Part shown: positions 1-64,000 of the stretch, in pieces | Layout: each line of letters begins with the position of its first letter | Position numbering within the stretch: position 1 is the stretch's first letter | Source: Candidatus Cloacimonadales bacterium | Lineage (GTDB): Bacteria > Cloacimonadota > Cloacimonadia > Cloacimonadales > JAIOQZ01 | Direction: 5' to 3' | Assembly: GCA_963665815.1 (NCBI GenBank) | Contig: OY762463.1 | Coordinates: 1,760,001 to 1,824,000, forward strand | DNA length: 64,000 nucleotides | Position numbers and translations under genes: made by a program | Notes under the pieces: model-generated | The model's database searches: none | What the model saw: the letters and a program-made list of their open reading frames with translations, nothing else | Told to the model about the DNA's origin: nothing

Positions 1-125
1 ATTTCACTTGTTCCGTCTCGCAATAAGATGAACAATAATTTCCCGCTTGATCTTGTGTTTCTGATCCAACCTCTTAATGTTATTTCTTCTCCAACGTGAG
101 AAGCTATATCTTTTATCTTAATCAT
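1..125 (-). CDS. asnS: Asparaginyl-tRNA synthetase, N-terminal fragment (runs off window start)
   Basis: Not in the ORF track. Manual translation gives MIKIKDIASHVGEEITLRGWIRNTRSSGKLLFILLRDGTSE, the OB-fold anticodon-binding motif (GW..N.RSSGK..F..LRDG) of AsnRS. An AGGAG RBS lies upstream. Confidence 0.85.
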   Translation of the reverse strand, partial: MIKIKDIASHVGEEITLRGWIRNTRSSGKLLFILLRDGTSE

Positions 126-139
126 TTATATTCTCCTGA

Positions 140-1117
140 TTATTTTTTCATTTTATCCAGTATCTCAAGTGCTACTTTTAATGCCCTGGTTCCTGCTTCC
201 CCGTCAACAACCGGATTTATACCAGCTTCAACCGCATTTACAAAAGACTCAAGCTCCGCTGTCAGAGCATCTTTTTTGCGATTGGAAGCATCCACCTCCA
301 CAATATCAACGAGTTTTTCTTTAGATTCTTCAAAGCTGGTCAGACCTGCCATTACTTTAGGCAGAACTTTATACAATTGCTTTGACTTGGATACAATCTG
401 CACTTTTTTCTCCTGAAAATCCATGGAGAAATACTTGTTCTTCTGAAAGAACCTGAATTTTCTTTCTCTCTTCATGGAAATACGGCTGGAAACAACATTT
501 GCCACAGCACCATTGGCAAACTCTATACGTGCATTGGCAATATCAATGCTTTTTGTTGCAACACTGGCACCACTTGCCCGAATATCTACGACTTCACTCT
601 TAATGAAATCAAGAATAAGGTCGATGTCATGAATCATGAGTTCCAGAACAACAGGAACATCACTTCCTCTTGGAGTGAAAGGAGCTATCCTGTGACACTC
701 AATGAAAAGCGGATCATCAATCTGATCGGCAATCTCCAGAACTACAGGATTAAATCGTTCAATATGCCCGACCTGTACTCTCAGATTACGTTCATTTGCA
801 ATTCTTACCAGATCTTCTGCTTCATGCAGTTCTGCTGTTATTGGCTTTTCAATAAATACATGAATTCCTCTTTCAAGGGCTTCTTTGGCAATTTCATAGT
901 GAGAAATTGTAGTTACTACAATAACCAGAGCCTCCACCTCATTGAGAAGAGAGTTGAGATCAGGAAAAATCTTTGCATTAATTTTGGTGCCGATTTCCTT
1001 TGCTCTTTTTTTTCTTTTGTCGTATATACCAACAAACTCGCAGAAATCTGCCTGACTTAGAATCCTGGCATGATTCTGTCCAAATTGACCGACTCCGACA
1101 ACTCCGACTCTGATCAT
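140..1117 (-). CDS. Gfo/Idh/MocA family NAD-dependent oxidoreductase (GnnA-like)
   Basis: Rossmann motif GVVGVGQFG plus EKP, VGHIERFNP and LMIHDIDL motifs. Confidence 0.9.
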   Translation of the reverse strand: MIRVGVVGVGQFGQNHARILSQADFCEFVGIYDKRKKRAKEIGTKINAKIFPDLNSLLNEVEALVIVVTTISHYEIAKEALERGIHVFIEKPITAELHEAEDLVRIANERNLRVQVGHIERFNPVVLEIADQIDDPLFIECHRIAPFTPRGSDVPVVLELMIHDIDLILDFIKSEVVDIRASGASVATKSIDIANARIEFANGAVANVVSSRISMKRERKFRFFQKNKYFSMDFQEKKVQIVSKSKQLYKVLPKVMAGLTSFEESKEKLVDIVEVDASNRKKDALTAELESFVNAVEAGINPVVDGEAGTRALKVALEILDKMKK

Positions 1118-1265
1118 TATAACTCCTTAATTTACTGTGATTACAATTCAAAATTCATTTTCATGAATAGAGTTTGATGTCAAGAAATTTGTGCTTTGCG
1201 TAAATGATAAAAATATTGACAATAAAAAATTAATATACAAATTTCAAGAAAGTGAAGGAGGAATT

Positions 1266-1637
1266 ATGATTTTCCCATTTGAGTTGATTTTTAATGCTGT
1301 GCTAATGTATTTTATCCTTAATGCAGTCGTAGGAAGAATTGATGATTTTAAATCATTTCTACTTAAATTCATTCTCATTTCATTTATCGCATTCGTAGCA
1401 TCTTTTTTTCTCATTAGGGCTATTGGTGGAATTGGAGGTTTTAGCATTCTAGTTATCTATGTTCTGGGATTTACTTTTTTCCTGCATATTGATATAAAAC
1501 AAAGCCTGCAGTCTGTGGGAATCTTTTTTGTTGTAATGATAATCATTGCAGGTCTAAGTAAATTTATGCATTCCATAATTGCTTATGGACTTATTATTGC
1601 TGCATATTTCATTATATCTGCATTGAGGAAGAAGTAA
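1266..1637 (+). CDS. Small multi-pass membrane protein, unknown function
   Basis: Hydrophobic helices throughout. Start moved to ATG 1266, which follows a GAAGGAGG RBS. Similar to the next gene. Confidence 0.7.
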   Translation: MIFPFELIFNAVLMYFILNAVVGRIDDFKSFLLKFILISFIAFVASFFLIRAIGGIGGFSILVIYVLGFTFFLHIDIKQSLQSVGIFFVVMIIIAGLSKFMHSIIAYGLIIAAYFIISALRKK

Positions 1638-1662
1638 TTCTGTTAATAAACAGGAGGTATCT

Positions 1663-2046
1663 ATGTTGTATCCATTACTCTTTCTATATCATCTGATTAT
1701 TGCATATTTTATTCTTGAAACTGTTACTGGGGAAATTATTGATTTGAAAGCTTTCGCAGAACAGTTTCTATTAATCTATATTCCGACTTTCTTTGCAACG
1801 GTTCTCATGTGGAAGTATGGTAAAATATCCGCTTATGCTGTAGGTCTGGCAGTTTTGTTTTACGGATTCAAAAATCAGCTTAGGATGACCCTGAAAGACT
1901 GCTTTCTCAGTATCGGGCTGTATTGTGTTGTTATTATTGTAGTCCATATACTCAATATCTACATTCCTTATATTCTGGCTTATAGTGTGGTTACTACCGT
2001 TTTTGTTCTCTGGAGATATGTGTTGAGAAGGTTTTTTATCAGATAG
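1663..2046 (+). CDS. Small multi-pass membrane protein, paralogue of the upstream gene
   Basis: AGGAGG RBS. YFILETVTGEIIDLKAFAEQFLLI aligns with YFILNAVVGRIDDFKSFLLKFILI. Confidence 0.7.
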   Translation: MLYPLLFLYHLIIAYFILETVTGEIIDLKAFAEQFLLIYIPTFFATVLMWKYGKISAYAVGLAVLFYGFKNQLRMTLKDCFLSIGLYCVVIIVVHILNIYIPYILAYSVVTTVFVLWRYVLRRFFIR

Positions 2047-2233
2047 GTGTGTTGTTTGGTGTCGTAGTGTTTACTCATGTACATACTAAACTGTGTAAGT
2101 TCACTGGTAAAAACAGGTACTCCCTTTACTATTTATATTGACACAAATTTTTAATTGAGATATACAACAAACTGCCATAAAAGTATTTAGCATAGCAAAT
2201 AATTAAATGTACTGATTAAGAATGTAAAAAATC

Positions 2234-2261
2234 TTGACACATAAATGTACCGGTGTACTAT
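2234..2261 (+). promoter_or_regulatory. Putative sigma70 promoter of sppA
   Basis: TTGACA (2234-2239), 16 nt spacer, TACTAT (2256-2261). Confidence 0.5.
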
Positions 2262-2294
2262 TGTACCATAACACCAAAACATAAGGAGAATGTT

Positions 2295-4754
2295 ATGAAA
2301 AAGTTTTCAGTTTTGATACTTGCTTTATTTATTTTCAGCTTTGTATTTGCAGAAGCTGATTATATTCACAGTCCTAATAATATGAAGCTGCCCGTTGCGG
2401 CAACTGATGACGTATTTTCAGGAAAAACAAATCCTGCAGCAGCAGCGTTTGATAATGCTGAAGGGCTTGGATTTATGCGTAACTTTAATGATAGTGATGA
2501 TTTCTTCGGGAAAAACTACTCAATAGTCATGGGTGGAAATCTTGGTTTTGTTTACGATAGATACAATAGTTCAAACTACTATAAACTCTATCTTGGAACA
2601 GAAGTATTTGATAATTTTTATCTTGGAGCCAACTGGGATTGGAAGGACCATACTTTCGATACAGGTAATTTCGGAGCATCAATGCTCTATCGTCCCATAA
2701 ACAGCCTTTCTCTTGGTGCAGTATATAACAAAAGATATGTAAGTACAGAAACTAGTATGATCGAAAAAGAAGTCTATACAGCAGGTATAGCTGTCAGACC
2801 ACTTTACTTTTCGGAAAAATTACATAACAGATTAACGCTTACAGTTGATGCCAATGTTTACAGTGGTGAAATGAAAAGTCCTACAATAGGAATTTCAACA
2901 GAATTCCTTAATGGTTATTTCCTCGGTGGTTATGCTGATCTTGAAGAAGAAACATTCGGTTTTCGTTTCTCTACATCTTTTGGTAATTCTAAAGGAGGAT
3001 GCATAGCTAACTTCAATATGAATGATGATGATGCAACAGGTAAGGAATCCGGTTTCACAGAAGGTATTTATCATACTCAGATTAATGAAAAAGTTTTCAG
3101 AGCATTCATGCCAAAGTTTGGAACAAAAAAATACTACGAGTTGAATCTTGATAAAGTGGTTGTGGATAAAAGATCAGGAATTAAACTTGGTCCTATCACA
3201 TTGTCATTAGATAAACAAATGGAATTACAAGAGCTTGTTTCTATCCTTAAAACAATCGAACTTGATAAAAGCTATGATGGTGTAATTGTAAAACCAACCA
3301 AATTCGGAACTAATCTGGCAAACTACATGGAGTTAAAAGATGCATTTCTCAGTATGAAGAAATCAGGGAAAAAGGTTATCTTCTATTTTGAAAATATTGG
3401 AAACTTCAATTATGCTTTTGCAGCTTCAGTTGCAGATAAAATCTACTTGAATCCTAATGGAACAGCAGATATTAAAGGTTTTGCAGCAACAATGCCTTAT
3501 ATCAAAGGTCTTCTCGATACTCTCGGTATTGATGTTGTAAATCTCAGATCTCACAAATACAAAACAGCTATGAATATGTTCTCAGAAACAGAAATGACTC
3601 CAACTGAGCGTGAAGCACTGGAATACATCTTTAACGGTATTACAGACGAGTACAAAAAGTTGATTACAAGTGGAAGAGGAGATAAACTTACAGAATCTAT
3701 AGATACTATCGTAGAAAACGGACCATATTTTGATGCAAAAGATCTTATTGCTAAAGGACTTGTTGACGGTCTTATATATGAAAATGATCTAAAAGAAGAG
3801 ATTGCAACAATGGAAGGCACTAAAGTTTTCTACATAAATAACATTCGTAGAGTTAACTATCACTATAACTGGAAGAAACCTGAAACAGCTAATGTAGCAG
3901 TTATTTATGCTGAAGGTAACATTCATTCAGGAAAATCACAGGTTGGAAAATCAATAGGATCAAAAACTTATGCAGATGCTATTGAGGCAGCAAGAAAGAA
4001 TAAGAATATTGATGCGATCATTCTCCGCGTTAACAGCGGCGGTGGTGGTGCAATAGCTTCAGATATTATTGCTCATGAAATCAAGAAATGTACAACAGGT
4101 GAAAATGCAAAACCTGTAATTGCATCCATGGGCGGCTATGCAGCATCCGGAGGATATTTCATCAGTTGTCATGCAGACAAGATTTATGCTGACCCAACCA
4201 CAATCACCGGTTCCATTGGTGTCGTCGGAATGATGATGAGCGGTGAAGAGCTTCTTAAGAAAATTAAGGTTAACTTCTCTACCGTTAAAACCAGTAAGTA
4301 TGCAGATCTGGGTTCATTTACCCGTAAAATGACTGATGAAGAAAAGCAAATGATGGAAAAATACATTCATGTTTCTTATGATTCATTTATTGGAAATGTA
4401 GCAGAAGGCAGAGGAATGTCTAAGGAAGAAGTTCATAAAGTTGCCCAGGGAAGAGTTTGGACAGGTGTACAAGCTAAAGAAAGAGGACTTATTGATGAAC
4501 TTGGAACTCTTGAAGATGTTAAGGAAGATCTCAAAAAACAACTTGGTGTTGAAAAACTTTATATCAGAGAATATCCAAAAGCAGAAAACATCCTTACAAT
4601 CAATATGGATGGTTCGCTGGTAACTATGGGAGCAGGAAGTCTTATCCCTGAAGAACTTGCAGAACATCTTGAGCAATTCAAACAGCTTGCAAATGTCAAA
4701 GAAGAAAGAGTACTCTATTTACTACCTTATCTTCTTAATCAAAGCTACGAATAG
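2295..4754 (+). CDS. sppA: Signal peptide peptidase SppA (S49, tandem-domain type) with extra N-terminal beta-barrel-like region
   Basis: ILRVNSGGG, catalytic-Ser region GGYAASGGYFISC, TITGSIGV, SHKYKTA Lys region and QGRVWTG. Signal peptide starts at ATG 2295 after an AAGGAG RBS. Confidence 0.9.
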   Translation: MKKFSVLILALFIFSFVFAEADYIHSPNNMKLPVAATDDVFSGKTNPAAAAFDNAEGLGFMRNFNDSDDFFGKNYSIVMGGNLGFVYDRYNSSNYYKLYLGTEVFDNFYLGANWDWKDHTFDTGNFGASMLYRPINSLSLGAVYNKRYVSTETSMIEKEVYTAGIAVRPLYFSEKLHNRLTLTVDANVYSGEMKSPTIGISTEFLNGYFLGGYADLEEETFGFRFSTSFGNSKGGCIANFNMNDDDATGKESGFTEGIYHTQINEKVFRAFMPKFGTKKYYELNLDKVVVDKRSGIKLGPITLSLDKQMELQELVSILKTIELDKSYDGVIVKPTKFGTNLANYMELKDAFLSMKKSGKKVIFYFENIGNFNYAFAASVADKIYLNPNGTADIKGFAATMPYIKGLLDTLGIDVVNLRSHKYKTAMNMFSETEMTPTEREALEYIFNGITDEYKKLITSGRGDKLTESIDTIVENGPYFDAKDLIAKGLVDGLIYENDLKEEIATMEGTKVFYINNIRRVNYHYNWKKPETANVAVIYAEGNIHSGKSQVGKSIGSKTYADAIEAARKNKNIDAIILRVNSGGGGAIASDIIAHEIKKCTTGENAKPVIASMGGYAASGGYFISCHADKIYADPTTITGSIGVVGMMMSGEELLKKIKVNFSTVKTSKYADLGSFTRKMTDEEKQMMEKYIHVSYDSFIGNVAEGRGMSKEEVHKVAQGRVWTGVQAKERGLIDELGTLEDVKEDLKKQLGVEKLYIREYPKAENILTINMDGSLVTMGAGSLIPEELAEHLEQFKQLANVKEERVLYLLPYLLNQSYE

Positions 4755-4778
4755 AACAATCTCAATTCATACATACAG

Positions 4779-4809
4779 AAAAGCCTGTTGGGTAAATCCG
4801 ACAGGCTTT
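4779..4809. terminator. Probable bidirectional intrinsic terminator
   Basis: Hairpin AAAGCCTGTTGG-GTAAAT-CCGACAGGCTTT between the convergent sppA and RND genes. Confidence 0.75.
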
Positions 4810-4842
4810 AACTTTAATGTATGATTTGACTAAGAATAGCTT

Positions 4843-7800
4843 TTATTTATCTGATCTACTCTTAGTTTTTGTAAACACGTAATACAAAGAAGGAATAAGA
4901 AGCAGGGTAAGCAGAGTGGAAGTTATCATACCGCCAATCTGTACCATTGCCATAGGAATTCTCATTTCTTTACCGGCAGATCCGAATCCAAGTGCCATAG
5001 GGAGCATACCGAGAACAATAGCAGAAGTTGTCATGAGAACAGCACGCATCTTTGTCGGGCAGGCAACAATTAACGCTTCTTTAACACTCATACCGTTTTT
5101 ATCCTGCAGCATTTTGGTATAATCAAGAATCAGGATCGCATCGTTAACCACCAGCCCGATCAGCATAATAATCGCCATCATCGAGAACATATTCATAGAT
5201 GTTCCTGTAAGAATCATCAGCAGGAACACTCCGATTGTTGCCATAGGCAGGGTTGATAAGATAAGCAGCGGTTGGAAGAATGATTCCAGAATAGAGGCAA
5301 GCAACATGTAAGTAAGTATAATAGCAATCATAAATGCCATACCCATATCCATTTTAGTCTCTTCCATCATCTCAGCATCACCACCAAGTTTATGGGTTAT
5401 TTCGTTCGGGAAGTTCATCGATTCGAAAATATCCTCTATCTGAGTTGTAATCTTATCTATGGTTATTCCCGCAGCGGCACTACCTTTCACTTCAACAGTA
5501 GGAAGCTTATCCATGTGTTGAATTTCTGTTGTTCCTTCAGTGTATTTCACTTCAGCTAACTGACTGACTTTATATGTACCATTAGCTGTAACAACAGGCA
5601 AAGCGGCAAGCTCTTCCGGGGAATCTACTGCGGAATCCTTGAGACAAACCCTGATATCATATTCCTCTCCCCTGTCTCTGTAAACAGATGGAACGACACC
5701 CTCCAAAGCATTACGTACAGTCATGGAAAGATCATAAGCCGTCAGTCCCAGATCAGAAAGAAGTTTTCTGTCAGGGATAAGAGTAATCTCAGGTTTACCA
5801 ATTCTGAAAGAAGTATCATAATTGATAAGACCTTTTACATTACGCATTTTTGCGTTCAGTTCAGGAATATACGATTCCAGTTGATCCTTGTCAGGACCAA
5901 TAAGAAAGTACTGAATTTGTTCCTGATCATCCCGGTTTGGTTTACAATTTATTTTTGCGTCTGTAACTTCTGATAGCTTCTCTATAAATTCTTGATTTAC
6001 TTCTGCAGCTGTAATATTTCTGTATTTTGCATCTCTCAGTCTAACTGCTATTTTGGCCTTATGAGTTCCCTTATCATCACCCAGAGTAGTTAATACCTGC
6101 TCAACAAGTTCATTCTCGAGAACAATATCTTCTATTCTTTTTATGGTTGAAGCAGTCTTCTCCAGAGTAGCCCCAAGAGGCATTTCAGCCCTGACAACAA
6201 TATCTCCGGAGTCAAATGCCGGCATAAATTCCATTCCGGGAGTTCCAGTTGCTCCCATATACATAAATAATCCGATAAGAGATACAATCATGAGAAACAG
6301 AAAGAATAATGGTCTCTTCTTATTACCCAGAACAAACTTCAAAAGATGAGTATATTTTTCCTCAAACCAGTTAAATCGACTATCCATAAATCGTCCGAAC
6401 CAACCTTTCTTCTCTTCAAGAGGTAAGATAATGGATGCCAGCATTGGAGTTAAGGTAAATGACATAAGCAGTGAAAACACTGTTGAGAACACAACTGTAA
6501 GTGCGAACTCAACAAAGAACTGACCTGCCAGAGATGTCATGGAAGCAATTGGCAGGAACACAACAAGATTTGTAGCGGTGGAAGCTATTACTGCGGTTGT
6601 AACTTCAGCAGTACCTTCCCGAGCGGCATCTTTCTTTTTACGTCCCATTTTCCTGAACCTGAATATATTCTCCAACACCACAATTGAGTTGGATACCAGA
6701 ACCCCGACCGCTGTCGAAAGCCCCATAAGGGAAAGCATGTTAAGAGAGAATCCCATAGCATCTAACACAATGAATGTTGATATAATAGATGTTGGCATAG
6801 ATATAGCAACAATTAATGTAGATCTTAAGTCTGTAAGAAATAAGAACAGAACCAGACCTGTCAGAAGAACTCCCAGTATCAGGTTCTCAATTGTATCCTC
6901 TACTGATGCTTTTATAAATATAGAATTATCGTATAATACGTTCAGTTTCATTCCCGCGGGAAGAGATTTACTGATCTCAGGTATCATTCCGATAACCTCT
7001 TCAGCAAGGGCTACCGTATTAGCATCGGAAGCCTTCAGTAAACTGAATGTCAGAACGTTATCATTCCTGAATTTCTTGATATTGTCAAAGTAAACAGATT
7101 TCAGTCTTACATCCTTATAACTATCTTTCACATCAGCTAAATCTTTTATCTTTTTGGTTGTCATTCCAGCAGGTATTTCCAGATTTTTCAGCTCATCCAG
7201 ATTCTGGAACTCCGCATCGGTTTTAATCGTTGTCTCTCGATTTTCATTTTTAAAATATCCTGCAGAAATTTCGGCGTTGTTCGCTGCAATAAAATCTCCC
7301 ATCATTGAGATAGAAAGATTGTTCTCAAAAAGAGTTCTGGAATCACTTTCCACTCTTATCTCACGCTCTTTACCACCGGATATTTCCACTCTGGCAACAC
7401 CAGCAACCTGAGCAAATTTATCTTTAAGACGATTATCAGCATAATCATATAAGTCCAGTCCACTGACGAGATCTTTATCCCCACTTAGGACAACTTGTAC
7501 AACCGGTTCTGAGCCAATCTCAAATTTTTCAACAGCAGGTTGTTCTGCATCTCCGGGGAGCTCTGCAACAATAGCAGAAACTTTATCTTTTACTTCCTGA
7601 TTAGCTACATCAGGATCTTTATCCAAAGCAAATTTAATCCAGACCATGGAAACATTCTGCATGGAAAATGACTGGATGTTTTCAATTCCGCTAATCGTAG
7701 CAATCTGTTCTTCAATAACATTTGTAATCTGCTTTTCAACTTCTTCCGGACCTGCTCCAATATAGATTGTTTTTATAGATACGAACGGAAAGTTCACATC

Positions 7801-7914
7801 AGGAAACATATCCACAGGCAGTTTAAAGAAGGAAAGAAATCCAAACATAATCAGTGCTGCAATAATCATTGTGATCATTACAGGTTTCTTTATAGCAATG
7901 TTTGATAAAAACAT
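4843..7914 (-). CDS. RND efflux permease (AcrB/AcrD/AcrF family)
   Basis: 1023 aa. N-terminus AIKKPV..LPVDMFP, GAGPEEVE, IVVLENI and SFTLTPML motifs; 12-TM pattern. Confidence 0.95.
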   Translation of the reverse strand: MFLSNIAIKKPVMITMIIAALIMFGFLSFFKLPVDMFPDVNFPFVSIKTIYIGAGPEEVEKQITNVIEEQIATISGIENIQSFSMQNVSMVWIKFALDKDPDVANQEVKDKVSAIVAELPGDAEQPAVEKFEIGSEPVVQVVLSGDKDLVSGLDLYDYADNRLKDKFAQVAGVARVEISGGKEREIRVESDSRTLFENNLSISMMGDFIAANNAEISAGYFKNENRETTIKTDAEFQNLDELKNLEIPAGMTTKKIKDLADVKDSYKDVRLKSVYFDNIKKFRNDNVLTFSLLKASDANTVALAEEVIGMIPEISKSLPAGMKLNVLYDNSIFIKASVEDTIENLILGVLLTGLVLFLFLTDLRSTLIVAISMPTSIISTFIVLDAMGFSLNMLSLMGLSTAVGVLVSNSIVVLENIFRFRKMGRKKKDAAREGTAEVTTAVIASTATNLVVFLPIASMTSLAGQFFVEFALTVVFSTVFSLLMSFTLTPMLASIILPLEEKKGWFGRFMDSRFNWFEEKYTHLLKFVLGNKKRPLFFLFLMIVSLIGLFMYMGATGTPGMEFMPAFDSGDIVVRAEMPLGATLEKTASTIKRIEDIVLENELVEQVLTTLGDDKGTHKAKIAVRLRDAKYRNITAAEVNQEFIEKLSEVTDAKINCKPNRDDQEQIQYFLIGPDKDQLESYIPELNAKMRNVKGLINYDTSFRIGKPEITLIPDRKLLSDLGLTAYDLSMTVRNALEGVVPSVYRDRGEEYDIRVCLKDSAVDSPEELAALPVVTANGTYKVSQLAEVKYTEGTTEIQHMDKLPTVEVKGSAAAGITIDKITTQIEDIFESMNFPNEITHKLGGDAEMMEETKMDMGMAFMIAIILTYMLLASILESFFQPLLILSTLPMATIGVFLLMILTGTSMNMFSMMAIIMLIGLVVNDAILILDYTKMLQDKNGMSVKEALIVACPTKMRAVLMTTSAIVLGMLPMALGFGSAGKEMRIPMAMVQIGGMITSTLLTLLLIPSLYYVFTKTKSRSDK

Positions 7915-7923
7915 TATTTCTCC

Positions 7924-8952
7924 TTAGTCCTGAATATTCAGTTTTGCCTTATCGTAAATCAGTTCCAGACCCTCAACTACCAAGCTTTCACCAGCACTAA
8001 GCCCTGATCCGATCTCCAGATTTGAGCCCGATACGTTAGCAATAGTAACAGGTCTTTTCTGAGCGACACCATTGTTGTTAATCCAGACCATAGGCTTTAC
8101 TGATATATTCTTAACATTTTCACTGGAGACAACCACTGCAGTATCGTTTCTGTATACTTCAAGATTGATCTCGGCAGTAACACCGCCCTTAATCTCTGTT
8201 CCGGGGTTATCAAAAACTGCTACTGCTCTGAATGCTTTGTGTGTTTTATCCATTGCCAGAGCTACTTCAGTAACTTTTCCGCTGATCTCATGAGATTTCC
8301 AAACAGCTTTGACATTCAGTCCTTTCTTGAAGAAATCTATATTGTCTTCTGTAATCCAGATTACAGCTTTAAGTTTTGTCAGATCGGAAATTGTAAACAA
8401 GGGCAGATCAACATCAACAAATTCGGTCTTCTTCATGAAGAATTCAGTTATAACACCATTGTATGGAGCTACTACATCTGTCATGGACTTAAGAGTCTTG
8501 TAGTTTTCCTTTGCCACTATGTACTGGGTTTCTACATCATCAAGATCCTGACGTGCAATGCTTCCGGCTTCAAATAAGCTTTTCATTCGATTGTACATTT
8601 TCTCAAGATTCTCATATTGAGCCTTAGCCTGCACATACTGGCTGCTATGACTATCCTTAGGAAATTCTACAATCACAGCATCTTTTTTGACATAATCACC
8701 AATATTAGCGTTAATCTTCTTAACGTAATCAGCAGCTTTATTATATACTGTAGTCTGCTTGTAACCTTCCATTTCAGCAAAGAAAGTTATGTTTTTGCTG
8801 AATGAACTTGTCTTCACGGTCTCAACTTTCACCGGAATTCCCTGTTCTTTATAAAGGTCTTCCATACTTTTTACTTCTTTTTTATCTTTCTTGCATCCGG
8901 CAAGTACTATCAGTATTATTGACAGGATAATAACGATTCTATGTACTTTCAT
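7924..8952 (-). CDS. RND periplasmic adaptor (membrane fusion lipoprotein)
   Basis: Lipobox LAGC, lipoyl and alpha-hairpin pattern (GDYVKKD, APYNGVI), C-terminal GLSAGESLVVEG, operon context. Confidence 0.92.
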   Translation of the reverse strand: MKVHRIVIILSIILIVLAGCKKDKKEVKSMEDLYKEQGIPVKVETVKTSSFSKNITFFAEMEGYKQTTVYNKAADYVKKINANIGDYVKKDAVIVEFPKDSHSSQYVQAKAQYENLEKMYNRMKSLFEAGSIARQDLDDVETQYIVAKENYKTLKSMTDVVAPYNGVITEFFMKKTEFVDVDLPLFTISDLTKLKAVIWITEDNIDFFKKGLNVKAVWKSHEISGKVTEVALAMDKTHKAFRAVAVFDNPGTEIKGGVTAEINLEVYRNDTAVVVSSENVKNISVKPMVWINNNGVAQKRPVTIANVSGSNLEIGSGLSAGESLVVEGLELIYDKAKLNIQD

Positions 8953-8963
8953 CAGATCTCCTT

Positions 8964-10232
8964 TTATAATTTTCTTCCAATTGATTTTTTGAATCCTTCG
9001 AGGGATATCAGTAAGTTATATTCAGAAAGGGATTTATTTAGTTTTGCTTTCTTTAATGATAACTGAGCATCCAGAATTTCCAGAATCGTTCCCAGCTTAT
9101 TATTGTAACGTGATTCAGCTATAGTTAATCCTTTTTCAGCAAGTGCAAGACCTTTAATGCTGGCTTCCAATGATTTCCTGTTTTCTTCTACACTCATCCG
9201 GTAATTCCTGATTTCTATCTCAATGTTCTTTTTCGCAAGATCATCTTCCAGTCTGGCAATCTTGTAGTCATGCATACTTTTTCTGGTCTTGAAAAGATTG
9301 CTCTGCCCTGTGAAAATCGGCATTTCAAAAGCTATCCCTGCAGTAAATCCCTTTGAGGTAAAGTCAGAATCATATTCAAATTTGTCGTTGCTGTGAACAT
9401 GCTTCAATGATGCACTCAGGAAAAATTGAGGTAAAAAACTCATCTTCTCATTGCGATATACAATCTTGTTTATATCTACATTCAGCGCAGACATCTTCAA
9501 TTCTATTCTATCATTCATACCATCATTGATTGCCTGATCAATATCCGGTAGAGTTTCAGATGGAGCGATAATCATACCTTCCAGTTCCGGAGCATCTTCA
9601 AGACCCAGATGAACCATCAGATCTTTGACAGCCAGTTCATGTTCCCTTTCTGCTTTAGCCAGATCAGGCTTCAGGTTCTCCACCTCAAGCTCAGCTCTCA
9701 GCATATCGTACTCGGAAGCCAATCCCTTGATATACATATCATTGATATGATTGTAGTGCTTTGTTGCCACTTCAACCGCATCCTTGTTAATATTGTAAAC
9801 ATCTTCAGCAAGCAGTACAGAATAAAACTTCACATGAGTATCATAGATTGTGTTCTCTACAGACAGATTTACAGATTCATCCTGAGTTGCAGTATAAACT
9901 TTTGCTGCCTGCAATCCATTGAATACACCTGCAGAAAACAGTATCTGACTGACGTCAAGACTTGTACTGAAATTCAGAGCTTTTTTAGATATAGCGAGCT
10001 CAAGTCCTGCTTCGGGAGAGTTCTTTTCAATCCCGTAAGCTCCTTTCAGTTTAAATTGGGGATACAGATTAACCTTATAAGACTTATAATCTGCAATTGC
10101 AGAGTCTCTCTGTTCCACTTTACTTTTATGTGTTATGTTCTTTTCCAATGCCAGTTTAACAGCATCATCCAACGTCAATGACATCAGATTTCCGATAAAG
10201 CACATACACATCAGAATAAACAGTTTTCTCAT
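8964..10232 (-). CDS. TolC-family outer membrane efflux protein
   Basis: LTLDDAVKLALEKN, LYPQF and RYNNKLGTILEILDAQ repeats; operon context. Confidence 0.92.
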   Translation of the reverse strand: MRKLFILMCMCFIGNLMSLTLDDAVKLALEKNITHKSKVEQRDSAIADYKSYKVNLYPQFKLKGAYGIEKNSPEAGLELAISKKALNFSTSLDVSQILFSAGVFNGLQAAKVYTATQDESVNLSVENTIYDTHVKFYSVLLAEDVYNINKDAVEVATKHYNHINDMYIKGLASEYDMLRAELEVENLKPDLAKAEREHELAVKDLMVHLGLEDAPELEGMIIAPSETLPDIDQAINDGMNDRIELKMSALNVDINKIVYRNEKMSFLPQFFLSASLKHVHSNDKFEYDSDFTSKGFTAGIAFEMPIFTGQSNLFKTRKSMHDYKIARLEDDLAKKNIEIEIRNYRMSVEENRKSLEASIKGLALAEKGLTIAESRYNNKLGTILEILDAQLSLKKAKLNKSLSEYNLLISLEGFKKSIGRKL

Positions 10233-10253
10233 TCTCTCTCCATTTATTTTGTA

Positions 10254-10844
10254 TTATCTAAAAATATGATTAAACAAATCCAATGACCATTCCTTAAGAG
10301 GAAGCTCTTGGTCTTTGAATTTACATTTGGTAATAAATATATCAAATAATCCTTCATAAATAAAGGCATATTGAACGGCAGATAAACTACCGGATATATT
10401 TCCATTATCAATTGCCTGAGTAAAATATTCTGCAATCAGATTCTCATCATACCATTGCCAGATATGCCTTTCCTCTTCACTATTCTCAAGAAAATGCAGA
10501 TCAATGATATAAAGATTCATTAACTCCTTGATTTTTTCATTCTCAGTAACCAGCTCTACAAAACGAGTATAAATCATTTTAAGCTTCGAGAAAGAATCAG
10601 TATGCTGATCAATAATCTTAAAAAACTCAACTTTGAAAGTTTCGATCACTTCTGCCATCATCTCGAAATACAAAACCCGTTTGTTCTCGAAATGCCAGTA
10701 TAAAGCTCCCTTCGTGAGACCAGTAGCCTTGCAGATCTCTGATAGTGATGTACCTTCATATCCTTTCCTCGAAAATAACTTCAATGAAGCTTCCAGAATA
10801 ATCTTTCTGGTAATTTCACCTTCGCTTAATGTTTCATCCATCAA
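10254..10844 (-). CDS. TetR/AcrR family transcriptional regulator
   Basis: HTH motif KGYEGTSLSEICKATGLTKGALYWHFENK. Confidence 0.95.
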   Translation of the reverse strand: MMDETLSEGEITRKIILEASLKLFSRKGYEGTSLSEICKATGLTKGALYWHFENKRVLYFEMMAEVIETFKVEFFKIIDQHTDSFSKLKMIYTRFVELVTENEKIKELMNLYIIDLHFLENSEEERHIWQWYDENLIAEYFTQAIDNGNISGSLSAVQYAFIYEGLFDIFITKCKFKDQELPLKEWSLDLFNHIFR

Positions 10845-10893
10845 ACCTCCACAGCATTAAAAAAAATTTCCAAATTAAAACTTTTCAGCTTTA

Positions 10894-10910
10894 ACATACC
10901 AATCGGTACT
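10894..10910. promoter_or_regulatory. Putative TetR operator
   Basis: Inverted repeat TACC-AATC-GGTA about 50 bp upstream of the tetR start. Confidence 0.45.
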
Positions 10911-11208
10911 GCCCTGAGCAGCAGTCAAGAACTTTTTGTATATTTTTAACCCTCAGCATTTACGAACAATTTTGTTCATTGTTCAGCTGCTTAATTTACA
11001 ACAAGATAAAGGTTAACTCTGAGTATTTACTTATATAAAATCAGCAGAAATCGTGATTGCTTTTCCATAAATCTCAAAATTTCTTAAAAATAATATTGAC
11101 GAAGGAAATAAAAAAAATCACACAATGATAATCGGAAGACTATGTATATAACTTATGATTTTTACTTTTATACAGAGCTCTCTATAATTTTAACATAATG
11201 GAGGATAT

Positions 11209-12222
11209 ATGGCTTTTTTTGATGGAATTATCAGACAATTGAGATCTGTAATCGAATGGGAATACCCAAGCAGCAATGATCTCTTCTTTCAGTGGTCAAG
11301 CGACGGAGACGAAATAAAGAATGCATCCAAATTAATTATCGGTCCCGGACAGGGCTGTATTTTTGTGTATCAGGGTAAAGTGATTTCAATGCTGGAAAGT
11401 GAAATGATGGTTGATCTGAAAACAGACAACATTCCTTTCTGGACAACTATCTCAAAAGTTATGCAGGCTTTTGAGTCTGAACATAAAGTCGGACTCTACT
11501 TCTATCGCAAAACCAGAATACTGGATCAGAAATGGGGTACTACCAGCAGTATCAAATACAATGATCCTGTCTATAACTTCCCTGTAGGGCTCAGAGCATA
11601 CGGAAACTTCAGTTTTAAAATAACTGACCCGGAAATGTTCTTCAAAACTGTCGTCGGTTCAGGTTACAACTTCACTGTTAAACACTTCAGAGATGTTGTG
11701 AACAGCAGAATTACAGAACCGCTTTCAGATTACCTTGCAGATATGAAATACTCCTATGCCGACATTGATTCAAAAAGAACTGAAATGTCTACATACTTCA
11801 TGTCAAGTCTCAAAAATGAGTTCAATAAACTTGGATTTGACCTCACTGACTTCCGTATTGAAGGGACATCATTCGATCAGGAAACACAGAAGCGAATCAA
11901 CAGAATTTCCGATCTGACTGCCGAAGCACATGCAGCAAAAGCAGCAGGAATGAACTACGCACAGGTTCAACAGCTTGATGCTCTTAAAGCCGCAGCCAAA
12001 AACGAAGGCGGTGGTGCCGGGATGCTTATGGGTGTAGGAGCAGGAGTTAATCTTGGTGGAAATATGGTAGCTGAAAATCCTTTCGGAGCAGCTCAGAAAG
12101 CTCCAAAAGCTGACTACGATCCATCTGAACGCCTGATGAAGCTGAAGAAACTGCTTAATAACGAGCTTATCTCTCAACAGGAATATGACAATAAAAAGAA
12201 ACAGATTTTAGAGGAGCTTTAA
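11209..12222 (+). CDS. SPFH/Band-7 domain protein (YdjI-like) with C-terminal SHOCT domain
   Basis: VIEW, EIKNASKLIIGPGQGCIFV, DQKWGT..IKYNDP..VGLRAYG and AAKNEGGGAG motifs. SHOCT motif ERLMKLKKLLNNELISQQEYDNKKKQIL. Confidence 0.88.
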   Translation: MAFFDGIIRQLRSVIEWEYPSSNDLFFQWSSDGDEIKNASKLIIGPGQGCIFVYQGKVISMLESEMMVDLKTDNIPFWTTISKVMQAFESEHKVGLYFYRKTRILDQKWGTTSSIKYNDPVYNFPVGLRAYGNFSFKITDPEMFFKTVVGSGYNFTVKHFRDVVNSRITEPLSDYLADMKYSYADIDSKRTEMSTYFMSSLKNEFNKLGFDLTDFRIEGTSFDQETQKRINRISDLTAEAHAAKAAGMNYAQVQQLDALKAAAKNEGGGAGMLMGVGAGVNLGGNMVAENPFGAAQKAPKADYDPSERLMKLKKLLNNELISQQEYDNKKKQILEEL

Positions 12223-12884
12223 TGCCAACCAGACTCTGTTCATCCTGTTCTGCTCCTTTGCCGTCTAACTCTAATCTCTGTGAATACTGCGGATGCTATA
12301 CTCCGTTAGATCTTATAAGTCAAAATCTGGAAATCCTTCCGGATCAGGAAGAGACACGGTATTGTCCTCACTGCGAAGTACCTATGGAATCCATATCTGT
12401 TCTGGAAGACGAACCGATTGTAATTGAACGTTGTCCTCAGTGTTACGGTTTCTGGTTTGATAAGTTCGAACTGAATCTGCTATTGAACAGACTTGTTAAA
12501 GATCCGACAATAAACGTAAAAAACATTGATATCGGTAACATGGAAGAAATCGATTTTACCAAAAAAGTTCAATACATCTCGTGCCCGGTCTGCAGTTCTA
12601 AAATGCAGAGACGTAATTACGGATACAAGTCCGGTGTTGTCTTTGATCTGTGTAATGAGCATGGAATCTATCTTGATTGTGGAGAGCTGCACCATTTGCT
12701 TCTATGGAAGAAAAACGGTGGTGAAGAACTACAGAGACTTCATGAACAGAAAATGGAAAAAATCAGAAGAAATCCGATTCCTGTTCCTGTTTCCAGATCA
12801 AGAGCTCATTACCATGGCAGATATAACGGGTATGAAGGTTTGGGATTAATCGGGACCATCCTCAGAATGCTAATTTTCCATTAA
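12222..12884 (+). CDS. Zinc-ribbon protein 1 (N-terminal ribbon plus two zf-TFIIB-like domains)
   Basis: CSSC/CEYC; CPHC..CPQCYGFWFD; CPVC..CNEHGIYLD.GEL. TAATG coupling to the SPFH gene. Confidence 0.85.
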   Translation: MPTRLCSSCSAPLPSNSNLCEYCGCYTPLDLISQNLEILPDQEETRYCPHCEVPMESISVLEDEPIVIERCPQCYGFWFDKFELNLLLNRLVKDPTINVKNIDIGNMEEIDFTKKVQYISCPVCSSKMQRRNYGYKSGVVFDLCNEHGIYLDCGELHHLLLWKKNGGEELQRLHEQKMEKIRRNPIPVPVSRSRAHYHGRYNGYEGLGLIGTILRMLIFH

Positions 12885-12886
12885 TC

Positions 12887-13456
12887 ATGATTGCAAGTAA
12901 AAGACTTTGCCCGGAATGTTCGACAGAAATGCAGACAATAACTGCATTACAGACTGTTACTGTAGGATTAGAAAAGAAAATCGAGATTGAGAAATGTCCG
13001 AATTGCGAAGGACTGTTCTTTGATAATCAGGAGCTACAGGATTTAGTAAGTTGCTTAAAGGAATATCCTGTTGATTCTGCCATAAGGTTCGATACGGAAA
13101 CTGCAAATGGCAGTATTTGGGATCGAGAACAATATAAATGCCCCATCTGCGGAGAAAAGATGCAGAAGGCTTATTATGAAGTGAAAAGCAGTGTTGCTTT
13201 TGACTATTGCCTTGGGCATGGTGTTTACCTTAATAAAGGGGAACTGACAGCAATCATCAGGTGGAAGAAAGAAAATATGGAACCAGATGATCCCGAAATC
13301 CTTGCAACATATCAGAAGAAACTTGATAAAATAAGTAAGAGAGTAAACTCTTCTGAAAAGCGATACGTTTCACCTTACGTGAAGTATTCTAAAGTTGTAG
13401 ACTATGTTTTAAGAAAACTTGCAGGATCTGTTTTTTATGGATTTATCAATTGGTAA
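12887..13456 (+). CDS. Zinc-ribbon protein 2 (two zf-TFIIB-like domains)
   Basis: CPEC..CPNCEGLFFD; CPIC..CLGHGVYLNKGEL. Confidence 0.85.
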   Translation: MIASKRLCPECSTEMQTITALQTVTVGLEKKIEIEKCPNCEGLFFDNQELQDLVSCLKEYPVDSAIRFDTETANGSIWDREQYKCPICGEKMQKAYYEVKSSVAFDYCLGHGVYLNKGELTAIIRWKKENMEPDDPEILATYQKKLDKISKRVNSSEKRYVSPYVKYSKVVDYVLRKLAGSVFYGFINW

Positions 13457-13463
13457 ATAATTT

Positions 13464-14039
13464 ATGAAGCATGACACTAAAAAAGATGCAACCAAGACCT
13501 TGAGACTCTGCCCGGAATGTTCGACAGAAATGCAGACAATAAATGCTTTGCAGACAACTATTTCCGATTTCAAAGAAAAGATAGAAATCGAAAAATGTCC
13601 GAATTGCGAAGGACTGTTCTTTGATAATCAGGAGCTGCAGAACTTAGTAAGAATACTGAAGGAATATCCAGTTGAGACTGTATTGAAAATTGATTCAGCG
13701 AAAGATAATGTGAAGAGCATTACTTCAACAGATTATACATGCCCCATCTGCGGAGAAAAGATGCAGAAGGCAAACTTCGAGTCAACCAGTGGAGTTACAT
13801 TCGATTATTGCCTCGGGCATGGTGTTTATCTTAATAAAGGTGAATTAACTGAAATCCTTAGATGGAAGAAGAATCAGAGGAAAAACAATAGTAATAAAAC
13901 TACAGAAAAATACAATGATCTAATTATGAAATCCAGGGAAAAGCAAGCAAAGACAAGGTATTTTCGGAAGTTTGATTTCGACTCTAATGATAGAATTATT
14001 GATTTTTTTGAGTTCATTTTTGATTGGTTTATATTATAA
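13464..14039 (+). CDS. Zinc-ribbon protein 3 (two zf-TFIIB-like domains), recent paralogue of protein 2
   Basis: Same motifs as protein 2 with near-identical DNA blocks. Confidence 0.85.
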   Translation: MKHDTKKDATKTLRLCPECSTEMQTINALQTTISDFKEKIEIEKCPNCEGLFFDNQELQNLVRILKEYPVETVLKIDSAKDNVKSITSTDYTCPICGEKMQKANFESTSGVTFDYCLGHGVYLNKGELTEILRWKKNQRKNNSNKTTEKYNDLIMKSREKQAKTRYFRKFDFDSNDRIIDFFEFIFDWFIL

Positions 14040-14755
14040 TGAAAACAGATGAAACAAAACAATGCCCGGTCTGCTCCGCTCCTTACGAATTTGGTATGGA
14101 AGAATGTGAATACTGCGGACATAGCTTTGATATAGAGAATCTGGAAGAAGAATTCTATGTTCTCGATGAACGTCATGAAAAAAGGTTATGTCCACACTGT
14201 AATATAGAAATGCTTTCCATCAAAGTGTTGAAAAACTACGATATAATCATTGAAAAATGCCCGAGATGTTCAGGAATGTTCTTCGATATGCAGGAAATGG
14301 AAAACCTTTTAAGACTGCTTGTAAAAGAAAAAGACGATGTAATTGAGAGAATAGACAGTTCAGATTTTAAACCTGTTGATTTTAACTCTAATGTCAGATA
14401 CATTAACTGCCCGGTCTGCAAACAACCAATGCAGAGAATCAGCTTTGAACAGGACAGCGGAGTAGTTTATGATTTTTGTCTTGGGCATGGAATCTTTCTC
14501 GATGCAGGAGAGTTGAAACAACTTACTGATTGGAAACGCCATGAAGGACAAAAGTATTTCAAGAAAGATCAGGAAGACATTAAGAAATATCTTGAGAAAA
14601 AGAATATTGAATATGATGAGAATTTCAGGATTAAGCCTCAGAGAGTAAACATGATGAAAGATTATCTTACAAGAGGCTCTGACTTTCCCAAATATGCTGC
14701 TGCTATCTATGTTGCAGTGACTATTTTCAGGCTTATTCAGATTGCGACAGGTTAG
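14039..14755 (+). CDS. Zinc-ribbon protein 4 (N-terminal ribbon plus two zf-TFIIB-like domains, hydrophobic C-tail)
   Basis: CPVC/CEYC; CPHC..CPRCSGMFFD; CPVC..CLGHGIFLD. Start placed at ATG 14039 (TAATG overlap). Confidence 0.85.
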   Translation: MKTDETKQCPVCSAPYEFGMEECEYCGHSFDIENLEEEFYVLDERHEKRLCPHCNIEMLSIKVLKNYDIIIEKCPRCSGMFFDMQEMENLLRLLVKEKDDVIERIDSSDFKPVDFNSNVRYINCPVCKQPMQRISFEQDSGVVYDFCLGHGIFLDAGELKQLTDWKRHEGQKYFKKDQEDIKKYLEKKNIEYDENFRIKPQRVNMMKDYLTRGSDFPKYAAAIYVAVTIFRLIQIATG

Positions 14756-14767
14756 AGGAGAACAATA

Positions 14768-15433
14768 ATGAAAAGAAAATGCAGTGTATGCTCGGCACCA
14801 ATGCCCGAGAACTCAAATTATTGTGAATACTGCAACACATTTAATGAATCAGATGCCAAAGACGATATACTCTTTCTGGAAAACGATAATAGCAATACGA
14901 GACTATGTCCTCATTGCGAAGTCCCCATGAGCTCTTTTCAGGCCTTGAAGGATGAAAACGTTATCATAGATATGTGTCCTGAATGCTACGGCATGTTTTT
15001 TGACAGAGGTGAACTGAGATATCTTGTTAATTTGCTTACTGATAATAAAGAGATAAACGTAAATAAAATAGATATTGGTGATTTAAAGGATATTGATCAT
15101 GTAAGATCAACTGATTATGTAAAGTGTCCTGTCTGCGGAGATACAATGCACAGAATCAACTATGAGGATTCAAGCGGTATAATATTTGATTATTGCAAAA
15201 AGCACGGTATCTATCTCGATAGTGGTGAACTTAAACAGATTCTGGCATGGAAGAAAACCAGCAAATTTGATTTCATCAGTGATAATAAGAGAAAAATCGT
15301 ACAATACACAAACGTGACAAAAGAATTTGAATTTGATGAGGATGAAGATGGCTTTAAACTTAAGCCATTTGATCCCAGTATTGTAGGAGGATCAATTGCT
15401 GCAATATTGTTCTTACTCGGATTCTTCCTGTAA
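14768..15433 (+). CDS. Zinc-ribbon protein 5 (N-terminal ribbon plus two zf-TFIIB-like domains, C-terminal TM-like tail)
   Basis: CSVC/CEYC; CPHC..CPECYGMFFD; CPVC..CKKHGIYLD; tail SIAAILFLLGFFL. Confidence 0.85.
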   Translation: MKRKCSVCSAPMPENSNYCEYCNTFNESDAKDDILFLENDNSNTRLCPHCEVPMSSFQALKDENVIIDMCPECYGMFFDRGELRYLVNLLTDNKEINVNKIDIGDLKDIDHVRSTDYVKCPVCGDTMHRINYEDSSGIIFDYCKKHGIYLDSGELKQILAWKKTSKFDFISDNKRKIVQYTNVTKEFEFDEDEDGFKLKPFDPSIVGGSIAAILFLLGFFL

Positions 15434-15444
15434 AAGGTGACTTT

Positions 15445-16041
15445 ATGAAAGTAAAAAGATGTATAACCTGCTCTGCCCCGTTACCGTCGAATTCTTCGGT
15501 ATGCGAATATTGCGGTAACAACAATCCTCTGGATATCACCGATCAGAATATGAGCATTATCGATAATTGCGACAAGATAAGATCCTGCCCACACTGCAAA
15601 ACTGCTATGGAGACTGTCAGGCTGGACGAGTGCAGCGGACTTGAGATAGAACGATGCCCGAAGTGCTTCGGGTTCTTCTTCGATTTAAATGAGCTGGAGG
15701 AACTGCTGGACTATCTCGTTAGAGAAACTGTTGAAGATAAAGAGAGCATTGACAAAATCAACGAGTATACAAGTAATTTTTCCACAGATGTTACATACAA
15801 AAGATGCCCTGTATGCCATGCAAGAATGCGACGTCTGAATTTTGGTTATAAGAGCGGAATAATATATGACTTTTGTGATGATCATGGAATCTTTCTCGAC
15901 AGCGGAGAGCTGGATCACCTTGTAAAATGGTGCAGACATGGTGGTGCAGAACTAAACAGAGTTTATAAGAAAAAACTTAAAGAACGGAAAAGATATGTCT
16001 ATACACGTGGCTTCAGACCGGCAAGATGCTCAGGGATATAA
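15445..16041 (+). CDS. Zinc-ribbon protein 6 (N-terminal ribbon plus two zf-TFIIB-like domains, basic C-tail)
   Basis: CITC/CEYC; CPHC..CPKCFGFFFD; CPVC..CDDHGIFLD. Confidence 0.85.
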   Translation: MKVKRCITCSAPLPSNSSVCEYCGNNNPLDITDQNMSIIDNCDKIRSCPHCKTAMETVRLDECSGLEIERCPKCFGFFFDLNELEELLDYLVRETVEDKESIDKINEYTSNFSTDVTYKRCPVCHARMRRLNFGYKSGIIYDFCDDHGIFLDSGELDHLVKWCRHGGAELNRVYKKKLKERKRYVYTRGFRPARCSGI

Positions 16042-16044
16042 TTT

Positions 16045-16449
16045 ATGAGATATACCAATAATGTGATAGGGATAAATCCACAACAATTACATGGATTCTT
16101 CGTGGGCTGGCCAAACAAACCTGCTCCGGAAAAACACTTGGAGATATTGAAGAACAGCGCTTATATCTGGCTGGCAATAGATGAGGAAAATGACAAGGTT
16201 GTTGGTTTTGTGAATGCTGTCTCCGACAAAACCATGTCGGCTTATATTCCGTTACTGGAGGTACTGCCGGAATATCAGGGACAAGGCATTGGATCAGAGC
16301 TGATGAAGAGAATGCTCAGTACGCTCAAAGATTTGTATATGATTGATCTTGCCTGTGATATAGATAAAATGGACTTCTACGAGAAACTCGGACTTGTAAA
16401 AGGCAACTTGATGATGAAACGGAACTATGACAGACAGAATTGTGAGTGA
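16045..16449 (+). CDS. GNAT family N-acetyltransferase
   Basis: Acetyl-CoA motif LEVLPEYQGQGIGSELM and FYEKLG. Confidence 0.9.
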   Translation: MRYTNNVIGINPQQLHGFFVGWPNKPAPEKHLEILKNSAYIWLAIDEENDKVVGFVNAVSDKTMSAYIPLLEVLPEYQGQGIGSELMKRMLSTLKDLYMIDLACDIDKMDFYEKLGLVKGNLMMKRNYDRQNCE

Positions 16450-17611
16450 GATAGAAAAGTTGAGAAGACTTAACTTACTTTATATCTTAATAGCACTTAT
16501 ACTGAATGTATCATGTGCTTTTACCAAACCTGTTTCTCATCATAATGCATCAAAAGCTGTTGGACTTCAAAAGGAAGCTCGAAAGCTGGCAAATATTGTA
16601 AATCCGGATGATACTTATAGATACTCTAAATCTGATAAAGATTCAACAGCAATTGAGATTCTTGAAGGTGCTAATGCACTCGATCCAAATAATCAAAAAA
16701 TAGCTCTTGATCTTGCTTCCATTTACTACAGAAATAAGATGTATAGAGAAACAGCGATATTAGCAGAAAAGTATTTAAAGAAAGATACAACCGGTGATTT
16801 TTATAGTTTGTGTGTAAGAGGACACTATTTGAGAGATGATAATAGAAATTATAAAAAAGCTGACAGAATAATTGAAAAAGGATATAGGAAATTCCCAGAT
16901 AATCCGAGATTGTGTGTAGCATTTACTCGGCATTTGTTAAGTATGCAGGAAAAATGCGATTTCCTTAAATCTATTCTCAAAAAAAATCAATATCATATTG
17001 AAACAATGGATGAGTTATCATTTAAATTGAAGAATACAAGCAATGTCACTGAGTCAATGTACTATGGTGAGTTAGTTAGATTGTTCGATACAAATCAATC
17101 GAATTCAGATAATGAAAGCGATTTTCTATTTATTAAATATAAGGATTGCTTCAAGTTTGAGAACAACAAATTGAAATTTGACTACAACTTTGTGCAATTA
17201 GATTTTAGCAGGATTCTCCGAGAGATGGATAATGCTAAAAAACAGAAACGGGGAGTAATTATTGGAGTGAACTCAAAAACATCTTCAGTTAGAAAATCTA
17301 CATTTTCAAAAACTCTTGAAGATTATTATCTCAAAGCATCATTTAATGTAAGAGAATTTAGTTTTTCAAATCTAATACTAATAAGGAAAAATTTGATAAA
17401 ACTGTATTTCATGTATGAAAAAAACAAGCAAAATCCGGATAGACTTTTCGCATTCCACAAACAACTCATTGACCAGAACTTGTTCGAAGCATACAATTAC
17501 TGGCTTTTCAGATATGGTGTTGGAGAAAAGGAATTCAACAAATGGTATGCAGACCACCAGAATGACTACGAAAAAGTAGAGGCAATCGTACGAAGCAAAT
17601 TCAGATCATAG
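16427..17611 (+). CDS. Putative TPR-containing lipoprotein
   Basis: Hydrophobic segment ending in NVSC, TPR-like helices (ANALDPNN; YRKFPDNP). True start may be TTG 16460. Confidence 0.6.
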   Translation: MTDRIVSEIEKLRRLNLLYILIALILNVSCAFTKPVSHHNASKAVGLQKEARKLANIVNPDDTYRYSKSDKDSTAIEILEGANALDPNNQKIALDLASIYYRNKMYRETAILAEKYLKKDTTGDFYSLCVRGHYLRDDNRNYKKADRIIEKGYRKFPDNPRLCVAFTRHLLSMQEKCDFLKSILKKNQYHIETMDELSFKLKNTSNVTESMYYGELVRLFDTNQSNSDNESDFLFIKYKDCFKFENNKLKFDYNFVQLDFSRILREMDNAKKQKRGVIIGVNSKTSSVRKSTFSKTLEDYYLKASFNVREFSFSNLILIRKNLIKLYFMYEKNKQNPDRLFAFHKQLIDQNLFEAYNYWLFRYGVGEKEFNKWYADHQNDYEKVEAIVRSKFRS

Positions 17612-17631
17612 AAATTTTATCTACAATTATT

Positions 17632-17666
17632 TAGACTGACAGATTAGAGATAGTCTGTCAGTTTTA
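17632..17666 (+). terminator. Intrinsic terminator hairpin
   Basis: GACTGACAGATTA-GAGA-TAGTCTGTCAGTTTT after the SPFH/zinc-ribbon operon. Confidence 0.65.
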
Positions 17667-17860
17667 GTATTCATACATTTTCATGTGAATTAAATCATAA
17701 CACGCTATCAACATGATATAAACTGAATAAGCATACTACTTTCACAAGCATTTCTATATCTAAACATCATCCAAAAAACAATTTATATATTTATTAATCA
17801 GCTTGACAATTTTACATATTTTCAATAGAAGTTGTAGTTGTATTTTTTAAGGAGATTGAA

Positions 17861-18142
17861 ATGGGTTCAAGAACAAGCTTAATAGGTATGTTAATTAACG
17901 CTGGAATAAAGGCTGAAAAAGAAAGATTAAGGGAATTAAAAAGACAAGAGCGGGAAAACATCAAAAATGAAAAAGAAAGAATTAAACTTCTTAAACAAAT
18001 TGAAAAACAACGACAAATTGATTTAAAAGAACAATTCAAAAATGCACTTGAAGAGGAAAAAAAATCTTACGAGCAAAGGATTGTCTATAGACGTAATTTA
18101 AGAATTAAATTTTTGAATAGGGTTCAGGAGGTAAATTTATGA
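17861..18142 (+). CDS. Small charged coiled-coil protein
   Basis: AAGGAG RBS, K/E/R-rich helix, ATGA overlap with the next gene. Confidence 0.65.
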   Translation: MGSRTSLIGMLINAGIKAEKERLRELKRQERENIKNEKERIKLLKQIEKQRQIDLKEQFKNALEEEKKSYEQRIVYRRNLRIKFLNRVQEVNL

Positions 18143-19581
18143 TTACTAAATTTTTACTTTTTTTGTTCATAGTTCTCTCTATTGTATTTTTTGTTGCTGC
18201 TTCGTACTTTTACTATCAAGTATATTCTAAGAGAAAGAAAAAAAAATCATTACATAAAGAACTTAAAGATATATTTGACGAAATTGGAATGAAAAAGCAG
18301 GAAGTTAAAAAACTTGAGAGCAAAATGGCCAGAATGAATGAGGAATTTTCTCATCTGAAAGAGCTTGAGAAGAATGAGATTGCAATCAGAGATAGCTTGA
18401 AAATTTCAGAAAATAGCTTGATGATTATTAAAGAAGAAATTGCGACCTTTAGTAACAAAAAAAATCTCATATCAAAAGAACTGGAATTTATGAAAAGGGA
18501 TATATCACTTTATAAACCAGTACATAATTTGATTGAACTAGGCTTTACTGATGAACCTGAGTATTTACAAAATACAAGTGAGGTGTATAAGGAACAGTTA
18601 AAAGCCATACGTGAACGACAAAAAGAGTTAATTGCAAATCAGTCTGCAATAATTGTCCCGGAATCAATTGCACTAACCAATAATGGTGCTCATGCGAAAA
18701 AAGTACTGAATGGACAATCCAGACTAATGCTCAAAGCTCTAAATACAGAATGTGACCTGCTTTTATCTAAAGTTAAAACCAGTAACTACCCTCGAATTCT
18801 CGAGCGGATTGATAGGTTAGCAGGTACAATTGAAAAAGCTGCTGCATCGTTGAAATGTGGGTTCAGCAAGGAGTATATTGAACTCAAATATAAGGAATGT
18901 GAGCTTCAATATCATTATAAGCTTAAAGAAGCTCGAGAAAAAGAAGAACAGGCATTAATCAAGGAGCAGATGAAAGAAGAGCAAAAAGCAATTAAAGAAT
19001 TTGAAAGAGCTCTGGCAAAAGCCCAAAAAGAAGAGCAGATGTATAGAAAAGCGCTTGAGGATGTCAAAAATGAATTGACGCTAACCAGTGATAAAGATAG
19101 AAATATCCTTCTTGAAAAAATCAGCGTATTGGAAAAACAACTGCAAGAGGCAGAAGAAAATGAAAAAAGAGCTATAAGCATGGCAGAGCAAACCAAAAGA
19201 GGTCACGTGTATGTGATTAGCAATATAGGATCGTTCGGAGAAAATATCTATAAAATCGGATTGACCAGGCGATTGGAACCCCTTGATAGAGTAAAAGAAC
19301 TTGGAGGAGCCAGTGTTCCATTCTCTTTCGATGTTCATGCAATGATTTACAGTGAAGATGCTCCAGCTCTTGAATCGCAATTACATAGAGAGTTTTCAAA
19401 GTTTAGAGTTAATCAGGTGCAATTGAGAAAGGAATTCTTTGATGTTGATTTAGCTAAAATACGAGAAAAGGTCATTGAAATCACTGGAAATGAACTTGAT
19501 TTTAAAGTGACGGCATTAGCAGAAGACTATTATGAATCACTGGAAATACGTAGAAGTTTAGAGGCTAAAGCCGGATCATAA
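18139..19581 (+). CDS. Membrane-anchored DUF4041 plus T5orf172/GIY-YIG nuclease (PD-Lambda-1/SNIPE-like)
   Basis: N-terminal TM helix, coiled coil, DUF4041 core (LMLKALNTECD..YIELKYKECEL..EKEEQ), C-terminal GHVYVISNIGSFGENIYKIGLTRRLEPLDRVKELGGASVPFSFDVHA..KEFF. Confidence 0.85.
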   Translation: MITKFLLFLFIVLSIVFFVAASYFYYQVYSKRKKKKSLHKELKDIFDEIGMKKQEVKKLESKMARMNEEFSHLKELEKNEIAIRDSLKISENSLMIIKEEIATFSNKKNLISKELEFMKRDISLYKPVHNLIELGFTDEPEYLQNTSEVYKEQLKAIRERQKELIANQSAIIVPESIALTNNGAHAKKVLNGQSRLMLKALNTECDLLLSKVKTSNYPRILERIDRLAGTIEKAAASLKCGFSKEYIELKYKECELQYHYKLKEAREKEEQALIKEQMKEEQKAIKEFERALAKAQKEEQMYRKALEDVKNELTLTSDKDRNILLEKISVLEKQLQEAEENEKRAISMAEQTKRGHVYVISNIGSFGENIYKIGLTRRLEPLDRVKELGGASVPFSFDVHAMIYSEDAPALESQLHREFSKFRVNQVQLRKEFFDVDLAKIREKVIEITGNELDFKVTALAEDYYESLEIRRSLEAKAGS

Positions 19582-19608
19582 CTGTATATACAATGGTAAT
19601 ATTAAAGC

Positions 19609-19650
19609 AAAGACCGATAGAATTGATTAGTATCTCATCTGTCGGTCTTT
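19609..19650 (+). terminator. Intrinsic terminator hairpin
   Basis: AAAGACCGATAGA...TCTGTCGGTCTTT followed by T/A-rich sequence. Confidence 0.6.
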
Positions 19651-19950
19651 TATATATTTAGTGCAACCTTAGAAATAGTATAACTGTAGTTTCAACTTTG
19701 ACAAAATCTTTTTTCTCAAATCCTTCTTTTTTTATTTACGTACCCACATTGAGTGCTACTAATAACCGATCTATCCAGTTTATTTTTTTTAATATCAGAA
19801 TTTTGCCTTATCCGGCAGATGTTTTTTGTTATTCTCTAAAGAACTACAGAATTTTCTTTACATCAATTGTACTCTTCTTTAGTTTTTTATCAGAACGTAA
19901 ATAAAAAATACAGAGTTGAATGCAGCTCTAAAAATAGAAAGGGGAATTGA

Positions 19951-21735
19951 ATGAAGAAAATACGTTTCATGGATACATCTTTCAGAGATGGGTTTCAATC
20001 GGTATTTGGTGCAAGAGTGAAAACAAAAGACTTCCTCCCGGCCATAGAAGCTTCTGTAGAAGCCGGTATCAATCACTTTGAATTTGGTGGTGGTGCCCGT
20101 TTCCAGAGTCTTTTCTTCTACTGTCAGGAAAGTGCTTTCGACATGATGGACCAGATCAGAATGACTGTAGGCCCCGAAATAGAGCTTCAAACGCTCGCCA
20201 GAGGAATCAATGTTGTTGGGCTGACTCAACAGCCTCGCGATATCATCAATATGCATGCTGAGCTGTTCAAGAAACACGGAACAACAACAATAAGAAACTT
20301 TGACGCACTTAATGATATGCGTAATCTTGATTATTCAGGAAACTGTATCAAAAATGCCGGATTAAACCACCAGATCACCATTGCTCTTATGGGTCTTCCT
20401 CCTGGAATTAAGGATACAACTGTTCACACTGCTGAATTCTACCTGGAAAAGCTTGATGAGATCAATAAACGTCAGATCCCATTCGATTCGATTGTGTTTA
20501 AAGATGCCAGTGGAACATGCCCACCGGAAATCGTCTATGAAACGGTTAAAGCAGCCAGAAAAAAAGTCGGTGACAAGGTAACTCTGTGGTATCATACTCA
20601 TGATACGGCCGGAATGGGAACAATCTGTCTTATGGCTGCCATCAGAGCCGGTATTGACGGAATCGACCTTGCTCAGGCTCCTGTATCCAGCGGAACGGGG
20701 CAACCTGACATACTTACTGTATGGCACACTCTAAAGCATACTGACTTCACTCTTGATATCGACTACGAAAAAGTCATCAGAGCAGAAAGAATCTTTGAAG
20801 AGTGCATGTCTAAATACATGATTCCACCTGAAGCAAAAAGAACTTCTCCAAACATCGTACTCTCCCCTATGCCCGGTGGTGCTCTCACTGCCAACACTAT
20901 GATGATGCGAGACACAAACACCCTGCACCTATACCCTAAAGTGATTAATGAAATGGCAGAGGTTGTAGCAAAAGGCGGTTACGGCACAAGTGTCACACCA
21001 GTATCTCAATTTTACTTCCAGCAATCCTTCATGAATGTTGTACAGGGAAAATGGAAAAAAATCACCAAAGGCTACGGAAACATGGTTCTTGGTTATTATG
21101 GAACAACTCCAAGAGAACCTGATTCTGAAATTGTAAAACTTGCATCTGATCAGCTTAAAAAACCTATATTTAAAGACAATCCGTTAGATATTCTTGAACC
21201 GGGAATACCAAATGCAAAAGATATTCTGGAAGAAAACGACATTACACAAACTGATGAAAATATATTTATAGTTGCAACCTGCCTTAATAAAGGACTTGAT
21301 TACCTCAAAGGCAATGCTCCACTTTCCATATATTACAAAGAAGACAAGAAGGAAGAACCGGCAAAACCTGTTGTACAAAAAGCTGAAGCTGAAGAATCAA
21401 TTGTTATAGAGATTCAGGGGAAAGGTATAAATCTGTCCATCACAGGTGATGAGAAGAGCAAATCAGGAGTTAAGGTTACGAGAAAGACCGTCGGCAAAGA
21501 TGCACCAAAAGGAAAATCCGTCGGTAAAGATGTAATTTCTCCTATGCCGGGAAGGATAAAAAAAGTAAAATTTTCTGAAGGCAATGAAGTAAAGGAAAAT
21601 GATGTAGTAGTAATCATTGAATTCATGAACATGGAAAATGAGATAAAAGCATATTACTCAGGTAAAATTGCGACTCTCTATGTGGAGAAAGGTCAATTTG
21701 TTGATCAGGGAAATAAACTGTTTCGCATAATGTAA
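19951..21735 (+). CDS. Pyruvate carboxylase B / oxaloacetate decarboxylase alpha-type carboxyltransferase with biotinyl-like domain
   Basis: DTSFRDGFQS, EFGGGARF, FKDASG, HTHDTAG, PMPGG and VTPVSQ motifs. C-terminal lipoyl/biotinyl fold SPMPG..EFMNMENEI. Confidence 0.9.
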   Translation: MKKIRFMDTSFRDGFQSVFGARVKTKDFLPAIEASVEAGINHFEFGGGARFQSLFFYCQESAFDMMDQIRMTVGPEIELQTLARGINVVGLTQQPRDIINMHAELFKKHGTTTIRNFDALNDMRNLDYSGNCIKNAGLNHQITIALMGLPPGIKDTTVHTAEFYLEKLDEINKRQIPFDSIVFKDASGTCPPEIVYETVKAARKKVGDKVTLWYHTHDTAGMGTICLMAAIRAGIDGIDLAQAPVSSGTGQPDILTVWHTLKHTDFTLDIDYEKVIRAERIFEECMSKYMIPPEAKRTSPNIVLSPMPGGALTANTMMMRDTNTLHLYPKVINEMAEVVAKGGYGTSVTPVSQFYFQQSFMNVVQGKWKKITKGYGNMVLGYYGTTPREPDSEIVKLASDQLKKPIFKDNPLDILEPGIPNAKDILEENDITQTDENIFIVATCLNKGLDYLKGNAPLSIYYKEDKKEEPAKPVVQKAEAEESIVIEIQGKGINLSITGDEKSKSGVKVTRKTVGKDAPKGKSVGKDVISPMPGRIKKVKFSEGNEVKENDVVVIIEFMNMENEIKAYYSGKIATLYVEKGQFVDQGNKLFRIM

Positions 21736-21784
21736 ACTTGACACAGCGACTTAAATCCCAAGTTTTGTGTTCAAGGAGATGTAT

Positions 21785-22213
21785 ATGAGATATAGAATTG
21801 CACTTATTTATGTTGTGATAATGATCGGATTATTCGGATGCTCTCGTGGAAAAGTCAAGAAAGACTTTACCGGAACATGGATTCCTGTAGACGTTGAAGT
21901 AAGCTTTTTTCAGGAAGGTTTTCAGATAGATGAATTTATTCAACCAACTCTTGTGGAAGCTGAAGAAACGATTTACACATTTCACTCTGACGGAACTGTA
22001 GAGCTCAAGTTAGTTGACTCAATCAAAACCGGAAAATGGAAATCTAAGTATTTCTCAAATACCGAGCGTGAAGTGATTATTCTTTTGTTTAAAGGTGAAA
22101 GAGAAAAGATACTTGAAGTTGTTTCCAAAAGTGAAGAAGAATTAGTTGCCAAAAGTGAATTCGCTACTGGCTATTTCACTATCAAATTCGAAAAAGAATT
22201 TGCTACTCAATAA
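21785..22213 (+). CDS. Lipocalin-like lipoprotein
   Basis: Lipobox LFGC; FTGTW, YTFHSDGT and GKW pattern; start after an AAGGAG RBS. Confidence 0.65.
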   Translation: MRYRIALIYVVIMIGLFGCSRGKVKKDFTGTWIPVDVEVSFFQEGFQIDEFIQPTLVEAEETIYTFHSDGTVELKLVDSIKTGKWKSKYFSNTEREVIILLFKGEREKILEVVSKSEEELVAKSEFATGYFTIKFEKEFATQ

Positions 22214-22925
22214 ATCTTTTAATAGAATCGACGAACTTCTTATTGTTCAGAATCATTTTTGTTCTGTTCATATCATTAAGATCTTTGTCGATTCTTTTTG
22301 CTTTATTAAGATATTTCTCAGCAGATTCCAGTAGATAGAAATATTCGGCAAATTTCTGCTTTGTTTCCTCTGTATAATCAATTTTATCTCTACCGGCTTT
22401 CATTGTTTCAATTTTGTTTATTCTTACATGGTATGCGGCAAGACGTTTGAATTCAAGAATAGTAAAGTATCCCATATTGTTAAATTGCCATGCTTCAATA
22501 TCAGGTTTTCCAAGCAGATTAGCACATCTTGCGGCAATCTTCAAATCCTCAATCTGAGCAGGGAAATTGTTTTCATTCCTGTGTGTTTCCAGATCAGCCT
22601 TTGCTTCTCTGTACTTTTCCCACAATTCATAATCGGATAATTGAGTAAGTTCTTCAGCAATTACGTCCTCGGATGCCTCCTCTTCAGATTCATCAGCATC
22701 TTCCACTGCAGCAGTATCTTTATCAGAGCTGTCATTAACAGTCTTCTGCAATGAATCCTGTGATTCCGTCAAAGTGTCATCTTCAATAGTTGTAACATGA
22801 TTATACTCGGTATGTTCCTGCTCAATGTGTTTCTTTTCACCACTACAGGATACTATGCCTGCTAAAAGCCCGGCAATAATTATTCCTAAAAGAATCGCTA
22901 AATATTGTCTCTTATACATATCCAT
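22203..22925 (-). CDS. Hypothetical lipoprotein with acidic linker and helical C-terminal domain
   Basis: Lipobox IVSC and D/E-rich linker; coupled to the HAD gene. Confidence 0.65.
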   Translation of the reverse strand: MDMYKRQYLAILLGIIIAGLLAGIVSCSGEKKHIEQEHTEYNHVTTIEDDTLTESQDSLQKTVNDSSDKDTAAVEDADESEEEASEDVIAEELTQLSDYELWEKYREAKADLETHRNENNFPAQIEDLKIAARCANLLGKPDIEAWQFNNMGYFTILEFKRLAAYHVRINKIETMKAGRDKIDYTEETKQKFAEYFYLLESAEKYLNKAKRIDKDLNDMNRTKMILNNKKFVDSIKRFIE

Positions 22926-23590
22926 TAAAAAATATAATCATTATCCGTTTTAAGCAAAGTATTAAAATCTTTCACAAAATAATCTGCAGTTTCCTTAATA
23001 CTTTCCCATTCGGCAGGGTTATTTTCATCAAGAACAGCTATAACAGTCATTCCTGCAGCCTTAGCTGCCTGTACACCAGCCAGGACATCTTCAAATACAA
23101 GACAATCCTGTGGATCAACCTTCATGTTTTCGGCTGCTTTCAGGAAGATATCAGGAAACGGTTTCCCTTTTATATTCTCGTTTCCATATACTATGGACTC
23201 AAAGAAATTCAAAGCATTATTCGCTTTCAACGCAGTTAATGTCAATTCTTCCGTATTACTTGTACCAATTGAGACAGGTATATTTCTTTCTCTCAGGAAC
23301 TTCAGCATTTCACATGCTCCGGGTTTCATCCTGACACTGTTATCATAATGCTCTTTGACCATCAAAGTCCATTCATTCATTATTTCTTCCGGTGTCTCCT
23401 GAAGATCAAACTTCCTTTTAAAATACAACGCCATCTCAACATAATTGTTACCACCGTCAAGGTCTTCAAACAAATTATCAGGCACGTCGATATTTCTCTT
23501 TGTGAGGAATTCTTTGTCAACAGAATTCCATATTCCCATTGAATCTATCAGTGTTCCGTCCAGATCAAATATTACAGCTTTATACTTCAT
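22925..23590 (-). CDS. HAD-family phosphatase (beta-phosphoglucomutase-like, subfamily IA)
   Basis: IFDLDGTLIDS, GTSN, GKPFPDIF and FEDVLAGVQAA motifs. Confidence 0.92.
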   Translation of the reverse strand: MKYKAVIFDLDGTLIDSMGIWNSVDKEFLTKRNIDVPDNLFEDLDGGNNYVEMALYFKRKFDLQETPEEIMNEWTLMVKEHYDNSVRMKPGACEMLKFLRERNIPVSIGTSNTEELTLTALKANNALNFFESIVYGNENIKGKPFPDIFLKAAENMKVDPQDCLVFEDVLAGVQAAKAAGMTVIAVLDENNPAEWESIKETADYFVKDFNTLLKTDNDYIF

Positions 23591-23601
23591 ACAGTCTCCA
23601 T

Positions 23602-24573
23602 TTACTTAAGCAGTCTCTGCCTGATTCTTGAACTGAACATGTCCATTATCCAGACAGTTGCAGCAATCATCCACATTATCATTCCCACGTTTCTCCAGGC
23701 AAGTAATCCCTGCTGCTGCTGAAGAAACAGACCTATACCGCCACCACCGACAAAACCGACGATGGTAGCCATTCTCACGTTAATATCCCAGCGATATATT
23801 GTAAATGCCAGGAAAGGTGTCAAAATCTGTGGTGTAACAGCATAAATCCAAACTTGTAGTGTTGTTGCACCTGTAGACTTTATTGCATCTACAGGTCCGT
23901 TATCTATATTTTCAATCTGCTCTGAAAACAGCTTCGTCAAAGCAGCTATTGAATGTATCATTAAAGCCAGCATCCCAGCAAATGGCCCTATACCAACCCA
24001 GACACTAAAGATAATCGCCCAGACTATTGCTTCAATAGACCTGCCTATTGTTGCAAATGTCCTCACAATATAATATATAATCCGTGTCAGCCAGTTATGA
24101 ATCATAAGATTACGGGCAGCAATAAAGCTGAAAACAAAGGCAAACGGGACAGCAAACAATGTTGCAAGCAACGCAAGAAATATTGTTTCTGCAAGTGCTG
24201 CAGCATATACTCTGAATTCTGTAAAATCAGGATTGATCAAACCTTTAACAATATTGCCCGACCTCATGAATCTGGTAAAAAACTTCACCGGGTCAATCTC
24301 AACTATCTTCCAGCCTACAACTAATGTAAGCAGAAGAATAAATGCCACTGACCAGAACCAGAAAGACTTACTCCAGACAGCATTTCCTCCGCTACCGAAC
24401 AATTTGTGAACGGGAGATCTGCCGGAAACAGTAAAGACGAGTGTAAAAAATGCTGTAGCTGCATAAAAAATAAATACCGGATTTATCAGTTCATGTGTTA
24501 TATAGGTAATGCAACCGGAGATATATGCACTCAGAATAAGATTCCAGATAAAGATCTGCATAATGCGTTTCAT
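23602..24573 (-). CDS. phnE: Phosphonate/phosphite ABC transporter permease
   Basis: GIGPFAGMLAL, KLFSEQIENIDNGP and YRWDINVRMATIVGFVGGGGIG motifs. Confidence 0.92.
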   Translation of the reverse strand: MKRIMQIFIWNLILSAYISGCITYITHELINPVFIFYAATAFFTLVFTVSGRSPVHKLFGSGGNAVWSKSFWFWSVAFILLLTLVVGWKIVEIDPVKFFTRFMRSGNIVKGLINPDFTEFRVYAAALAETIFLALLATLFAVPFAFVFSFIAARNLMIHNWLTRIIYYIVRTFATIGRSIEAIVWAIIFSVWVGIGPFAGMLALMIHSIAALTKLFSEQIENIDNGPVDAIKSTGATTLQVWIYAVTPQILTPFLAFTIYRWDINVRMATIVGFVGGGGIGLFLQQQQGLLAWRNVGMIMWMIAATVWIMDMFSSRIRQRLLK

Positions 24574-25322
24574 CTGATTTCCACCTTAGCTGCGTCTTCC
24601 CCATATATATTCCTGAACACTTCGTCCGTTATCTCATCCGGTTTACCATCAAAACGGACTTTTCCGTCTTTCAAAGCAACAACCCTTGTTCCGTACTTCC
24701 TGGCAAGACTCAGAAAATGCAGAGAACAGATAACTGTTTTGCCTTCGCTGCTGTTAATATCACCAAGATACTTCATTACACTGTCGGCAGTAGCCGGATC
24801 AAGACTTGCTACGGGTTCATCTGCCAGAATCAGTTCTGGATTCTGCATTAGAACTCTGGCAATAGCAACCCTCTGCTGCTGTCCACCGGAGAGTTTTCCT
24901 GCCTTCTGAAATTTCTGTTTTTCCAACCCGACACGTTTCAGGCAATCCTCTGCTTTTTGCCTGTCCGAGTTTGACCAGACAAGTGTTTTTATACCTGATC
25001 TGGAACCAAGTGCACCGGTTAAAACATTTCTGATAGAACTGAGATTGTTAATCAGATTGAATTGCTGGAAAATCATACCAATCTTTATTCTGTATTGCCT
25101 AAGTTCATCTGACTTCAGACTAAGAACATCGATTGAGTTATAATTTATTGATCCACCGGTAGGTTCAATAAGCCTGTTTATTGACCGTAATAATGTAGAT
25201 TTCCCGGAACCTGAAAGTCCAAGCAGAACAATGAATTCACCTTTTTCAACCTTCAGGTCAATTCCTTTCAGACCGTAGTTGCCTTCAGGAAACCTCATTT
25301 CAAGATTTTCTATTGTAAGCAT
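24570..25322 (-). CDS. phnC: Phosphonate ABC transporter ATPase
   Basis: Walker A GLSGSGKS, LSGGQQQRVAIAR and ILADEPVASLDP motifs. Confidence 0.95.
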   Translation of the reverse strand: MLTIENLEMRFPEGNYGLKGIDLKVEKGEFIVLLGLSGSGKSTLLRSINRLIEPTGGSINYNSIDVLSLKSDELRQYRIKIGMIFQQFNLINNLSSIRNVLTGALGSRSGIKTLVWSNSDRQKAEDCLKRVGLEKQKFQKAGKLSGGQQQRVAIARVLMQNPELILADEPVASLDPATADSVMKYLGDINSSEGKTVICSLHFLSLARKYGTRVVALKDGKVRFDGKPDEITDEVFRNIYGEDAAKVEIR

Positions 25323-25337
25323 TATATATTGACTTTC

Positions 25338-26255
25338 TTATTTATTAACAAAATCTGAAGCTGATTTTCCAAGTGTTTCCAGAGTTTTTCGGACAACATC
25401 GTAATCTGAGTTTTTAGCTTTAATCAGTCCATCAATATTATAAAGCTTATCCATCACTTTTCTTCCCTGTTCGGTGTCTACCAACTTGAGCATTCCAGTA
25501 ATCAGGTTTTGCTTCATTGTTTCATCGAACTTTTCACGGAAAGTAACTGTATCGTTTGGGATCCACTCTGTGAAACCGATTGGGACCACCACTTCCATAA
25601 CATCAGGCAAAGTTTTAAGGACTGATCTTCTGGCATCCTGAGGAATACCTGTTTTATCAATTGGCGACCAGTATGTACAACCTACATCTACATTTCCGTT
25701 GTATACTGCTAATATAGCCTGAGGATGTCCACCTGCAAAAATCTCTTTACTTGTTTCTATCCCATTCTGATGTAAAATTGCTGACGGATAAATATAACCG
25801 GATGTTGAAGCAACATCGGTATATGCAATTGTTTTTCCTGCAATATCTTCAATTTTCTTAATATCGCTGTCTGCTCTTGCAACAAACTGTCCTCGGTAGC
25901 TATGCAATCCTTTTCTTACTGTCATCAGTTCAACATCAGCATTGTATTTTTCATGTGCCATTATGTAGGCAAATGTAGGCAGCCAGGCAATATCACATTC
26001 TCCTGTTCCCAGTGCTTCAATCACTGCAGCGTAGCTCAAAGGAACAACAACCTTAATGTGAAGCCCAGTAAGCTCGAGGAGTCTGTCTGCAATTACTTTT
26101 CCGGAGGATACCACATTGGCAGCTTCCATTGAAGGAACAAAATACATTTTTATCGGGTTTTTCTCAGAACCCAGTTCAGCTTTATTCTCTGAACAGCTCA
26201 TTATAAACAAACTTGCTATAATTACAAAAACAATGTATAAATAATATTTTTTCAA
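25338..26255 (-). CDS. phnD: Phosphate/phosphite/phosphonate ABC substrate-binding lipoprotein
   Basis: Lipobox IMSC; SYAAVIEAL, STSGYIYP, GGH and IPND motifs; TTG start. Confidence 0.9.
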   Translation of the reverse strand: MKKYYLYIVFVIIASLFIMSCSENKAELGSEKNPIKMYFVPSMEAANVVSSGKVIADRLLELTGLHIKVVVPLSYAAVIEALGTGECDIAWLPTFAYIMAHEKYNADVELMTVRKGLHSYRGQFVARADSDIKKIEDIAGKTIAYTDVASTSGYIYPSAILHQNGIETSKEIFAGGHPQAILAVYNGNVDVGCTYWSPIDKTGIPQDARRSVLKTLPDVMEVVVPIGFTEWIPNDTVTFREKFDETMKQNLITGMLKLVDTEQGRKVMDKLYNIDGLIKAKNSDYDVVRKTLETLGKSASDFVNK

Positions 26256-26268
26256 TCTAACCTCTTAT

Positions 26269-26502
26269 CTATTTAAGTCTCTCTCTAACTTCCTTAACCA
26301 TTTTGAAGTAAATTACAGGTCCGATAATCTCAATTAAAGCAACAAAACGCCACAGAAGTTTTGGACCAACTATTTCTTTCCTATCTCTCTTAGTAATATC
26401 TACCTGAGCAATAATCATAAGGATTAATGCTATTGAACCGAAAAAAGCAGCTCCGATTTTTGCCGGAAGCGGTATTTCTTTCCATTTTATATTCAGTCTC
26501 AT
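26269..26502 (-). CDS. Small membrane protein, PLDc_N-like two-helix hairpin
   Basis: IIAQVDI...GPKLLW..V..I.IIGPVIYF pattern; ATG 26502 after a GGAGG RBS. Confidence 0.7.
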   Translation of the reverse strand: MRLNIKWKEIPLPAKIGAAFFGSIALILMIIAQVDITKRDRKEIVGPKLLWRFVALIEIIGPVIYFKMVKEVRERLK

Positions 26503-26809
26503 ATTTTCCTCCATTATTAAACAATATAAAAGAAAATAAATGTCAAGAAAAAGCAAAAAGAAAAGATGAGTATCAATCAGATGTTATCCTTAAGTGATAT
26601 TTATAGATACGAAATCTATCAACATCAAAGAGATTGAGTTCCCGTTTGAAAACCAGCATCAGCTCTGTAGAACAATATTTGAGAAAGCAAGGCAATCTTT
26701 TGGTTTGTATATGCTAATTTGAAAATAAAACTTGATTTATTTTTATTTGATTTCAAACATGTAATTAATTTTGGTGGGTTGGACCCGTAATATAAGTTTG
26801 GAGATAAGT

Positions 26810-27189
26810 ATGCCATTAAAGTTCACTGCTAATCAAGATAAGGGTTACTTTCAGATAGAATTTTATGGAAAAATTTCTGATGAGGATCTTATTAAAAGCT
26901 ATAATTTTTTTTCTCAGAAAGATGGATTCCCGGATATAATGAGTTTGTCGACCTTAGTGATGCAGACATTGTTAGCTTATCCAGTGAAGCGATAAGAGAT
27001 TTAGTTTCAATGACTGAATCTGCATATACGACCCAAGATGTATCTGGTGTAAGAATAGCAATTTACTCTCCAACCGATCTACCTTATGGTTTATCCAGAA
27101 TGTACAGAGCAATGCAAAATGAATCTTTGCAGACAATTGAAGTTTTCAGATCTAAAGATGATGCAATATCATGGGTTGAAACATCTTAA
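26810..27189 (+). pseudogene. SpoIIAA/STAS-SEC14-like small protein split by a frameshift at a T8 tract
   Basis: Frame 1 reads MPLKFTANQDKGYFQIEFYGKISDEDLIKSYNFF. The -1 frame continues SERWIPGYNEFVDLSDAD...RIAIYSPTDLPYGLSRMY...IEVFRSKDDAISWVETS*. One extra T at 26905-26912 restores a 126 aa ORF. Confidence 0.75.
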
Positions 27190-27419
27190 ATATAGTACTA
27201 CTATAGCGACTGTGAATTAATAGATTATTTATTACTTATCTGAAGATCGGTATTAACTCACTTCTTGTATCAGAGGGCTAAGTTATAATGGCTTGGTAAA
27301 AAGGCTTGAACTCCCGCTTGAATCCTGAAATCACCTGCCCATACAAATAACGAAAGAGGAAGAAAGTCTATCTCAATCTATCGACTGATACAAACTCACT
27401 TCCTCTTCTCCGAGATTAT

Positions 27420-30400
27420 TTAAATCTCTATTTCTCCTACAAACATTATGTCTTTATTCTTCTTGAGTTTCACTTCAATACGTTTGACTTTCTGATCAGA
27501 CTTACCATAATTTGTATAGATCGAAGCATACACAATCACCGAGCCTGTCAGCTCCTGACGGCTTTCCGAATAATACTTGGCTTTAATCCTGTAGGTGCCT
27601 TTCTCAGCCTTTCTGATAGTGTATTCTTCCGGACCATAGCCCTGGGTAAAGTCTTTGCTGAGTTTACCGCCTGATTTAGTGTTCTTGTTTTGATAATAAC
27701 ACTTTTCTCCACTTGGCTCAATAACCCATAAATCAATGTCGTTGTCGTTGCTGCTCCAATCCAGAACAATCCGTACGTCATACTCAAATGGATGGATCAG
27801 GTCTGTATTGATATCCGAGAGATCCAGTTGATCCCTATGCCCGGATATCAAACTGTTCATTTCGTTTATGATGATCGGTTTAGTATCAGAGAATCTCTCC
27901 CATCTATTATTCATAATGTGATTGAATGTATCCAGAGCCATCTGGAGTTTGCCGGCTGCCTGATATGCAAGTGCAAGATCTCTGTATGATTGCGGTTCTT
28001 CCGGTCTCAGCTTCTTTACTTCCTCAAAAAGAATGATAGCCGGATCATACTTGCCGATTTCTACAAGCTTCTTAGCCAGAATACGCATTAAAACAGGATT
28101 CTCCAGATCAATCTCAACCATATTAGTAAATACCCTGTATGCCTCTTCCAGTCTCTGCTTTTCTACCAGTGCTTTGGCAGAATTGAAGTAGAAGTAAGGA
28201 TTATTAAAATCCTCTTTCTTCTGCCTATAATATAGTTCCCAGAACTCTTCAATGTCAGCTTTTCGCATTCTCTTGATGTACTCAGTATTGCTGCTCCAGC
28301 CGGCAACATTAATACCGGATTTATCGCCACCCTTACTTTTCTTACTCCCGCTTCTTCCTCTTTCGACAATATTCATTACGCCTGATTGAGTGTTTCCATA
28401 ACCTTCGGGTGAGTTGAACGTTTCACTTGAACTGCGAACTGCATCATCATCTACAGAAAGTGATGCACCTCCATCAATCATAATGGTTGTTTCGTTAGCT
28501 CTTCCACCTCTTGCATGAGATACTCCACCAACTGTAACAGTTCCGGGACTGTTCTCCATAAACTGGCTTATTGATGAGCTTTCAATTGTCTCAACCATTT
28601 CAAGGTCATCTTCATTTGCTTCTTCTCCGATATCATCAATAACAATTTCCTGAGCCTTAATTCTTCTGATACCCTGTTGTTCAAATGATCGTGCCGGCTC
28701 TGAACTGGTTTCTCTTCGAGATGATCCGGATTTGGAACTAAGCAATTTAGGCTTACGATCTGTTACTGTAATAGCACTGGTTTTTATTGTAGCGAACCCT
28801 AATTCTGCATTCAATTCTATACTTTCATTGTCTTTAATTTTAACATCATTGATTTCCGCTTCCCTATACCCCATTCTTTTAAATTTGATAGTGTAAATCC
28901 CTTCTTCAAGTCCTGTAACATAATATTTACCAACCTCATTTGTCATAGCATTAGCAACCAATGAATTTCCGAGATAAACCAGAATAATAGCACCATGTAG
29001 AGGCTCTCCCTTTCTATTTGACACCACTCCAGATACTCCACTTTTTCCAGTACCACTTATCTTTACTATCTTCGAAGTCAGCTCTTTATTTAGTTCAACG
29101 TCTTGATTGAGTATAGTTTGTTTCCCCATCTCAATTTTTACGTTCTCAATCTTGACGTTTTCAATTTCTCTCGATGAAAATACAAGAGTATAAACTGAAG
29201 GAATAATTCCATCAATCCGGTACTCTCCATTTTTATCTGTCATTGCAGAGTTCACACATTTTCCATGTTTCTTGACAGTTACTCTTACGTACTGCATTGC
29301 TTCACCATATTGGTTGATAATCACACCTGCCACTGAACCCATTTTGTCTTTAGGATAATACCATCTAAATAGTTTCTGAACGAATCTGAAATTCTCCATA
29401 AATGGCACTTTCTTTTTTATTTCTTTTTTGCTGTTACTTATACGGGCAACCTGTCTTTTAAAGCTTTCTGTCTGCAACTCAGGCGGAGGTTCTATGCCGT
29501 GTCTGATGTAGTCCTGAAGCCTGTCCAGTACAAGCAGAGATGTGTTTTGGGTCACAATTGTGTGCTCCCTTGCCAGATTAAGCAGTTTTTCCTTGTTCTC
29601 TTCATAATCCTGTTCAAGATACTGTATTTTCTTTACAGCCCAGATTCTCTGCACCTTTGCTTGAGCGTCTTTATTGATCATAACGTTTTTAGTTATCTTC
29701 TCACCGTTAATCCTGCCAAAACTGATTTCCAGCTCAGCTTCATCCGACCCGAGCAGTCCGACCATCTCAAATGTTTTACCATAGGAGCTCATACTCTTTG
29801 GATAGACCTCGTATACATTGCCGTCAACTTCCTCAAGAGAAAGAAATCTCTGGCTGACAGTGTTTATTCTCTGCAATGCTTCGTCTACAGACAGCTTTCT
29901 AAGGTTAAGATATTCTCCACCGGATTCACCTGATAGCTTCTTCAGGTAGCCATAGTTACTGCCTGTACTGGATGAAATGGTGTATGCCGGTACATCACCC
30001 AGGGTTATATTCTCTTTCCCCAGTGTATTTATTCCGTCTGAGAAAAGCAGAATCTCATCCGCTTTTACAGTAAAATCCAGATTCATCAGGTTTGTTCCAC
30101 CGTCATATTTAAGCTCTTCCAGATAACTCTTTACATGATTCGATATACTCTTACCGGTAAATACTTTCTTATCGTGAATCTCATTGCTGAAAGTAATAAT
30201 CTCTACTTTTGCACCTTCGGGGAGTGTTTTCAGATAAGCTGAAAGGAATGCTGTTTCCTTTTCAATATCTCGTTTATCACCGGAGTTTGAAACATCCCAG
30301 TAAACTGTCAGCATTTGGGGTATACTCTTCGTCTCTGATTTGAATACAGGTGGTTCCATTGTTATATAGAAATAGGTTTCACCTTCGTATTCACTGGTGT

Positions 30401-31100
30401 AAACTTCGTAATCATTGGTAACGTACTTCGGGATATCGAATGCAAGTTCTTTATTGGTCTTGAAGTTTTTCTTTTTGTAATTGATTGTCTTGTAGCCGTC
30501 ATCCTCACCGCATATTACTTTCTTCAGTCCGGCAAGAAAACCTTTCAACTCAGGGGATTTATCTGCAACCTTAATCTTGAGATCGAAGTCTTTTATTTTT
30601 CCTGCGCGTTCCAGAGGAACAGCATACTTATAGCTTGTATCATCTCCATCAAGTGTTTCGCATATGGCAATTACCACTCTTTTGAATCCTTTGGAGGGTA
30701 CAGGATAAATCTTGGTTTTAAAGAAGTTACCTTTGGTTTTGTTTATAATACCGGGATCTATCTTACGTCTGATGACTTTCTCGAAGGTCTGTCTTGCTTT
30801 AATCTTTTCTACGATTACGCCTTCTCTGAGTTTCCCGTTAACATCCAGAGCATAACGGCAAATTTCCTGTCCCTCCGCCATGGGCATGGATAATTCACCG
30901 GTAAGTATACGGTTGTTTGGGTTGTAAAAGTTCATGTCGTAAGTAGTTGTGGCTATGTTCCCGACAACCTCAACATCAATTGTTAATGATGACAGCTCTA
31001 GAGGTTTTTCATCTTTGCTGCTTACAACAGTTAGTGATGGAACCTGAGCAAAACTTGTACATACAATTGCCAATAATAGTAATATCCAGATAGATTTCAT
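27420..31100 (-). CDS. Secreted VIT - vWA-like - carboxypeptidase-regulatory x2 - TonB-plug-like - TPR - DUF2135 (YfaP) protein
   Basis: VIT motif (NPNNRILTGEL..YALDVNGKLREGVIVEK), WDVSNSG/YDGGT/LLFSDG, RPEEPQSYRDLAL, and DIDLWVIEPSGE..DFTQGYGPEEY. Confidence 0.88.
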   Translation of the reverse strand: MKSIWILLLLAIVCTSFAQVPSLTVVSSKDEKPLELSSLTIDVEVVGNIATTTYDMNFYNPNNRILTGELSMPMAEGQEICRYALDVNGKLREGVIVEKIKARQTFEKVIRRKIDPGIINKTKGNFFKTKIYPVPSKGFKRVVIAICETLDGDDTSYKYAVPLERAGKIKDFDLKIKVADKSPELKGFLAGLKKVICGEDDGYKTINYKKKNFKTNKELAFDIPKYVTNDYEVYTSEYEGETYFYITMEPPVFKSETKSIPQMLTVYWDVSNSGDKRDIEKETAFLSAYLKTLPEGAKVEIITFSNEIHDKKVFTGKSISNHVKSYLEELKYDGGTNLMNLDFTVKADEILLFSDGINTLGKENITLGDVPAYTISSSTGSNYGYLKKLSGESGGEYLNLRKLSVDEALQRINTVSQRFLSLEEVDGNVYEVYPKSMSSYGKTFEMVGLLGSDEAELEISFGRINGEKITKNVMINKDAQAKVQRIWAVKKIQYLEQDYEENKEKLLNLAREHTIVTQNTSLLVLDRLQDYIRHGIEPPPELQTESFKRQVARISNSKKEIKKKVPFMENFRFVQKLFRWYYPKDKMGSVAGVIINQYGEAMQYVRVTVKKHGKCVNSAMTDKNGEYRIDGIIPSVYTLVFSSREIENVKIENVKIEMGKQTILNQDVELNKELTSKIVKISGTGKSGVSGVVSNRKGEPLHGAIILVYLGNSLVANAMTNEVGKYYVTGLEEGIYTIKFKRMGYREAEINDVKIKDNESIELNAELGFATIKTSAITVTDRKPKLLSSKSGSSRRETSSEPARSFEQQGIRRIKAQEIVIDDIGEEANEDDLEMVETIESSSISQFMENSPGTVTVGGVSHARGGRANETTIMIDGGASLSVDDDAVRSSSETFNSPEGYGNTQSGVMNIVERGRSGSKKSKGGDKSGINVAGWSSNTEYIKRMRKADIEEFWELYYRQKKEDFNNPYFYFNSAKALVEKQRLEEAYRVFTNMVEIDLENPVLMRILAKKLVEIGKYDPAIILFEEVKKLRPEEPQSYRDLALAYQAAGKLQMALDTFNHIMNNRWERFSDTKPIIINEMNSLISGHRDQLDLSDINTDLIHPFEYDVRIVLDWSSNDNDIDLWVIEPSGEKCYYQNKNTKSGGKLSKDFTQGYGPEEYTIRKAEKGTYRIKAKYYSESRQELTGSVIVYASIYTNYGKSDQKVKRIEVKLKKNKDIMFVGEIEI

Positions 31101-31235
31101 TTCTTCCTCCCTTCAGATCTGAATCTGAGAATATTGTCTGATCCTTTTCAAGTCAAGAAAATGCATTGAGTTAGTTCAAAACCTGGGTGTTTATGATTCG
31201 TTTAACCAATCGGGAAGTCTTCCAAAAATATATTA

Positions 31236-31253
31236 TGCATAAACTATTCCAAA
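31236..31253 (-). promoter_or_regulatory. Putative sigma54 (-24/-12) promoter of VIT paralogue 1
   Basis: TTGGAATAGTTTATGCA, i.e. GG-N10-GC; conserved upstream of the paralogue. Confidence 0.5.
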
Positions 31254-31296
31254 GTTGAAAAAAATTCGATTCAATAGTTAGTATAATAAGCACAAA

Positions 31297-31323
31297 AAAC
31301 AGGATTTAATAAAAATCCTGTTT
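31297..31323 (-). terminator. Intrinsic terminator
   Basis: AAACAGGATTT-loop-AAATCCTGTTT with a U-tract on the minus strand. Confidence 0.7.
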
Positions 31324-31349
31324 CAATATTTATTGTTCTTACTTTAAAA

Positions 31350-32846
31350 TTAAAGTCTTATGCCTGCAGTCGACACGCCATCTGTACTTGTATGGAGTGG
31401 TTCCCACAAAACGTCCGCAGAAAATTGCCAAAACAAAGATCCAACTTCAAGATCATTTTTATCAACTATTCTTTCACTTATATAGTCAACGTCTGATGTA
31501 AAGAAACAGTTTCTTGTAAAATCTAAAGAACCATTATTGGGACGAAAATGAGATCCCTGAGCATACAAAAATATGTATTGAGTAATAAAGTCATTCTTAT
31601 GAAAATCTCCATCTGAAGCACCATCTCCATAATGATATCCTTTAAAACAGACAGAATAACTATTTCCATTAAATATATTGTATTCAGCTTCTATATCTGA
31701 ACCGGATCTGATAAAAATTGCTGTGCCTTTTTCAAAGTCACGTTCTTCAAATGGTATCAGAGTTGCGTATACTTCACAATGTCTGACTTCACCAATCACA
31801 TGGTGCAGTTTCATACCTATATACTGAATTTTATCAATGTAATTATTTTCAAAGAGTACTGCTTCGCTATCTTTTATATCAAAACCAACATTCCAGTTAT
31901 AAATAATATTCTTCTCAATTGTCAAATTTTGATTATTTTGAGCATAAATTGCAGTACTTCTTCTTACGTCAATACTTAGAAAAGTACAATTCCTTACGAT
32001 AGAATTATTGGATTCTTGTACACATAGCGCAGTATTGCAATTCAGAAATGATAAGTTTTCCACAACGAAACCAGCTGCCTGTTTACTGAAAACTTTGAAT
32101 CCTAAAGAAGAATTAGATATAATGCCATTAGCTATAGGTCCTGTTACAGTGGCAAGTGAATCAATTACGAATTCACCAAAATCATTTACTTCATCAAACA
32201 AAGTAGATGCTGTACTTAACATTCTGAAAGGATTACTCTTCGTTCCAAGACAACTAAACTCACCTTTTATCCTAACATTACTTCCACTTTTAATCTGAAG
32301 CATTGCTCCTTCTTCAATAGAAAATTTAGTATTCGAGTCCATTGAAAATCCATAAACTGAAGTATAAAATCTATTTGCTTCAAGAGTAACATCCTCAGTA
32401 ATTAAACCATATAAGTCAACAACTTCATGCATCACAATATCATCAAGAGTCTTTTCAGAATAAAGATCATAATCAATAAAATATCTAAAACCATAACCAT
32501 CATGCTCAAAAACAATATTATATGTATCTTTAGGAACATCACTAAGACTGAAAGATCCATCTTCTGATGTAACAGTCTGATAGGCTGGGTCTAAAAATCT
32601 GTGATCAAAAAAACTTTCTTCAGTCAATCCAGTACCTATGCCAGAGTTATTACTGACAATACTCTCATATTTTGAATCAAGACTTACCCTTGGGAAGAGC
32701 ATTACCTTAACTCCGGCTCTGCTAACCACTGTGTCCGTATTGGGTATCAAATAGACACTGCCTGAGAAATTTGTTTTATTAGATTCATCAGGTCCACAAG
32801 CTATAAGGATTATACTAATTAATATAAATAGAATATATTTCTTCAT
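31350..32846 (-). CDS. Lipoprotein with carboxypeptidase-regulatory-like domain and right-handed beta-helix
   Basis: Lipobox LIAC; TSEDGSFSLSDVPKDTYNIVFEHDGY; PbH1-like repeats (IVRNCTF, IEKNII, FENNYI). Confidence 0.75.
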   Translation of the reverse strand: MKKYILFILISIILIACGPDESNKTNFSGSVYLIPNTDTVVSRAGVKVMLFPRVSLDSKYESIVSNNSGIGTGLTEESFFDHRFLDPAYQTVTSEDGSFSLSDVPKDTYNIVFEHDGYGFRYFIDYDLYSEKTLDDIVMHEVVDLYGLITEDVTLEANRFYTSVYGFSMDSNTKFSIEEGAMLQIKSGSNVRIKGEFSCLGTKSNPFRMLSTASTLFDEVNDFGEFVIDSLATVTGPIANGIISNSSLGFKVFSKQAAGFVVENLSFLNCNTALCVQESNNSIVRNCTFLSIDVRRSTAIYAQNNQNLTIEKNIIYNWNVGFDIKDSEAVLFENNYIDKIQYIGMKLHHVIGEVRHCEVYATLIPFEERDFEKGTAIFIRSGSDIEAEYNIFNGNSYSVCFKGYHYGDGASDGDFHKNDFITQYIFLYAQGSHFRPNNGSLDFTRNCFFTSDVDYISERIVDKNDLEVGSLFWQFSADVLWEPLHTSTDGVSTAGIRL

Positions 32847-32926
32847 TTTATCTCCAGAATTTAATATGACTAATTATGAAATTAACCTACAAATATCGTC
32901 AACAGAAAAATATTGTTATTCCGATA

Positions 32927-34081
32927 TTATAAACCTTTAATTCTTTTTATCTCATTTTTCATGATTTTGAAAAAGTCACCTACCCATTCAGGTTTATGAG
33001 AATATTCTTTATTGCTGAGGAAACTTGCATCCGAGTCCGGATGATCAGGAGAAAAACCATGCATTCCCGGCAAAGCTTTAAGCCCCATATCTGAGGGCGC
33101 AATCTGTACCCCGGGGTTAGTCAGGAAGTACAGTTCTCCATACATGTTATCCTCAAAATATACACCATAGTCCTTCTTTTCCTGCCTGGTCAGGATTTTA
33201 CCTTCAGTGATTTTAGAAAGCTTTCTGGTAATCATATTCTCAGCAATACTATTGAAAAACCAGAATCTGGCAATCGTTGAATCATATACTGCTACATAAT
33301 CTGTTCCGAATTTGAGAGGAAGGCTATCAATAGTTTTCTTCAAGTCAAGTGTTTCGGTAAGAGTTGTCATTCCATGATCAGAAATTACATGAAAAACAAC
33401 TTTATGGTAATTTTCATTCGCAATTTTCAAGATTTCTTCAATATGGTTCCGATACCAGTCCAGCTTCTCTTTGACTTCAGAACCATCCTTAGTAACCATA
33501 TGCTGAAGTCCATCAAGAGCAGCAGTATAAAGAAATGCAAAATTAATTCCACTATCCCTTAGTGCTTGTTTCATTTGTTCTATATTCTCAGATTCTGAAA
33601 GTCTCCAGTTTGAGATATGATAGTTCATTCCATTTTCTTCAAGTACATCTGCCAGATTAGGAACAGGTGCAAGCCCACCTGGAACAAACAAGTCTTTTTT
33701 TTCTATATAATCAAAGTAATGAATCCTATCGAATGGCATAGAATACATTTCAAAGTATCCGGTAAACTTGTTTATTCTGGCGACAATTTTTGACAAAAGA
33801 TGCCTTATTCTCCATCTATCAAGAAATTGCGGCATAAGCTTCATAGGTAAGTATCTTAAAAAGCTGAAAGGACTATCCTTGGGATTGTAATAATAGAAAC
33901 TCAGGTGTTTGTGGGTAACCGGTCTTTCCCCTGTCAATATTGTTGGAATAGCTGTACAAGAATATCCGAACTGCATTTTAACAGAGTTCTGATGAGGGAG
34001 GATATCCTTCAGGAAGTTGTGCTTTTTAACAGTTTCCCAACCAAGTGCGTCTATGAACATGAAAATTGAGACTTCTTTCAT
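32927..34081 (-). CDS. Alkaline phosphatase superfamily protein (nucleotide pyrophosphatase/phosphodiesterase type)
   Basis: FIDALG, YSCTAIPTILTG, LDGLQH, ISDHGM and GMHGF metal-binding motifs; start after a GGAG RBS. Confidence 0.85.
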   Translation of the reverse strand: MKEVSIFMFIDALGWETVKKHNFLKDILPHQNSVKMQFGYSCTAIPTILTGERPVTHKHLSFYYYNPKDSPFSFLRYLPMKLMPQFLDRWRIRHLLSKIVARINKFTGYFEMYSMPFDRIHYFDYIEKKDLFVPGGLAPVPNLADVLEENGMNYHISNWRLSESENIEQMKQALRDSGINFAFLYTAALDGLQHMVTKDGSEVKEKLDWYRNHIEEILKIANENYHKVVFHVISDHGMTTLTETLDLKKTIDSLPLKFGTDYVAVYDSTIARFWFFNSIAENMITRKLSKITEGKILTRQEKKDYGVYFEDNMYGELYFLTNPGVQIAPSDMGLKALPGMHGFSPDHPDSDASFLSNKEYSHKPEWVGDFFKIMKNEIKRIKGL

Positions 34082-34157
34082 ATGTGACTTCTCCATGCTT
34101 TTCAACCTTCAAGCTCGGATCACGCATTTAATCCTGCATAAAGGAATATAAATTAAA

Positions 34158-34179
34158 AGGGTAGCATTTCTGCTACCCT
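34158..34179 (-). terminator. Intrinsic terminator
   Basis: AGGGTAGCA-TTTC-TGCTACCCT with a U-run on the minus strand. Confidence 0.7.
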
Positions 34180-34201
34180 GTATATTGATTATTGTTAGAT
34201 A

Positions 34202-36202
34202 TTAAGGTAAGATATCCGGAGTATAAAGAAGTGTAGGATCTACATTTCCTTCATGAGGTAAATACCAGTCCGGATGGTTTGCACCATTACTTTCAGCCCA
34301 ATCTTTAAAGTAGATATAAGCACCGGTAATAGATGCTCTTTCTTCAGGATAATTCCACCAGATACCTACGAGATCAAGAGCCCAAGGCAGGTTAGTTGCT
34401 GTCTTGTAGTATCTTCCCTGCGCAAGATCTGAATCATCATGTTTTGTTCTGAATAATGAATCGGCAACCATAGTTGTTGGAGGCATATCTGCAAAGTGAA
34501 CTTCTATTTCTTCCTGAAGTAATTCAGGATAATTCAAACTCTCAACGAAAATGAATGGATTGTAAGGTACACCATATTCGAACAATGATGACTCTACAGG
34601 ATTATCAAACTGGATTGCAAACTTAACTTGCTTTCCTGCAGGATCAAGATATGGTTCGTCGTTTTCTGTATTAAACATACCATTGGTATTGAATACTTCG
34701 TGTGTACTATCGAACACTTTTACAACGTACTTTTGAAGTCCTGAAATTGGAGAAGGACTACCAGTCATAGCAGTAAAGGTCAAACCTGAACCGTCAAATG
34801 GGAATTCAACTGCAAAACCATCTTTATAGCTTGCGCCTGAAGCCTGAAGATGATATTCAGGAATGATTGCAAGAAGTTGAGAGCTGGCATTTGAGATTTG
34901 CTTGATGTCATAATAAATAACAACGTCATTAAAGTCATAGTCACCTTTTGATGGCCATAAATCTTCAAACACATGAGTTCCGAAGTATGATGTAATATAT
35001 GCTCTTGTTCCATCATCCGGGAAGTCATCAAGAACATCAGGAACATTGTCACCATCGGTGTCATCATTTTCATCTTCAGGATTGAAGATTGCATATTCAT
35101 CTGATGATGGAGGTACAGCTTTAACCTGGAACAATACATCGTTGAAATCCTGATCCCCACCAGGTCTCAAAATATCTTCAAAACCAAGTATAAGAGATTG
35201 AGAATCCTCATCCCAGAGAAGTACATTGTGGCGTTGATAGTCCACAACTGATTGTGGATTCCAGAAAGGATTAGTATAAATCAACTGAGCTGTCTCATCA
35301 ACAGGGTTAGTCTGATTGGCTGTCCAGCCGTCCTGAGCTATAAAGAACCCCACTGTTTGACCGGAATCGAATTGACCAATATAGAGACTATCACCAGGTA
35401 TAAGATCTCCACCGCTTCCAGGTCTGGAAACGTTAGGGAAGATGATTGTTTTTGCAAGGTTAGTTGGTACTGTAGGGGCACTGCCTGTCGGATATGTATA
35501 GTATCCGAGTGCATTCTGATATCCAGCACCTTCGTATACGAATTTGACCCAGACAACAGTATTATCTTCATTGATAACAACTTCTGATTCCATAGCTGTA
35601 TCAATATAACGATCTCTGACTCTTCTTCCTTCAGGAAGTTTACTGTTTATTGTTCTGATAAGTTCAGAAGAAACACTTCCACGTTGTATGTCAGAAGGAA
35701 CACCTTGTTCACTCATTGTACTATCGACCCAGGCAAATGCAGTCTGTCCAACAGTAAAATCTGAACGAGATCCCATTGTTAATCTGTTATAGCTACCACC
35801 GAATGTACAATTAATTGCGTTACCGGTAATATCTATAACCTTTGTTTCCATGAAACCACGAACTGAAGCTCGTGATACATAAGATGGAAGATAGACTTTG
35901 CCGGTTATCTGACCGGAGTCATCTGTCATTCCTTTAAATATAATCATTTCACCAGTTGAACCATCACTACTGACAGAATCAGCAATAATTTCAAGATAAA
36001 TGTTTTCTAAAGCATTGTTAGAGAAATCCATTACTTGAAGATTCACAGCAACTTCTCTTTTTGTACTGTAATCAAAGTTTGGATCGACCTGTAAATCTTC
36101 GATATTAACCTCTGGTGTTCCATCACTATTGCTTGTGGAAGAATCACAAGCAGTAAACAACACTGTAAGAGCTATTAATGCGACGATTAAATAATATCTC
36201 AT
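34202..36202 (-). CDS. LruC-domain lipoprotein (DUF4114 plus LruC/DUF4842)
   Basis: Lipobox FTAC; EGAGYQNALGYY, GFEDILRPGGDQDFND, FEDLWPSKGDYDFNDVV, LPWAL and AY..FKDWAES motifs; ATG 36202 after GGAGG. Confidence 0.88.
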   Translation of the reverse strand: MRYYLIVALIALTVLFTACDSSTSNSDGTPEVNIEDLQVDPNFDYSTKREVAVNLQVMDFSNNALENIYLEIIADSVSSDGSTGEMIIFKGMTDDSGQITGKVYLPSYVSRASVRGFMETKVIDITGNAINCTFGGSYNRLTMGSRSDFTVGQTAFAWVDSTMSEQGVPSDIQRGSVSSELIRTINSKLPEGRRVRDRYIDTAMESEVVINEDNTVVWVKFVYEGAGYQNALGYYTYPTGSAPTVPTNLAKTIIFPNVSRPGSGGDLIPGDSLYIGQFDSGQTVGFFIAQDGWTANQTNPVDETAQLIYTNPFWNPQSVVDYQRHNVLLWDEDSQSLILGFEDILRPGGDQDFNDVLFQVKAVPPSSDEYAIFNPEDENDDTDGDNVPDVLDDFPDDGTRAYITSYFGTHVFEDLWPSKGDYDFNDVVIYYDIKQISNASSQLLAIIPEYHLQASGASYKDGFAVEFPFDGSGLTFTAMTGSPSPISGLQKYVVKVFDSTHEVFNTNGMFNTENDEPYLDPAGKQVKFAIQFDNPVESSLFEYGVPYNPFIFVESLNYPELLQEEIEVHFADMPPTTMVADSLFRTKHDDSDLAQGRYYKTATNLPWALDLVGIWWNYPEERASITGAYIYFKDWAESNGANHPDWYLPHEGNVDPTLLYTPDILP

Positions 36203-36695
36203 ATAACCTCCATGAGTTCTTACTATATTTATTAAAATTTCGTTTAATTTCAGTAAACACAACTTTACTTATACCATAATATATGAAGTCATACAATATT
36301 GTCAACTTTTCTGTGTGTTTATTCATTGGGCATTATCTTCACATTGCCAATTCAAGTATAAATGCCGGCTTAAGATTATATCCCGATACAATTTATATCA
36401 TTCGAAAAAAGTTCAACTCGCTTAGTTTCAATTCACTACTACTAAGTCAATTGTATTTCATAACAAAATCTTTTCCAATGTTTAATTAAGAGTTTAAGGT
36501 ATGTTCAAACATATAGGCATACTCTTGTATTGACAATGAATAAATTTATTTTTTTTAATACACCGCCTACTCTTTCCGGAATACCCCTTCCAGTATGGTT
36601 TTTCTTGACTTCAATATCTGACCGACAATATTAATGAACTTTTCCAAATCAGTCTCATCTCTCGCAGTTAAATTAAGAAATGGAGAATAAATACA

Positions 36696-37469
36696 TTGAG
36701 CACAACAAAAATCATGAGCTTCAACATTCGCTATGAAAATCATTATGATGTCAATAATTCATGGTCAGACAGAAAAGATTCCGTTATAAACCTGATCCTC
36801 AACCACAAACCCGACATACTTGGAATACAGGAAGCTCTTCCTAATCCATACGATTACATTAAATCTAATTTAACCCAATACAATAGTATCGGTGTAGGAA
36901 GAGAAGATGGCATCAATCAAGGTGAAAGAGCTGCTGTCTTTTTTTGCAAAAACAGATATACACTTCTGGATTCAAATAACATTTGGCTTTCTGAATCCAG
37001 TAAAATACCCTCAGTAGGCTGGGATGCCTGCACACAACGCATAGCAACTTACACCAAACTGCAAGATGAAACTGATAACAGCATTATAAATGTTTTCAAT
37101 ACCCATTTTGATCATGTAGGGAAAAAAGCCAGAATCGAATCAGCTCATTTAATAATCAACTACATTAAAGAAAAACAGATTGAGAACGAAAGAATTATAT
37201 TTATGGGAGATCTGAATTCATTTCCTGATTCTATAACAATAAACATTCTCAACAGCTTTTTCGATGATAGCAGTTCGATCAGCAGAATAAAACCGGAATG
37301 CGCCGGACCAACATATAATGATTTCTCGGAGTTACCGGAAAAACAAACACGTATTGATTATATCTTTACTCGAAATCTGGGTGTTGAGTCTTACAAAGTT
37401 ATAAAAACGAGAAGGGATAATAATAAATTCATCTCCGATCATTATCCGATAACCATTTCAGTTGAGTGA
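36696..37469 (+). CDS. Endonuclease/exonuclease/phosphatase (EEP) family protein
   Basis: SFNIRY, GIQE, NTHFDH, MGDLNS, RIDYIF and SDHYP motifs. Confidence 0.92.
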   Translation: MSTTKIMSFNIRYENHYDVNNSWSDRKDSVINLILNHKPDILGIQEALPNPYDYIKSNLTQYNSIGVGREDGINQGERAAVFFCKNRYTLLDSNNIWLSESSKIPSVGWDACTQRIATYTKLQDETDNSIINVFNTHFDHVGKKARIESAHLIINYIKEKQIENERIIFMGDLNSFPDSITINILNSFFDDSSSISRIKPECAGPTYNDFSELPEKQTRIDYIFTRNLGVESYKVIKTRRDNNKFISDHYPITISVE

Positions 37470-37501
37470 ATTGATTAATAATATAAGAAAATATTTTAAA
37501 C

Positions 37502-37519
37502 TTTGGAATAAATTATGCA
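37502..37519 (+). promoter_or_regulatory. Putative sigma54 (-24/-12) promoter of VIT paralogue 2
   Basis: TTGGAATAAATTATGCA, i.e. GG(37505-37506)-N10-GC(37517-37518). Confidence 0.5.
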
Positions 37520-37699
37520 TTGATATTTTCAGGAAGACTTCAATTGGTTGAACGAATCTATAGATATTCACGGATTTAATCCGAACAATGCAATTTCTTG
37601 ACTATAACGGATCAATATTCTTAAAAGAGCTTTGCACAATTAAACGAGTTAAAGGGCTTCAATTGCGCAAAGATATTTCAGTTCTGAAGGGAGGAAGAA

Positions 37700-40600
37700 A
37701 TGAAAAAATTATTGACACTACTATTATTTGTAATCGTGTGCACAGGATTTGCTCAGGTGCCGTCTCTCGATATTGTCAGCCGCAGATCGTTTAAACCTGT
37801 TGAATTAAGAGAGTTGAATGTTGAGGTAGAAGTGGTCGGCAACATTGCAACAACAACCTATGACATGACATTCTATAACCCCAACCACAGCGAACTGGCT
37901 GGCATATTCTCCATGCCTCTTACAGAAGGACAGGAAATCTGCCGATATGCAATGGAGACCAGAGGTGAGTTACGCGAAGGTGTTGTTGTAGAAAAGGTCA
38001 AAGCCAGACAAACCTACGAAGCAGAAGTAAAACGCGGCAAAAATCCGGGGATCGTCAGCAAAACCAAAGGAAATTTCTTTAAGACAAAGGTCTACCCCAT
38101 CCCCAAGAAAGAAACTAAAAGAATAGTATTTGCCATTAGCCAGACACTGGATGGAGATGCAGACAACTATTTCTATTCATTACCTCTGGAGAATGGGCAG
38201 AGAATTAAGAAATTTGATCTTTCGATAAGAGTTGCGAACAGTGATGTAGTTCTGAAAGGCTTTCTTAATACACTTAAAAAGCTTGTTTACAGTAATGAAA
38301 AAGGCTATAGAGTTATCAAATACAGTGATAAGAAGTTCAAAGCCGACAAAACTCTGGAATTTGAGATTCCAAAATACAAAGACAATGATTATGCAGTATA
38401 TACAGGTGAATACGAAGGAGAAACCTACTTTTATGTTACAATGAAAGCTCCTGAACTTCAGGATACAAGAAAAAAGGCACCTTCAAGCGTTGCTGTCTTC
38501 TGGGATGTATCAAACTCAGGCTACAGAAGAAACCTGAGTGAAGAGCTTACTTTCCTGAGAGAATACCTGAAAATGCTTCCCGGTTCCACCAGAATAAGTG
38601 TTTCAGGGTTCAGTAATGACATCAACTATTACAAAGAGTTCAATGATTCGAAATCCGGACAGGAAATACTCGATTATATCAAAACATTCAGTTATGATGG
38701 GGGAACCAACCTCAACAATCTTGATCTGCCTGATGACTATGATGAAATCATCCTGTTCTCGGATGGCATCAACACAATCGGAGAAGAAAGTGCTCTTGAA
38801 AGTAGCAGACCTGTTTATACAGTTTCTTCTGCAGCAGGTAGCAACTATACATTCCTGCATAAAACAGCTGAAGCTTCTGACGGGGAATTCCTTAATCTCA
38901 GCAGATTCGGCATAGTATACTGTCTCAAAAAGATTACAACAGTCAGAAGAAAAAGCCTGTCATATAAAATCAAAAGCGGTGATGTATACTCAATATATCC
39001 AAAAATAAAAACAACTATTGATAAACACTTTGAATTCAGCGGAATTATTAGTTCTGACGAAGCAGAGATTGAAGTTGATTTCGGATCATCCAACGGAGAA
39101 AAAGTAACTCGATCAATCAAAATTAAAACGGAAAATAATGTACCTGTTCACAGAATCTGGGCAACAAAAAAAATGCACTTTCTGGAAAGAGATTATGATA
39201 CAAACAAAGATGAAATACTGAATCTCGGGCGAGAACATACAATCGTTACCCGAAATACATCATTGATAGTATTGAAAAGCATCTACGACTACAAGAAGCA
39301 TGGAATCCTTCCTCCTCCCGATATGCTGACATCCTACAATAAATATAGTTACGAAACAAAGGAGAAAACCACTGAGTCTAAAGCTCATTTACAAAAAAGA
39401 AACCTGCAATTATTGGAGAGACTTCTTAACTGGTATATTGATATTAATGATACTTCGAATAACCTTACAGATATTGATAATTTTCAAAATGACAATAATA
39501 AGACATATAAAGAGTACACAAATTCAAGATATCCTGGTGGACATGGATCATTATCAGGGGTGATTAAGGACAAAGATAAAGCAAATCTACAAGGAGTGTT
39601 TGTTCTCGTTAGAGATAATGGTGAACTAATTGGTCATACTCTGACAGATGAAAAGGGAGAGTATTGCGTTGATAACCTTCCAACTGGTCCATGCTCAGTA
39701 GAAATTAAAAAAATAGGTTACCAAAGCCTTATTTTTGACAATATCGCAATAACAGGCTCTAATGATATTTTAGATGCTAACCTTTCTATTCAAACCCTCA
39801 AATCGAATGTAATATGTATTAAAGGCAGTAGTTCCCCAAAAGGCAGTAGTTCCCCAGGATATAATGCTTCCGAAGATATTAAAAGTATAAACGACCTTAT
39901 AAGTCAGTCTCCCGGCACAATCACAGTAAGTGGTAAATCCCATGCACGTGGTGGAAGAGGCACTGAAACAAAGATTATGATAGATGGTATGCAGGCGAGT
40001 GATAATGTTGACGGAGGAGCAGCATTAGGTGTTTTTCCGAGTGGATCATATAAAAATCCATATGGTTATCAAACTTACGACGCATCCGATGACTCAGATA
40101 ATATCGACAAAGCACTAAATGCACAATCATTTGCAATGAATATAATAACAAGTAAAGATAATGAACATGAGGCATTCCTGATTGACATTGAAAATCTGGA
40201 GAAAGTTGATTTCAGTTCTGATAACCTCTATATTACCAAAGATAATGATGAACTGCTGAAGAACATGAAATACGATTATCAGAGAGAACGATATTTGAGT
40301 TCTCGAGCTGCTGGGTTGAAACTTATATCTTGGAATCAGGACAGTGTGTACACCCAACGATTACTTGCGGCAGAGCCTGATTCTCTCGGGAGAATCTATT
40401 TTAACTTCAAGAAAAATAATATGAACAATCCATTCTTTTACTATAACTCTTCCATGGTATTCGAACAGAGAGGATTGCCTGATGCTGCAAGAAGAATTCT
40501 TACCAATATGGTGGAAATTGATCTGGAAAATGCTGAATTGATCAGATTAGTCGCGAGACAGCTTCTAAGCATTAAAGATTACGATGGAGCTCTGGCTCTG

Positions 40601-41209
40601 TTTGATGAAGTAAGAGAGCTTAGACCGGAAGAACCTCAGTCATTACGCGATCTGGCACTTGCCAGTCAGGAAGCAGGTTATTATCAGCAGGCATTGAATC
40701 TGTTCATGCATATTATCAACAATGAGTGGAAAGATGAAAAAGATATTAAAACTATCGTGCTCAACGAAATGAATAATCTCATTTTCCTCCACAATGACAA
40801 AATAAGCGTCAAAGGGATAGACCCGATATTTATCAACTATATGCCTCTCGATGTCAGAATTGTACTTGAATGGAGTAGTAAAGATGCTGATGTTGACCTG
40901 ATTGTGATGGAACCTGGCGATGAGAAATGCTGTTTCTCCAACAGATACACCAAATCAGGTGGAAAAATGACTTCTGACATGTCAAGAGGATATGGTCCAG
41001 AGGAATATACAATACGTTATGCCCCAAAGGGAATGTTCAGGGTAAAAGTGAGGAACCTCACTGAAAAAAAATACTTAGAGAAGTCTGCGATTGTTGGATA
41101 TGCTTCTATCTACACAAAGTATGGCACTAATGATCAGACTGTGCAGAAACTGACATTCGAGCTGAAAGAACAGGGTGAATTACTGATGCTGGGGACAATA
41201 AATCCTTAG
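37700..41209 (+). CDS. Secreted VIT - vWA-like - carboxypeptidase-regulatory - TonB-plug-like - TPR - DUF2135 protein (paralogue 2)
   Basis: Collinear with 27420..31100: FAQVPSL, VEVVGNIATTTYDM, WDVSNSG, LRPEEPQSLRDLAL and GYGPEEY. Confidence 0.88.
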   Translation: MKKLLTLLLFVIVCTGFAQVPSLDIVSRRSFKPVELRELNVEVEVVGNIATTTYDMTFYNPNHSELAGIFSMPLTEGQEICRYAMETRGELREGVVVEKVKARQTYEAEVKRGKNPGIVSKTKGNFFKTKVYPIPKKETKRIVFAISQTLDGDADNYFYSLPLENGQRIKKFDLSIRVANSDVVLKGFLNTLKKLVYSNEKGYRVIKYSDKKFKADKTLEFEIPKYKDNDYAVYTGEYEGETYFYVTMKAPELQDTRKKAPSSVAVFWDVSNSGYRRNLSEELTFLREYLKMLPGSTRISVSGFSNDINYYKEFNDSKSGQEILDYIKTFSYDGGTNLNNLDLPDDYDEIILFSDGINTIGEESALESSRPVYTVSSAAGSNYTFLHKTAEASDGEFLNLSRFGIVYCLKKITTVRRKSLSYKIKSGDVYSIYPKIKTTIDKHFEFSGIISSDEAEIEVDFGSSNGEKVTRSIKIKTENNVPVHRIWATKKMHFLERDYDTNKDEILNLGREHTIVTRNTSLIVLKSIYDYKKHGILPPPDMLTSYNKYSYETKEKTTESKAHLQKRNLQLLERLLNWYIDINDTSNNLTDIDNFQNDNNKTYKEYTNSRYPGGHGSLSGVIKDKDKANLQGVFVLVRDNGELIGHTLTDEKGEYCVDNLPTGPCSVEIKKIGYQSLIFDNIAITGSNDILDANLSIQTLKSNVICIKGSSSPKGSSSPGYNASEDIKSINDLISQSPGTITVSGKSHARGGRGTETKIMIDGMQASDNVDGGAALGVFPSGSYKNPYGYQTYDASDDSDNIDKALNAQSFAMNIITSKDNEHEAFLIDIENLEKVDFSSDNLYITKDNDELLKNMKYDYQRERYLSSRAAGLKLISWNQDSVYTQRLLAAEPDSLGRIYFNFKKNNMNNPFFYYNSSMVFEQRGLPDAARRILTNMVEIDLENAELIRLVARQLLSIKDYDGALALFDEVRELRPEEPQSLRDLALASQEAGYYQQALNLFMHIINNEWKDEKDIKTIVLNEMNNLIFLHNDKISVKGIDPIFINYMPLDVRIVLEWSSKDADVDLIVMEPGDEKCCFSNRYTKSGGKMTSDMSRGYGPEEYTIRYAPKGMFRVKVRNLTEKKYLEKSAIVGYASIYTKYGTNDQTVQKLTFELKEQGELLMLGTINP
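39821..39856 (+). repeat. 18-bp in-frame tandem duplication (KGSSSP x2)
   Basis: AAAGGCAGTAGTTCCCCA present twice. Confidence 0.9.
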
Positions 41210-41225
41210 AAAACATATTGAACTT

Positions 41226-41255
41226 AAGCCATCTTTTTTCGGGGATGGCTTTTTT
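41226..41255 (+). terminator. Intrinsic terminator
   Basis: AAGCCATCTTT-TTTC-GGGGATGGCTTTTTT. Confidence 0.75.
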
Positions 41256-41451
41256 CTTTGGCTGTACAGAATCTGCTCTGGCTGTAGGATAAATTATGAG
41301 AAAAGACTACTCTATTATAGCAAAGCTCTCAGATAATTATCTCCTCCTGGAAGACATTGTAGGGACACCAAAAAACAATTAATAAGCTTGACAGGATAGG
41401 CTTAGATTGAGTTGTGTGTTAAAAAACTATGTCAAATGAAATGGAGATTTT

Positions 41452-42339
41452 ATGACAAAAGGAATAGTACTGGCAGGAGGAGTTGGGAGTAGACTGTATC
41501 CAGTTACCAAAGTATACAGTAAACAGCTTGTTATGGTTTATGATAAACCTTTAATTTATTATCCGATCTCAATACTCATGCTTTCCGGTATAAAAGATAT
41601 CCTAATTATTACCGATGAAGATACAATTCCTTTATACAAAAAGCTATTTCATGATGGAAATCATATTGGGTTGAACATATCATATGAGATTCAGGAAGAA
41701 CCAAGAGGTATTGCAGAAGCATTCATCATTGGAGAAGATTTTATTGGCGACGACAGTGTTTTTCTTATTCTTGGAGACAACTTCTTTTACGGCAAGCTGG
41801 ATTTTCTTCGAGAAGCAGTAAAGCAGAATGATGGTGCTACAATTTTCGGATATCACGTTTCAAATCCTCGAAGATTTGGGGTGGTAGAGTTTGATGAAAA
41901 TGAAAATGTTATCAGTCTGGAAGAAAAACCTTCTGACCCTAAGTCTAATTATGCAGTTCCAGGAATATATGTTTATGACTCAAATGTTGTAAAGTATGCA
42001 AAACAGCTTTCACCATCTAAACGTGGAGAACTTGAGATAACTGATCTCAGCAGAATCTACATGAATCACGGAAAACTCAAATGCATCAAAACCGGTAGAG
42101 GGCTTGCCTGGTTAGATACCGGAACCCCAACTGCACTATTGAATGCATCGAGTTTCATTGGAGCAATTGAAGCTCGTCAAGGACTAAAAATAGCCTGTCT
42201 GGAAGAAATTGCCTTGAGAAATAATTTTATTACTATCGAACAGTTTTCAGATTTAATGAAAACTATTCCAGAGTGTAACTATAAAGAATATCTTCAAAAT
42301 CTGTCATCAGATACAGAATCTGGTTTCGATATTATTTAA
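41452..42339 (+). CDS. rmlA: Glucose-1-phosphate thymidylyltransferase
   Basis: GIVLAGGVGSRLYP, SKQL..VYDKP, LILGDN, EEKP, RGELEITD and AWLDTGT motifs. Confidence 0.95.
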   Translation: MTKGIVLAGGVGSRLYPVTKVYSKQLVMVYDKPLIYYPISILMLSGIKDILIITDEDTIPLYKKLFHDGNHIGLNISYEIQEEPRGIAEAFIIGEDFIGDDSVFLILGDNFFYGKLDFLREAVKQNDGATIFGYHVSNPRRFGVVEFDENENVISLEEKPSDPKSNYAVPGIYVYDSNVVKYAKQLSPSKRGELEITDLSRIYMNHGKLKCIKTGRGLAWLDTGTPTALLNASSFIGAIEARQGLKIACLEEIALRNNFITIEQFSDLMKTIPECNYKEYLQNLSSDTESGFDII

Positions 42340-42347
42340 GGACTAAA

Positions 42348-43583
42348 ATGAAAAAAATTCTACATGGACTTGTTTATTTTTTCCTGTTATACCCGATTTT
42401 ATCTTTTCTTTCATATGAATATACTGATACGCTTATAAACTCAATTGCATTTCTGCTTTTGCTTGTAACCATATCTCTTTTCTTTGGAATAAAGCTTGTA
42501 ACAAAATCCAGACTCAAAATTCCAACATATTTAAAATTCTATATTTTATTTTTCACATACCATACATTCGCAGACTATGTTTCCGGCAACATTTTAAGTA
42601 CCGGAGTAGTAAGATATGTTTACACGAACTATTATCTCTCAATGCTTTTCATGATGATAATCATCGAAAACTATTCTTTTGGCAGTAAAATAATAAAGAT
42701 CCTTACTGCTGGTATTAAACTGACTATTATACTTGGTGCAGTAGTCAGTATCATTCAGATAGAAATGCATGATTTTTTTACATTAGAGAGTATTGCTACA
42801 AGATATGATGAAGCTGATCTTATGTATAGATGTACTGCTATATTCAGTTATATAGGCAGTGGTGTAATTGGAATTGTTGTACCAGCATTTCTGGCAATAT
42901 TGTTTAGTCTATCAACTTTAGAAAACCAGAAAAACCTGTTCTATTATGTATTATGTGCGATCATTATCCTGTTATACAAATCCAGATGGGTTATGATTTC
43001 ATTCATGATTGCTATCTCTCAGAATATAAAATTCGACAAAAAATTCATCATAAACTCATTCAGATACTTGATTCTAGCAGTCATAATGATTGTAATCACT
43101 ATCTCCAGTTCAATTATTCTTGATTTAGATACTGAGAGGTATGTCACAGAGCGTCTAATGAGTAGATCAACAGAAGCTCGAGTCAGGAGTTTACAGGTTT
43201 TCTTAATCCACTTTCCCAAACATGCTTTACTGGGATCAGGTAACACTATGTCAAATGATGTTGTACGTGACCTAGGAGGAGCATCTAAAATTATCCACGT
43301 TGGATTCCTAGCACTTTTCTATTCTTATGGAATTATCGGAGGTGGTATATACTGTTTATACATGTATTTTCTTTTGAAAAAACTGAAAAAGGAAAGTGCT
43401 ATCTCAGGATTTAAAGCGCATTATTTTGTATTTATCATGTTTGTCATCTCAAATATAACTCTGGTGATTTTCCATACATTTAACTATAGTATAATCATTT
43501 CATTTATATTCCATAACTACTATAGAGATAAAGCTATTGCCCAACAGAAAAGGAAACAGCAGTTAGAATTACAAACAGCCTGA
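42348..43583 (+). CDS. Wzy/O-antigen ligase-family polytopic membrane protein
   Basis: About 11 TM helices, KSRW motif, periplasmic loop ending ..IHVGFLALFYSYGIIG. Confidence 0.7.
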   Translation: MKKILHGLVYFFLLYPILSFLSYEYTDTLINSIAFLLLLVTISLFFGIKLVTKSRLKIPTYLKFYILFFTYHTFADYVSGNILSTGVVRYVYTNYYLSMLFMMIIIENYSFGSKIIKILTAGIKLTIILGAVVSIIQIEMHDFFTLESIATRYDEADLMYRCTAIFSYIGSGVIGIVVPAFLAILFSLSTLENQKNLFYYVLCAIIILLYKSRWVMISFMIAISQNIKFDKKFIINSFRYLILAVIMIVITISSSIILDLDTERYVTERLMSRSTEARVRSLQVFLIHFPKHALLGSGNTMSNDVVRDLGGASKIIHVGFLALFYSYGIIGGGIYCLYMYFLLKKLKKESAISGFKAHYFVFIMFVISNITLVIFHTFNYSIIISFIFHNYYRDKAIAQQKRKQQLELQTA

Positions 43584-43697
43584 GTATTACGTTGAAACAA
43601 AATACTCGGATTTGATACATACTGAGTCTTAAGTCGTGCTGTAACCTGAGAAACCATTTAAATGAAACAAAATTTTATACTCCCATAAGGACATAAT

Positions 43698-44780
43698 ATG
43701 AAACTAATGATGATAATGAACTCGCTGGAATCAGGAGGTAGAGAAAGAAGATCGCTTGAACTCCTGAAACAACTACAAAATTACTCAAATATTAAAATAC
43801 ATATTGTATTTCTCAGTAAAGCTATTTTTTATCAGGATTTTTTCGATCTGCCTTATACATATTCTCTCTATGAGAGAAAGACTAAGAAAGATCCATCCTT
43901 GCTGTTTAAGATAATCAGGGAAGTTAAACAATTTAAACCTGATTTAATGCATTGTTGGAGTACAATGCCCACAGTATACTCTATCCCGGCTTCATTAATT
44001 ACAAATACACCTATTGTAAATTCAATGATATCAAATTCACCTTTGAGTTTTCCCTTGAAAGCCAGAATATTCAACACATTAGCAGCAAAATTTTCTAAAA
44101 TAGTTTTGTCTAACTCATACGCCGGTATAAAAGCATATGGAACTCCACCATCTAAAACTTTTTGTATACATAATGGATTTGATATGTCCAGGATTAAAAG
44201 TATTGATTCAGTACCTGACATAAGAAAGAAAATGAAAGCTGAAGGTAAAAAAATTCTTGGCATGGTTGCTATTTTTGCAGAAAGAAAAGATCATCCAACA
44301 TTAGTCAAAGCTGCACTGAATCTGCTAAAAACCAGAAATGATTTTGTCATTGTCTTTATTGGTATAGGACCTCTGGAAGCCAGTATTAAGAATATGATAC
44401 CTGAAGACCATAAAGATAGTTTTGTTTTTTTAGGACAGATAGCAAATGTTTTTGCTTACATTAAAGAATTTTACGCTGGTTTACTTGTTTCCAAAGTTGA
44501 AGGAATGCCAAATTCAATAATGGAATATATGGCTTTAAAAAAACCTGTTATTGCCACCGATACAGGAGGAACCAGTGAGTTAGTCGAATCAGGTAAAACA
44601 GGATACATTGTAAAACGATCCAATATCAACGAACTTTGTGAAAAAATAAACATGTTACTGGATAGACCCGAATTGGCTGAAAAGTTTGGTGACGCAGGAT
44701 ATTTAAGAGTTAAAGAAAAATTCCAGTTAACCACCATGACACAAAAATTCGTTGATATATATCACAAAGCACTGGAATAA
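43698..44780 (+). CDS. Glycosyltransferase family 4
   Basis: GGRER, IHNG and EGMPNSIMEYMA..KPVIATDTGG motifs. Confidence 0.92.
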   Translation: MKLMMIMNSLESGGRERRSLELLKQLQNYSNIKIHIVFLSKAIFYQDFFDLPYTYSLYERKTKKDPSLLFKIIREVKQFKPDLMHCWSTMPTVYSIPASLITNTPIVNSMISNSPLSFPLKARIFNTLAAKFSKIVLSNSYAGIKAYGTPPSKTFCIHNGFDMSRIKSIDSVPDIRKKMKAEGKKILGMVAIFAERKDHPTLVKAALNLLKTRNDFVIVFIGIGPLEASIKNMIPEDHKDSFVFLGQIANVFAYIKEFYAGLLVSKVEGMPNSIMEYMALKKPVIATDTGGTSELVESGKTGYIVKRSNINELCEKINMLLDRPELAEKFGDAGYLRVKEKFQLTTMTQKFVDIYHKALE

Positions 44781-44978
44781 TCTCATTAGCATTATATCAT
44801 TTAGTGTTGCTTAACTGTTTGATAGTGTTAAACAGATGATCCTGCAAGTGTATTAACTATTCATATAGTGACATTAACTGCAATATTTACTTTATTCTTG
44901 ACAATGAAGATACAGCTCTGACATTGGGAAAATGAAAATTACATTGTAGCATCTTTTCAAAAAGCATATACATTTAAC

Positions 44979-45006
44979 TGCTGAATGCTGAATGCTGAAT
45001 GCTGAA
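44979..45006 (+). repeat. Heptamer tandem repeat (TGCTGAA)x4
   Basis: Read directly; lies just upstream of the epimerase RBS. Confidence 0.9.
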
Positions 45007-45027
45007 TGAATAAGAATTGGAGATTAA

Positions 45028-45972
45028 ATGAAGAATTTATACTTAGTAACTGGTGGAGCTGGATTCATCGGATCAAATATAGTCAAAGAAATCCTTAATA
45101 GAGGGCATAAAGTCAGAGTACTTGACAACTTCTCAACAGGTAAAAGAGAGAACATTCATCAGTTTATGCCTAATCCAGATTTTGAACTGATAGAAGGTGA
45201 CATCAGAAGTTTCCATATAGTCAGAGATGCTGTAAAAGGTGTTGATTTTGTCCTACATCAAGGAGCACTGCCTTCTGTTCCGCGATCCATTAACGACCCA
45301 ATTACATCAAATGATGTAAATATACTTGGAACTCTTAATGTTCTTGAAGCTGCACGTGAATTTAACGTAAAAAGAGTAGTGTATGCATCTTCTTCTTCAG
45401 TTTATGGAAATAATCCGAAACTTCCCAAAGAAGAAAGTATGAAAATCTCACCATTATCTCCATATGCACTAACTAAGTATGCCGGAGAAAGATACTGTCA
45501 AATTTATACTCAGATTTATGGCGTAGAAACTGTTTGTCTTCGTTACTTCAACGTATTTGGCCCAAATCAGGATCCTAATTCTCAATATAGTGCTGTAATT
45601 CCCAAGTTCATAAATATAATGAGAAATGGAAAACAACCTATCATTTATGGAGATGGTGAGCAATCTCGTGATTTCACTTATGTTGCGAACAATGTACAGG
45701 CTAATCTTCTGGCATGTACTGCAGAAAACGCAGCTGGAAATGTTTATAATATTGCCTGTAATGAAAGATACACTCTTAATGATCTTGTTGCTCTTATTAA
45801 CAAGTACCTTAATACAACTATAGAACCGGTTTATCAGAAAGATAGACTTGGAGATGTAAAACACTCACTTGCATCTATTGGCAAAGCGGAGAATGATCTC
45901 GGTTTCAATGTAGTGCGTACTTTTGAAGAAGGGCTTGCGGAATTAATTGAGTATGTCAAGCAACAAGCCTGA
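45028..45972 (+). CDS. NAD-dependent nucleotide-sugar epimerase (WbpP-like UDP-GlcNAc 4-epimerase family)
   Basis: TGGAGFIGS, PSVPRSI, ASSSSVYG, YALTK and LRYFNVFGP.QDP.SQYSAVIP motifs. Confidence 0.9.
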   Translation: MKNLYLVTGGAGFIGSNIVKEILNRGHKVRVLDNFSTGKRENIHQFMPNPDFELIEGDIRSFHIVRDAVKGVDFVLHQGALPSVPRSINDPITSNDVNILGTLNVLEAAREFNVKRVVYASSSSVYGNNPKLPKEESMKISPLSPYALTKYAGERYCQIYTQIYGVETVCLRYFNVFGPNQDPNSQYSAVIPKFINIMRNGKQPIIYGDGEQSRDFTYVANNVQANLLACTAENAAGNVYNIACNERYTLNDLVALINKYLNTTIEPVYQKDRLGDVKHSLASIGKAENDLGFNVVRTFEEGLAELIEYVKQQA

Positions 45973-47035
45973 TATTTGTGTTTTCATAAGAACCCTTAAT
46001 ATTGGAGGAGCTGAAAGGCAAAGCATGTATCTTGTAGATATGCTCTCCAAATACTACAATACTTATCTTCTGGTTTTCCATGGAGAATTTGTTGATGATT
46101 CCTTTTTGGATTTTACAAAGAAAAATAACATCCGGCTTGTCAGACTTTCAGGTAATACAATACAGAAAATTGGGAAATTGTATCTGTTCTTCAGAAAGAA
46201 AAATATTGATATTGTTTTTGGATATCTTACTTTGAATAATGTTCTGGGGGGAATTTTCGGACGTCTCGCCGGAGTTAAATACATTATTGGTGGAGCTCGG
46301 GGAAGTGAAATTGAGAGATATAAAACTTCAATGTGCAAGTTCATTCATAATTATGTATCCAACTATACAATATTCAATAGTAATGCTGGAAGAAAAGTCT
46401 TTGAAGACTTCGGATTCAATCCTGACAAATCCGTTGTAATAAATAATTGCTTTTATCTGGATGAATTACCTCGAGAAAATGTAATCAAGGATAAACCGAT
46501 TATTATATCTGTTGGAAGATTTGAAGATGTCAAGGATTATATAACTGCCATCAATACAGCACATATTCTAAAAAATAAGTACAATCTTGATTTTGAATAT
46601 AGAATATGCGGCTATGGAAAAAATGAAATTGCCATCAGAAACCAGATCGAACTGATGAATCTACAGAACTGCATAACTGTTCACATTAAACCTGACAACT
46701 TAATGGAGCTTTACAGAACTTCCAACATTTACCTTTCAACATCATTGTTTGAAGGATTTTCAAATTCAATAATGGAGGCTCTGAGTTGTTCTCTGCCAGT
46801 TGTTTGCACTGAAGTCGGAGATAACAAATTGCTTGTAAAGAATGACAGTAACGGCTTCAGGCACAATGTTGGTGATGCAGAGTCACTAGCTGAATCAATA
46901 TACAAAATCTCTTCTGATTCAAAAATGCTGGAGAAAATGGGACATAACAGTTACACTCTTTTAAGAGATAATTATACCGAAGAACCTTTTTTGAGAAAAT
47001 ATCTGGAATTGATTTCCAGACTTATTTCTTCCTGA
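45953..47035 (+). CDS. Glycosyltransferase family 4
   Basis: GGAERQ, VGRFEDVKD and EGFSNSIMEAL..LPVVCTEVG motifs. Confidence 0.92.
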   Translation: MSSNKPDICVFIRTLNIGGAERQSMYLVDMLSKYYNTYLLVFHGEFVDDSFLDFTKKNNIRLVRLSGNTIQKIGKLYLFFRKKNIDIVFGYLTLNNVLGGIFGRLAGVKYIIGGARGSEIERYKTSMCKFIHNYVSNYTIFNSNAGRKVFEDFGFNPDKSVVINNCFYLDELPRENVIKDKPIIISVGRFEDVKDYITAINTAHILKNKYNLDFEYRICGYGKNEIAIRNQIELMNLQNCITVHIKPDNLMELYRTSNIYLSTSLFEGFSNSIMEALSCSLPVVCTEVGDNKLLVKNDSNGFRHNVGDAESLAESIYKISSDSKMLEKMGHNSYTLLRDNYTEEPFLRKYLELISRLISS

Positions 47036-48566
47036 TTTTACGTCCTATAAATTCCTTAAACTGTTTCCTTTCCCATCCTCTTAATCCTATAAAATAGTAA
47101 GTAATGAGATACAATCCACATGATAATGAAAGATGAAGCAATAGCTGAATGAAACTTTTAGGTTGATGCAGCATTGAAATACTCCAGGTTACAGCAGCAA
47201 TCAAAACACCAACTATAAGTGTTTTTAATACGGCCTGATTAATAAAATCTTTCAGCTTGATTTCTGCAAATCTACATGCTTTTGGAATGTTGTATACAAC
47301 AGCAAAAATTACATTAGGAATGATTGTACCAAGAGCAACACCAATAATTCCAATTTTGTTAATCAACAGAATACTTATTCCCAGATTTGCCAGACACTCC
47401 AGAACTGCAATTAAAGTAAGCTCTCTATGAACATTGCCCATCAATAGGATATATACCGATGAACTTCTCAGGAAAACCAGAATATACATAGATACAAGCA
47501 AAATCAGAGCACAGATATATCCCTGTTCTGCTCCCGGATTTGTATTCATTTCAAGCCATATATCGAGTAGTGGACGTACATAGATTATCAAAGGTATCAA
47601 GAACATTGTAGAAATAAATCCAAGCAGTCTGTTAGATTCAATAAGAATCTTACCCAGCTTAGATGTCTGATTTGAGGCAAACAAAGTGGCTGCTATAGGA
47701 CTTAGATTGTCCAGAAATTGAGAAGAGAATGATCGAAATGTTTCTGCCAGCCGTGATGCAATCTGATACACAGAGACCAATGCAACGGATGCAAAAATTG
47801 AGATAACCATCTGGTCTGTCCTGAAAATTATCAGGTTCGTGAATGTAATGATATAGGCGAATATAGAGAACTCCATCACCTTTTTTATACCTTTAATATC
47901 GTAATACCGAATACCTATCCTTAGCTTCGGCATCTTTCTGAAACAGAAAAAGCCCATTATAATGTTTCTGGCAAAGCTGGTTGACAATGTGATTATTGTA
48001 ATTACTTTCAGCTTATATCCAAAATGAAATGCTGTTAAAATAAGCACAAAATTAAGTATCATGAAAGTAAGCTGTATATAGTTTCTCAGCTTTATCTCGT
48101 GTAATCCCCTCAAGATCTCTGTAACGAAACCCGTAGGAAACACTATTGCTGTACCAATTCCAAACATTAGAAATACTGACTTGTAATATTCAATGTCTGT
48201 ACCTTCCTGAAACTTGAAAAGATCGCCAAGATAGAAAGAGAGTACATAAGTAGCTATTACAATTAATATGGCTAATCCGGAATAGTTAAAGAAAACAGTA
48301 GTAATAAGTCTGTTATATGATTCCCAGTCCTGAGTTGCAATATTTTCACTTGTGGATTTCTGGATTGCAGCCCCAAATCCAAAGTCAAGCAGCAGAGAAT
48401 AACCAAATATTGTCCAGAGTAAAGCCCAGAAGCCATAGCTTTCCGGAGAAAGTCCCATGAAAAGGACTCTGGTAAGAAATATCGTCATTACCATACCAAT
48501 TACGAGCTTTCCATAATTGGAAATCGTATTGGCAATCATTTTAGCTCTGAGGCCAGTACTGCTCAT
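47022..48566 (-). CDS. wzx: Oligosaccharide flippase (MOP/PST family)
   Basis: About 14 TM helices; YGFWAL..LLDFGFG, RTDQMVI and IGIIGVALGT motifs. Confidence 0.88.
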   Translation of the reverse strand: MSSTGLRAKMIANTISNYGKLVIGMVMTIFLTRVLFMGLSPESYGFWALLWTIFGYSLLLDFGFGAAIQKSTSENIATQDWESYNRLITTVFFNYSGLAILIVIATYVLSFYLGDLFKFQEGTDIEYYKSVFLMFGIGTAIVFPTGFVTEILRGLHEIKLRNYIQLTFMILNFVLILTAFHFGYKLKVITIITLSTSFARNIIMGFFCFRKMPKLRIGIRYYDIKGIKKVMEFSIFAYIITFTNLIIFRTDQMVISIFASVALVSVYQIASRLAETFRSFSSQFLDNLSPIAATLFASNQTSKLGKILIESNRLLGFISTMFLIPLIIYVRPLLDIWLEMNTNPGAEQGYICALILLVSMYILVFLRSSSVYILLMGNVHRELTLIAVLECLANLGISILLINKIGIIGVALGTIIPNVIFAVVYNIPKACRFAEIKLKDFINQAVLKTLIVGVLIAAVTWSISMLHQPKSFIQLLLHLSLSCGLYLITYYFIGLRGWERKQFKEFIGRKIRKK

Positions 48567-49370
48567 CTATTGTTTCTCAGTCTGTTTTGGTCTTCTCACA
48601 TTCTTTGAACTGAATATCTTGAAGTCAACAACTCTGGCATATTTGTTTTCCAGTTTTCTCTTGTTTTTATCAAGAACAACCTGTTCTCCATGTATATACA
48701 TTTTGAGACGATTTCTCTTAACACCTTTATTGACAAGATATTCTATAACACTGTCAGCTCTTCTTTTGGAAAGATCAATATTGTATTCTTTATCTCCCAT
48801 TTCATCTGCATATCCATGAATCTCCAGAAAATATTCCTTATTCTCATTCATAATGACAGCAACTTCTTCGAGTTTTGGCTGCTCTGATTTTTTAATGTTA
48901 TCTTTATCCAAATCAAAGAAAACTACAGGAAGAATCATTGCTACACTGCGTTCGATGATTTCACGTTCAACGATAATCTGCGGTTCCTGAACAAAATCAA
49001 GTGAATCATTATCCTGACTCTGTCTTTCCCACGGTTGATATTGTCGTTTTGGTTTTACATTCATGTATATAGTCATAGATTTGGCAACCGGTGGAACAGG
49101 AAGATAAATATTCTGCGGATACTGATTGGGGTAAATCGGTTCTGCAACGATATTTATTTCTTTCTTCTCTCCCCAACTGACATTAGTCTGAATTGGTGAT
49201 GTTCCGTAGTATACACCATCAATAAAAATCTTTGCTTTTGTCGGGTGAGTATTAATCTTGATATACCCATTATCCATACCAGGAGGCACCGGATGCTTAG
49301 TATATGTAACACAGGAAATCAAACTTAACAACATTCCTGTTAAAACTAATAATTTTGAAAATCTTTTCAT
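48567..49370 (-). CDS. PEGA plus OmpA-like peptidoglycan-binding lipoprotein
   Basis: Lipobox LISC; PEGA motif INTHPTKAKIFIDGVYYGTSP; OmpA_C motifs VFFDLDK and GYADEMG..YNIDLSKRRA. Confidence 0.85.
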   Translation of the reverse strand: MKRFSKLLVLTGMLLSLISCVTYTKHPVPPGMDNGYIKINTHPTKAKIFIDGVYYGTSPIQTNVSWGEKKEINIVAEPIYPNQYPQNIYLPVPPVAKSMTIYMNVKPKRQYQPWERQSQDNDSLDFVQEPQIIVEREIIERSVAMILPVVFFDLDKDNIKKSEQPKLEEVAVIMNENKEYFLEIHGYADEMGDKEYNIDLSKRRADSVIEYLVNKGVKRNRLKMYIHGEQVVLDKNKRKLENKYARVVDFKIFSSKNVRRPKQTEKQ

Positions 49371-50533
49371 CTTACACTCCGTTTATTCTGTAATCTGAAT
49401 TCCTCTAATACTATTTTTTCGATCTCAGATTGAACTGTATAGTAATTAAATTTATTTTTAACTGTTTCTCTGCCTGACTTCGCCAATAATGATATTAGTT
49501 CATGATCAAAATGAATATTCCTGATGCAGCTCAATAATGATTCTGCGTTACCATATTCAAATACAACACCATCTCTCATATTGGTGATAATCTCTGAAGC
49601 CCCATATCTGTCAGGAACAATTACCGTCATTCCATAAGACATTGCTTCAATTACAACACGACCAAAAGTTTCTGTAGCGAGTGAAGAAAAAACAAGTACA
49701 TCGTTCTGTTCATATACAGTTGCTATATCTGCAGCTTTTCCCTTCAGTTCCACTCTATCATCAAGATTCTTTTCTCTTACCAAATTCTTGAGAAAATCCA
49801 CATATTCTTCATCACCATTTCCGTATATATGGAATGTGAAATTTTTGTCTTCCAGATTTGAAAAAGCATCAATTGCAAGCTCATATCCTTTTCTGGGTTC
49901 AATTCTCCCACAACTGATATATCTGACTGTATTGCTCTCAGCTCTGTTTATGGACTCAGGAATATGCACACTACGCGGTACAACATAGTTCCTTTCAGCT
50001 CTGTACTTTCTAACAACCTCTTTCCCTACCCATTCTGATGGAGTTAAAGTATACTTCAACTTCAGTTTCCCTCCGACAGCACCGGGGAGCAAGTTCTTCA
50101 CTGCTCTTTTAATATAAGCTGCGGCAGATTCCTGTTCATAGACATCCGGCCAGAAATCTCCGATAGAAAAAAGTACAGGCAAATTCCTTTTCTGAACAGC
50201 AATAACCGGAGCAATTGAGATCTTCTGACAATTCCAGAAGAAGACAAAATCAGGTTTAAAACAATTAAGCACTTCTATAGTTTTTTTATAATTATACTTC
50301 TCGACATTATGCTTGTCAAGAGCATTACCATTCAAATAATCAATGTATTTAAGAATTCTCCATGGTTCCTTTTTAATGAATCCCGGCTCTGGTTGATTCT
50401 CTACTCTGTAGTTTCCTGTCAGCACAACCACATCATGATTTTTTTTTAGAAATTCTACAGTATCTGCACAGGAAATTTCATATCCCCCGATATAATGAGG
50501 AGGATACAAATTTGAAACTACCAGTATTCTCAT
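49367..50533 (-). CDS. Glycosyltransferase family 4
   Basis: SNLYPPHYIGGYE, GRIEPRKG and ETFGRVVIEAM motifs. Confidence 0.92.
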   Translation of the reverse strand: MRILVVSNLYPPHYIGGYEISCADTVEFLKKNHDVVVLTGNYRVENQPEPGFIKKEPWRILKYIDYLNGNALDKHNVEKYNYKKTIEVLNCFKPDFVFFWNCQKISIAPVIAVQKRNLPVLFSIGDFWPDVYEQESAAAYIKRAVKNLLPGAVGGKLKLKYTLTPSEWVGKEVVRKYRAERNYVVPRSVHIPESINRAESNTVRYISCGRIEPRKGYELAIDAFSNLEDKNFTFHIYGNGDEEYVDFLKNLVREKNLDDRVELKGKAADIATVYEQNDVLVFSSLATETFGRVVIEAMSYGMTVIVPDRYGASEIITNMRDGVVFEYGNAESLLSCIRNIHFDHELISLLAKSGRETVKNKFNYYTVQSEIEKIVLEEFRLQNKRSVR

Positions 50534-51471
50534 TTCAAAAAAATTCTTCTTATCTTTGTTGATATTTCATGTCTTACAGAAGCAATCAGCTCTCTGATGA
50601 AAGCTTCTTTCATAATCTTCTGTTTGTTAGCAGGCTGGAAAGAGTAAGGCAAATCCGGTAGTTCATATCCTCTGGAACGAGCCCAGTGAATAAACTGCAT
50701 TACCATTTCGTAAAACGGAATATTCTTATATGACCAGGTCTGCCACGGTTTAGGAAACAAACTGAAATGAATAATCTTTGCATCCATATTTTTATCATAA
50801 GGATAGACCCCAACTTCTGGACTGTCATCAGCAAAAGCAAACAATGAGTTCAAAACAGATTCATCTGTCATAAAGTAAGCAGTACTGCTTTTATTGTAGA
50901 CGCCTATAGTATTTTCGTCTATCACTTTCTCCATCTGGTTTTTCCATCTTTTAATGAAAGGCAGATGAGATTTATGAATAATAAAACAATTCGTTTCACA
51001 CACGGTTGATATAGTTGGAAAAGCACGTTCTCGTATATCCCATTTCCATATCTTCAAAACTTTTTCAGGAATAGTCCCGAATTTTTCTCCCCATGAATAT
51101 CTGTCCCGGTACACAAGACCATTTTCATGAAAATCCCTGAACCTGATATGAAAAAACGGTTCCGTTGCAACAAATTCATTCTTTATATTTCCGTTAACAA
51201 TACAATCTGCATCAACCCAGGTAGTAAATTCTGTATTCGAGGAAAATATTGCATCTGGTTTTTGAGTACAGACACTTCTTTTTGTCATCCTACCTTCAGA
51301 ATACACTTTAACATTGTCAAACTGCTGCAGCATATCGCGTTCTTTATCTGAGAGATCATATCCCATAACATGAACAGGATCTTCAACTCCATGATAACGA
51401 AGTGATATTATCAGGAGAAATGCTCCCCACAGGTAATTACTGTCACAGGCCGTTACGAAAGTATTATTCAT
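50530..51471 (-). CDS. GT-A fold glycosyltransferase, GT8-like
   Basis: VTACDSNY, WVDADC (DxD), TDESVLN and IIHF...KPW motifs. Confidence 0.7.
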   Translation of the reverse strand: MNNTFVTACDSNYLWGAFLLIISLRYHGVEDPVHVMGYDLSDKERDMLQQFDNVKVYSEGRMTKRSVCTQKPDAIFSSNTEFTTWVDADCIVNGNIKNEFVATEPFFHIRFRDFHENGLVYRDRYSWGEKFGTIPEKVLKIWKWDIRERAFPTISTVCETNCFIIHKSHLPFIKRWKNQMEKVIDENTIGVYNKSSTAYFMTDESVLNSLFAFADDSPEVGVYPYDKNMDAKIIHFSLFPKPWQTWSYKNIPFYEMVMQFIHWARSRGYELPDLPYSFQPANKQKIMKEAFIRELIASVRHEISTKIRRIFLK

Positions 51472-51878
51472 TTTCTGAGCAACTCTCTCAAATATTCCTG
51501 GATATGCATATCAGGTAGAATATCTATTCCGGCAAAGGATTTCAGAGAATACAGTATCAGGAATGCAACCAGAATTAAACTGATTAGAATACCAAGATAC
51601 ATTAAAAGCTGGAATACGAGAGTAATAGCTCTCTGACCGGCAGTGGCTTTTCCGACTCTGCTTTTCCTTCTCTGATCAACACCGATAATCCACACGAAAT
51701 ACAATCTCTTTATGAACCAGAATGTGAATCTGATATCAAAATATTTCTTTCCCAATGATGATGGAGAGAGTCTTCTCAGAACAGCTTTAATCTCTTTCTT
51801 CTGTTCATAATTTAAGCTTTCCTGTATTGTAGGATTGATCATATTGAACAGATAGTCTTCATCTCTTCTTTTAGCCAT
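51468..51878 (-). CDS. Small membrane protein of unknown function
   Basis: Overlaps both neighbours; DIRFTFW..RLYFVWIIG.DQRR followed by a TM helix and LYSLKSFAGIDI. Confidence 0.7.
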   Translation of the reverse strand: MAKRRDEDYLFNMINPTIQESLNYEQKKEIKAVLRRLSPSSLGKKYFDIRFTFWFIKRLYFVWIIGVDQRRKSRVGKATAGQRAITLVFQLLMYLGILISLILVAFLILYSLKSFAGIDILPDMHIQEYLRELLRK

Positions 51879-53217
51879 TTTCAATACCTCTATCAGTTTG
51901 ATCTTTATTAACATAAACTAATCTATGCATAGCTCCAATCACAGCAAAAACTAACATTAACTGATAAAAATTGTTAGTCTGCTTTAAAACCCACTCCAGC
52001 GATGATTCCAGATATATTGCCAGTAATCCACCAACTAAAGCAACGGGAATAAACACATATTTCGTTTTTCTGTACTTAAACAGATTCTTCAGATTTAAAA
52101 AATACATATATAATATGAATGTCAAGAAAACACCTAAGTTATGCCATCCTGTTTCGGCGGCAATCATTAAATATATTGTCTCAACAAGTCCATGACGTTC
52201 CATCGGGTCAGTTTCATCATGCATTTGAATGTGAGTACCATAATTAAATGGTGCATTAATAGCTTGACCAAAGTTATTCAACCCAACACCCAGCTTTTTA
52301 TCATCAGCCATTTTAACTGCTGCTTCCGCAAGAAGCACACGAGTAGTTTTTGATGCCTCCGGTGCTGTCTGATATCTCGTAATAATTGAATCCATTGCCT
52401 TAAGTAATGCAAGGGCTCCCAGAATAAGAAGAACTGCAGTGATGGCAATCTTTTTCCTGTTTACACCTACAAACATGGATAACGTCCACATTACAACCAG
52501 TGAGAGTCCGTATAATGCCATACCTGCTCTTGATAGAGTCGCAATAATTGATACACTGCCAAAACCTAGAATCAGTATCCAGACCATCAATCTTTTAACC
52601 TTTGAATTGAACAAGTATGAAAAAAAGAAGCTATTCAGTATAATAACATACATCACAAGTGAGTTCTGGTGTGGGAATGGTCCGGGAGATTGATAAATTC
52701 TATAGATATATTTCTGTTGCATCTGCATAAAGAATATGAATATTGAAATAATTGCAAAGTTTATCATCAATTCCTGAAATTTTGAATAATCATCAATATA
52801 ATTGTAAAGCACCCACCAGAATATATACATACGTACCATTTTCCAGACTTCAAACATGGAATACAGTGGAACAGGAGCATTAACAATAGACAGTATACTG
52901 AAAAAGAAGTAGATTCCATATAGAATTGTTCCCTTGGGAAGTCTCAGTTCTGACAAACTTTTTCGTGAGATTAGAACAAGAAAAATTACAAGTGTTGCCA
53001 GATCCACAAGTCCAACCTCGAAACCCTTGGATGTTCCCCTGTAAAACTCCATAGATACAAAGTTAATATCTTCCATTTTCGCTGTAAAAAATATCATCAG
53101 GAAAAAAGCAATCTTTTCGAAGATTCTGTATTGAAGGGAAAGGAAATATCCTATAGGTACACCAAATATCAGAACAATGAAAAATACCAGATACTTGTAT
53201 TCAATTCCAAAAAGCAT
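51871..53217 (-). CDS. Wzy polymerase / O-antigen ligase family protein
   Basis: Polytopic; GPFPHQNSL, TLSRAG, GVGLNNF and YLMIAAETG motifs. Confidence 0.85.
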   Translation of the reverse strand: MLFGIEYKYLVFFIVLIFGVPIGYFLSLQYRIFEKIAFFLMIFFTAKMEDINFVSMEFYRGTSKGFEVGLVDLATLVIFLVLISRKSLSELRLPKGTILYGIYFFFSILSIVNAPVPLYSMFEVWKMVRMYIFWWVLYNYIDDYSKFQELMINFAIISIFIFFMQMQQKYIYRIYQSPGPFPHQNSLVMYVIILNSFFFSYLFNSKVKRLMVWILILGFGSVSIIATLSRAGMALYGLSLVVMWTLSMFVGVNRKKIAITAVLLILGALALLKAMDSIITRYQTAPEASKTTRVLLAEAAVKMADDKKLGVGLNNFGQAINAPFNYGTHIQMHDETDPMERHGLVETIYLMIAAETGWHNLGVFLTFILYMYFLNLKNLFKYRKTKYVFIPVALVGGLLAIYLESSLEWVLKQTNNFYQLMLVFAVIGAMHRLVYVNKDQTDRGIENG

Positions 53218-53272
53218 GTGAAATCCTTATATCAGAAACGTGCTGGTTCCGAATAATCTGCGGAAATCATAC

Positions 53273-54304
53273 TTAATTATCATTTATAAGGTCATTTACA
53301 ATGTAATATCCCTGAATTGCATTAAGACTTGGAATTACAAGGTCAAGTACTTCATTCCAGTTTGCAAAAAGACTGGCAGGAACAAAAACGATATCATTCG
53401 GTTTTAATGGGAAATCCTGCACTTCTGCACGCATTACAGCTTTTGTATCAATTTTAAACAGCCTCGGATGAGACAGATTTCCACGTATAACATAAACTGT
53501 TCTTTTAGCAGTAGGTCGGAATCCATTAGCAAAACTGATAATCTGCATCAGAGTCATATTTTCTTTGAATGCATAGTGTCCTTGAGTATTAACTTCACCC
53601 AGAACGTAAATTTCTCTGTTTATTGCAGATGGTATATATATGTAATCTTTGTCTGCCAAAGGGATGTTATAAAGCATATTACCGTTTTTAATCAGCTCCA
53701 TGAAGTCTATAGGCAGAATTCTGCCATTTCTCAGAAGATAGGTTCTTTCCAGATCAGCCAATTCTGTAGTATTGTTCTGGAAGTAACCAACTGCAAGACC
53801 TCCACCTTCAGCAATAGCATCAAGGATTCTCATATCACCATCAAGAACTACTCTTCCCGGGCGTGTAATTTTTCCAAGTATAGTAACACTGGAACTTGTC
53901 AGCTGGACAGCTTTCATTGTAACTTGCGGATGCCTTATATATTCACTGAGAGCTTTTTCGATTTTTGTGGAAGCTTCAGGAATGGTCAATCCTTCTACAT
54001 GAAGGTCAGGTATTAATTTCAGAGATATTGTTCCATCCGATTTTACCATAACACCCATAGTTGTAAGTTCTTCTTCATCATAAACGAAGATGTCAAAAAC
54101 GTCTTCAGCCCCTATTGTATATTTTTTTATTGGAAGTGTATGCAGAGCTTTTAGCTCTTCCTCTATTTTCTTCTCATCTTTCTTTTCAACTTGAACAGAC
54201 TCAAGAAACTGAGGCATAGCAGTTACAGATTTCAGTTCCGGCTTCACTCTTACACAACTAAGTAAAATTATAGATAACAGCGTTAAAATTATAAGTTTTT
54301 TCAT
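53273..54304 (-). CDS. wza: Polysaccharide export lipoprotein (Wza/OPX, Poly_export plus SLBB domains)
   Basis: Lipobox LLSC; YTIGAEDVF..DGTISLKLI..VEGLT, VLGEVNTQG and LKPNDIVFVP motifs. Confidence 0.9.
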   Translation of the reverse strand: MKKLIILTLLSIILLSCVRVKPELKSVTAMPQFLESVQVEKKDEKKIEEELKALHTLPIKKYTIGAEDVFDIFVYDEEELTTMGVMVKSDGTISLKLIPDLHVEGLTIPEASTKIEKALSEYIRHPQVTMKAVQLTSSSVTILGKITRPGRVVLDGDMRILDAIAEGGGLAVGYFQNNTTELADLERTYLLRNGRILPIDFMELIKNGNMLYNIPLADKDYIYIPSAINREIYVLGEVNTQGHYAFKENMTLMQIISFANGFRPTAKRTVYVIRGNLSHPRLFKIDTKAVMRAEVQDFPLKPNDIVFVPASLFANWNEVLDLVIPSLNAIQGYYIVNDLINDN

Positions 54305-54319
54305 AAATACTCCGTACTC

Positions 54320-56317
54320 CTAAGCCATGAAGTAAGGTTTGGGTACTTCATTCAGAATTCCGGCAATCGGTACATCTGTGTTCTTCTTAAGATAATCTAT
54401 TACACTTACCAGATGATCCCTGTTTGTATGACGGAATTTTGTTACAACCGTCAGTAAATCGGAAAATCCGGAAATTGTAGTAAACAACTGAAGATTCTGT
54501 TCCGCTTCAAACAATTCCCAGATGATAATATCATAACTTGTCAATTGCTGGAAAAAAGAAGTAAGCTGATCATTATCAAGAACATCTTTGTAAGCCTGAT
54601 CGTCATGCACAAAGTAGCATTTATGCAGCTTTTCAGCTATAACAAACATATTATCCTGTGATATTTCCTTTTTTTCGTAGACAGCTTTATTGATCATATA
54701 TGGTTCGATGTCATCATCATGCTCATCAATACTTTCTATCCAGAGAACTTTTTCATTTTTCGCCATGAATATCTCAACAAGTTCCCTGACAACAAACGAT
54801 TTACCGGAATCTGCATTTGGATTACCAACTGTAAGAAATGCCGGCATTTTCTCAGGCATCTGCTTTCTCAACTGCGAATACAATATCTGTAGTTGAGCAT
54901 GGAATATTGAGTCAGAATACATGTCTCTGTTAGGGATCTCAGCAAGGAAGTTAACATCTACAAAATTGTCATAATCATATTTAGACTTAACTCTGAAATC
55001 AAACAGTTCTCTGAAAATGTAAAATACCATGAATCCCGTAAATGTAAGGAAACCGAATGCCAGAGCTATCATCTTTCTTCCTGATGCCTGAGGATACTTA
55101 GGCGGTATAGCCGGTTCCAGAATTGCGAAGTCACTGACATTGGACTCCATAGCTATTCTGGATTCTACGATACGATTCTCCAGCATCTCAAGCAATCTGA
55201 TGGTCAGATCATACTTTCTTTTAAGCTCAAAATACTCTTTCTCAAGATATGACAACTCTGCAAGATCTTCCCTTACCTGATGGATTCTCATATCGTAATC
55301 ACCAATCAAATCCTCAGCAGATTTCAATTGATACTCAAACTTAGCCTTTTCACTCATCATATTCTGTTTTACAGGACTTTCACCATATGTAACAATATCC
55401 GGAATAATCTCCTGTTCAAACTCTTTTCCGGCAGCTAACTTTTCTTCGAGTTCTCTAATCTCTTCTTTCGTTTTGACGACTTTGGGATTCTTATCTGTGT
55501 ATGCTTCTTCATATTTTTCAAGATCAGCATACAATTTCTTAAGATTACTGTTATCAACTTCATTTACTGTCTGCCCAAGTTTCACAAACTCAGGGAATTC
55601 GGCAATTTTAAGATCAACTTCATCTATCTGACTTTTCAGTCCTTCAATAGTTATATTGTTTTCAATTTTTTTGAGTTCAAGATCATTCAAATGGTTATAC
55701 TTCATCTGTGTCTCATCTTCAATAGACAACACTCCATGCTGCTTTCTGAATCGTTCCATAGCAAGCTGATACCTGTCTAAATCATCGAGATACTTATCCC
55801 TTAACGGAAGATAGTAGTTGTATACCCTTTTGGTAGAAGCATTGAGAATATCAATGTAATTCTGAATGAATGTTTCTGCCAGAACATTGGCTATTGATAC
55901 AGATTTATCCCGCTCCTGGTGAAAAGCAGTAATATGTATAAGGTTGGATCTTCCACCTCTTTCAACATATATCTTATCAAATAGTTTATCGGGTGTTATC
56001 TCAAGATTAAGACTGTCTATTACTGACTGAAGGTTCTTTCTCATTCTGATAGATGAAAGAACTGTATTCAGGTCAAGCTGTTGATACAGATACGGCATAT
56101 CCTGTCTCATGGAAATATTCTTCATATTTCTGATAAGCGTACTTCTGGCTCGCCAGACTGGCGTCACTGTCAGTTTTGCATAAATTCCACCAATAACCAG
56201 CGCAATAAATGATGAAATCAGAACAAAGATAATTTTCCGCCTGATAGTAACAAACATTACTTTTTTATCAAACTTCATTAAATTAAATTTTTCATCTGCA
56301 TTATGAAATGAACTCAT
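54320..56317 (-). CDS. Polysaccharide co-polymerase (Wzc/GumC-like) with degenerate kinase domain
   Basis: Two TM helices flanking a long coiled coil (YTDKNPKV), ILEPAIPP motif, cytoplasmic P-loop remnant GNPNADSGKS. Confidence 0.85.
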   Translation of the reverse strand: MSSFHNADEKFNLMKFDKKVMFVTIRRKIIFVLISSFIALVIGGIYAKLTVTPVWRARSTLIRNMKNISMRQDMPYLYQQLDLNTVLSSIRMRKNLQSVIDSLNLEITPDKLFDKIYVERGGRSNLIHITAFHQERDKSVSIANVLAETFIQNYIDILNASTKRVYNYYLPLRDKYLDDLDRYQLAMERFRKQHGVLSIEDETQMKYNHLNDLELKKIENNITIEGLKSQIDEVDLKIAEFPEFVKLGQTVNEVDNSNLKKLYADLEKYEEAYTDKNPKVVKTKEEIRELEEKLAAGKEFEQEIIPDIVTYGESPVKQNMMSEKAKFEYQLKSAEDLIGDYDMRIHQVREDLAELSYLEKEYFELKRKYDLTIRLLEMLENRIVESRIAMESNVSDFAILEPAIPPKYPQASGRKMIALAFGFLTFTGFMVFYIFRELFDFRVKSKYDYDNFVDVNFLAEIPNRDMYSDSIFHAQLQILYSQLRKQMPEKMPAFLTVGNPNADSGKSFVVRELVEIFMAKNEKVLWIESIDEHDDDIEPYMINKAVYEKKEISQDNMFVIAEKLHKCYFVHDDQAYKDVLDNDQLTSFFQQLTSYDIIIWELFEAEQNLQLFTTISGFSDLLTVVTKFRHTNRDHLVSVIDYLKKNTDVPIAGILNEVPKPYFMA

Positions 56318-56457
56318 AATTTCCTTAAATCCTTAACTTATTGTATTTAATCCAATTACAATACATATTTTAAAATCAAAAAAATATCATCTTATTAATT
56401 ACTTATCTCACTATATGTCAAGATATTTAACACTACCAACTGATTATTAATTTATAA

Positions 56458-59400
56458 TCAATCAATAATATCGCTTATATAACCTGCAATCTGCTCTACT
56501 TGAGGTTCTTTTAATATCGTGTCGTGAGTAGCATTTATTTTGAACATTTGAACTTTCTCAACAAAGATATCCCATGCCATATATGGATCGTCGACAAAAC
56601 TTGCCGGTTGTTGTAAAGCTTTAAACAACACAACTCCACCTTTGCATGGACGATAATTATACCTGCACACAGCTGCGATATTCTTTTTCCTTACAGCAGA
56701 ACGATTTGCAAACATACCCTGATCAAAAAAAGTATCTTCATCACCAAAATTCTGGTGATTTCCGAATCGATTTCTGATTTTTGTTTTCAGTATCCGCAAC
56801 GTCTCTTTTAAGCCTAACTCTACCAACAGCTTTATCTTACTCTTGAAATACTTCTTCCTTAGAGATTCAACTGGTCTGAATGCCCAGGTATCAAAAAGGA
56901 ACAAATGTTTCACATCGACTTTCTTCCATCTGAGCTGCTGCATCATTTCGTATGCTACTGTTCCACCAAAACACCAACCTCCGATATATACAGCTCCGCC
57001 CGGATGCCTTTCCTTAATAATCCTGACGTAATGTGCCGCCGTTTCCTCTACAGACTCAAGTGCCTTATCCGGATTCATTAATCCCGGTGCTTGAAAACCA
57101 TATATTGGCAGATCAGCTGGGAGATGTCTTATCAAATTCACATAACCCAGTAAATCTCCTGGCAGTGGATGCACCAGATACAAAGGTGTTTTCTTACTGT
57201 TTCCCTTTTGAAGTTCAACAAGTGAATAATCCCCGAACACTCCATCTTGAATGATTGTCTGCTCAAGTTTTCCTGCCAGTTCCTCCAGATCTTTATGTCT
57301 GAAAAGATCCTGTACTTTGAGACTTAAGCCTGCCTGACCCAGCCTGTTTATTACAAGCATACTAAGAACTGAATTTCCACCGAGTTCAAAGAAATTGTTA
57401 TTGATTCCAACATTATCAATACCAAGTACATCTCCGATTATGTTACACAATACTTCCTGATCAGGTGTTCCCGCTTTAACAATTTCATCCTGATTTTTCT
57501 TTATAGTTGCATCAGGAACAGGTAACTTCTTTCTGTCAATTTTACCATTTGCCGTAAGTGGAAACTCATCCATATAAAGGAAAACTCCCGGAATCATATA
57601 GTCAGGAAGCCTGTTTGCAATGGAATCAGCAATTTTTTTTACCGAAATTTCCTTATCCGCAATATAGTAACCGCATAACTGCAGCATTTCGTTTCTGTCT
57701 TTGAACGTATGAACAACAGCATCATTGAATAAACCGGTCTTCATCAGTTCATTTTCAATTTCACCAAGTTCAATTCTATGTCCCCTGATCTTAACCTGAA
57801 AGTCATTTCTACCAAAGCATTCAAGCCTGCCATCTACATCAAATCTAACAATATCTCCTGTTCTGTAAACAATTTCACTCACTCCTGAAGGATTTGTGAA
57901 ATCTACAAATTTCTGAGCAGTTAAATCTTCTCTGTTATGATAACCTGCAGTAATACCTTTTCCTCCAATCAGCAGCTCTCCTTTTACACCGTCAGGAACT
58001 GGGTTCAACTCAGAATCAACAACGTAAAGAGTTGTATTGACAACAGCATGACCAATGTATATCCTGCTGTCTGTCTCCAGTATTCTGTGAATAACAGACC
58101 ATACTGTAGTCTCAGTCGGTCCGTACATATTCCATAACTCACCGCACATCTTCAAAAGTCCTGATGCAAGATCATAAGATACCGGTTCTCCCCCGCACAG
58201 CACTTTCAGAGTCTCCGAGCCTTTCCAGCCAATATCTCTCAGCATTTTCCAGGTTGAAGGTGTTGCCTGCATAATAGTAATTTTTTCTGATTCTATCATT
58301 TCAGCAAGTTTCCCTGCATCGTAAACATCATCCCGAGAAGCCAGAATAAGTTCAGCTCCGGTAACAAGAGGAAGAAATACTTCCAGTACAGAGATATCGA
58401 AACTCAATGGAGTTACAGCGAGAAGTTTATCACCAATAGTCATTCCCGGTTCTTTCTGCATAGAAAGTATGAAATTTGTGACAGCACTGTGAGGCACTTT
58501 CACAGCTTTAGGTTTTCCGGTTGTTCCTGATGTATAAATATAGTATGCTATAGAATCAGGTTTAGAAGCATCTGCAGCATTTTCTGCTTCTTTGATGTCT
58601 TCAGATTTTATATCTTCCCAGATTCTGGCATTTTCAAAATCTATTCTTTGAGTATACTTCTTCTCAATAATAATCTGTTCTGGAGCAGAATCTTCTGCCA
58701 TAAAAAGAAGTCTGTCATTCGGAAACTCTGGATCAAGATACAGATATGCCGCTCCAACTCTCTGTATTGCACATATCAGAGCAATAAGATCAACAGATCG
58801 GTCCATCATTACAGCTATGATTCTGCTGTCAGCGTCGTGTTTTACCTTATTGCAATACGACTGCACCAGTTCACCAAATTCTCCATAAGTAATCGAAGTA
58901 TCTCCGAATTTTACTGCCGTTCTGTCCTGACAATCCTGTATTCTGTCAATTATCAGATTCTGGATAGTAGTATTCGGGAACTTTATCTCAGCTTTTCTAT
59001 TTCTTTCATCAATTAATTCTTTTTCAGCATCTGACAGTAGACCAAGATTCTTAATCTGAGTTCTGCTGTTACTTACCATCTGAGAAATAATTGCGTTATA
59101 ATGCTCTCCGGTTTTTTCTGAAAACCATGCCTCGAATAAATCAGGATTATACTCGAATCGGCAGTGCATACTGCCTTCAATCTCAACTATTTCCATCGTA
59201 ATATCAAGTTTTGATGTATCATTAGCCAGTATCTTCGCCTTTAACTCCAATCCCGGAATATCCAGATCAATAGAAGGCAGATTCTGGAACACAAACATCA
59301 CCTGAAAGAGTGGATGTCGGCTCAGATCACGTTCAGGATTCATCTTATCTACTATCGATTTAAAAGGATATCCGCTATGCGTGAGATTATCAAGGGTTTC

Positions 59401-62400
59401 TTTTCGAACAATATCTATTACATCACTTACATTATCATCTTTATGCACAGGAATTCTGTATAGCTGATTATCCATGAATGAGCCGATAACACCGTCATAA
59501 TCCGGATCCAGCCTGTTTGCCGCCGGTGAACCTATCAGAATATCTTCCTGAGCCGTGTATTTATAAAGCAGTAACCTGAATGCTGATAACAGCAGCATAA
59601 ATTTACTGGCACTTTTTTCTCTTGCCAACCTACTCAACTTACTGCAAAGATCTTTATTTACAGTGAAATAAATATTAGATCCATTTGTTGTCTGAACAGC
59701 AGGTCTTTCCTTCTGGGTCGGTAAATCAATTGGTTCAGGCAAAGGATTTAGTTTACCGGTCCAGTATTTCTCAAGCATTGCCTGCCTTTGCCTGTCAACA
59801 GGCTTATTAACAAAGTCTGCAAAAGTCCTGTCGGATTCAATCAGTTTCACAGATTTATTACTGATAAAAGATGTATAAATTGCAGTCAGTTCATTTATAA
59901 GAATACTTACTGACCAGCCATCCAGTACAATGTGATGGAAACAAATAATCATTCTATGATCATACTGAGATTTTCTCCAAACTTTAATCTTGAATAAAGG
60001 TCCTTCAGACAGATTAAATGAATGCCTTGTTACTTCTCTGTAAGCATCATCAAATTCTTTATCACTCCAGTTTTCTTTAGATACATCTATTACTTCAACA
60101 TCAACTTTATTGTAATCCATCGGCTTCTGAACAGGCAGACCGTTCCTTTCAAAGAATACACTTCTAAGAGCTTCATGTCTCTGCATCAGTTTGATAAGGC
60201 TTTTATTCATGACATAATCATCAAACAAGCCTTTTATTTCAAACAGAACAGGTATGTTATAAGCAACGTTATTTTTGTCCATTTTCCACAGGAACCACAA
60301 ACCTTCCTGCTGTATTGTAAGGAGATATTCTTTCCCGGAAGTTGACGTTGCAGATGTTTTCCCGAGTGTTTCAGCTTTGAATTCAGAATGGCTTATCTCA
60401 AGCAAAATATCGTCTATGGTTGAGTTATTCAGAAAATCATGCAGTGATAGCTTTGCATTGAATTTTTTCTCCACTCGGGCAATAAACTGCATTGCAGTAA
60501 GTGAATTCCCACCATTCTCAAAGAAATCATGCCTATCATCAATGTCTGTTTTTAAAACATCTTCCATTACATGAATAATATCAGCTCTGACATCAGTCTG
60601 CTCTAATGTTCCATCATCTCGTACAATGTTTCCCGTAACAAGTTCTATCAGATCCTTGAGGCTACTCTTATTCATAAAATCATGAATGGAAAGGTTTACA
60701 TTGAACTCTTTCTCAATGCGTGATATCAACTGCATTGCTGTAAGGGAATGTCCACCGTTCTCAAAGAAATCTGAATCAGGACTGTCATCATCTGATTTCA
60801 GTATTTCCTTCCATATTTTCACTACTCCCGCAATAGAACCATTGTCTGTTTTCTTCTCGGTTATTTCATCAGGTAGAATTCCTTTAAGACATTCGAGCGT
60901 ATCTCTGATTGATGTATGCTCCATAAAATCTGAGATTGATATGGCTACATTGAACTCTTTGTCAATTCGACTTATCATCTGCATTGCTGTTAGAGAATGA
61001 CCACCTGACTCAAAGAAACTTGAGTCTAAATCTATATTATCATTTTTTAAAACATCTCTAACAATCTGAAGAAGTCTCTGCCCAATCATTCCCGTTTTAT
61101 GAGAAATCTTCTTCTTCTCTGTTTTCCATACAGGTTCAGGCAAAACCTTTCTGTTTATCTTTCCCGAAGTATTGTACTCAAACTTATCCACGATCATTAT
61201 CAATGCAGGAACCATATATGAAGGAAGAGTATCTTTCATGAATGCCTTAAGACTGTCCGTGTTCAAAAAAACATTATCTTCCGGAAGTACATAAGCTATA
61301 AGCTGCTTCATCCCGGTTCTGTCTTCAACTGCAACTACAATGCATTCTGAGACTCCGTCATAATCTCTGCATAATCTTTCTATTTCACCCGGTTCAATTC
61401 TATGACCGCGTATTTTAACCTGAAAATCTATTCTTCCGGCTATCTCTAACAAATTGTTCTCGTTAATCCTGACCAGATCACCGGTTCTGTATATCAGCCC
61501 TTTTCCTGTAACCGGATTCTTAACAAAGCTTTTTGCAGTTTTCTCCGGATCGTTCAAATAACCTTTTGCTAATCCTGCACCACCAATGCACAATTCTCCC
61601 GATACACCTTTTGGAACAGGCCTCATGTTTCTGTCGAGAACGTAAATTTGAGTATTAGCAATAGGTCTGCCGATAGGAAAATCATTATCCTCATCTCCGG
61701 GTTCATACCAGGTAGAAATAATCGTTGTCTCAGTAGGACCATAAGTGTTCAGCAATCTGATTCTACCCTGAGTTTTTTCTTTCCAGATATTATATATTGT
61801 TAGATCAGCCTTTTCTCCACCTATAATCACTAATCTGACACAATCAGGAATTACATATTCATCAAGATGCTTTACCAGCTCATGCCAGTATGCCGTAGCC
61901 AGATTCAAAACTGTAATCTGTTCGGATTCCACATATCTCAGAAATCCGGGAATTGATGAAAAAGCTTCTTCAGTTCGTGGTATCAGTGTTGCTCCAGTTA
62001 GAAATGTAGGAAATATTTCTTCGACTGACAGATCAAAACTTATTGATCCAAACTGTAGATTTCTGTCTTTTTCTGTAAGCTCATAATCGTCGATCACTGC
62101 CAGATTATGGTTCAGCATTCCCCTGTTAAGCACTTGCACACCTTTGGGTTTACCGGTAGAACCGCTTGTATAGATCAAATACGCGACATCTTCCCCACCG
62201 GCAATAGTTTTAACTTCTGGTAGTTTTGCTTTCAGAACTTCAGCGAGCTGCACATTATAAACAACCTGTTTTATATCAAATCCTCTGATTCTGGTATAGT
62301 TTTCACTATCTGTGACGATAAGTTTTGCCCCGGAATCATTCAACATATATTCAATTCTATCATCAGGATAAGCTGCATCAAGCGGCATATATGCTGCCCC

Positions 62401-64000
62401 AGCTCGCAAAATACTAAGCAATGCCACATATAATTCGGGGCTTCTATCCATTACTACGGCGACAATATCACCTTTTCCTGTTCCATTGGCAGCAAAATAT
62501 CGGCTCCACTTGTCTGTAAGAGTCTTCAGTTCTGCATATGTAATTGTAATATCATTCATTTTTATAGCGATGTTATCAGAGAACATCCTGCAACGTTCTG
62601 TGAAAATCTCGCCATAAGATTTATTCAGAGGAAAATCTTTTTCTGTATTATTAAAGTCATCGATGGTTTCTTTATATTCAGATTCATTCAGTACTGATAC
62701 TTCATGAATTGGTGTTTTATCTGCATTTAAAACCTGATCAAAAACATCGGCAAAGCTGTCTGCCATGGATTCTATCAGAGAATCTGACAGGATATCGGTA
62801 TTGTATTCAATCCAGCACTCATAATTACCATCAATATCATCTACAGTCAAAGTGAAATCAAGCTTTGATGTATTGTTTCCAATCTCCTTCATTGTAATCT
62901 CAAGATTATGGAATTTCATTTCCGGTAGTGGAAAATTCTGAAATACGAACATTGCCTGAAATAATGGATGACGAGAACGATCCGGCTTATAGCCCAGATC
63001 TTTTATAAGCTCATCAAAGGGATATTCTGAGTTGGAGAAAGCTGAAATGACATTTGCATATACTTTTTTTGCAAAGTCCCCGAATGAAATATTCTCCGCA
63101 AGATTACTGCGTATTGGCAGCAGGTTTGTAAATATACCAAATATATTCTGTTTATCCGGGTGGTTCCTACCTGCGTATGGAGACCCTACAACAACATCAT
63201 CTGATGCGCCATATACTGAAAGTATAATATTCAGAGCAGACAGAAATACGGAGTATTCACTGATATGGTTAGATTCGGCATATTCTCTTATTTTGTTGGA
63301 TATGCGAGTATTAAGATGCCACCAGTATCTTTTACCGGAATCAGTCTGAACAGGCGGCCTTCTCTTTTTTAAAGGAAGCTCCAGGCTTTCTGGGAAAGGC
63401 AGAAGTTTTTCCTGCCAATAGTTGAGCTGCTTCTCGTACTTTTCTGCAGGAGTAGTCTTTTTCGACCATTCGGAGTAATCACCATAACTGACAGTTAATT
63501 CCGGTAATTCAACATCTCTCTGTTCTACAAGAGATGAATATATTTCCTTCCATTCTCTGAGGAACAGCCCCATAGACCAGCCATCTGTGATAATGTGATG
63601 TATTGTCAAAAAAAGTACAAACTTTTCAGCATCATATTTTACAAGCTTAGAATAAAACAGATTCCCTTTTTCCAGATCGAACACATACCTACCTGTCTCA
63701 ATCTCTATATCTTTCAGTTTGTTCATTCTGTTCTTATGGGAGGATATATCTGTGAAATCAATCTGTACTTCTTCGGGAGGATTTACTACTTGAAAGGGTA
63801 AATCTTTCATAGTTACAAAAGCTGTTCTCAATGATGCATGTCTTTCTGCAAGTTTAGTGAAAGTCTGTTGTAAAAAAGATCTGTCAATTTCTCCGCGAAT
63901 ATCTATTCTTAGAGGTATATTGTAGTCTATTCTGTCTTTGTCCAACATCCAGAAATACCATAGACCATGCTGAGAATAAGATAATGGGGATATATTCTGT
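56458..64000 (-). CDS. Non-ribosomal peptide synthetase, C-terminal part (C-A-T-T-T-C-A-T-TE); 5' end lies beyond the window
   Basis: C domains HHIITDGWS and HHIVLDGWS. A domains YTSGSTGKPKG and YTSGTTGKPKA. PCP motifs GGHSL, GGHSL, GGNSL and GGNSV. TE motif GWCFGG. The frame stays open to 64000 (QNISPLSYSQHGLWYFW). Confidence 0.95.
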   Translation of the reverse strand, partial: QNISPLSYSQHGLWYFWMLDKDRIDYNIPLRIDIRGEIDRSFLQQTFTKLAERHASLRTAFVTMKDLPFQVVNPPEEVQIDFTDISSHKNRMNKLKDIEIETGRYVFDLEKGNLFYSKLVKYDAEKFVLFLTIHHIITDGWSMGLFLREWKEIYSSLVEQRDVELPELTVSYGDYSEWSKKTTPAEKYEKQLNYWQEKLLPFPESLELPLKKRRPPVQTDSGKRYWWHLNTRISNKIREYAESNHISEYSVFLSALNIILSVYGASDDVVVGSPYAGRNHPDKQNIFGIFTNLLPIRSNLAENISFGDFAKKVYANVISAFSNSEYPFDELIKDLGYKPDRSRHPLFQAMFVFQNFPLPEMKFHNLEITMKEIGNNTSKLDFTLTVDDIDGNYECWIEYNTDILSDSLIESMADSFADVFDQVLNADKTPIHEVSVLNESEYKETIDDFNNTEKDFPLNKSYGEIFTERCRMFSDNIAIKMNDITITYAELKTLTDKWSRYFAANGTGKGDIVAVVMDRSPELYVALLSILRAGAAYMPLDAAYPDDRIEYMLNDSGAKLIVTDSENYTRIRGFDIKQVVYNVQLAEVLKAKLPEVKTIAGGEDVAYLIYTSGSTGKPKGVQVLNRGMLNHNLAVIDDYELTEKDRNLQFGSISFDLSVEEIFPTFLTGATLIPRTEEAFSSIPGFLRYVESEQITVLNLATAYWHELVKHLDEYVIPDCVRLVIIGGEKADLTIYNIWKEKTQGRIRLLNTYGPTETTIISTWYEPGDEDNDFPIGRPIANTQIYVLDRNMRPVPKGVSGELCIGGAGLAKGYLNDPEKTAKSFVKNPVTGKGLIYRTGDLVRINENNLLEIAGRIDFQVKIRGHRIEPGEIERLCRDYDGVSECIVVAVEDRTGMKQLIAYVLPEDNVFLNTDSLKAFMKDTLPSYMVPALIMIVDKFEYNTSGKINRKVLPEPVWKTEKKKISHKTGMIGQRLLQIVRDVLKNDNIDLDSSFFESGGHSLTAMQMISRIDKEFNVAISISDFMEHTSIRDTLECLKGILPDEITEKKTDNGSIAGVVKIWKEILKSDDDSPDSDFFENGGHSLTAMQLISRIEKEFNVNLSIHDFMNKSSLKDLIELVTGNIVRDDGTLEQTDVRADIIHVMEDVLKTDIDDRHDFFENGGNSLTAMQFIARVEKKFNAKLSLHDFLNNSTIDDILLEISHSEFKAETLGKTSATSTSGKEYLLTIQQEGLWFLWKMDKNNVAYNIPVLFEIKGLFDDYVMNKSLIKLMQRHEALRSVFFERNGLPVQKPMDYNKVDVEVIDVSKENWSDKEFDDAYREVTRHSFNLSEGPLFKIKVWRKSQYDHRMIICFHHIVLDGWSVSILINELTAIYTSFISNKSVKLIESDRTFADFVNKPVDRQRQAMLEKYWTGKLNPLPEPIDLPTQKERPAVQTTNGSNIYFTVNKDLCSKLSRLAREKSASKFMLLLSAFRLLLYKYTAQEDILIGSPAANRLDPDYDGVIGSFMDNQLYRIPVHKDDNVSDVIDIVRKETLDNLTHSGYPFKSIVDKMNPERDLSRHPLFQVMFVFQNLPSIDLDIPGLELKAKILANDTSKLDITMEIVEIEGSMHCRFEYNPDLFEAWFSEKTGEHYNAIISQMVSNSRTQIKNLGLLSDAEKELIDERNRKAEIKFPNTTIQNLIIDRIQDCQDRTAVKFGDTSITYGEFGELVQSYCNKVKHDADSRIIAVMMDRSVDLIALICAIQRVGAAYLYLDPEFPNDRLLFMAEDSAPEQIIIEKKYTQRIDFENARIWEDIKSEDIKEAENAADASKPDSIAYYIYTSGTTGKPKAVKVPHSAVTNFILSMQKEPGMTIGDKLLAVTPLSFDISVLEVFLPLVTGAELILASRDDVYDAGKLAEMIESEKITIMQATPSTWKMLRDIGWKGSETLKVLCGGEPVSYDLASGLLKMCGELWNMYGPTETTVWSVIHRILETDSRIYIGHAVVNTTLYVVDSELNPVPDGVKGELLIGGKGITAGYHNREDLTAQKFVDFTNPSGVSEIVYRTGDIVRFDVDGRLECFGRNDFQVKIRGHRIELGEIENELMKTGLFNDAVVHTFKDRNEMLQLCGYYIADKEISVKKIADSIANRLPDYMIPGVFLYMDEFPLTANGKIDRKKLPVPDATIKKNQDEIVKAGTPDQEVLCNIIGDVLGIDNVGINNNFFELGGNSVLSMLVINRLGQAGLSLKVQDLFRHKDLEELAGKLEQTIIQDGVFGDYSLVELQKGNSKKTPLYLVHPLPGDLLGYVNLIRHLPADLPIYGFQAPGLMNPDKALESVEETAAHYVRIIKERHPGGAVYIGGWCFGGTVAYEMMQQLRWKKVDVKHLFLFDTWAFRPVESLRKKYFKSKIKLLVELGLKETLRILKTKIRNRFGNHQNFGDEDTFFDQGMFANRSAVRKKNIAAVCRYNYRPCKGGVVLFKALQQPASFVDDPYMAWDIFVEKVQMFKINATHDTILKEPQVEQIAGYISDIID

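Follow-up and report, generated by a model that had tools for sequence, protein, structure and literature searches.

An array of six zinc-ribbon genes lying directly behind an SPFH gene in a Cloacimonadales genome is genuine and specific to its lineage, expanding a kind of SPFH adaptor that is already known, and its copy number differs between the 64-kb stretch of DNA analysed here (the window) and the closest relative. We propose, with a probability that we put at roughly 45%, that a widespread two-gene membrane-scaffold module occurs here in enlarged form, in which the heads of the zinc-ribbon proteins (Z1-Z6) would bind the SPFH protein and their tails would attach to the membrane. The ORF list and our reading of the junctions gave the order SPFH, Z1-Z6 and GNAT, all on the same strand:

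11161..11188, + strand, promoter-like site: TTTACT, 16-nt spacer, TATAAT, 20 nt 5' of the SPFH start
11209..12222, + strand, SPFH: 337 aa, Band_7_1 with a SHOCT-like end
12222..12884, + strand, Z1: 220 aa, N-terminal ribbon and two TFIIB-type ribbons
12887..13456, + strand, Z2: 189 aa, short form that lacks the N-terminal ribbon
13464..14039, + strand, Z3: 191 aa, short form that lacks the N-terminal ribbon
14039..14755, + strand, Z4: 238 aa from ATG, N-terminal ribbon and two ribbons (an alternative TTG start at 14024 gives 243 aa)
14768..15433, + strand, Z5: 221 aa, N-terminal ribbon and two ribbons
15445..16041, + strand, Z6: 198 aa, N-terminal ribbon and two ribbons
16045..16449, + strand, GNAT acetyltransferase: 134 aa, Acetyltransf_1 (Pfam, E 1.8e-13)

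The initial annotation had described an SPFH gene followed by six tightly packed paralogues and a GNAT gene with two TAATG overlaps, a layout borne out by the coordinates, the Pfam matches and the junctions: the TAATG stop/start overlaps join SPFH to Z1 and Z3 to Z4, and the gaps from Z1 through GNAT measure 2, 7, 12, 11 and 3 nt. The promoter-like site scores 10/12 consensus matches, and since such sites numbered 38 in the whole region versus 34.1 expected, it is a lead only. A Shine-Dalgarno-like GGAGGA precedes the SPFH ATG; the start-site check found no recognisable Shine-Dalgarno motif at Z2, Z3 or Z4, which counts against the adaptor proposal. The GNAT gene, 3 nt past the end of Z6, is probably co-transcribed with the array. 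It is 94% identical to the copy in the closest relative, the only one among 80 related loci (the best 80 of 344 relatives) to carry a GNAT beside the module, and is a lineage-specific passenger outside the conserved module.

The first gene encodes a protein with a Band_7_1 domain (PF13421, 126.7 bits, E 1.2e-36, curated cut-off 24) at residues 28-235, a helical extension to about residue 264, a disordered Gly/Ala/Met-rich stretch at about 266-303 and a two-helix C-terminus at 305-336 (Pfam and AF2 model). The AF2 model indicates an SPFH fold: Foldseek matched it to 43 PDB chains at E<=0.001, the strongest at E 2e-7, among them prohibitin, stomatin, HflK/C, flotillin and QmcA. Among the domains that the initial annotation had named, Band_7_1 and PF13453 (in 6/6 paralogues) were recovered; the SHOCT match stayed below threshold (24.6 bits, cut-off 27), the modelled end being SHOCT-like in its two helices. 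Kyte-Doolittle analysis revealed no segment of transmembrane (TM) grade in the protein (top 19-residue value 1.15, in the Gly-rich stretch) and no N-terminal hydrophobic segment of the kind that forms the TM helix or hairpin of stomatin, HflK/C and flotillin. By these measures the protein is predicted to be soluble and to lack a built-in membrane anchor. Of the genes in the neighbourhood, its gene is also under the strongest constraint (97.6% identity to the orthologue in the closest relative, omega 0.029), compared with 70-88% identity for the Z proteins, a difference that speaks for the adaptor proposal.

According to this proposal, gene 1 would supply a soluble SPFH protein lacking a membrane anchor, and gene 2 would normally supply one adaptor, composed of a compact three-zinc-ribbon head, a charged spacer and a short C-terminal amphipathic helix. 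The conserved head would bind the SPFH oligomer, and the helix would keep the complex at the cytoplasmic membrane, on its inner face. B. subtilis offers a parallel: YdjG/SamG, a zinc-finger membrane protein, and YdjH/SamH are both required for soluble YdjI/SamI to reach the membrane.

The heads are strongly conserved. Two PF13453 Zn_ribbon_TFIIB stretches were detected in all six paralogues (Pfam, E 4.6e-14 to 1.6e-19), each following the pattern CxxC...CxxC and then a G..(F/W)(F/L)D..E(L) helix with invariant ligands, the second knuckle of ribbon 2 being CxxH. Pairwise identity among the paralogues is 33-56%, and their alignment holds 31 invariant columns, including both CPxC..CPxCxG..FD..E ligand sets and CPxC..S....DxCxxHG..L..GEL.....W; the common cores noted earlier are thus present throughout, with minor departures (EM for EL in Z4, I for V in Z5 and Z6). 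The extra N-terminal ribbon ascribed to four copies was likewise found, as a DZR-like ribbon in Z1, Z4, Z5 and Z6 that exceeds the Pfam cut-off in Z1 alone and whose four cysteines show conservation of 90% or more in 56 members of the family. Searching the window with an HMM of the six proteins gave exactly six matches (E 1.9e-66 to 2.6e-98), far beyond chance. The AF2 model of Z1 (pLDDT 85.6) places a C-terminal helix at residues 208-219.

To place the array in its family, we compared the 80 SPFH-anchored loci taken as the best 80 of 344 relatives. Exactly one Z gene lies directly downstream of SPFH in 85% (68/80) of these loci and none in 11, and an array beyond the window occurs only in the closest relative (L001), a Cloacimonadales MAG with eight copies; the six-fold expansion claimed initially is therefore real and restricted to this lineage. 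The median SPFH-Z gap of 1 nt (67 loci, including the window and L001) reflects a tight pairing that favours the adaptor proposal, and the two-gene form is matched at E<=1e-30 by at least 217 clusters (50% identity). Where loci of the same SPFH subfamily lack an adjacent Z gene, membrane proteins of the TPM-domain (YdjH-like) and Tim44-like kinds are encoded in its place, again in favour of the proposal. In these 11 loci the SPFH protein nevertheless retains the Gly-rich segment and the SHOCT end, which counts against the proposal, as the SPFH protein may reach the membrane alone or via other partners.

A single branch of the tree sets the 14 Cloacimonadales copies (6 + 8) apart as one clade (SH-aLRT 99), and for five of the window's six copies the direct partner in the tree is a copy of L001 (support 96-100). 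The orthologues, with identity and omega, are R1 for Z1 (81%, 0.14), R3 for Z2 (70%, 0.39), R4 for Z3 (76%, 0.25), R5 for Z4 (77%, 0.09), R7 for Z5 (84%, 0.08) and R8 for Z6 (88%, 0.07); in a third genome, an orthologue of Z3 (P0126) shares 69% identity with R4. Every one of the six window copies is thus maintained under purifying selection, across pairs with a dS of about 0.4-1.8. R2 and R6 are missing whole from the window genome, with no visible scars. Within the genes, the comparison of cores with tails that had been suggested shows the cores evolving at omega about 0.06 (0.04-0.07, bootstrap interval 0.038-0.080) and the tails faster, at 0.24 (0.14-0.32, with 61% identity between orthologues). 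The array is therefore neither fixed in number nor under uniform selection. No region of any Z gene had an omega above 1, giving no sign of diversifying selection.

These values also bear on whether the extra copies are simply redundant, kept for dosage or drifting after duplication, with tail differences that reflect relaxed constraint on a low-complexity region. The high omega of the tails, the scar-free loss of R2 and R6 and the sufficiency of one copy in 68 of the best 80 loci would all fit such an explanation. However, the duplications are old, judging by the 33-56% identity between copies, six orthologous pairs have stayed intact under purifying selection in two genomes at this dS, and the class of tail is kept between orthologues (TM-like in both Z5 and R7, basic in both Z6 and R8), and we consider redundancy unlikely.

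The tails comprise 36-73 residues, hold no further Pfam domain and range from amphipathic via TM-like to purely basic; their membrane binding was judged by hydrophobicity scales alone. Five of the six follow one plan, a charged spacer and then a C-terminal hydrophobic or amphipathic helix, and the linker between the ribbons can be aligned across all six proteins, with D103 invariant. The view that linkers and tails are entirely different is therefore too strong; the tail ends do vary. Z1 ends in a helix of moderate hydrophobicity, Z2 in an amphipathic segment (hydrophobic moment 0.59) and Z3 in an acidic-aromatic, amphipathic one (0.62). TM-like ends occur only in Z4, which has the longest tail (Kyte-Doolittle 1.63 over the final 19 residues), and in Z5, where an acidic spacer leads to the most hydrophobic, tail-anchor-like segment (Kyte-Doolittle 2.13, moment 0.15, mean hydrophobicity 0.82). 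Two features count against the adaptor proposal: the tails of Z1-Z3 fall under the usual TM threshold, and that of Z6 is short and basic, with no hydrophobic end. At their C-termini, single-copy Z proteins (n=63) have in common a conserved amphipathic motif with a median hydrophobic moment of 0.57 and a mean hydrophobicity of 0.37. One homologue (P0174) has this end swapped for a genuine 2-TM Pmp3 domain, which fits a membrane-anchoring role.

Under the adaptor proposal, the gene would have been tandem-duplicated to at least eight copies in one Cloacimonadales lineage, with six kept in the window genome, and the tails would have diverged into peripheral amphipathic (Z2, Z3), intermediate (Z1, Z4), tail-anchor-like (Z5) and purely basic (Z6) forms. 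Having to fit a single, near-invariant SPFH partner may be what kept the heads constant, and the diverged tails could let one scaffold attach by several means or to membranes in differing states, the copies having possibly specialised in function. The initial interpretation is supported in part: an adaptor repertoire is consistent with this pattern of constant heads and variable tails, and is weakened by the lack of any omega above 1. A bolder and rather improbable reading is that six to eight adaptors, turning over between close relatives, serve one near-invariant SPFH protein, with tails acting as membrane addresses (peripheral amphipathic, tail-anchored or charge-based) in a combinatorial targeting code for a scaffold of bacterial membrane microdomains, tuned by whole-gene gain and loss.

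A role in anti-phage defence or envelope surveillance, with the diversified copies as sensors working with a neighbouring membrane nuclease, had also been raised. The neighbour, 1.7 kb downstream of GNAT, proved to be PD-Lambda-1 (PADLOC, E 2.4e-150), a known single-gene defence system with its own TM segment, independent of the SPFH-Z module. Its proximity, the six versus eight copies in close relatives and the faster evolution of the tails would suit a defence role, yet no PD-Lambda-1 homologue was found in the best 80 of 344 related loci, the eight-copy relative included. Proteins with no match in PADLOC-DB 2.0 (9/10 besides PD-Lambda-1) included SPFH, five Z proteins, GNAT and the TPR protein, and Z3 matched PglX at chance level (E 0.0017, 14.5 bits). 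Searches for close SPFH relatives on phages and plasmids found none (best identity 30% and 25%), omega never exceeds 1, and the other window genes are those of an ordinary chromosome (efflux, transport, polysaccharide). We regard such a role as highly unlikely.

Co-occurrence of YdjI-like SPFH and zinc-ribbon genes, also put forward initially, is in print: soluble YdjI-type SPFH proteins are linked with zinc-ribbon membrane proteins (PMC8581546, PMC13713150, PMC11237479). Deletion of ydjG or ydjH abolishes the membrane foci of YdjI (PMC8581546), and SamG has been termed "a membrane anchor for SamI" (PMC13713150). Among known systems the locus comes nearest to the envelope-stress module PspA-YdjG-YdjH-YdjI (SamGHI), which it resembles in pairing a soluble Band-7 SPFH, with a low-complexity stretch after the domain, with an adjoining gene for a protein of two cytoplasmic ribbons, as YdjG/SamG is described (PMC11237479). 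It differs in several respects: SPFH comes first in the gene order; the SPFH protein has a SHOCT-like end where YdjI ends in a zinc ribbon; the adaptors number six versus one; and the Z proteins can have a third, N-terminal ribbon and end in short helices, unlike YdjG, whose ribbons are followed by a YpeB-related NTF2-like domain and a TM segment. The label "Psp-type operon" does not apply, as a Pfam scan of 46 window ORFs detected neither PspA nor a TPM-domain YdjH. The B. subtilis two-hybrid assay gave YdjG-YdjH and YdjH-YdjI interactions, with no direct YdjG-YdjI contact in the available part of that report (PMC8581546). These data, together with the absence of YdjH from the present locus, count against the adaptor proposal.

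Other SPFH systems, of the SPFH-NfeD (stomatin/QmcA-YbbJ) and HflK/C-FtsH types, similarly encode an SPFH-fold scaffold with a dedicated small partner. The present fold matches that of cage-forming HflK/C and stomatin, as a monomer AF2 model with a helical extension of only about 40 residues; those proteins are membrane-anchored, unlike this one, and Pfam found no NfeD or FtsH partner in the operon or the window.

The locus is also similar to single-copy SPFH-Z pairs of Methylococcales, Campylobacterota, Fibrobacterota and others, which have the same Z architecture and 0-5 nt spacing and an SPFH 52-61% identical to that of the window; they have one Z with a conserved amphipathic end and no GNAT, whereas the window has six with diversified ends. 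The mechanism that brings soluble SPFH proteins to membranes has been called unclear even in B. subtilis, in papers of 2021 and 2026. The analysis alone reveals no new kind of system; it defines a simpler, widespread two-gene form (an SPFH protein and an adaptor that combines three ribbons with an amphipathic helix at the C-terminus) and a natural experiment that multiplied only the adaptor and diversified its membrane end, predicting that Z heads bind SPFH and that Z tails set membrane attachment.

Alternatively, the Z proteins may be clients rather than anchors: membrane-tethered regulators or nucleic-acid binders that SPFH sequesters or releases, each of the six copies controlling a different output. 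A published proposal has SamI restraining SamGH signalling (PMC13713150), K and R make up a large share of the spacers (median 0.21 of residues), the Z6 tail is basic, and Pfam and JGI use the names "transcription factor zinc-finger" and "Zn-finger nucleic acid-binding protein". These names are family labels, not functions based on assays, and domain scans found no HTH, sigma or anti-sigma domain in any Z protein. Moreover, the one regulator gene adjoining the operon, a divergent TetR by an efflux operon, is not conserved across loci, and the only solved relative of the Z proteins, ZifS (TTHA0897, PDB 8yoz) of Thermus thermophilus, is a small stand-alone zinc-finger protein, leaving a regulatory role doubtful. 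The PF13453 ribbon and helix of ZifS match Z ribbon 1 both by profile, at E 9.7e-9, and in Foldseek, with a probability of 0.98 and 39% identity over 49 columns, ZifS being an 82-residue single-domain protein, unlike the multi-ribbon Z proteins.

Gene calls, Pfam searches and alignment confirmed that the initial annotation had described the array accurately, as one SPFH gene followed by six double-ribbon paralogues (Z1 to Z6) and a GNAT gene, separated by gaps of 2-12 nt and joined at two junctions (SPFH/Z1 and Z3/Z4) by TAATG stop/start overlaps.

11209-12222, + strand: SPFH gene, 337 aa; Band_7_1 (Pfam E 1.2e-36)
12222-16041, + strand: Z1-Z6, six genes of 189-243 aa; two Zn_ribbon_TFIIB ribbons (PF13453) in every paralogue (6/6, Pfam)
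16045-16449, + strand: GNAT acetyltransferase gene, 134 aa (Pfam)

The SPFH protein has a SHOCT-like C-terminus, which scored 24.6 bits in Pfam, just below the curated 27-bit cut-off. Among the Zs, an extra N-terminal DZR-like CxxC...CxxC ribbon is present in Z1, Z4, Z5 and Z6, and the alignment of all six contains 31 invariant columns that include all zinc ligands, with the second knuckle of ribbon 2 reading CxxH. Pairwise identities range from 33 to 56%, and an HMM built from the six proteins found exactly six matches within the 64-kb window. NCBIfam holds no family for SPFH, Z1, Z5 or Z6 and matched the remaining Zs only with sub-threshold zinc-ribbon fragments; for the array proteins PHROGs gave just weak matches to families of unknown function, the ESM Atlas returned only unnamed PF13453 clusters, and Rfam detected no RNA family within the window.

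An alignment of SPFH with 25 relatives served as the query for SPFH-encoding loci in one-genome-per-species contigs, and the best 80 of the 344 loci found were scanned with the Z HMM. One Z lies directly downstream of SPFH in 68/80 loci (counting L010, which is in two pieces, L047, where the contig end cuts the Z, and L036, with an inflated ORF call), 11 loci have no Z adjacent to SPFH, and one, the nearest relative L001, has eight in tandem (R1 to R8). The single-Z loci come from Methylococcales, Campylobacterota, Fibrobacterota, Planctomycetota, Nitrospirota and Bacteroidota, and the median gap between SPFH and Z is 1 nt (67 loci measured, including the window and L001). No neighbour other than Z is conserved across the best 80 of the 344 loci, with the GNAT and TPR genes recurring in L001 only. 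The array is a real, lineage-specific expansion in which the adaptor half of an SPFH-zinc-ribbon pair has multiplied to a variable copy number; the pair itself is widespread but uncharacterised.

The Z family is large: among 1.84 billion cluster representatives, a search with the profile matched 217 at E 1e-30, 4,250 at E 1e-10 and 12,177 at E 0.001. The SPFH relatives P0002 and P0017 are 65-66% identical to the window protein. An apparent SPFH-Z fusion in L036 (a 499-aa ORF) was rejected, since this ORF is an open stretch lying out of frame in a GC-rich genome and the locus has SPFH and Z as distinct, neighbouring genes, and a search for fused or longer Z forms of 420-2000 aa, rated weak evidence by the tool itself, found none. 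Plasmid and phage collections yielded only distant SPFH relatives (at most 30% identity), and there is therefore no sign of the module on known mobile elements. Seven database homologues of the Z core, chains of about 300-446 aa (P0203, P0278, P0289, P0300, P0305, P0309 and P0314), carry 3-5 PF13453 ribbons each, which shows that domains as well as whole genes have been duplicated.

To place the array copies, we built a maximum-likelihood tree in which the six window Zs and the eight L001 copies were joined by 65 single-copy Zs (79 proteins in all). All 14 Cloacimonadales copies fell on one side of a branch with SH-aLRT 99, and 5/6 window Zs had an L001 copy as their immediate partner (support 96-100); the sixth, Z3, adjoins the R4/(Z2,R3) group with support 82, and its orthologue by identity is R4 (76%). 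R2 and R6, found only in L001, form deep branches of length about 1.0-1.1 whose counterparts are missing from the window as whole genes, with no remnants, a pattern best read as loss in the window lineage. We also considered whether Z1 or Z4 might be a chimera formed by unequal crossing-over at the missing copies, and rejected this on inspection, because their tails align with R1 and R5, not with R2 and R6. Among 195 database proteins, only P0126, 69% identical to R4, is a further member of the expanded clade.

L001 belongs to a Candidatus Cloacimonadales MAG and shares synteny with the window over a stretch that begins with an RND efflux operon and a divergent TetR gene and extends to the end of the array, with identities of 84.6% (RND pump), 95.0% (MFP), 91.5% (OMP), 94.9% (TetR) and 94.0% (GNAT), and omega (dN/dS) values of 0.06-0.08 for the genes flanking the array. 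SPFH is the most conserved gene of the comparison (97.6% identity, omega 0.029); for the Z orthologue pairs, identity is 70-88% and omega 0.07-0.39. Pooled over the six pairs, omega was 0.11 for the N-terminal ribbon, 0.070 for ribbon 1, 0.16 for the linker, 0.043 for ribbon 2 and 0.24 for the tail, values that are rough because dS is high (0.4-1.8); bootstrap intervals were 0.038-0.080 (both cores combined) and 0.14-0.32 (tails). Omega was near 1 in no region, and these pooled values give no sign of diversifying selection. All six Zs are maintained, with tails under less constraint.

Along the linker and ribbon 2 of the Z2/R3 and Z3/R4 pairs (window 12899-13275 and 13660-13870; L001 12365-12723 and from 12917 onward), pS falls to 0.00-0.08 versus 0.3-0.5 in flanking genes, and nucleotide identity is 90.7% versus a background of 80-85%. 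Such a scarcity of synonymous differences points to a recent event of exchange or gene conversion, either inside one array or from one array to another. No gene of the neighbourhood evolves faster than the one for a TPR protein whose N-terminus resembles that of a lipoprotein (16427-17611, + strand; only 52.5% identity to its L001 orthologue, omega 0.17); in L001 this gene is doubled (16510-17682 and 17711-18853).

The linkers and tails had been described as entirely different among the six copies, which is overstated, as the linker aligns and 5/6 tails follow one plan. In single-copy Zs (n=63), a charged spacer of 40 residues precedes a conserved amphipathic motif in the last ~14 residues, of the type DLL-x-S-V-S-S-L-V-F-K-L-F, with a median hydrophobic moment of 0.57 and a mean hydrophobicity of 0.37. 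High moments are retained in the tails of Z2 and Z3 (0.59 and 0.62), Z1 and Z4 are intermediate, Z5 ends in a TM-like stretch (Kyte-Doolittle 2.13 over 19 residues, a score that reaches 1.63 in Z4), and the end of Z6 is basic only; these tail classes are kept between window Zs and their L001 orthologues. The tail is replaced by a Pmp3 two-TM domain in the distant homologue P0174, and in the database protein P0269 the Z core ends in a Kdo-kinase-like domain.

The structure model of Z1 is confident (pLDDT 85.6, pTM 0.71) and consists of ribbon-plus-helix units, with the C-terminal helix (208-219) standing apart from them. In the PDB, the one meaningful relative of this model is ZifS (TTHA0897) of Thermus thermophilus (8yoz). 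Literature searches on ZifS/TTHA0897/8YOZ found no paper, and one on zf-TFIIB together with SPFH found nothing relevant. The SPFH model (pLDDT 68.8) matches prohibitin, stomatin, HflK/C, flotillin and QmcA, with a confident SPFH domain, a helical extension to about 264, disorder at 255-303 and a two-helix end, and the protein has no TM-grade segment. Complex prediction of SPFH with Z1, with alignments for both, gave scores of 0.26 and 0.18, where the mark is 0.32; these values speak neither for nor against binding.

Among systems already studied, pspA-ydjGHI (samGHI) of B. subtilis is the nearest. YdjI/SamI is a soluble SPFH protein (PMC8581546, PMC13713150) whose membrane foci are abolished by deleting ydjH or ydjG, the latter encoding a zinc-finger membrane protein (PMC8581546); SamG is termed a membrane anchor for SamI (PMC13713150), and in PMC11237479 Ravi et al. 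assign YdjG two zinc ribbons together with an NTF2-like domain and a TM segment. The two systems are related in kind, but the defining features of YdjG/YdjI are absent here: the B. subtilis system has PspA, a TPM protein and an NTF2-like/TM module, none of which occurs at the window locus, and YdjI ends in a zinc ribbon whereas the window SPFH ends in a SHOCT-like region.

By analogy with this system we propose that the zinc-ribbon head may bind SPFH and that the C-terminal helix would attach the complex to the membrane, in keeping with the tight SPFH-Z pairing, an SPFH that lacks an anchor, and the amphipathic or TM-like ends. Expansion could then give one scaffold several attachment modes, with constant heads facing one invariant partner and variable ends facing the membrane or other factors. 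Against this anchoring model, the published two-hybrid link of YdjG to YdjI in B. subtilis runs only via YdjH (PMC8581546), and Z is missing beside SPFH in 11 of the 80 loci.

Ten of these Z-less loci lack any Z HMM match; in L038 the sole match is weak and distant. Upstream of SPFH, Z-less loci often encode Tim44-like membrane proteins (7 loci), accompanied in 5 loci by TPM-domain membrane proteins; these are possible alternative anchoring partners, and B. subtilis YdjH is itself a TPM-domain protein. The Tim44-like proteins carry a Ser/His-rich stretch (L032, L045, L061, L079 and L080, also L062 and L071).

An anti-phage role shared with the neighbouring membrane nuclease, raised in the initial annotation, found no support. 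The nuclease (18139-19581, + strand), preceded by a 93-aa ORF (17861-18142, + strand), is a full-length match to PD-Lambda-1 (PADLOC E 2.4e-150; PHROG 1847 E 2.9e-128), with DUF4041, T5orf172/MUG113 and an N-terminal TM helix, and PD-Lambda-1 is a stand-alone anti-phage defence system. No homologue occurs in the best 80 of the 344 SPFH loci, nor at the syntenic L001 position, so the gene looks like a variable insertion. PADLOC gave no match for SPFH, the GNAT, the TPR protein or five of the six Zs, and a chance-level match for Z3; on these grounds together we take PD-Lambda-1 as an unrelated neighbour.

Elsewhere in the window, two genes for VIT-domain and CarboxypepD_reg proteins (27423-31100, - strand, 1,226 aa; 37700-41206, + strand, 1,169 aa) flank a secreted/cell-surface cluster (beta-helix, DUF4842/DUF4114, phosphodiesterase), and a giant ORF of at least 2,513 aa (56458-63999, - strand) runs past the window end.

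Follow-up and report, generated by a model that had tools for sequence, protein, structure and literature searches.

A three-module NRPS with a Cys-type thioesterase, nested in a Wzx/Wzy exopolysaccharide locus of Cloacimonadota, is a candidate polysaccharide tailoring module

Gene content of the locus

The window analysed here is a stretch of 64,000 nt from a Cloacimonadota genome (G000); positions beyond its end are given as extended coordinates (genome position minus 1,760,000). It contains part of a minus-strand Wzx/Wzy locus of about 38 kb in which all genes are co-oriented (Table 1). The ORFs named in an earlier note on this DNA were all recovered on the minus strand where that note had put them, and re-measured spacing agreed with its account: genes from wzy to wzx overlap or abut (gaps of -44, -4, -4, -4 and 0 nt), and 140 nt separate the NRPS from wzc. 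The NRPS does not head the operon, as had been proposed; it lies mid-locus with sugar genes on either flank, and 17 further co-oriented genes were found upstream of it, outside the window. Intergenic gaps were at most 23 nt from position 81050 to the NRPS, and a GNAT gene lies upstream of the NRPS at a spacing of 2 nt.

Table 1. Position and strand of locus features, with the evidence for their labels
Feature	Position	Strand	Evidence or remark
wzx-like flippase, MOP superfamily, final locus gene	47022-48566	-	NF041503 E 1e-9, below cut-off; orthologue PF01943
PEGA-OmpA lipoprotein	48567-49370	-	
GT4 glycosyltransferase	49367-50533	-	
GT8-like glycosyltransferase	50530-51471	-	DAD and H..xKPW motifs, by reading the sequence
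148-aa 2-TM protein, cluster-conserved, unassigned role	51468-51914	-	
wzy-like polymerase	51871-53217	-	window protein without Pfam match; orthologues PF04932
wza, Wza/OPX export lipoprotein	53273-54304	-	PF02563 Poly_export and SLBB over cut-off
wzc-like co-polymerase, PCP-2a-like, 2 TM	54320-56317	-	Wzz-type N-terminus, TIGR03007 E 2e-24
NRPS-wzc gap, 140 nt	56318-56457	-	
NRPS, 3126 aa	56458 to extended 65838 (G000:C1:1816458-1825838)	-	runs beyond window
TE domain of NRPS	56461-57195	-	
Three tandem T domains, NRPS module 2	60394-61101	-	
GNAT	extended 65841-66419		upstream, outside window
Sugar genes	extended 66443-79122		upstream, outside window
Regulators	extended 79125-85281		upstream, outside window

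The locus proteins comprised the set that characterises a Wzx/Wzy pathway: a priming enzyme with glycosyltransferases, a Wzx flippase, an OPX protein (Wza) and a PCP co-polymerase. The priming phosphoglycosyl transferase is a 239-aa protein (PF02397, E 2e-69; TIGR03025 over cut-off), and GT4, GT2 and WecG matches were detected among the locus proteins. The wzy, wzx and GT8 proteins of the window themselves gave weak or zero Pfam matches, and their labels rest on relatives: the verrucomicrobial wzx matches PF01943 over cut-off, PF01501 is precomputed in 5 of 80 GT8-like homologues, and PF04932, a family that also includes ligases, exceeds its cut-off in 6 of 8 wzy relatives. We infer the polymerase role of Wzy from its Wza and Wzc-like neighbours. 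The Wzc-like protein has a Walker A-like GKS, with GK[S/T] kept in eight of the nine sequences compared (G000 and 8 orthologues); the C-terminal tyrosine cluster of Wzc BY-kinases was absent from the last 30 residues of all nine, where only scattered Tyr occurred. Upstream lies a regulatory head of partner-switching and c-di-GMP-type proteins.

Scanning of the locus proteins revealed no siderophore receptor, peptide exporter or tailoring oxidoreductase, in agreement with what had been noted for this block, and no ketosynthase (KS). Neither an MBOAT nor another dedicated transferase was present among the proteins scanned, the GNAT being the sole acyltransferase family. The TTGACA previously flagged before wzc as a possible promoter is real and belongs to a 25-nt block that is fully conserved in the congener G119 and holds TGTTAA-N5-TTGACA; a sigma-70 scan (3 sites versus 3.7 expected) did not call it. 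The gap had a poor -10 hexamer, and no terminator was called in it. The gap may serve wzc-wzx as an internal promoter or operator.

The NRPS and its thioesterase domain

Two NRPS modules and a TE had been visible in the window; the TE and the co-orientation stand, and the full-length protein has three modules, A1-T-C-A2-T-T-T-C-A3-T-TE. All elements of a modular NRPS were found: A, T, C and TE domains whose catalytic motifs are intact (HHxxxDG in both C domains, Ser in 5/5 T domains) and, elsewhere in the genome, an unlinked PPTase-like ORF (G000:C1:1052748-1053425; 35% over 106 aa to a PF01648 protein). The pocket codes indicated a hydrophobic residue for A1 (DAWFYGLVIK, uncertain), a basic residue for A2 (DLENIGTIIK; Arg/Lys/Orn) and Gly for A3 (DILQLGMVWK), so that the predicted product is hydrophobic residue-basic residue-Gly. 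The tandem T domains of module 2 share 33-48% pairwise identity and are present in both G000 and G119; a three-module relative in G100 has three T domains in total. The lipopeptide anchor suggested earlier was not borne out: the protein starts with an A domain rather than a starter C domain, therefore no lipid anchor is encoded, and no acyl ligase or ACP was detected among the scanned locus genes.

The TE nucleophile is Cys2956 (GWCFGG), with Asp2983 and His3105 as the other triad residues, and the Cys and His are invariant in 14/14 aligned family members. The nearest solved structure, both by sequence (E 6e-30) and by fold, is AB3403 (4ZXH), and in the alignment the acid residue (Asp/Glu) occupies the same place as in AB3403, after beta-6. 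The Pks13 TE ranked high among the structures similar to the TE model, a likeness of fold that is general among TEs and says nothing on function.

Distribution of the NRPS family

Among 232 Cloacimonadota genomes, the EPS cluster was detected in 55 and the Cys-TE NRPS family (E<1e-70) in 17. Every one of these 17 also has the EPS cluster, recognised in 16 from wzy and in G121 from wzc (45%) together with an NRPS-SpoIIE-GT2 contig. The association was found at genus level (8/8 versus 21/66, p about 4e-5) and at family level (4/4 versus 6/17, p about 0.006), kin not being independent at either level; in one genus, a single genome of 21 has the EPS cluster and it is the same genome that has the NRPS. 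The NRPS is nested in the cluster in 3 of the 17 carriers and unlinked in 12, the remaining 2 not being placed. It is missing from 38 of 54 wzy carriers, including a single-contig genome (G101). The EPS cluster thus does not need the NRPS, and the reverse dependence holds in Cloacimonadota. Since most homologous EPS operons are without it, the NRPS is at most an optional decoration.

The NRPS slot is variable, other Cloacimonadota having an alkaline-phosphatase-family gene or nothing between a 376-aa protein and wzc. Two distinct within-cluster positions occur in one family (G000/G119 versus G121), and the GNAT-NRPS pair was found at an unrelated site in G086 and also in G100 and G012, where the sites were not placed. 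No cultured carrier of such an NRPS locus was found.

In GTDB, 79 loci were kept from the best 80 of 219 confirmed matches. At least one EPS-cluster homologue lay within 10 kb in 31 of these 79, and at least two in 24, 23 of which are non-Cloacimonadota. The relative therefore sits beside at least two EPS homologues in 23 of the 67 non-Cloacimonadota loci in this best 80 of 219, and those 23 span at least 5 separate groups of a quick TE tree. Among the 57 loci from the same best 80 of 219 with at least 5 kb of flank, 30 had no core EPS homologue. Relatives without core EPS neighbours include Desulfomonile, Pedosphaera and myxococcal NRPSs. EPS-adjacent relatives are often minimal A-T-TE or GNAT-A-T-TE proteins abutting wzx; the predicted residue varies by clade (basic, Pro-like, tripeptide) and the place in the EPS cluster is kept.

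A sample of 201 verrucomicrobial genomes from one order, which partly overlaps the GTDB sample, was searched with a wzx-adjacent TE. A wzx orthologue was present in 21, with the TE abutting wzx in 9 and no abutting TE in 12. A top-tier TE (E<1e-60) was found in 11 genomes; wzx is present in all 11, versus 10 of the 190 others, and none of the other 135 TE matches was near wzx. These verrucomicrobial proteins have the A-T-TE or GNAT-A-T-TE form, which cannot make a peptide bond, and they therefore activate and hand on one residue. The Kiritimatiellales form is an NRPS-PPTase-GT2-GT4 cassette without export genes; the GT2 orthologue was present in 17 of the 19 genomes that have a top-tier TE, in 10 of them on the same contig. 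Ser-TE relatives are also often near generic EPS genes (11/41 metagenome loci), so the link may in part reflect a general tendency of biofilm genes to sit together.

Collectively, the tie between NRPS and polysaccharide put forward in the earlier note gained support from the nesting, from the 17 of 17 EPS carriers and from recurrence in orthologous clusters of other phyla. The co-clustering it had set as a test gave a divided answer: relatives do co-cluster in distant taxa, but most homologous EPS operons lack the NRPS (38/54 Cloacimonadota; 12/21 verrucomicrobial wzx carriers without an abutting TE).

A possible role in polysaccharide tailoring

We hypothesize, and give the idea about an even chance, that the NRPS is an optional tailoring module of the Wzx/Wzy EPS, whose Cys-TE moves an aminoacyl or peptidyl group onto the repeat unit. 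The locus genes cover priming, glycosyl transfer, flipping, putative polymerisation and export, with the NRPS and GNAT embedded among them. Primed by the unlinked Sfp-type PPTase, the NRPS would assemble the short hydrophobic-basic-Gly peptide predicted from its sequence, and the GNAT, replaced in relatives by a fused GNAT or formyltransferase domain, would N-acylate an amine. The TE would accept the product as a Cys thioester and, on the cytoplasmic side and prior to Wzx flipping, transfer it to the lipid-linked repeat unit at a hydroxyl or an amine. This would yield a polymer with aminoacyl or peptidyl side groups and altered charge or stickiness. From gene context, the added group would be a small, positively charged amino acid or peptide, and it would vary between lineages like other tailoring genes of the cluster.

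Tailoring is favoured by the nesting and tight coupling of the NRPS to sugar genes on both sides, by its location in a variable slot, by the EPS cluster in all 17 Cloacimonadota carriers, by the recurrence of relatives beside EPS homologues across at least 5 TE-tree groups, and by the verrucomicrobial top-tier TE that tracks wzx, with A-T-TE forms handing on a single residue. There is precedent, in the available text of the sources, for a TE that unloads its product onto polyols with trehalose preferred (Pks13; PMC9210659) and for DltA and AlmE activating amino acids for cell-envelope glycoconjugates (PMC11253843). Against tailoring count the wzy carriers without the family, the 12 unlinked copies, the 30 of 57 flanked loci without a core EPS homologue (best 80 of 219) and the lack of an MBOAT-type or other dedicated transferase in the locus. 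The amide Ala on GalA C6 of an EPS forms via the amino acid's amine, as described in the part of PMC5983295 available; this chemistry is opposite to TE acyl transfer and also counts against it.

The main rival, which we regard as unlikely though a serious contender, is that the NRPS releases a free small molecule (an N-acyl amino acid, a di- or tripeptide, or a lactam from the basic residue), serving as signal, surfactant or matrix additive and kept in or with the EPS locus since both would act in building biofilms or flocs and share a regulator. The terminal C-A(Gly)-T-TE(Cys) layout and TE motif match AB3403, the closest solved relative, whose operon was needed for the free, lipopeptide-like compound Ac-505 and for biofilm and adherence traits, according to the available portion of PMC5376624. 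Retention of unlinked copies in 12 of 17 carriers, the regulatory head and the Ser-TE NRPSs near EPS genes point the same way. However, the locus has no dedicated exporter, whereas secretion has been proposed as the role of one gene in the A. baumannii operon (PMC5376624, same portion); a one-module A-T-TE would spend ATP on releasing a free amino acid unless it cyclises or transfers it; and from clade to clade a different residue is predicted while the enzyme keeps its place in the EPS cluster.

It is improbable that the product is a small diffusible glycopeptide, in which the peptide is attached to a single repeat unit or a short oligosaccharide and the conjugate, once flipped by Wzx, is set free instead of staying on the polymer. 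A like route has been proposed, but is unproven, for carenaemin in Collimonas, where PKS-NRPS and Wzy-type loci are both required (PMC8313283, available text), and the Kiritimatiellales cassette has no export genes; yet the present locus keeps Wzy, Wzc-like and Wza proteins, which serve to build and export a long polymer, and an NRPS is missing from most copies of the EPS locus. Chance insertion of a mobile GNAT-NRPS cassette with no functional tie to the polysaccharide, consistent with nesting in only 3 of 17 carriers and with the pair at the G086 site and the unplaced G100 and G012 sites, is very improbable, being largely refuted by recurrence inside orthologous clusters across several phyla and TE groups. 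The two within-cluster positions in one family, a neighbour-like composition (GC 0.38, GC3 0.32) and an 82% identity to the congener copy that falls in the EPS-gene range (75-97%) also speak against it.

Extending the tailoring hypothesis, we tentatively suggest, with somewhat less than even confidence, that the widespread Cys-TE NRPS family are assembly-line 'peptidyl-transferases' for Wzy-dependent EPS. An N-capped basic amino acid, di- or tripeptide would be esterified or amidated directly onto the lipid-linked repeat unit before flipping, and module gain and loss (A-T-TE, GNAT-A-T-TE, A-T-C-F-A-T-TE, three modules here) would vary the side group as serotype genes vary sugars, giving programmable glycopeptide matrices in Cloacimonadota, PVC bacteria, Desulfobacterota and Myxococcota. 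In the open-access literature we found no description of a modular NRPS putting peptides onto a Wzy polymer through its TE. If true, such writing of peptides by a thioesterase would provide a genetic source for matrix amino acids of uncultured environmental bacteria, a role for orphan NRPS clusters of a kind currently mined as antibiotic pathways, and a suggested activity for the uncharacterised AB3403-type Cys-TE. The A-T-TE relatives of about 900 aa make this an in vitro question for a single soluble protein, and could become polysaccharide-decorating tools. Even if the product is free, the NRPS family is conserved and linked to biofilms, and its small products can be predicted.

Comparison with known systems

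By gene content, the locus resembles Vibrio fischeri Syp, a Wzx/Wzy locus with STAS and SpoIIE/HATPase partner-switching proteins and an OmpA protein; we know of no NRPS in Syp-type EPS loci. A roseobacter orphan NRPS/PKS/glycosyltransferase/PPTase cluster (PMC4337385, available text) has a gene set similar to the Kiritimatiellales form, likewise by gene content, but includes a PKS, whereas the NRPS locus here has no KS domain.

AB3403 (A1S_0115; Acinetobacter baumannii; PDB 4ZXH/4ZXI; Ac-505 operon) has in common with the present NRPS the terminal C-A(Gly)-T-TE, the GWCFGG Cys and the acid after beta-6, and is linked to biofilm traits. It is one module fed by a stand-alone ligase, an ACP and an acyl-CoA dehydrogenase, none of which occurs in the locus here, and in the available text of PMC5376624 no polysaccharide genes are named in its operon, in contrast to the whole Wzx/Wzy locus, three modules, A-domain start and GNAT found here. 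The ObiF1 and SulM TEs also use a Cys nucleophile; their triad Asp lies after beta-7, and they form a beta-lactone or beta-lactam ring at a beta-substituted residue (PMC11298585, available text). The present TE departs from this ring-forming type, with its Asp after beta-6 and a last residue predicted to be Gly.

The Pks13 TE of mycobacteria has a Ser nucleophile. This type I TE transfers what its megasynthase has made to the sugar trehalose (PMC9210659, as available); unlike the NRPS here, Pks13 is a PKS with a lipid cargo and a free disaccharide acceptor. In DltABCD and AlmEFG, an NRPS-type A domain and carrier aminoacylate an envelope glycoconjugate, by teichoic acid D-alanylation and LPS glycylation, respectively (PMC11253843, as available). 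The present NRPS has A and carrier domains as fused modules, and its TE is the proposed transferase, no counterpart of theirs having been found in the locus. In Dlt and Alm, the A domain and carrier are stand-alone and the transferase is separate (the MBOAT DltB with DltD, and AlmG). By analogy, the NRPS may work like the Dlt and Alm systems without being a member of either.

Position of the NRPS within the exopolysaccharide locus

The genome under study is a single contig of 3.96 Mb, with the window at G000:C1:1760001-1824000, and named homologues of the proteins in the window came mostly from Candidatus Cloacimonadota. The nine minus-strand open reading frames listed in the earlier note were present, with the overlaps it described and a gap of 140 nt between the NRPS and wzc genes. 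The NRPS does not head the operon as that note had proposed; 17 more co-oriented genes lie upstream, among them a RimJ/RimL-type GNAT 2 nt from the NRPS start, GalE, a 376-aa protein, an NTP-transferase/LbH/sugar-transferase fusion, STAS and epimerase genes, followed by a priming sugar transferase, a sugar-transferase/WecG fusion, two GT4, a 97-aa ORF, a double GT4 and a GT2. The remaining four encode regulators (PAS-SpoIIE-HATPase, REC-HD, REC-PAS-GGDEF and a histidine kinase). Intergenic gaps do not exceed 23 nt throughout the stretch from extended position 81050 to the NRPS, indicating that the NRPS is nested in an exopolysaccharide (EPS) locus of about 38 kb. Inspection by eye showed a TTGACA-18-TATACT site ahead of the histidine kinase gene.

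Positions of the features discussed (genome position minus 1,760,000, unless a contig or an extracted locus, L, is named)
Feature	Position	Strand	Remarks
NRPS, 3126 aa	56458-65838		A-T-C-A-T-T-T-C-A-T-TE
Upstream half of EPS locus (L001, L002)	G000:C1:1825841-1845281 (65841-85281), minus strand		
376-aa protein gene	L001:12465-13595 (67465-68595)	-	frequent EPS-cluster member
Wzc-like protein	54320-56317	-	
148-aa membrane protein	51468-51914	-	
Second small glycan cluster	41452-47035	+	NTP transferase, Wzy_C-like, GT4, epimerase, GT4
Wzy_C-like protein	42348-43583		
Two large VIT / carboxypeptidase-regulatory-like / TPR proteins	27420-31100; 37700-41209	-; +	
Alkaline-phosphatase/NPP-family gene	32927-34105	-	13 kb from wzx
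Relatives with internal formyltransferase	L024:7260-14294; L025:6233-13228; L068:3722-10759		A-T-C-F-A-T-TE
NRPS-PPTase-GT2-GT4 cassette	L068:726-10759		
GH9 glycanase genes	L073:10775-14320; L102:10835-13129; L093:14454-17153		beside or near NRPS in EPS loci

The TTGACA motif that had been suggested as an independent promoter before wzc is real and is kept in the congener G119, as part of a 25-nt block identical in both genomes; the promoter scan made no call there. The promoter/terminator scan found no terminator in the NRPS-wzc gap, which also holds a palindrome with 7 copies in the genome vs 3.5 expected. An internal promoter in this gap is a possible candidate and, if present, would leave the NRPS coupled to the upstream sugar genes.

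Several other proteins of the region were inspected. The 376-aa family carries an invariant LGGGYGRGEG...ND motif and gave no significant match in a PDB sequence search; its structural model (pLDDT 94) best matched aminoglycoside nucleotidyltransferases (7UY4, Z 14.0, rmsd 3.4, 221 aligned). On the basis of this model, the protein is a candidate sugar nucleotidyl-transferase, which might add a second decoration. The alkaline-phosphatase/NPP-family gene is 42% identical to the wzc-adjacent counterpart in other cluster copies. The second glycan cluster is convergent with wzx, the two sharing 14 nt at the 3' end of wzx, and wzy had no significant match to the Wzy_C-like protein of that cluster. 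The Wzc-like protein lacked a C-terminal Tyr cluster in 9/9 copies examined, and the locus showed no Wzb-type phosphatase. Close to the 148-aa, 2-TM protein, an ESM Atlas cluster of 138 aa is auto-named '3-phosphoshikimate 1-carboxyvinyltransferase', probably a propagated mislabel.

The NRPS, its Cys thioesterase and the predicted product

The HHxxxDG motif is intact in both C domains of the NRPS and all five T domains carry the Ser; a PPTase-like gene is found at a separate site in the genome. Tandem ACPs can raise flux, and by likeness to them the three tandem carriers of module 2 may do the same. Motif extraction gave the pocket codes DAWFYGLVIK (A1), DLENIGTIIK (A2) and DILQLGMVWK (A3). 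We take the whole A3 code to be that of Gly, and the residue of A1 is hydrophobic, with some uncertainty. The Gln/Trp pair of A3 resembles that described for the Gly domain of DhbF in the available text of PMC11253843. The nearest PDB match of A2 was the Arg/Tyr domain ApnA A1 (E 1e-48). Four residues past its conserved Asp, A2 has a Glu, as does the Lys-specific A domain of Pls, where this residue contacts and binds the amine of the side chain (PMC11253843); a basic residue is therefore predicted. These substrate names follow common code assignments and the structural descriptions in the accessible part of PMC11253843; a literature search with six pocket codes gave no match.

The triad of the thioesterase (TE) is Cys2956, Asp2983 and His3105, with Cys and His invariant in the 14/14 family members aligned. 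Its best PDB match, both by sequence and by fold, was AB3403, and Pks13 TEs were among the next best. According to the text available of PMC11298585, AB3403 is the only Cys-TE of known structure apart from SulM and ObiF1, and its Asp follows beta-6; the window TE has the same Asp placement. A beta-lactone or beta-lactam TE was rejected from the triad position and the Gly code. A siderophore was rejected, the locus having no receptor or aryl-acid genes, and so was a lipopeptide anchor: neither a starter C domain nor an acyl ligase is present, and because the starter C domain is lacking a lipid anchor is not encoded.

Distribution of the NRPS family and the EPS cluster

Of 232 Cloacimonadota genomes, 54 have the wzy orthologue, 40 the GT8-like gene, 21 a C domain and 17 the TE family (E<1e-70); weaker TE matches in two genomes (G222 and G225) belong to another NRPS, whose motif is GNCFGG. 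The earlier note had named EPS operons generally lacking the NRPS as evidence against its reading, and this is what was found: the TE family is absent from 38 of the 54 wzy carriers, including the single-contig genome G101. In the 14 further Cloacimonadota genomes whose EPS loci were read, synteny of the EPS cluster is largely kept, and that stretch contains no NRPS in any of them. The EPS cluster does not need the NRPS. Conversely, wzy was found in 16 of the 17 TE-family carriers, the exception being G121 (81% complete), which has wzc (45%) and wza (54%), its TE being directly followed by the SpoIIE and GT2 genes of the cluster. The NRPS family thus depends on the EPS cluster, with no exception among the 17 Cloacimonadota carriers. 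Naive p values for co-occurrence were 3e-12 by genome, 4e-5 by genus and 0.006 by family, kin not being independent; one family supplies 11 of the 17 carriers. The NRPS is nested in three of them (G000, G119 and G121) and unlinked in 12, and contig ends cut off the view in two (G100 and G012).

NRPSs of the family in this phylum are either two-module enzymes, some of them with an internal formyltransferase, or three-module ones, and a GNAT adjoins the NRPS in six genomes. In L024, L025 and L068 the formyltransferase domain has an unusual place inside the chain, immediately ahead of the A domain for the basic residue. In G121 (L017, G121:C53), stops break the three-module NRPS into three ORFs, which may reflect a gene that is split or broken, or else an error in sequencing.

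Scanning GTDB with the TE alignment produced 262 pattern matches, 219 of them confirmed, and the best 80 of 219 represented 79 loci. Using Cloacimonadota proteins as sole references, at least one core EPS-cluster homologue was found in 31 of these 79 loci and at least two in 24; for the 57 loci flanked by 5 kb or more of non-NRPS sequence, the counts were 27 and 23, and the 30 of these 57 without any count against an EPS link. Twelve of the 79 are Cloacimonadota loci. At least two homologues occurred in 23 of the 67 others, whose titles include Verrucomicrobiota, Victivallales, Thermodesulfobacteriota, Deltaproteobacteria and Sandaracinaceae; two further titles sit among the verrucomicrobial TEs in the tree and may carry wrong labels. 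The NRPS of the Sandaracinaceae genome lies next to a complete set that includes wzx, wzy, wza and wzc. A quick TE tree places the EPS-linked TEs in at least five groups, intermixed with unlinked ones; this tree (unrooted, no outgroup, backbone without resolution, 15 loci dropped as duplicates) supports the separateness of the groups but gives no order of events. GH9-NRPS EPS loci were seen in Desulfobacterota, Myxococcota and one unclassified genome. No cultured carrier appeared among the titles of the 79 loci (best 80 of 219) or the named rows of the metagenome search; one title is a Microcoleus record, which has no EPS neighbours. A plasmid search with wzy returned just three matches (24%).

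In one verrucomicrobial order (201 genomes sampled, overlapping the GTDB set), wzx was present in 21 genomes and the TE abutted it in nine, the query TE itself being wzx-adjacent. Each of the 11 genomes whose TE matched at E<1e-60 carried wzx, vs 10 of the remaining 190, and none of 135 weaker TE matches lay near wzx. Of the 12 wzx loci that have no abutting TE, 9 were read, and the preceding gene, where legible, was a glycosyltransferase or other cluster gene. The verrucomicrobial NRPSs are of the A-T-TE or GNAT-A-T-TE type, or retain a C remnant. Minimal relatives include L101:8090-10786 (A-T-TE) and L085:6743-10792 (GNAT-A-T-TE). In Kiritimatiellales the NRPS is kept with PPTase, GT2 and GT4 only, which counts against an EPS link; this cassette is conserved between L068 and its relatives there without EPS export genes, and the GT2 orthologue occurs in 17 of 19 top-tier TE genomes.

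TE relatives were plentiful in metagenomes (287 proteins at E<=1e-30). A set of 80 metagenomic loci comprised 14 GWC[FY]GG, 41 Ser-TE (the control), seven with other Cys motifs and 18 with an unreadable motif. A wzx or alkaline-phosphatase-family gene was near 6/14 GWC[FY]GG loci; none of the 41 Ser-TE loci was near wzx, wzy, wzc, an alkaline-phosphatase-family gene or the 376-aa gene. The control is not clean, generic EPS genes being near 11/41 Ser-TE loci. Six metagenomic loci (L188, L238, L190, L201, L216 and L242) have Ser-TE NRPSs near priming sugar transferases or wza, suggesting that further NRPS-in-EPS families exist.

Proposed function and relation to known systems

We infer, at about even confidence, that the NRPS is a tailoring module of the Wzx/Wzy EPS and that its unit is passed to the lipid-linked repeat; the observed basis is nesting, one-way dependence, cross-phylum recurrence, the conserved Cys-TE and one-module forms, which cannot make a peptide bond. 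The claim of a peptide-decorated polysaccharide found support in part, and its underlying observation was in part confirmed. The NRPS would activate a basic residue, here within hydrophobic-basic-Gly, and an acyltransferase domain or gene would cap an amine, and the cap could also block cyclisation of the thioester by the side chain. A sugar of the lipid-linked repeat would then receive the unit from the TE, prior to flipping by Wzx. The lack of a membrane transferase suggests a step in the cytoplasm, as does the frequent location of the NRPS immediately ahead of wzx. Direct transfer by the TE onto the repeat unit is held more tentatively. Each half has a precedent: the Pks13 TE unloads onto trehalose (PMC9210659, available part), and DltA and AlmE serve envelope aminoacylation (PMC11253843, likewise).

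A free, co-regulated product of the Ac-505 kind (described in the accessible text of PMC5376624) is possible though rather unlikely. Export of a small glycopeptide, the route put forward for carenaemin in the available text of PMC8313283, is improbable. Chance insertion of the NRPS is very improbable, and a recent foreign origin was rejected, its GC and GC3 being in line with those of its neighbours.

The literature search, mostly of open-access texts, returned no description of this Cys-TE NRPS family or of an NRPS acylating a Wzy polymer. The Ala of a described Vibrio EPS sits as an amide on a uronic acid carboxyl (PMC5983295, available part), and its chemistry therefore differs from TE transfer. 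The locus belongs neither with the Ac-505 operon nor with the roseobacter NRPS/PKS/GT/PPTase cluster as described in the accessible part of PMC4337385; the NRPS is not one of the lipopeptide synthetases, nor the window TE one of the ring-forming Cys-TEs. The locus is not a Dlt or Alm system either, and a similar way of working is plausible. The locus belongs to the Wzx/Wzy pathway and its enzyme to the modular NRPSs, with a last module of the AB3403 type.
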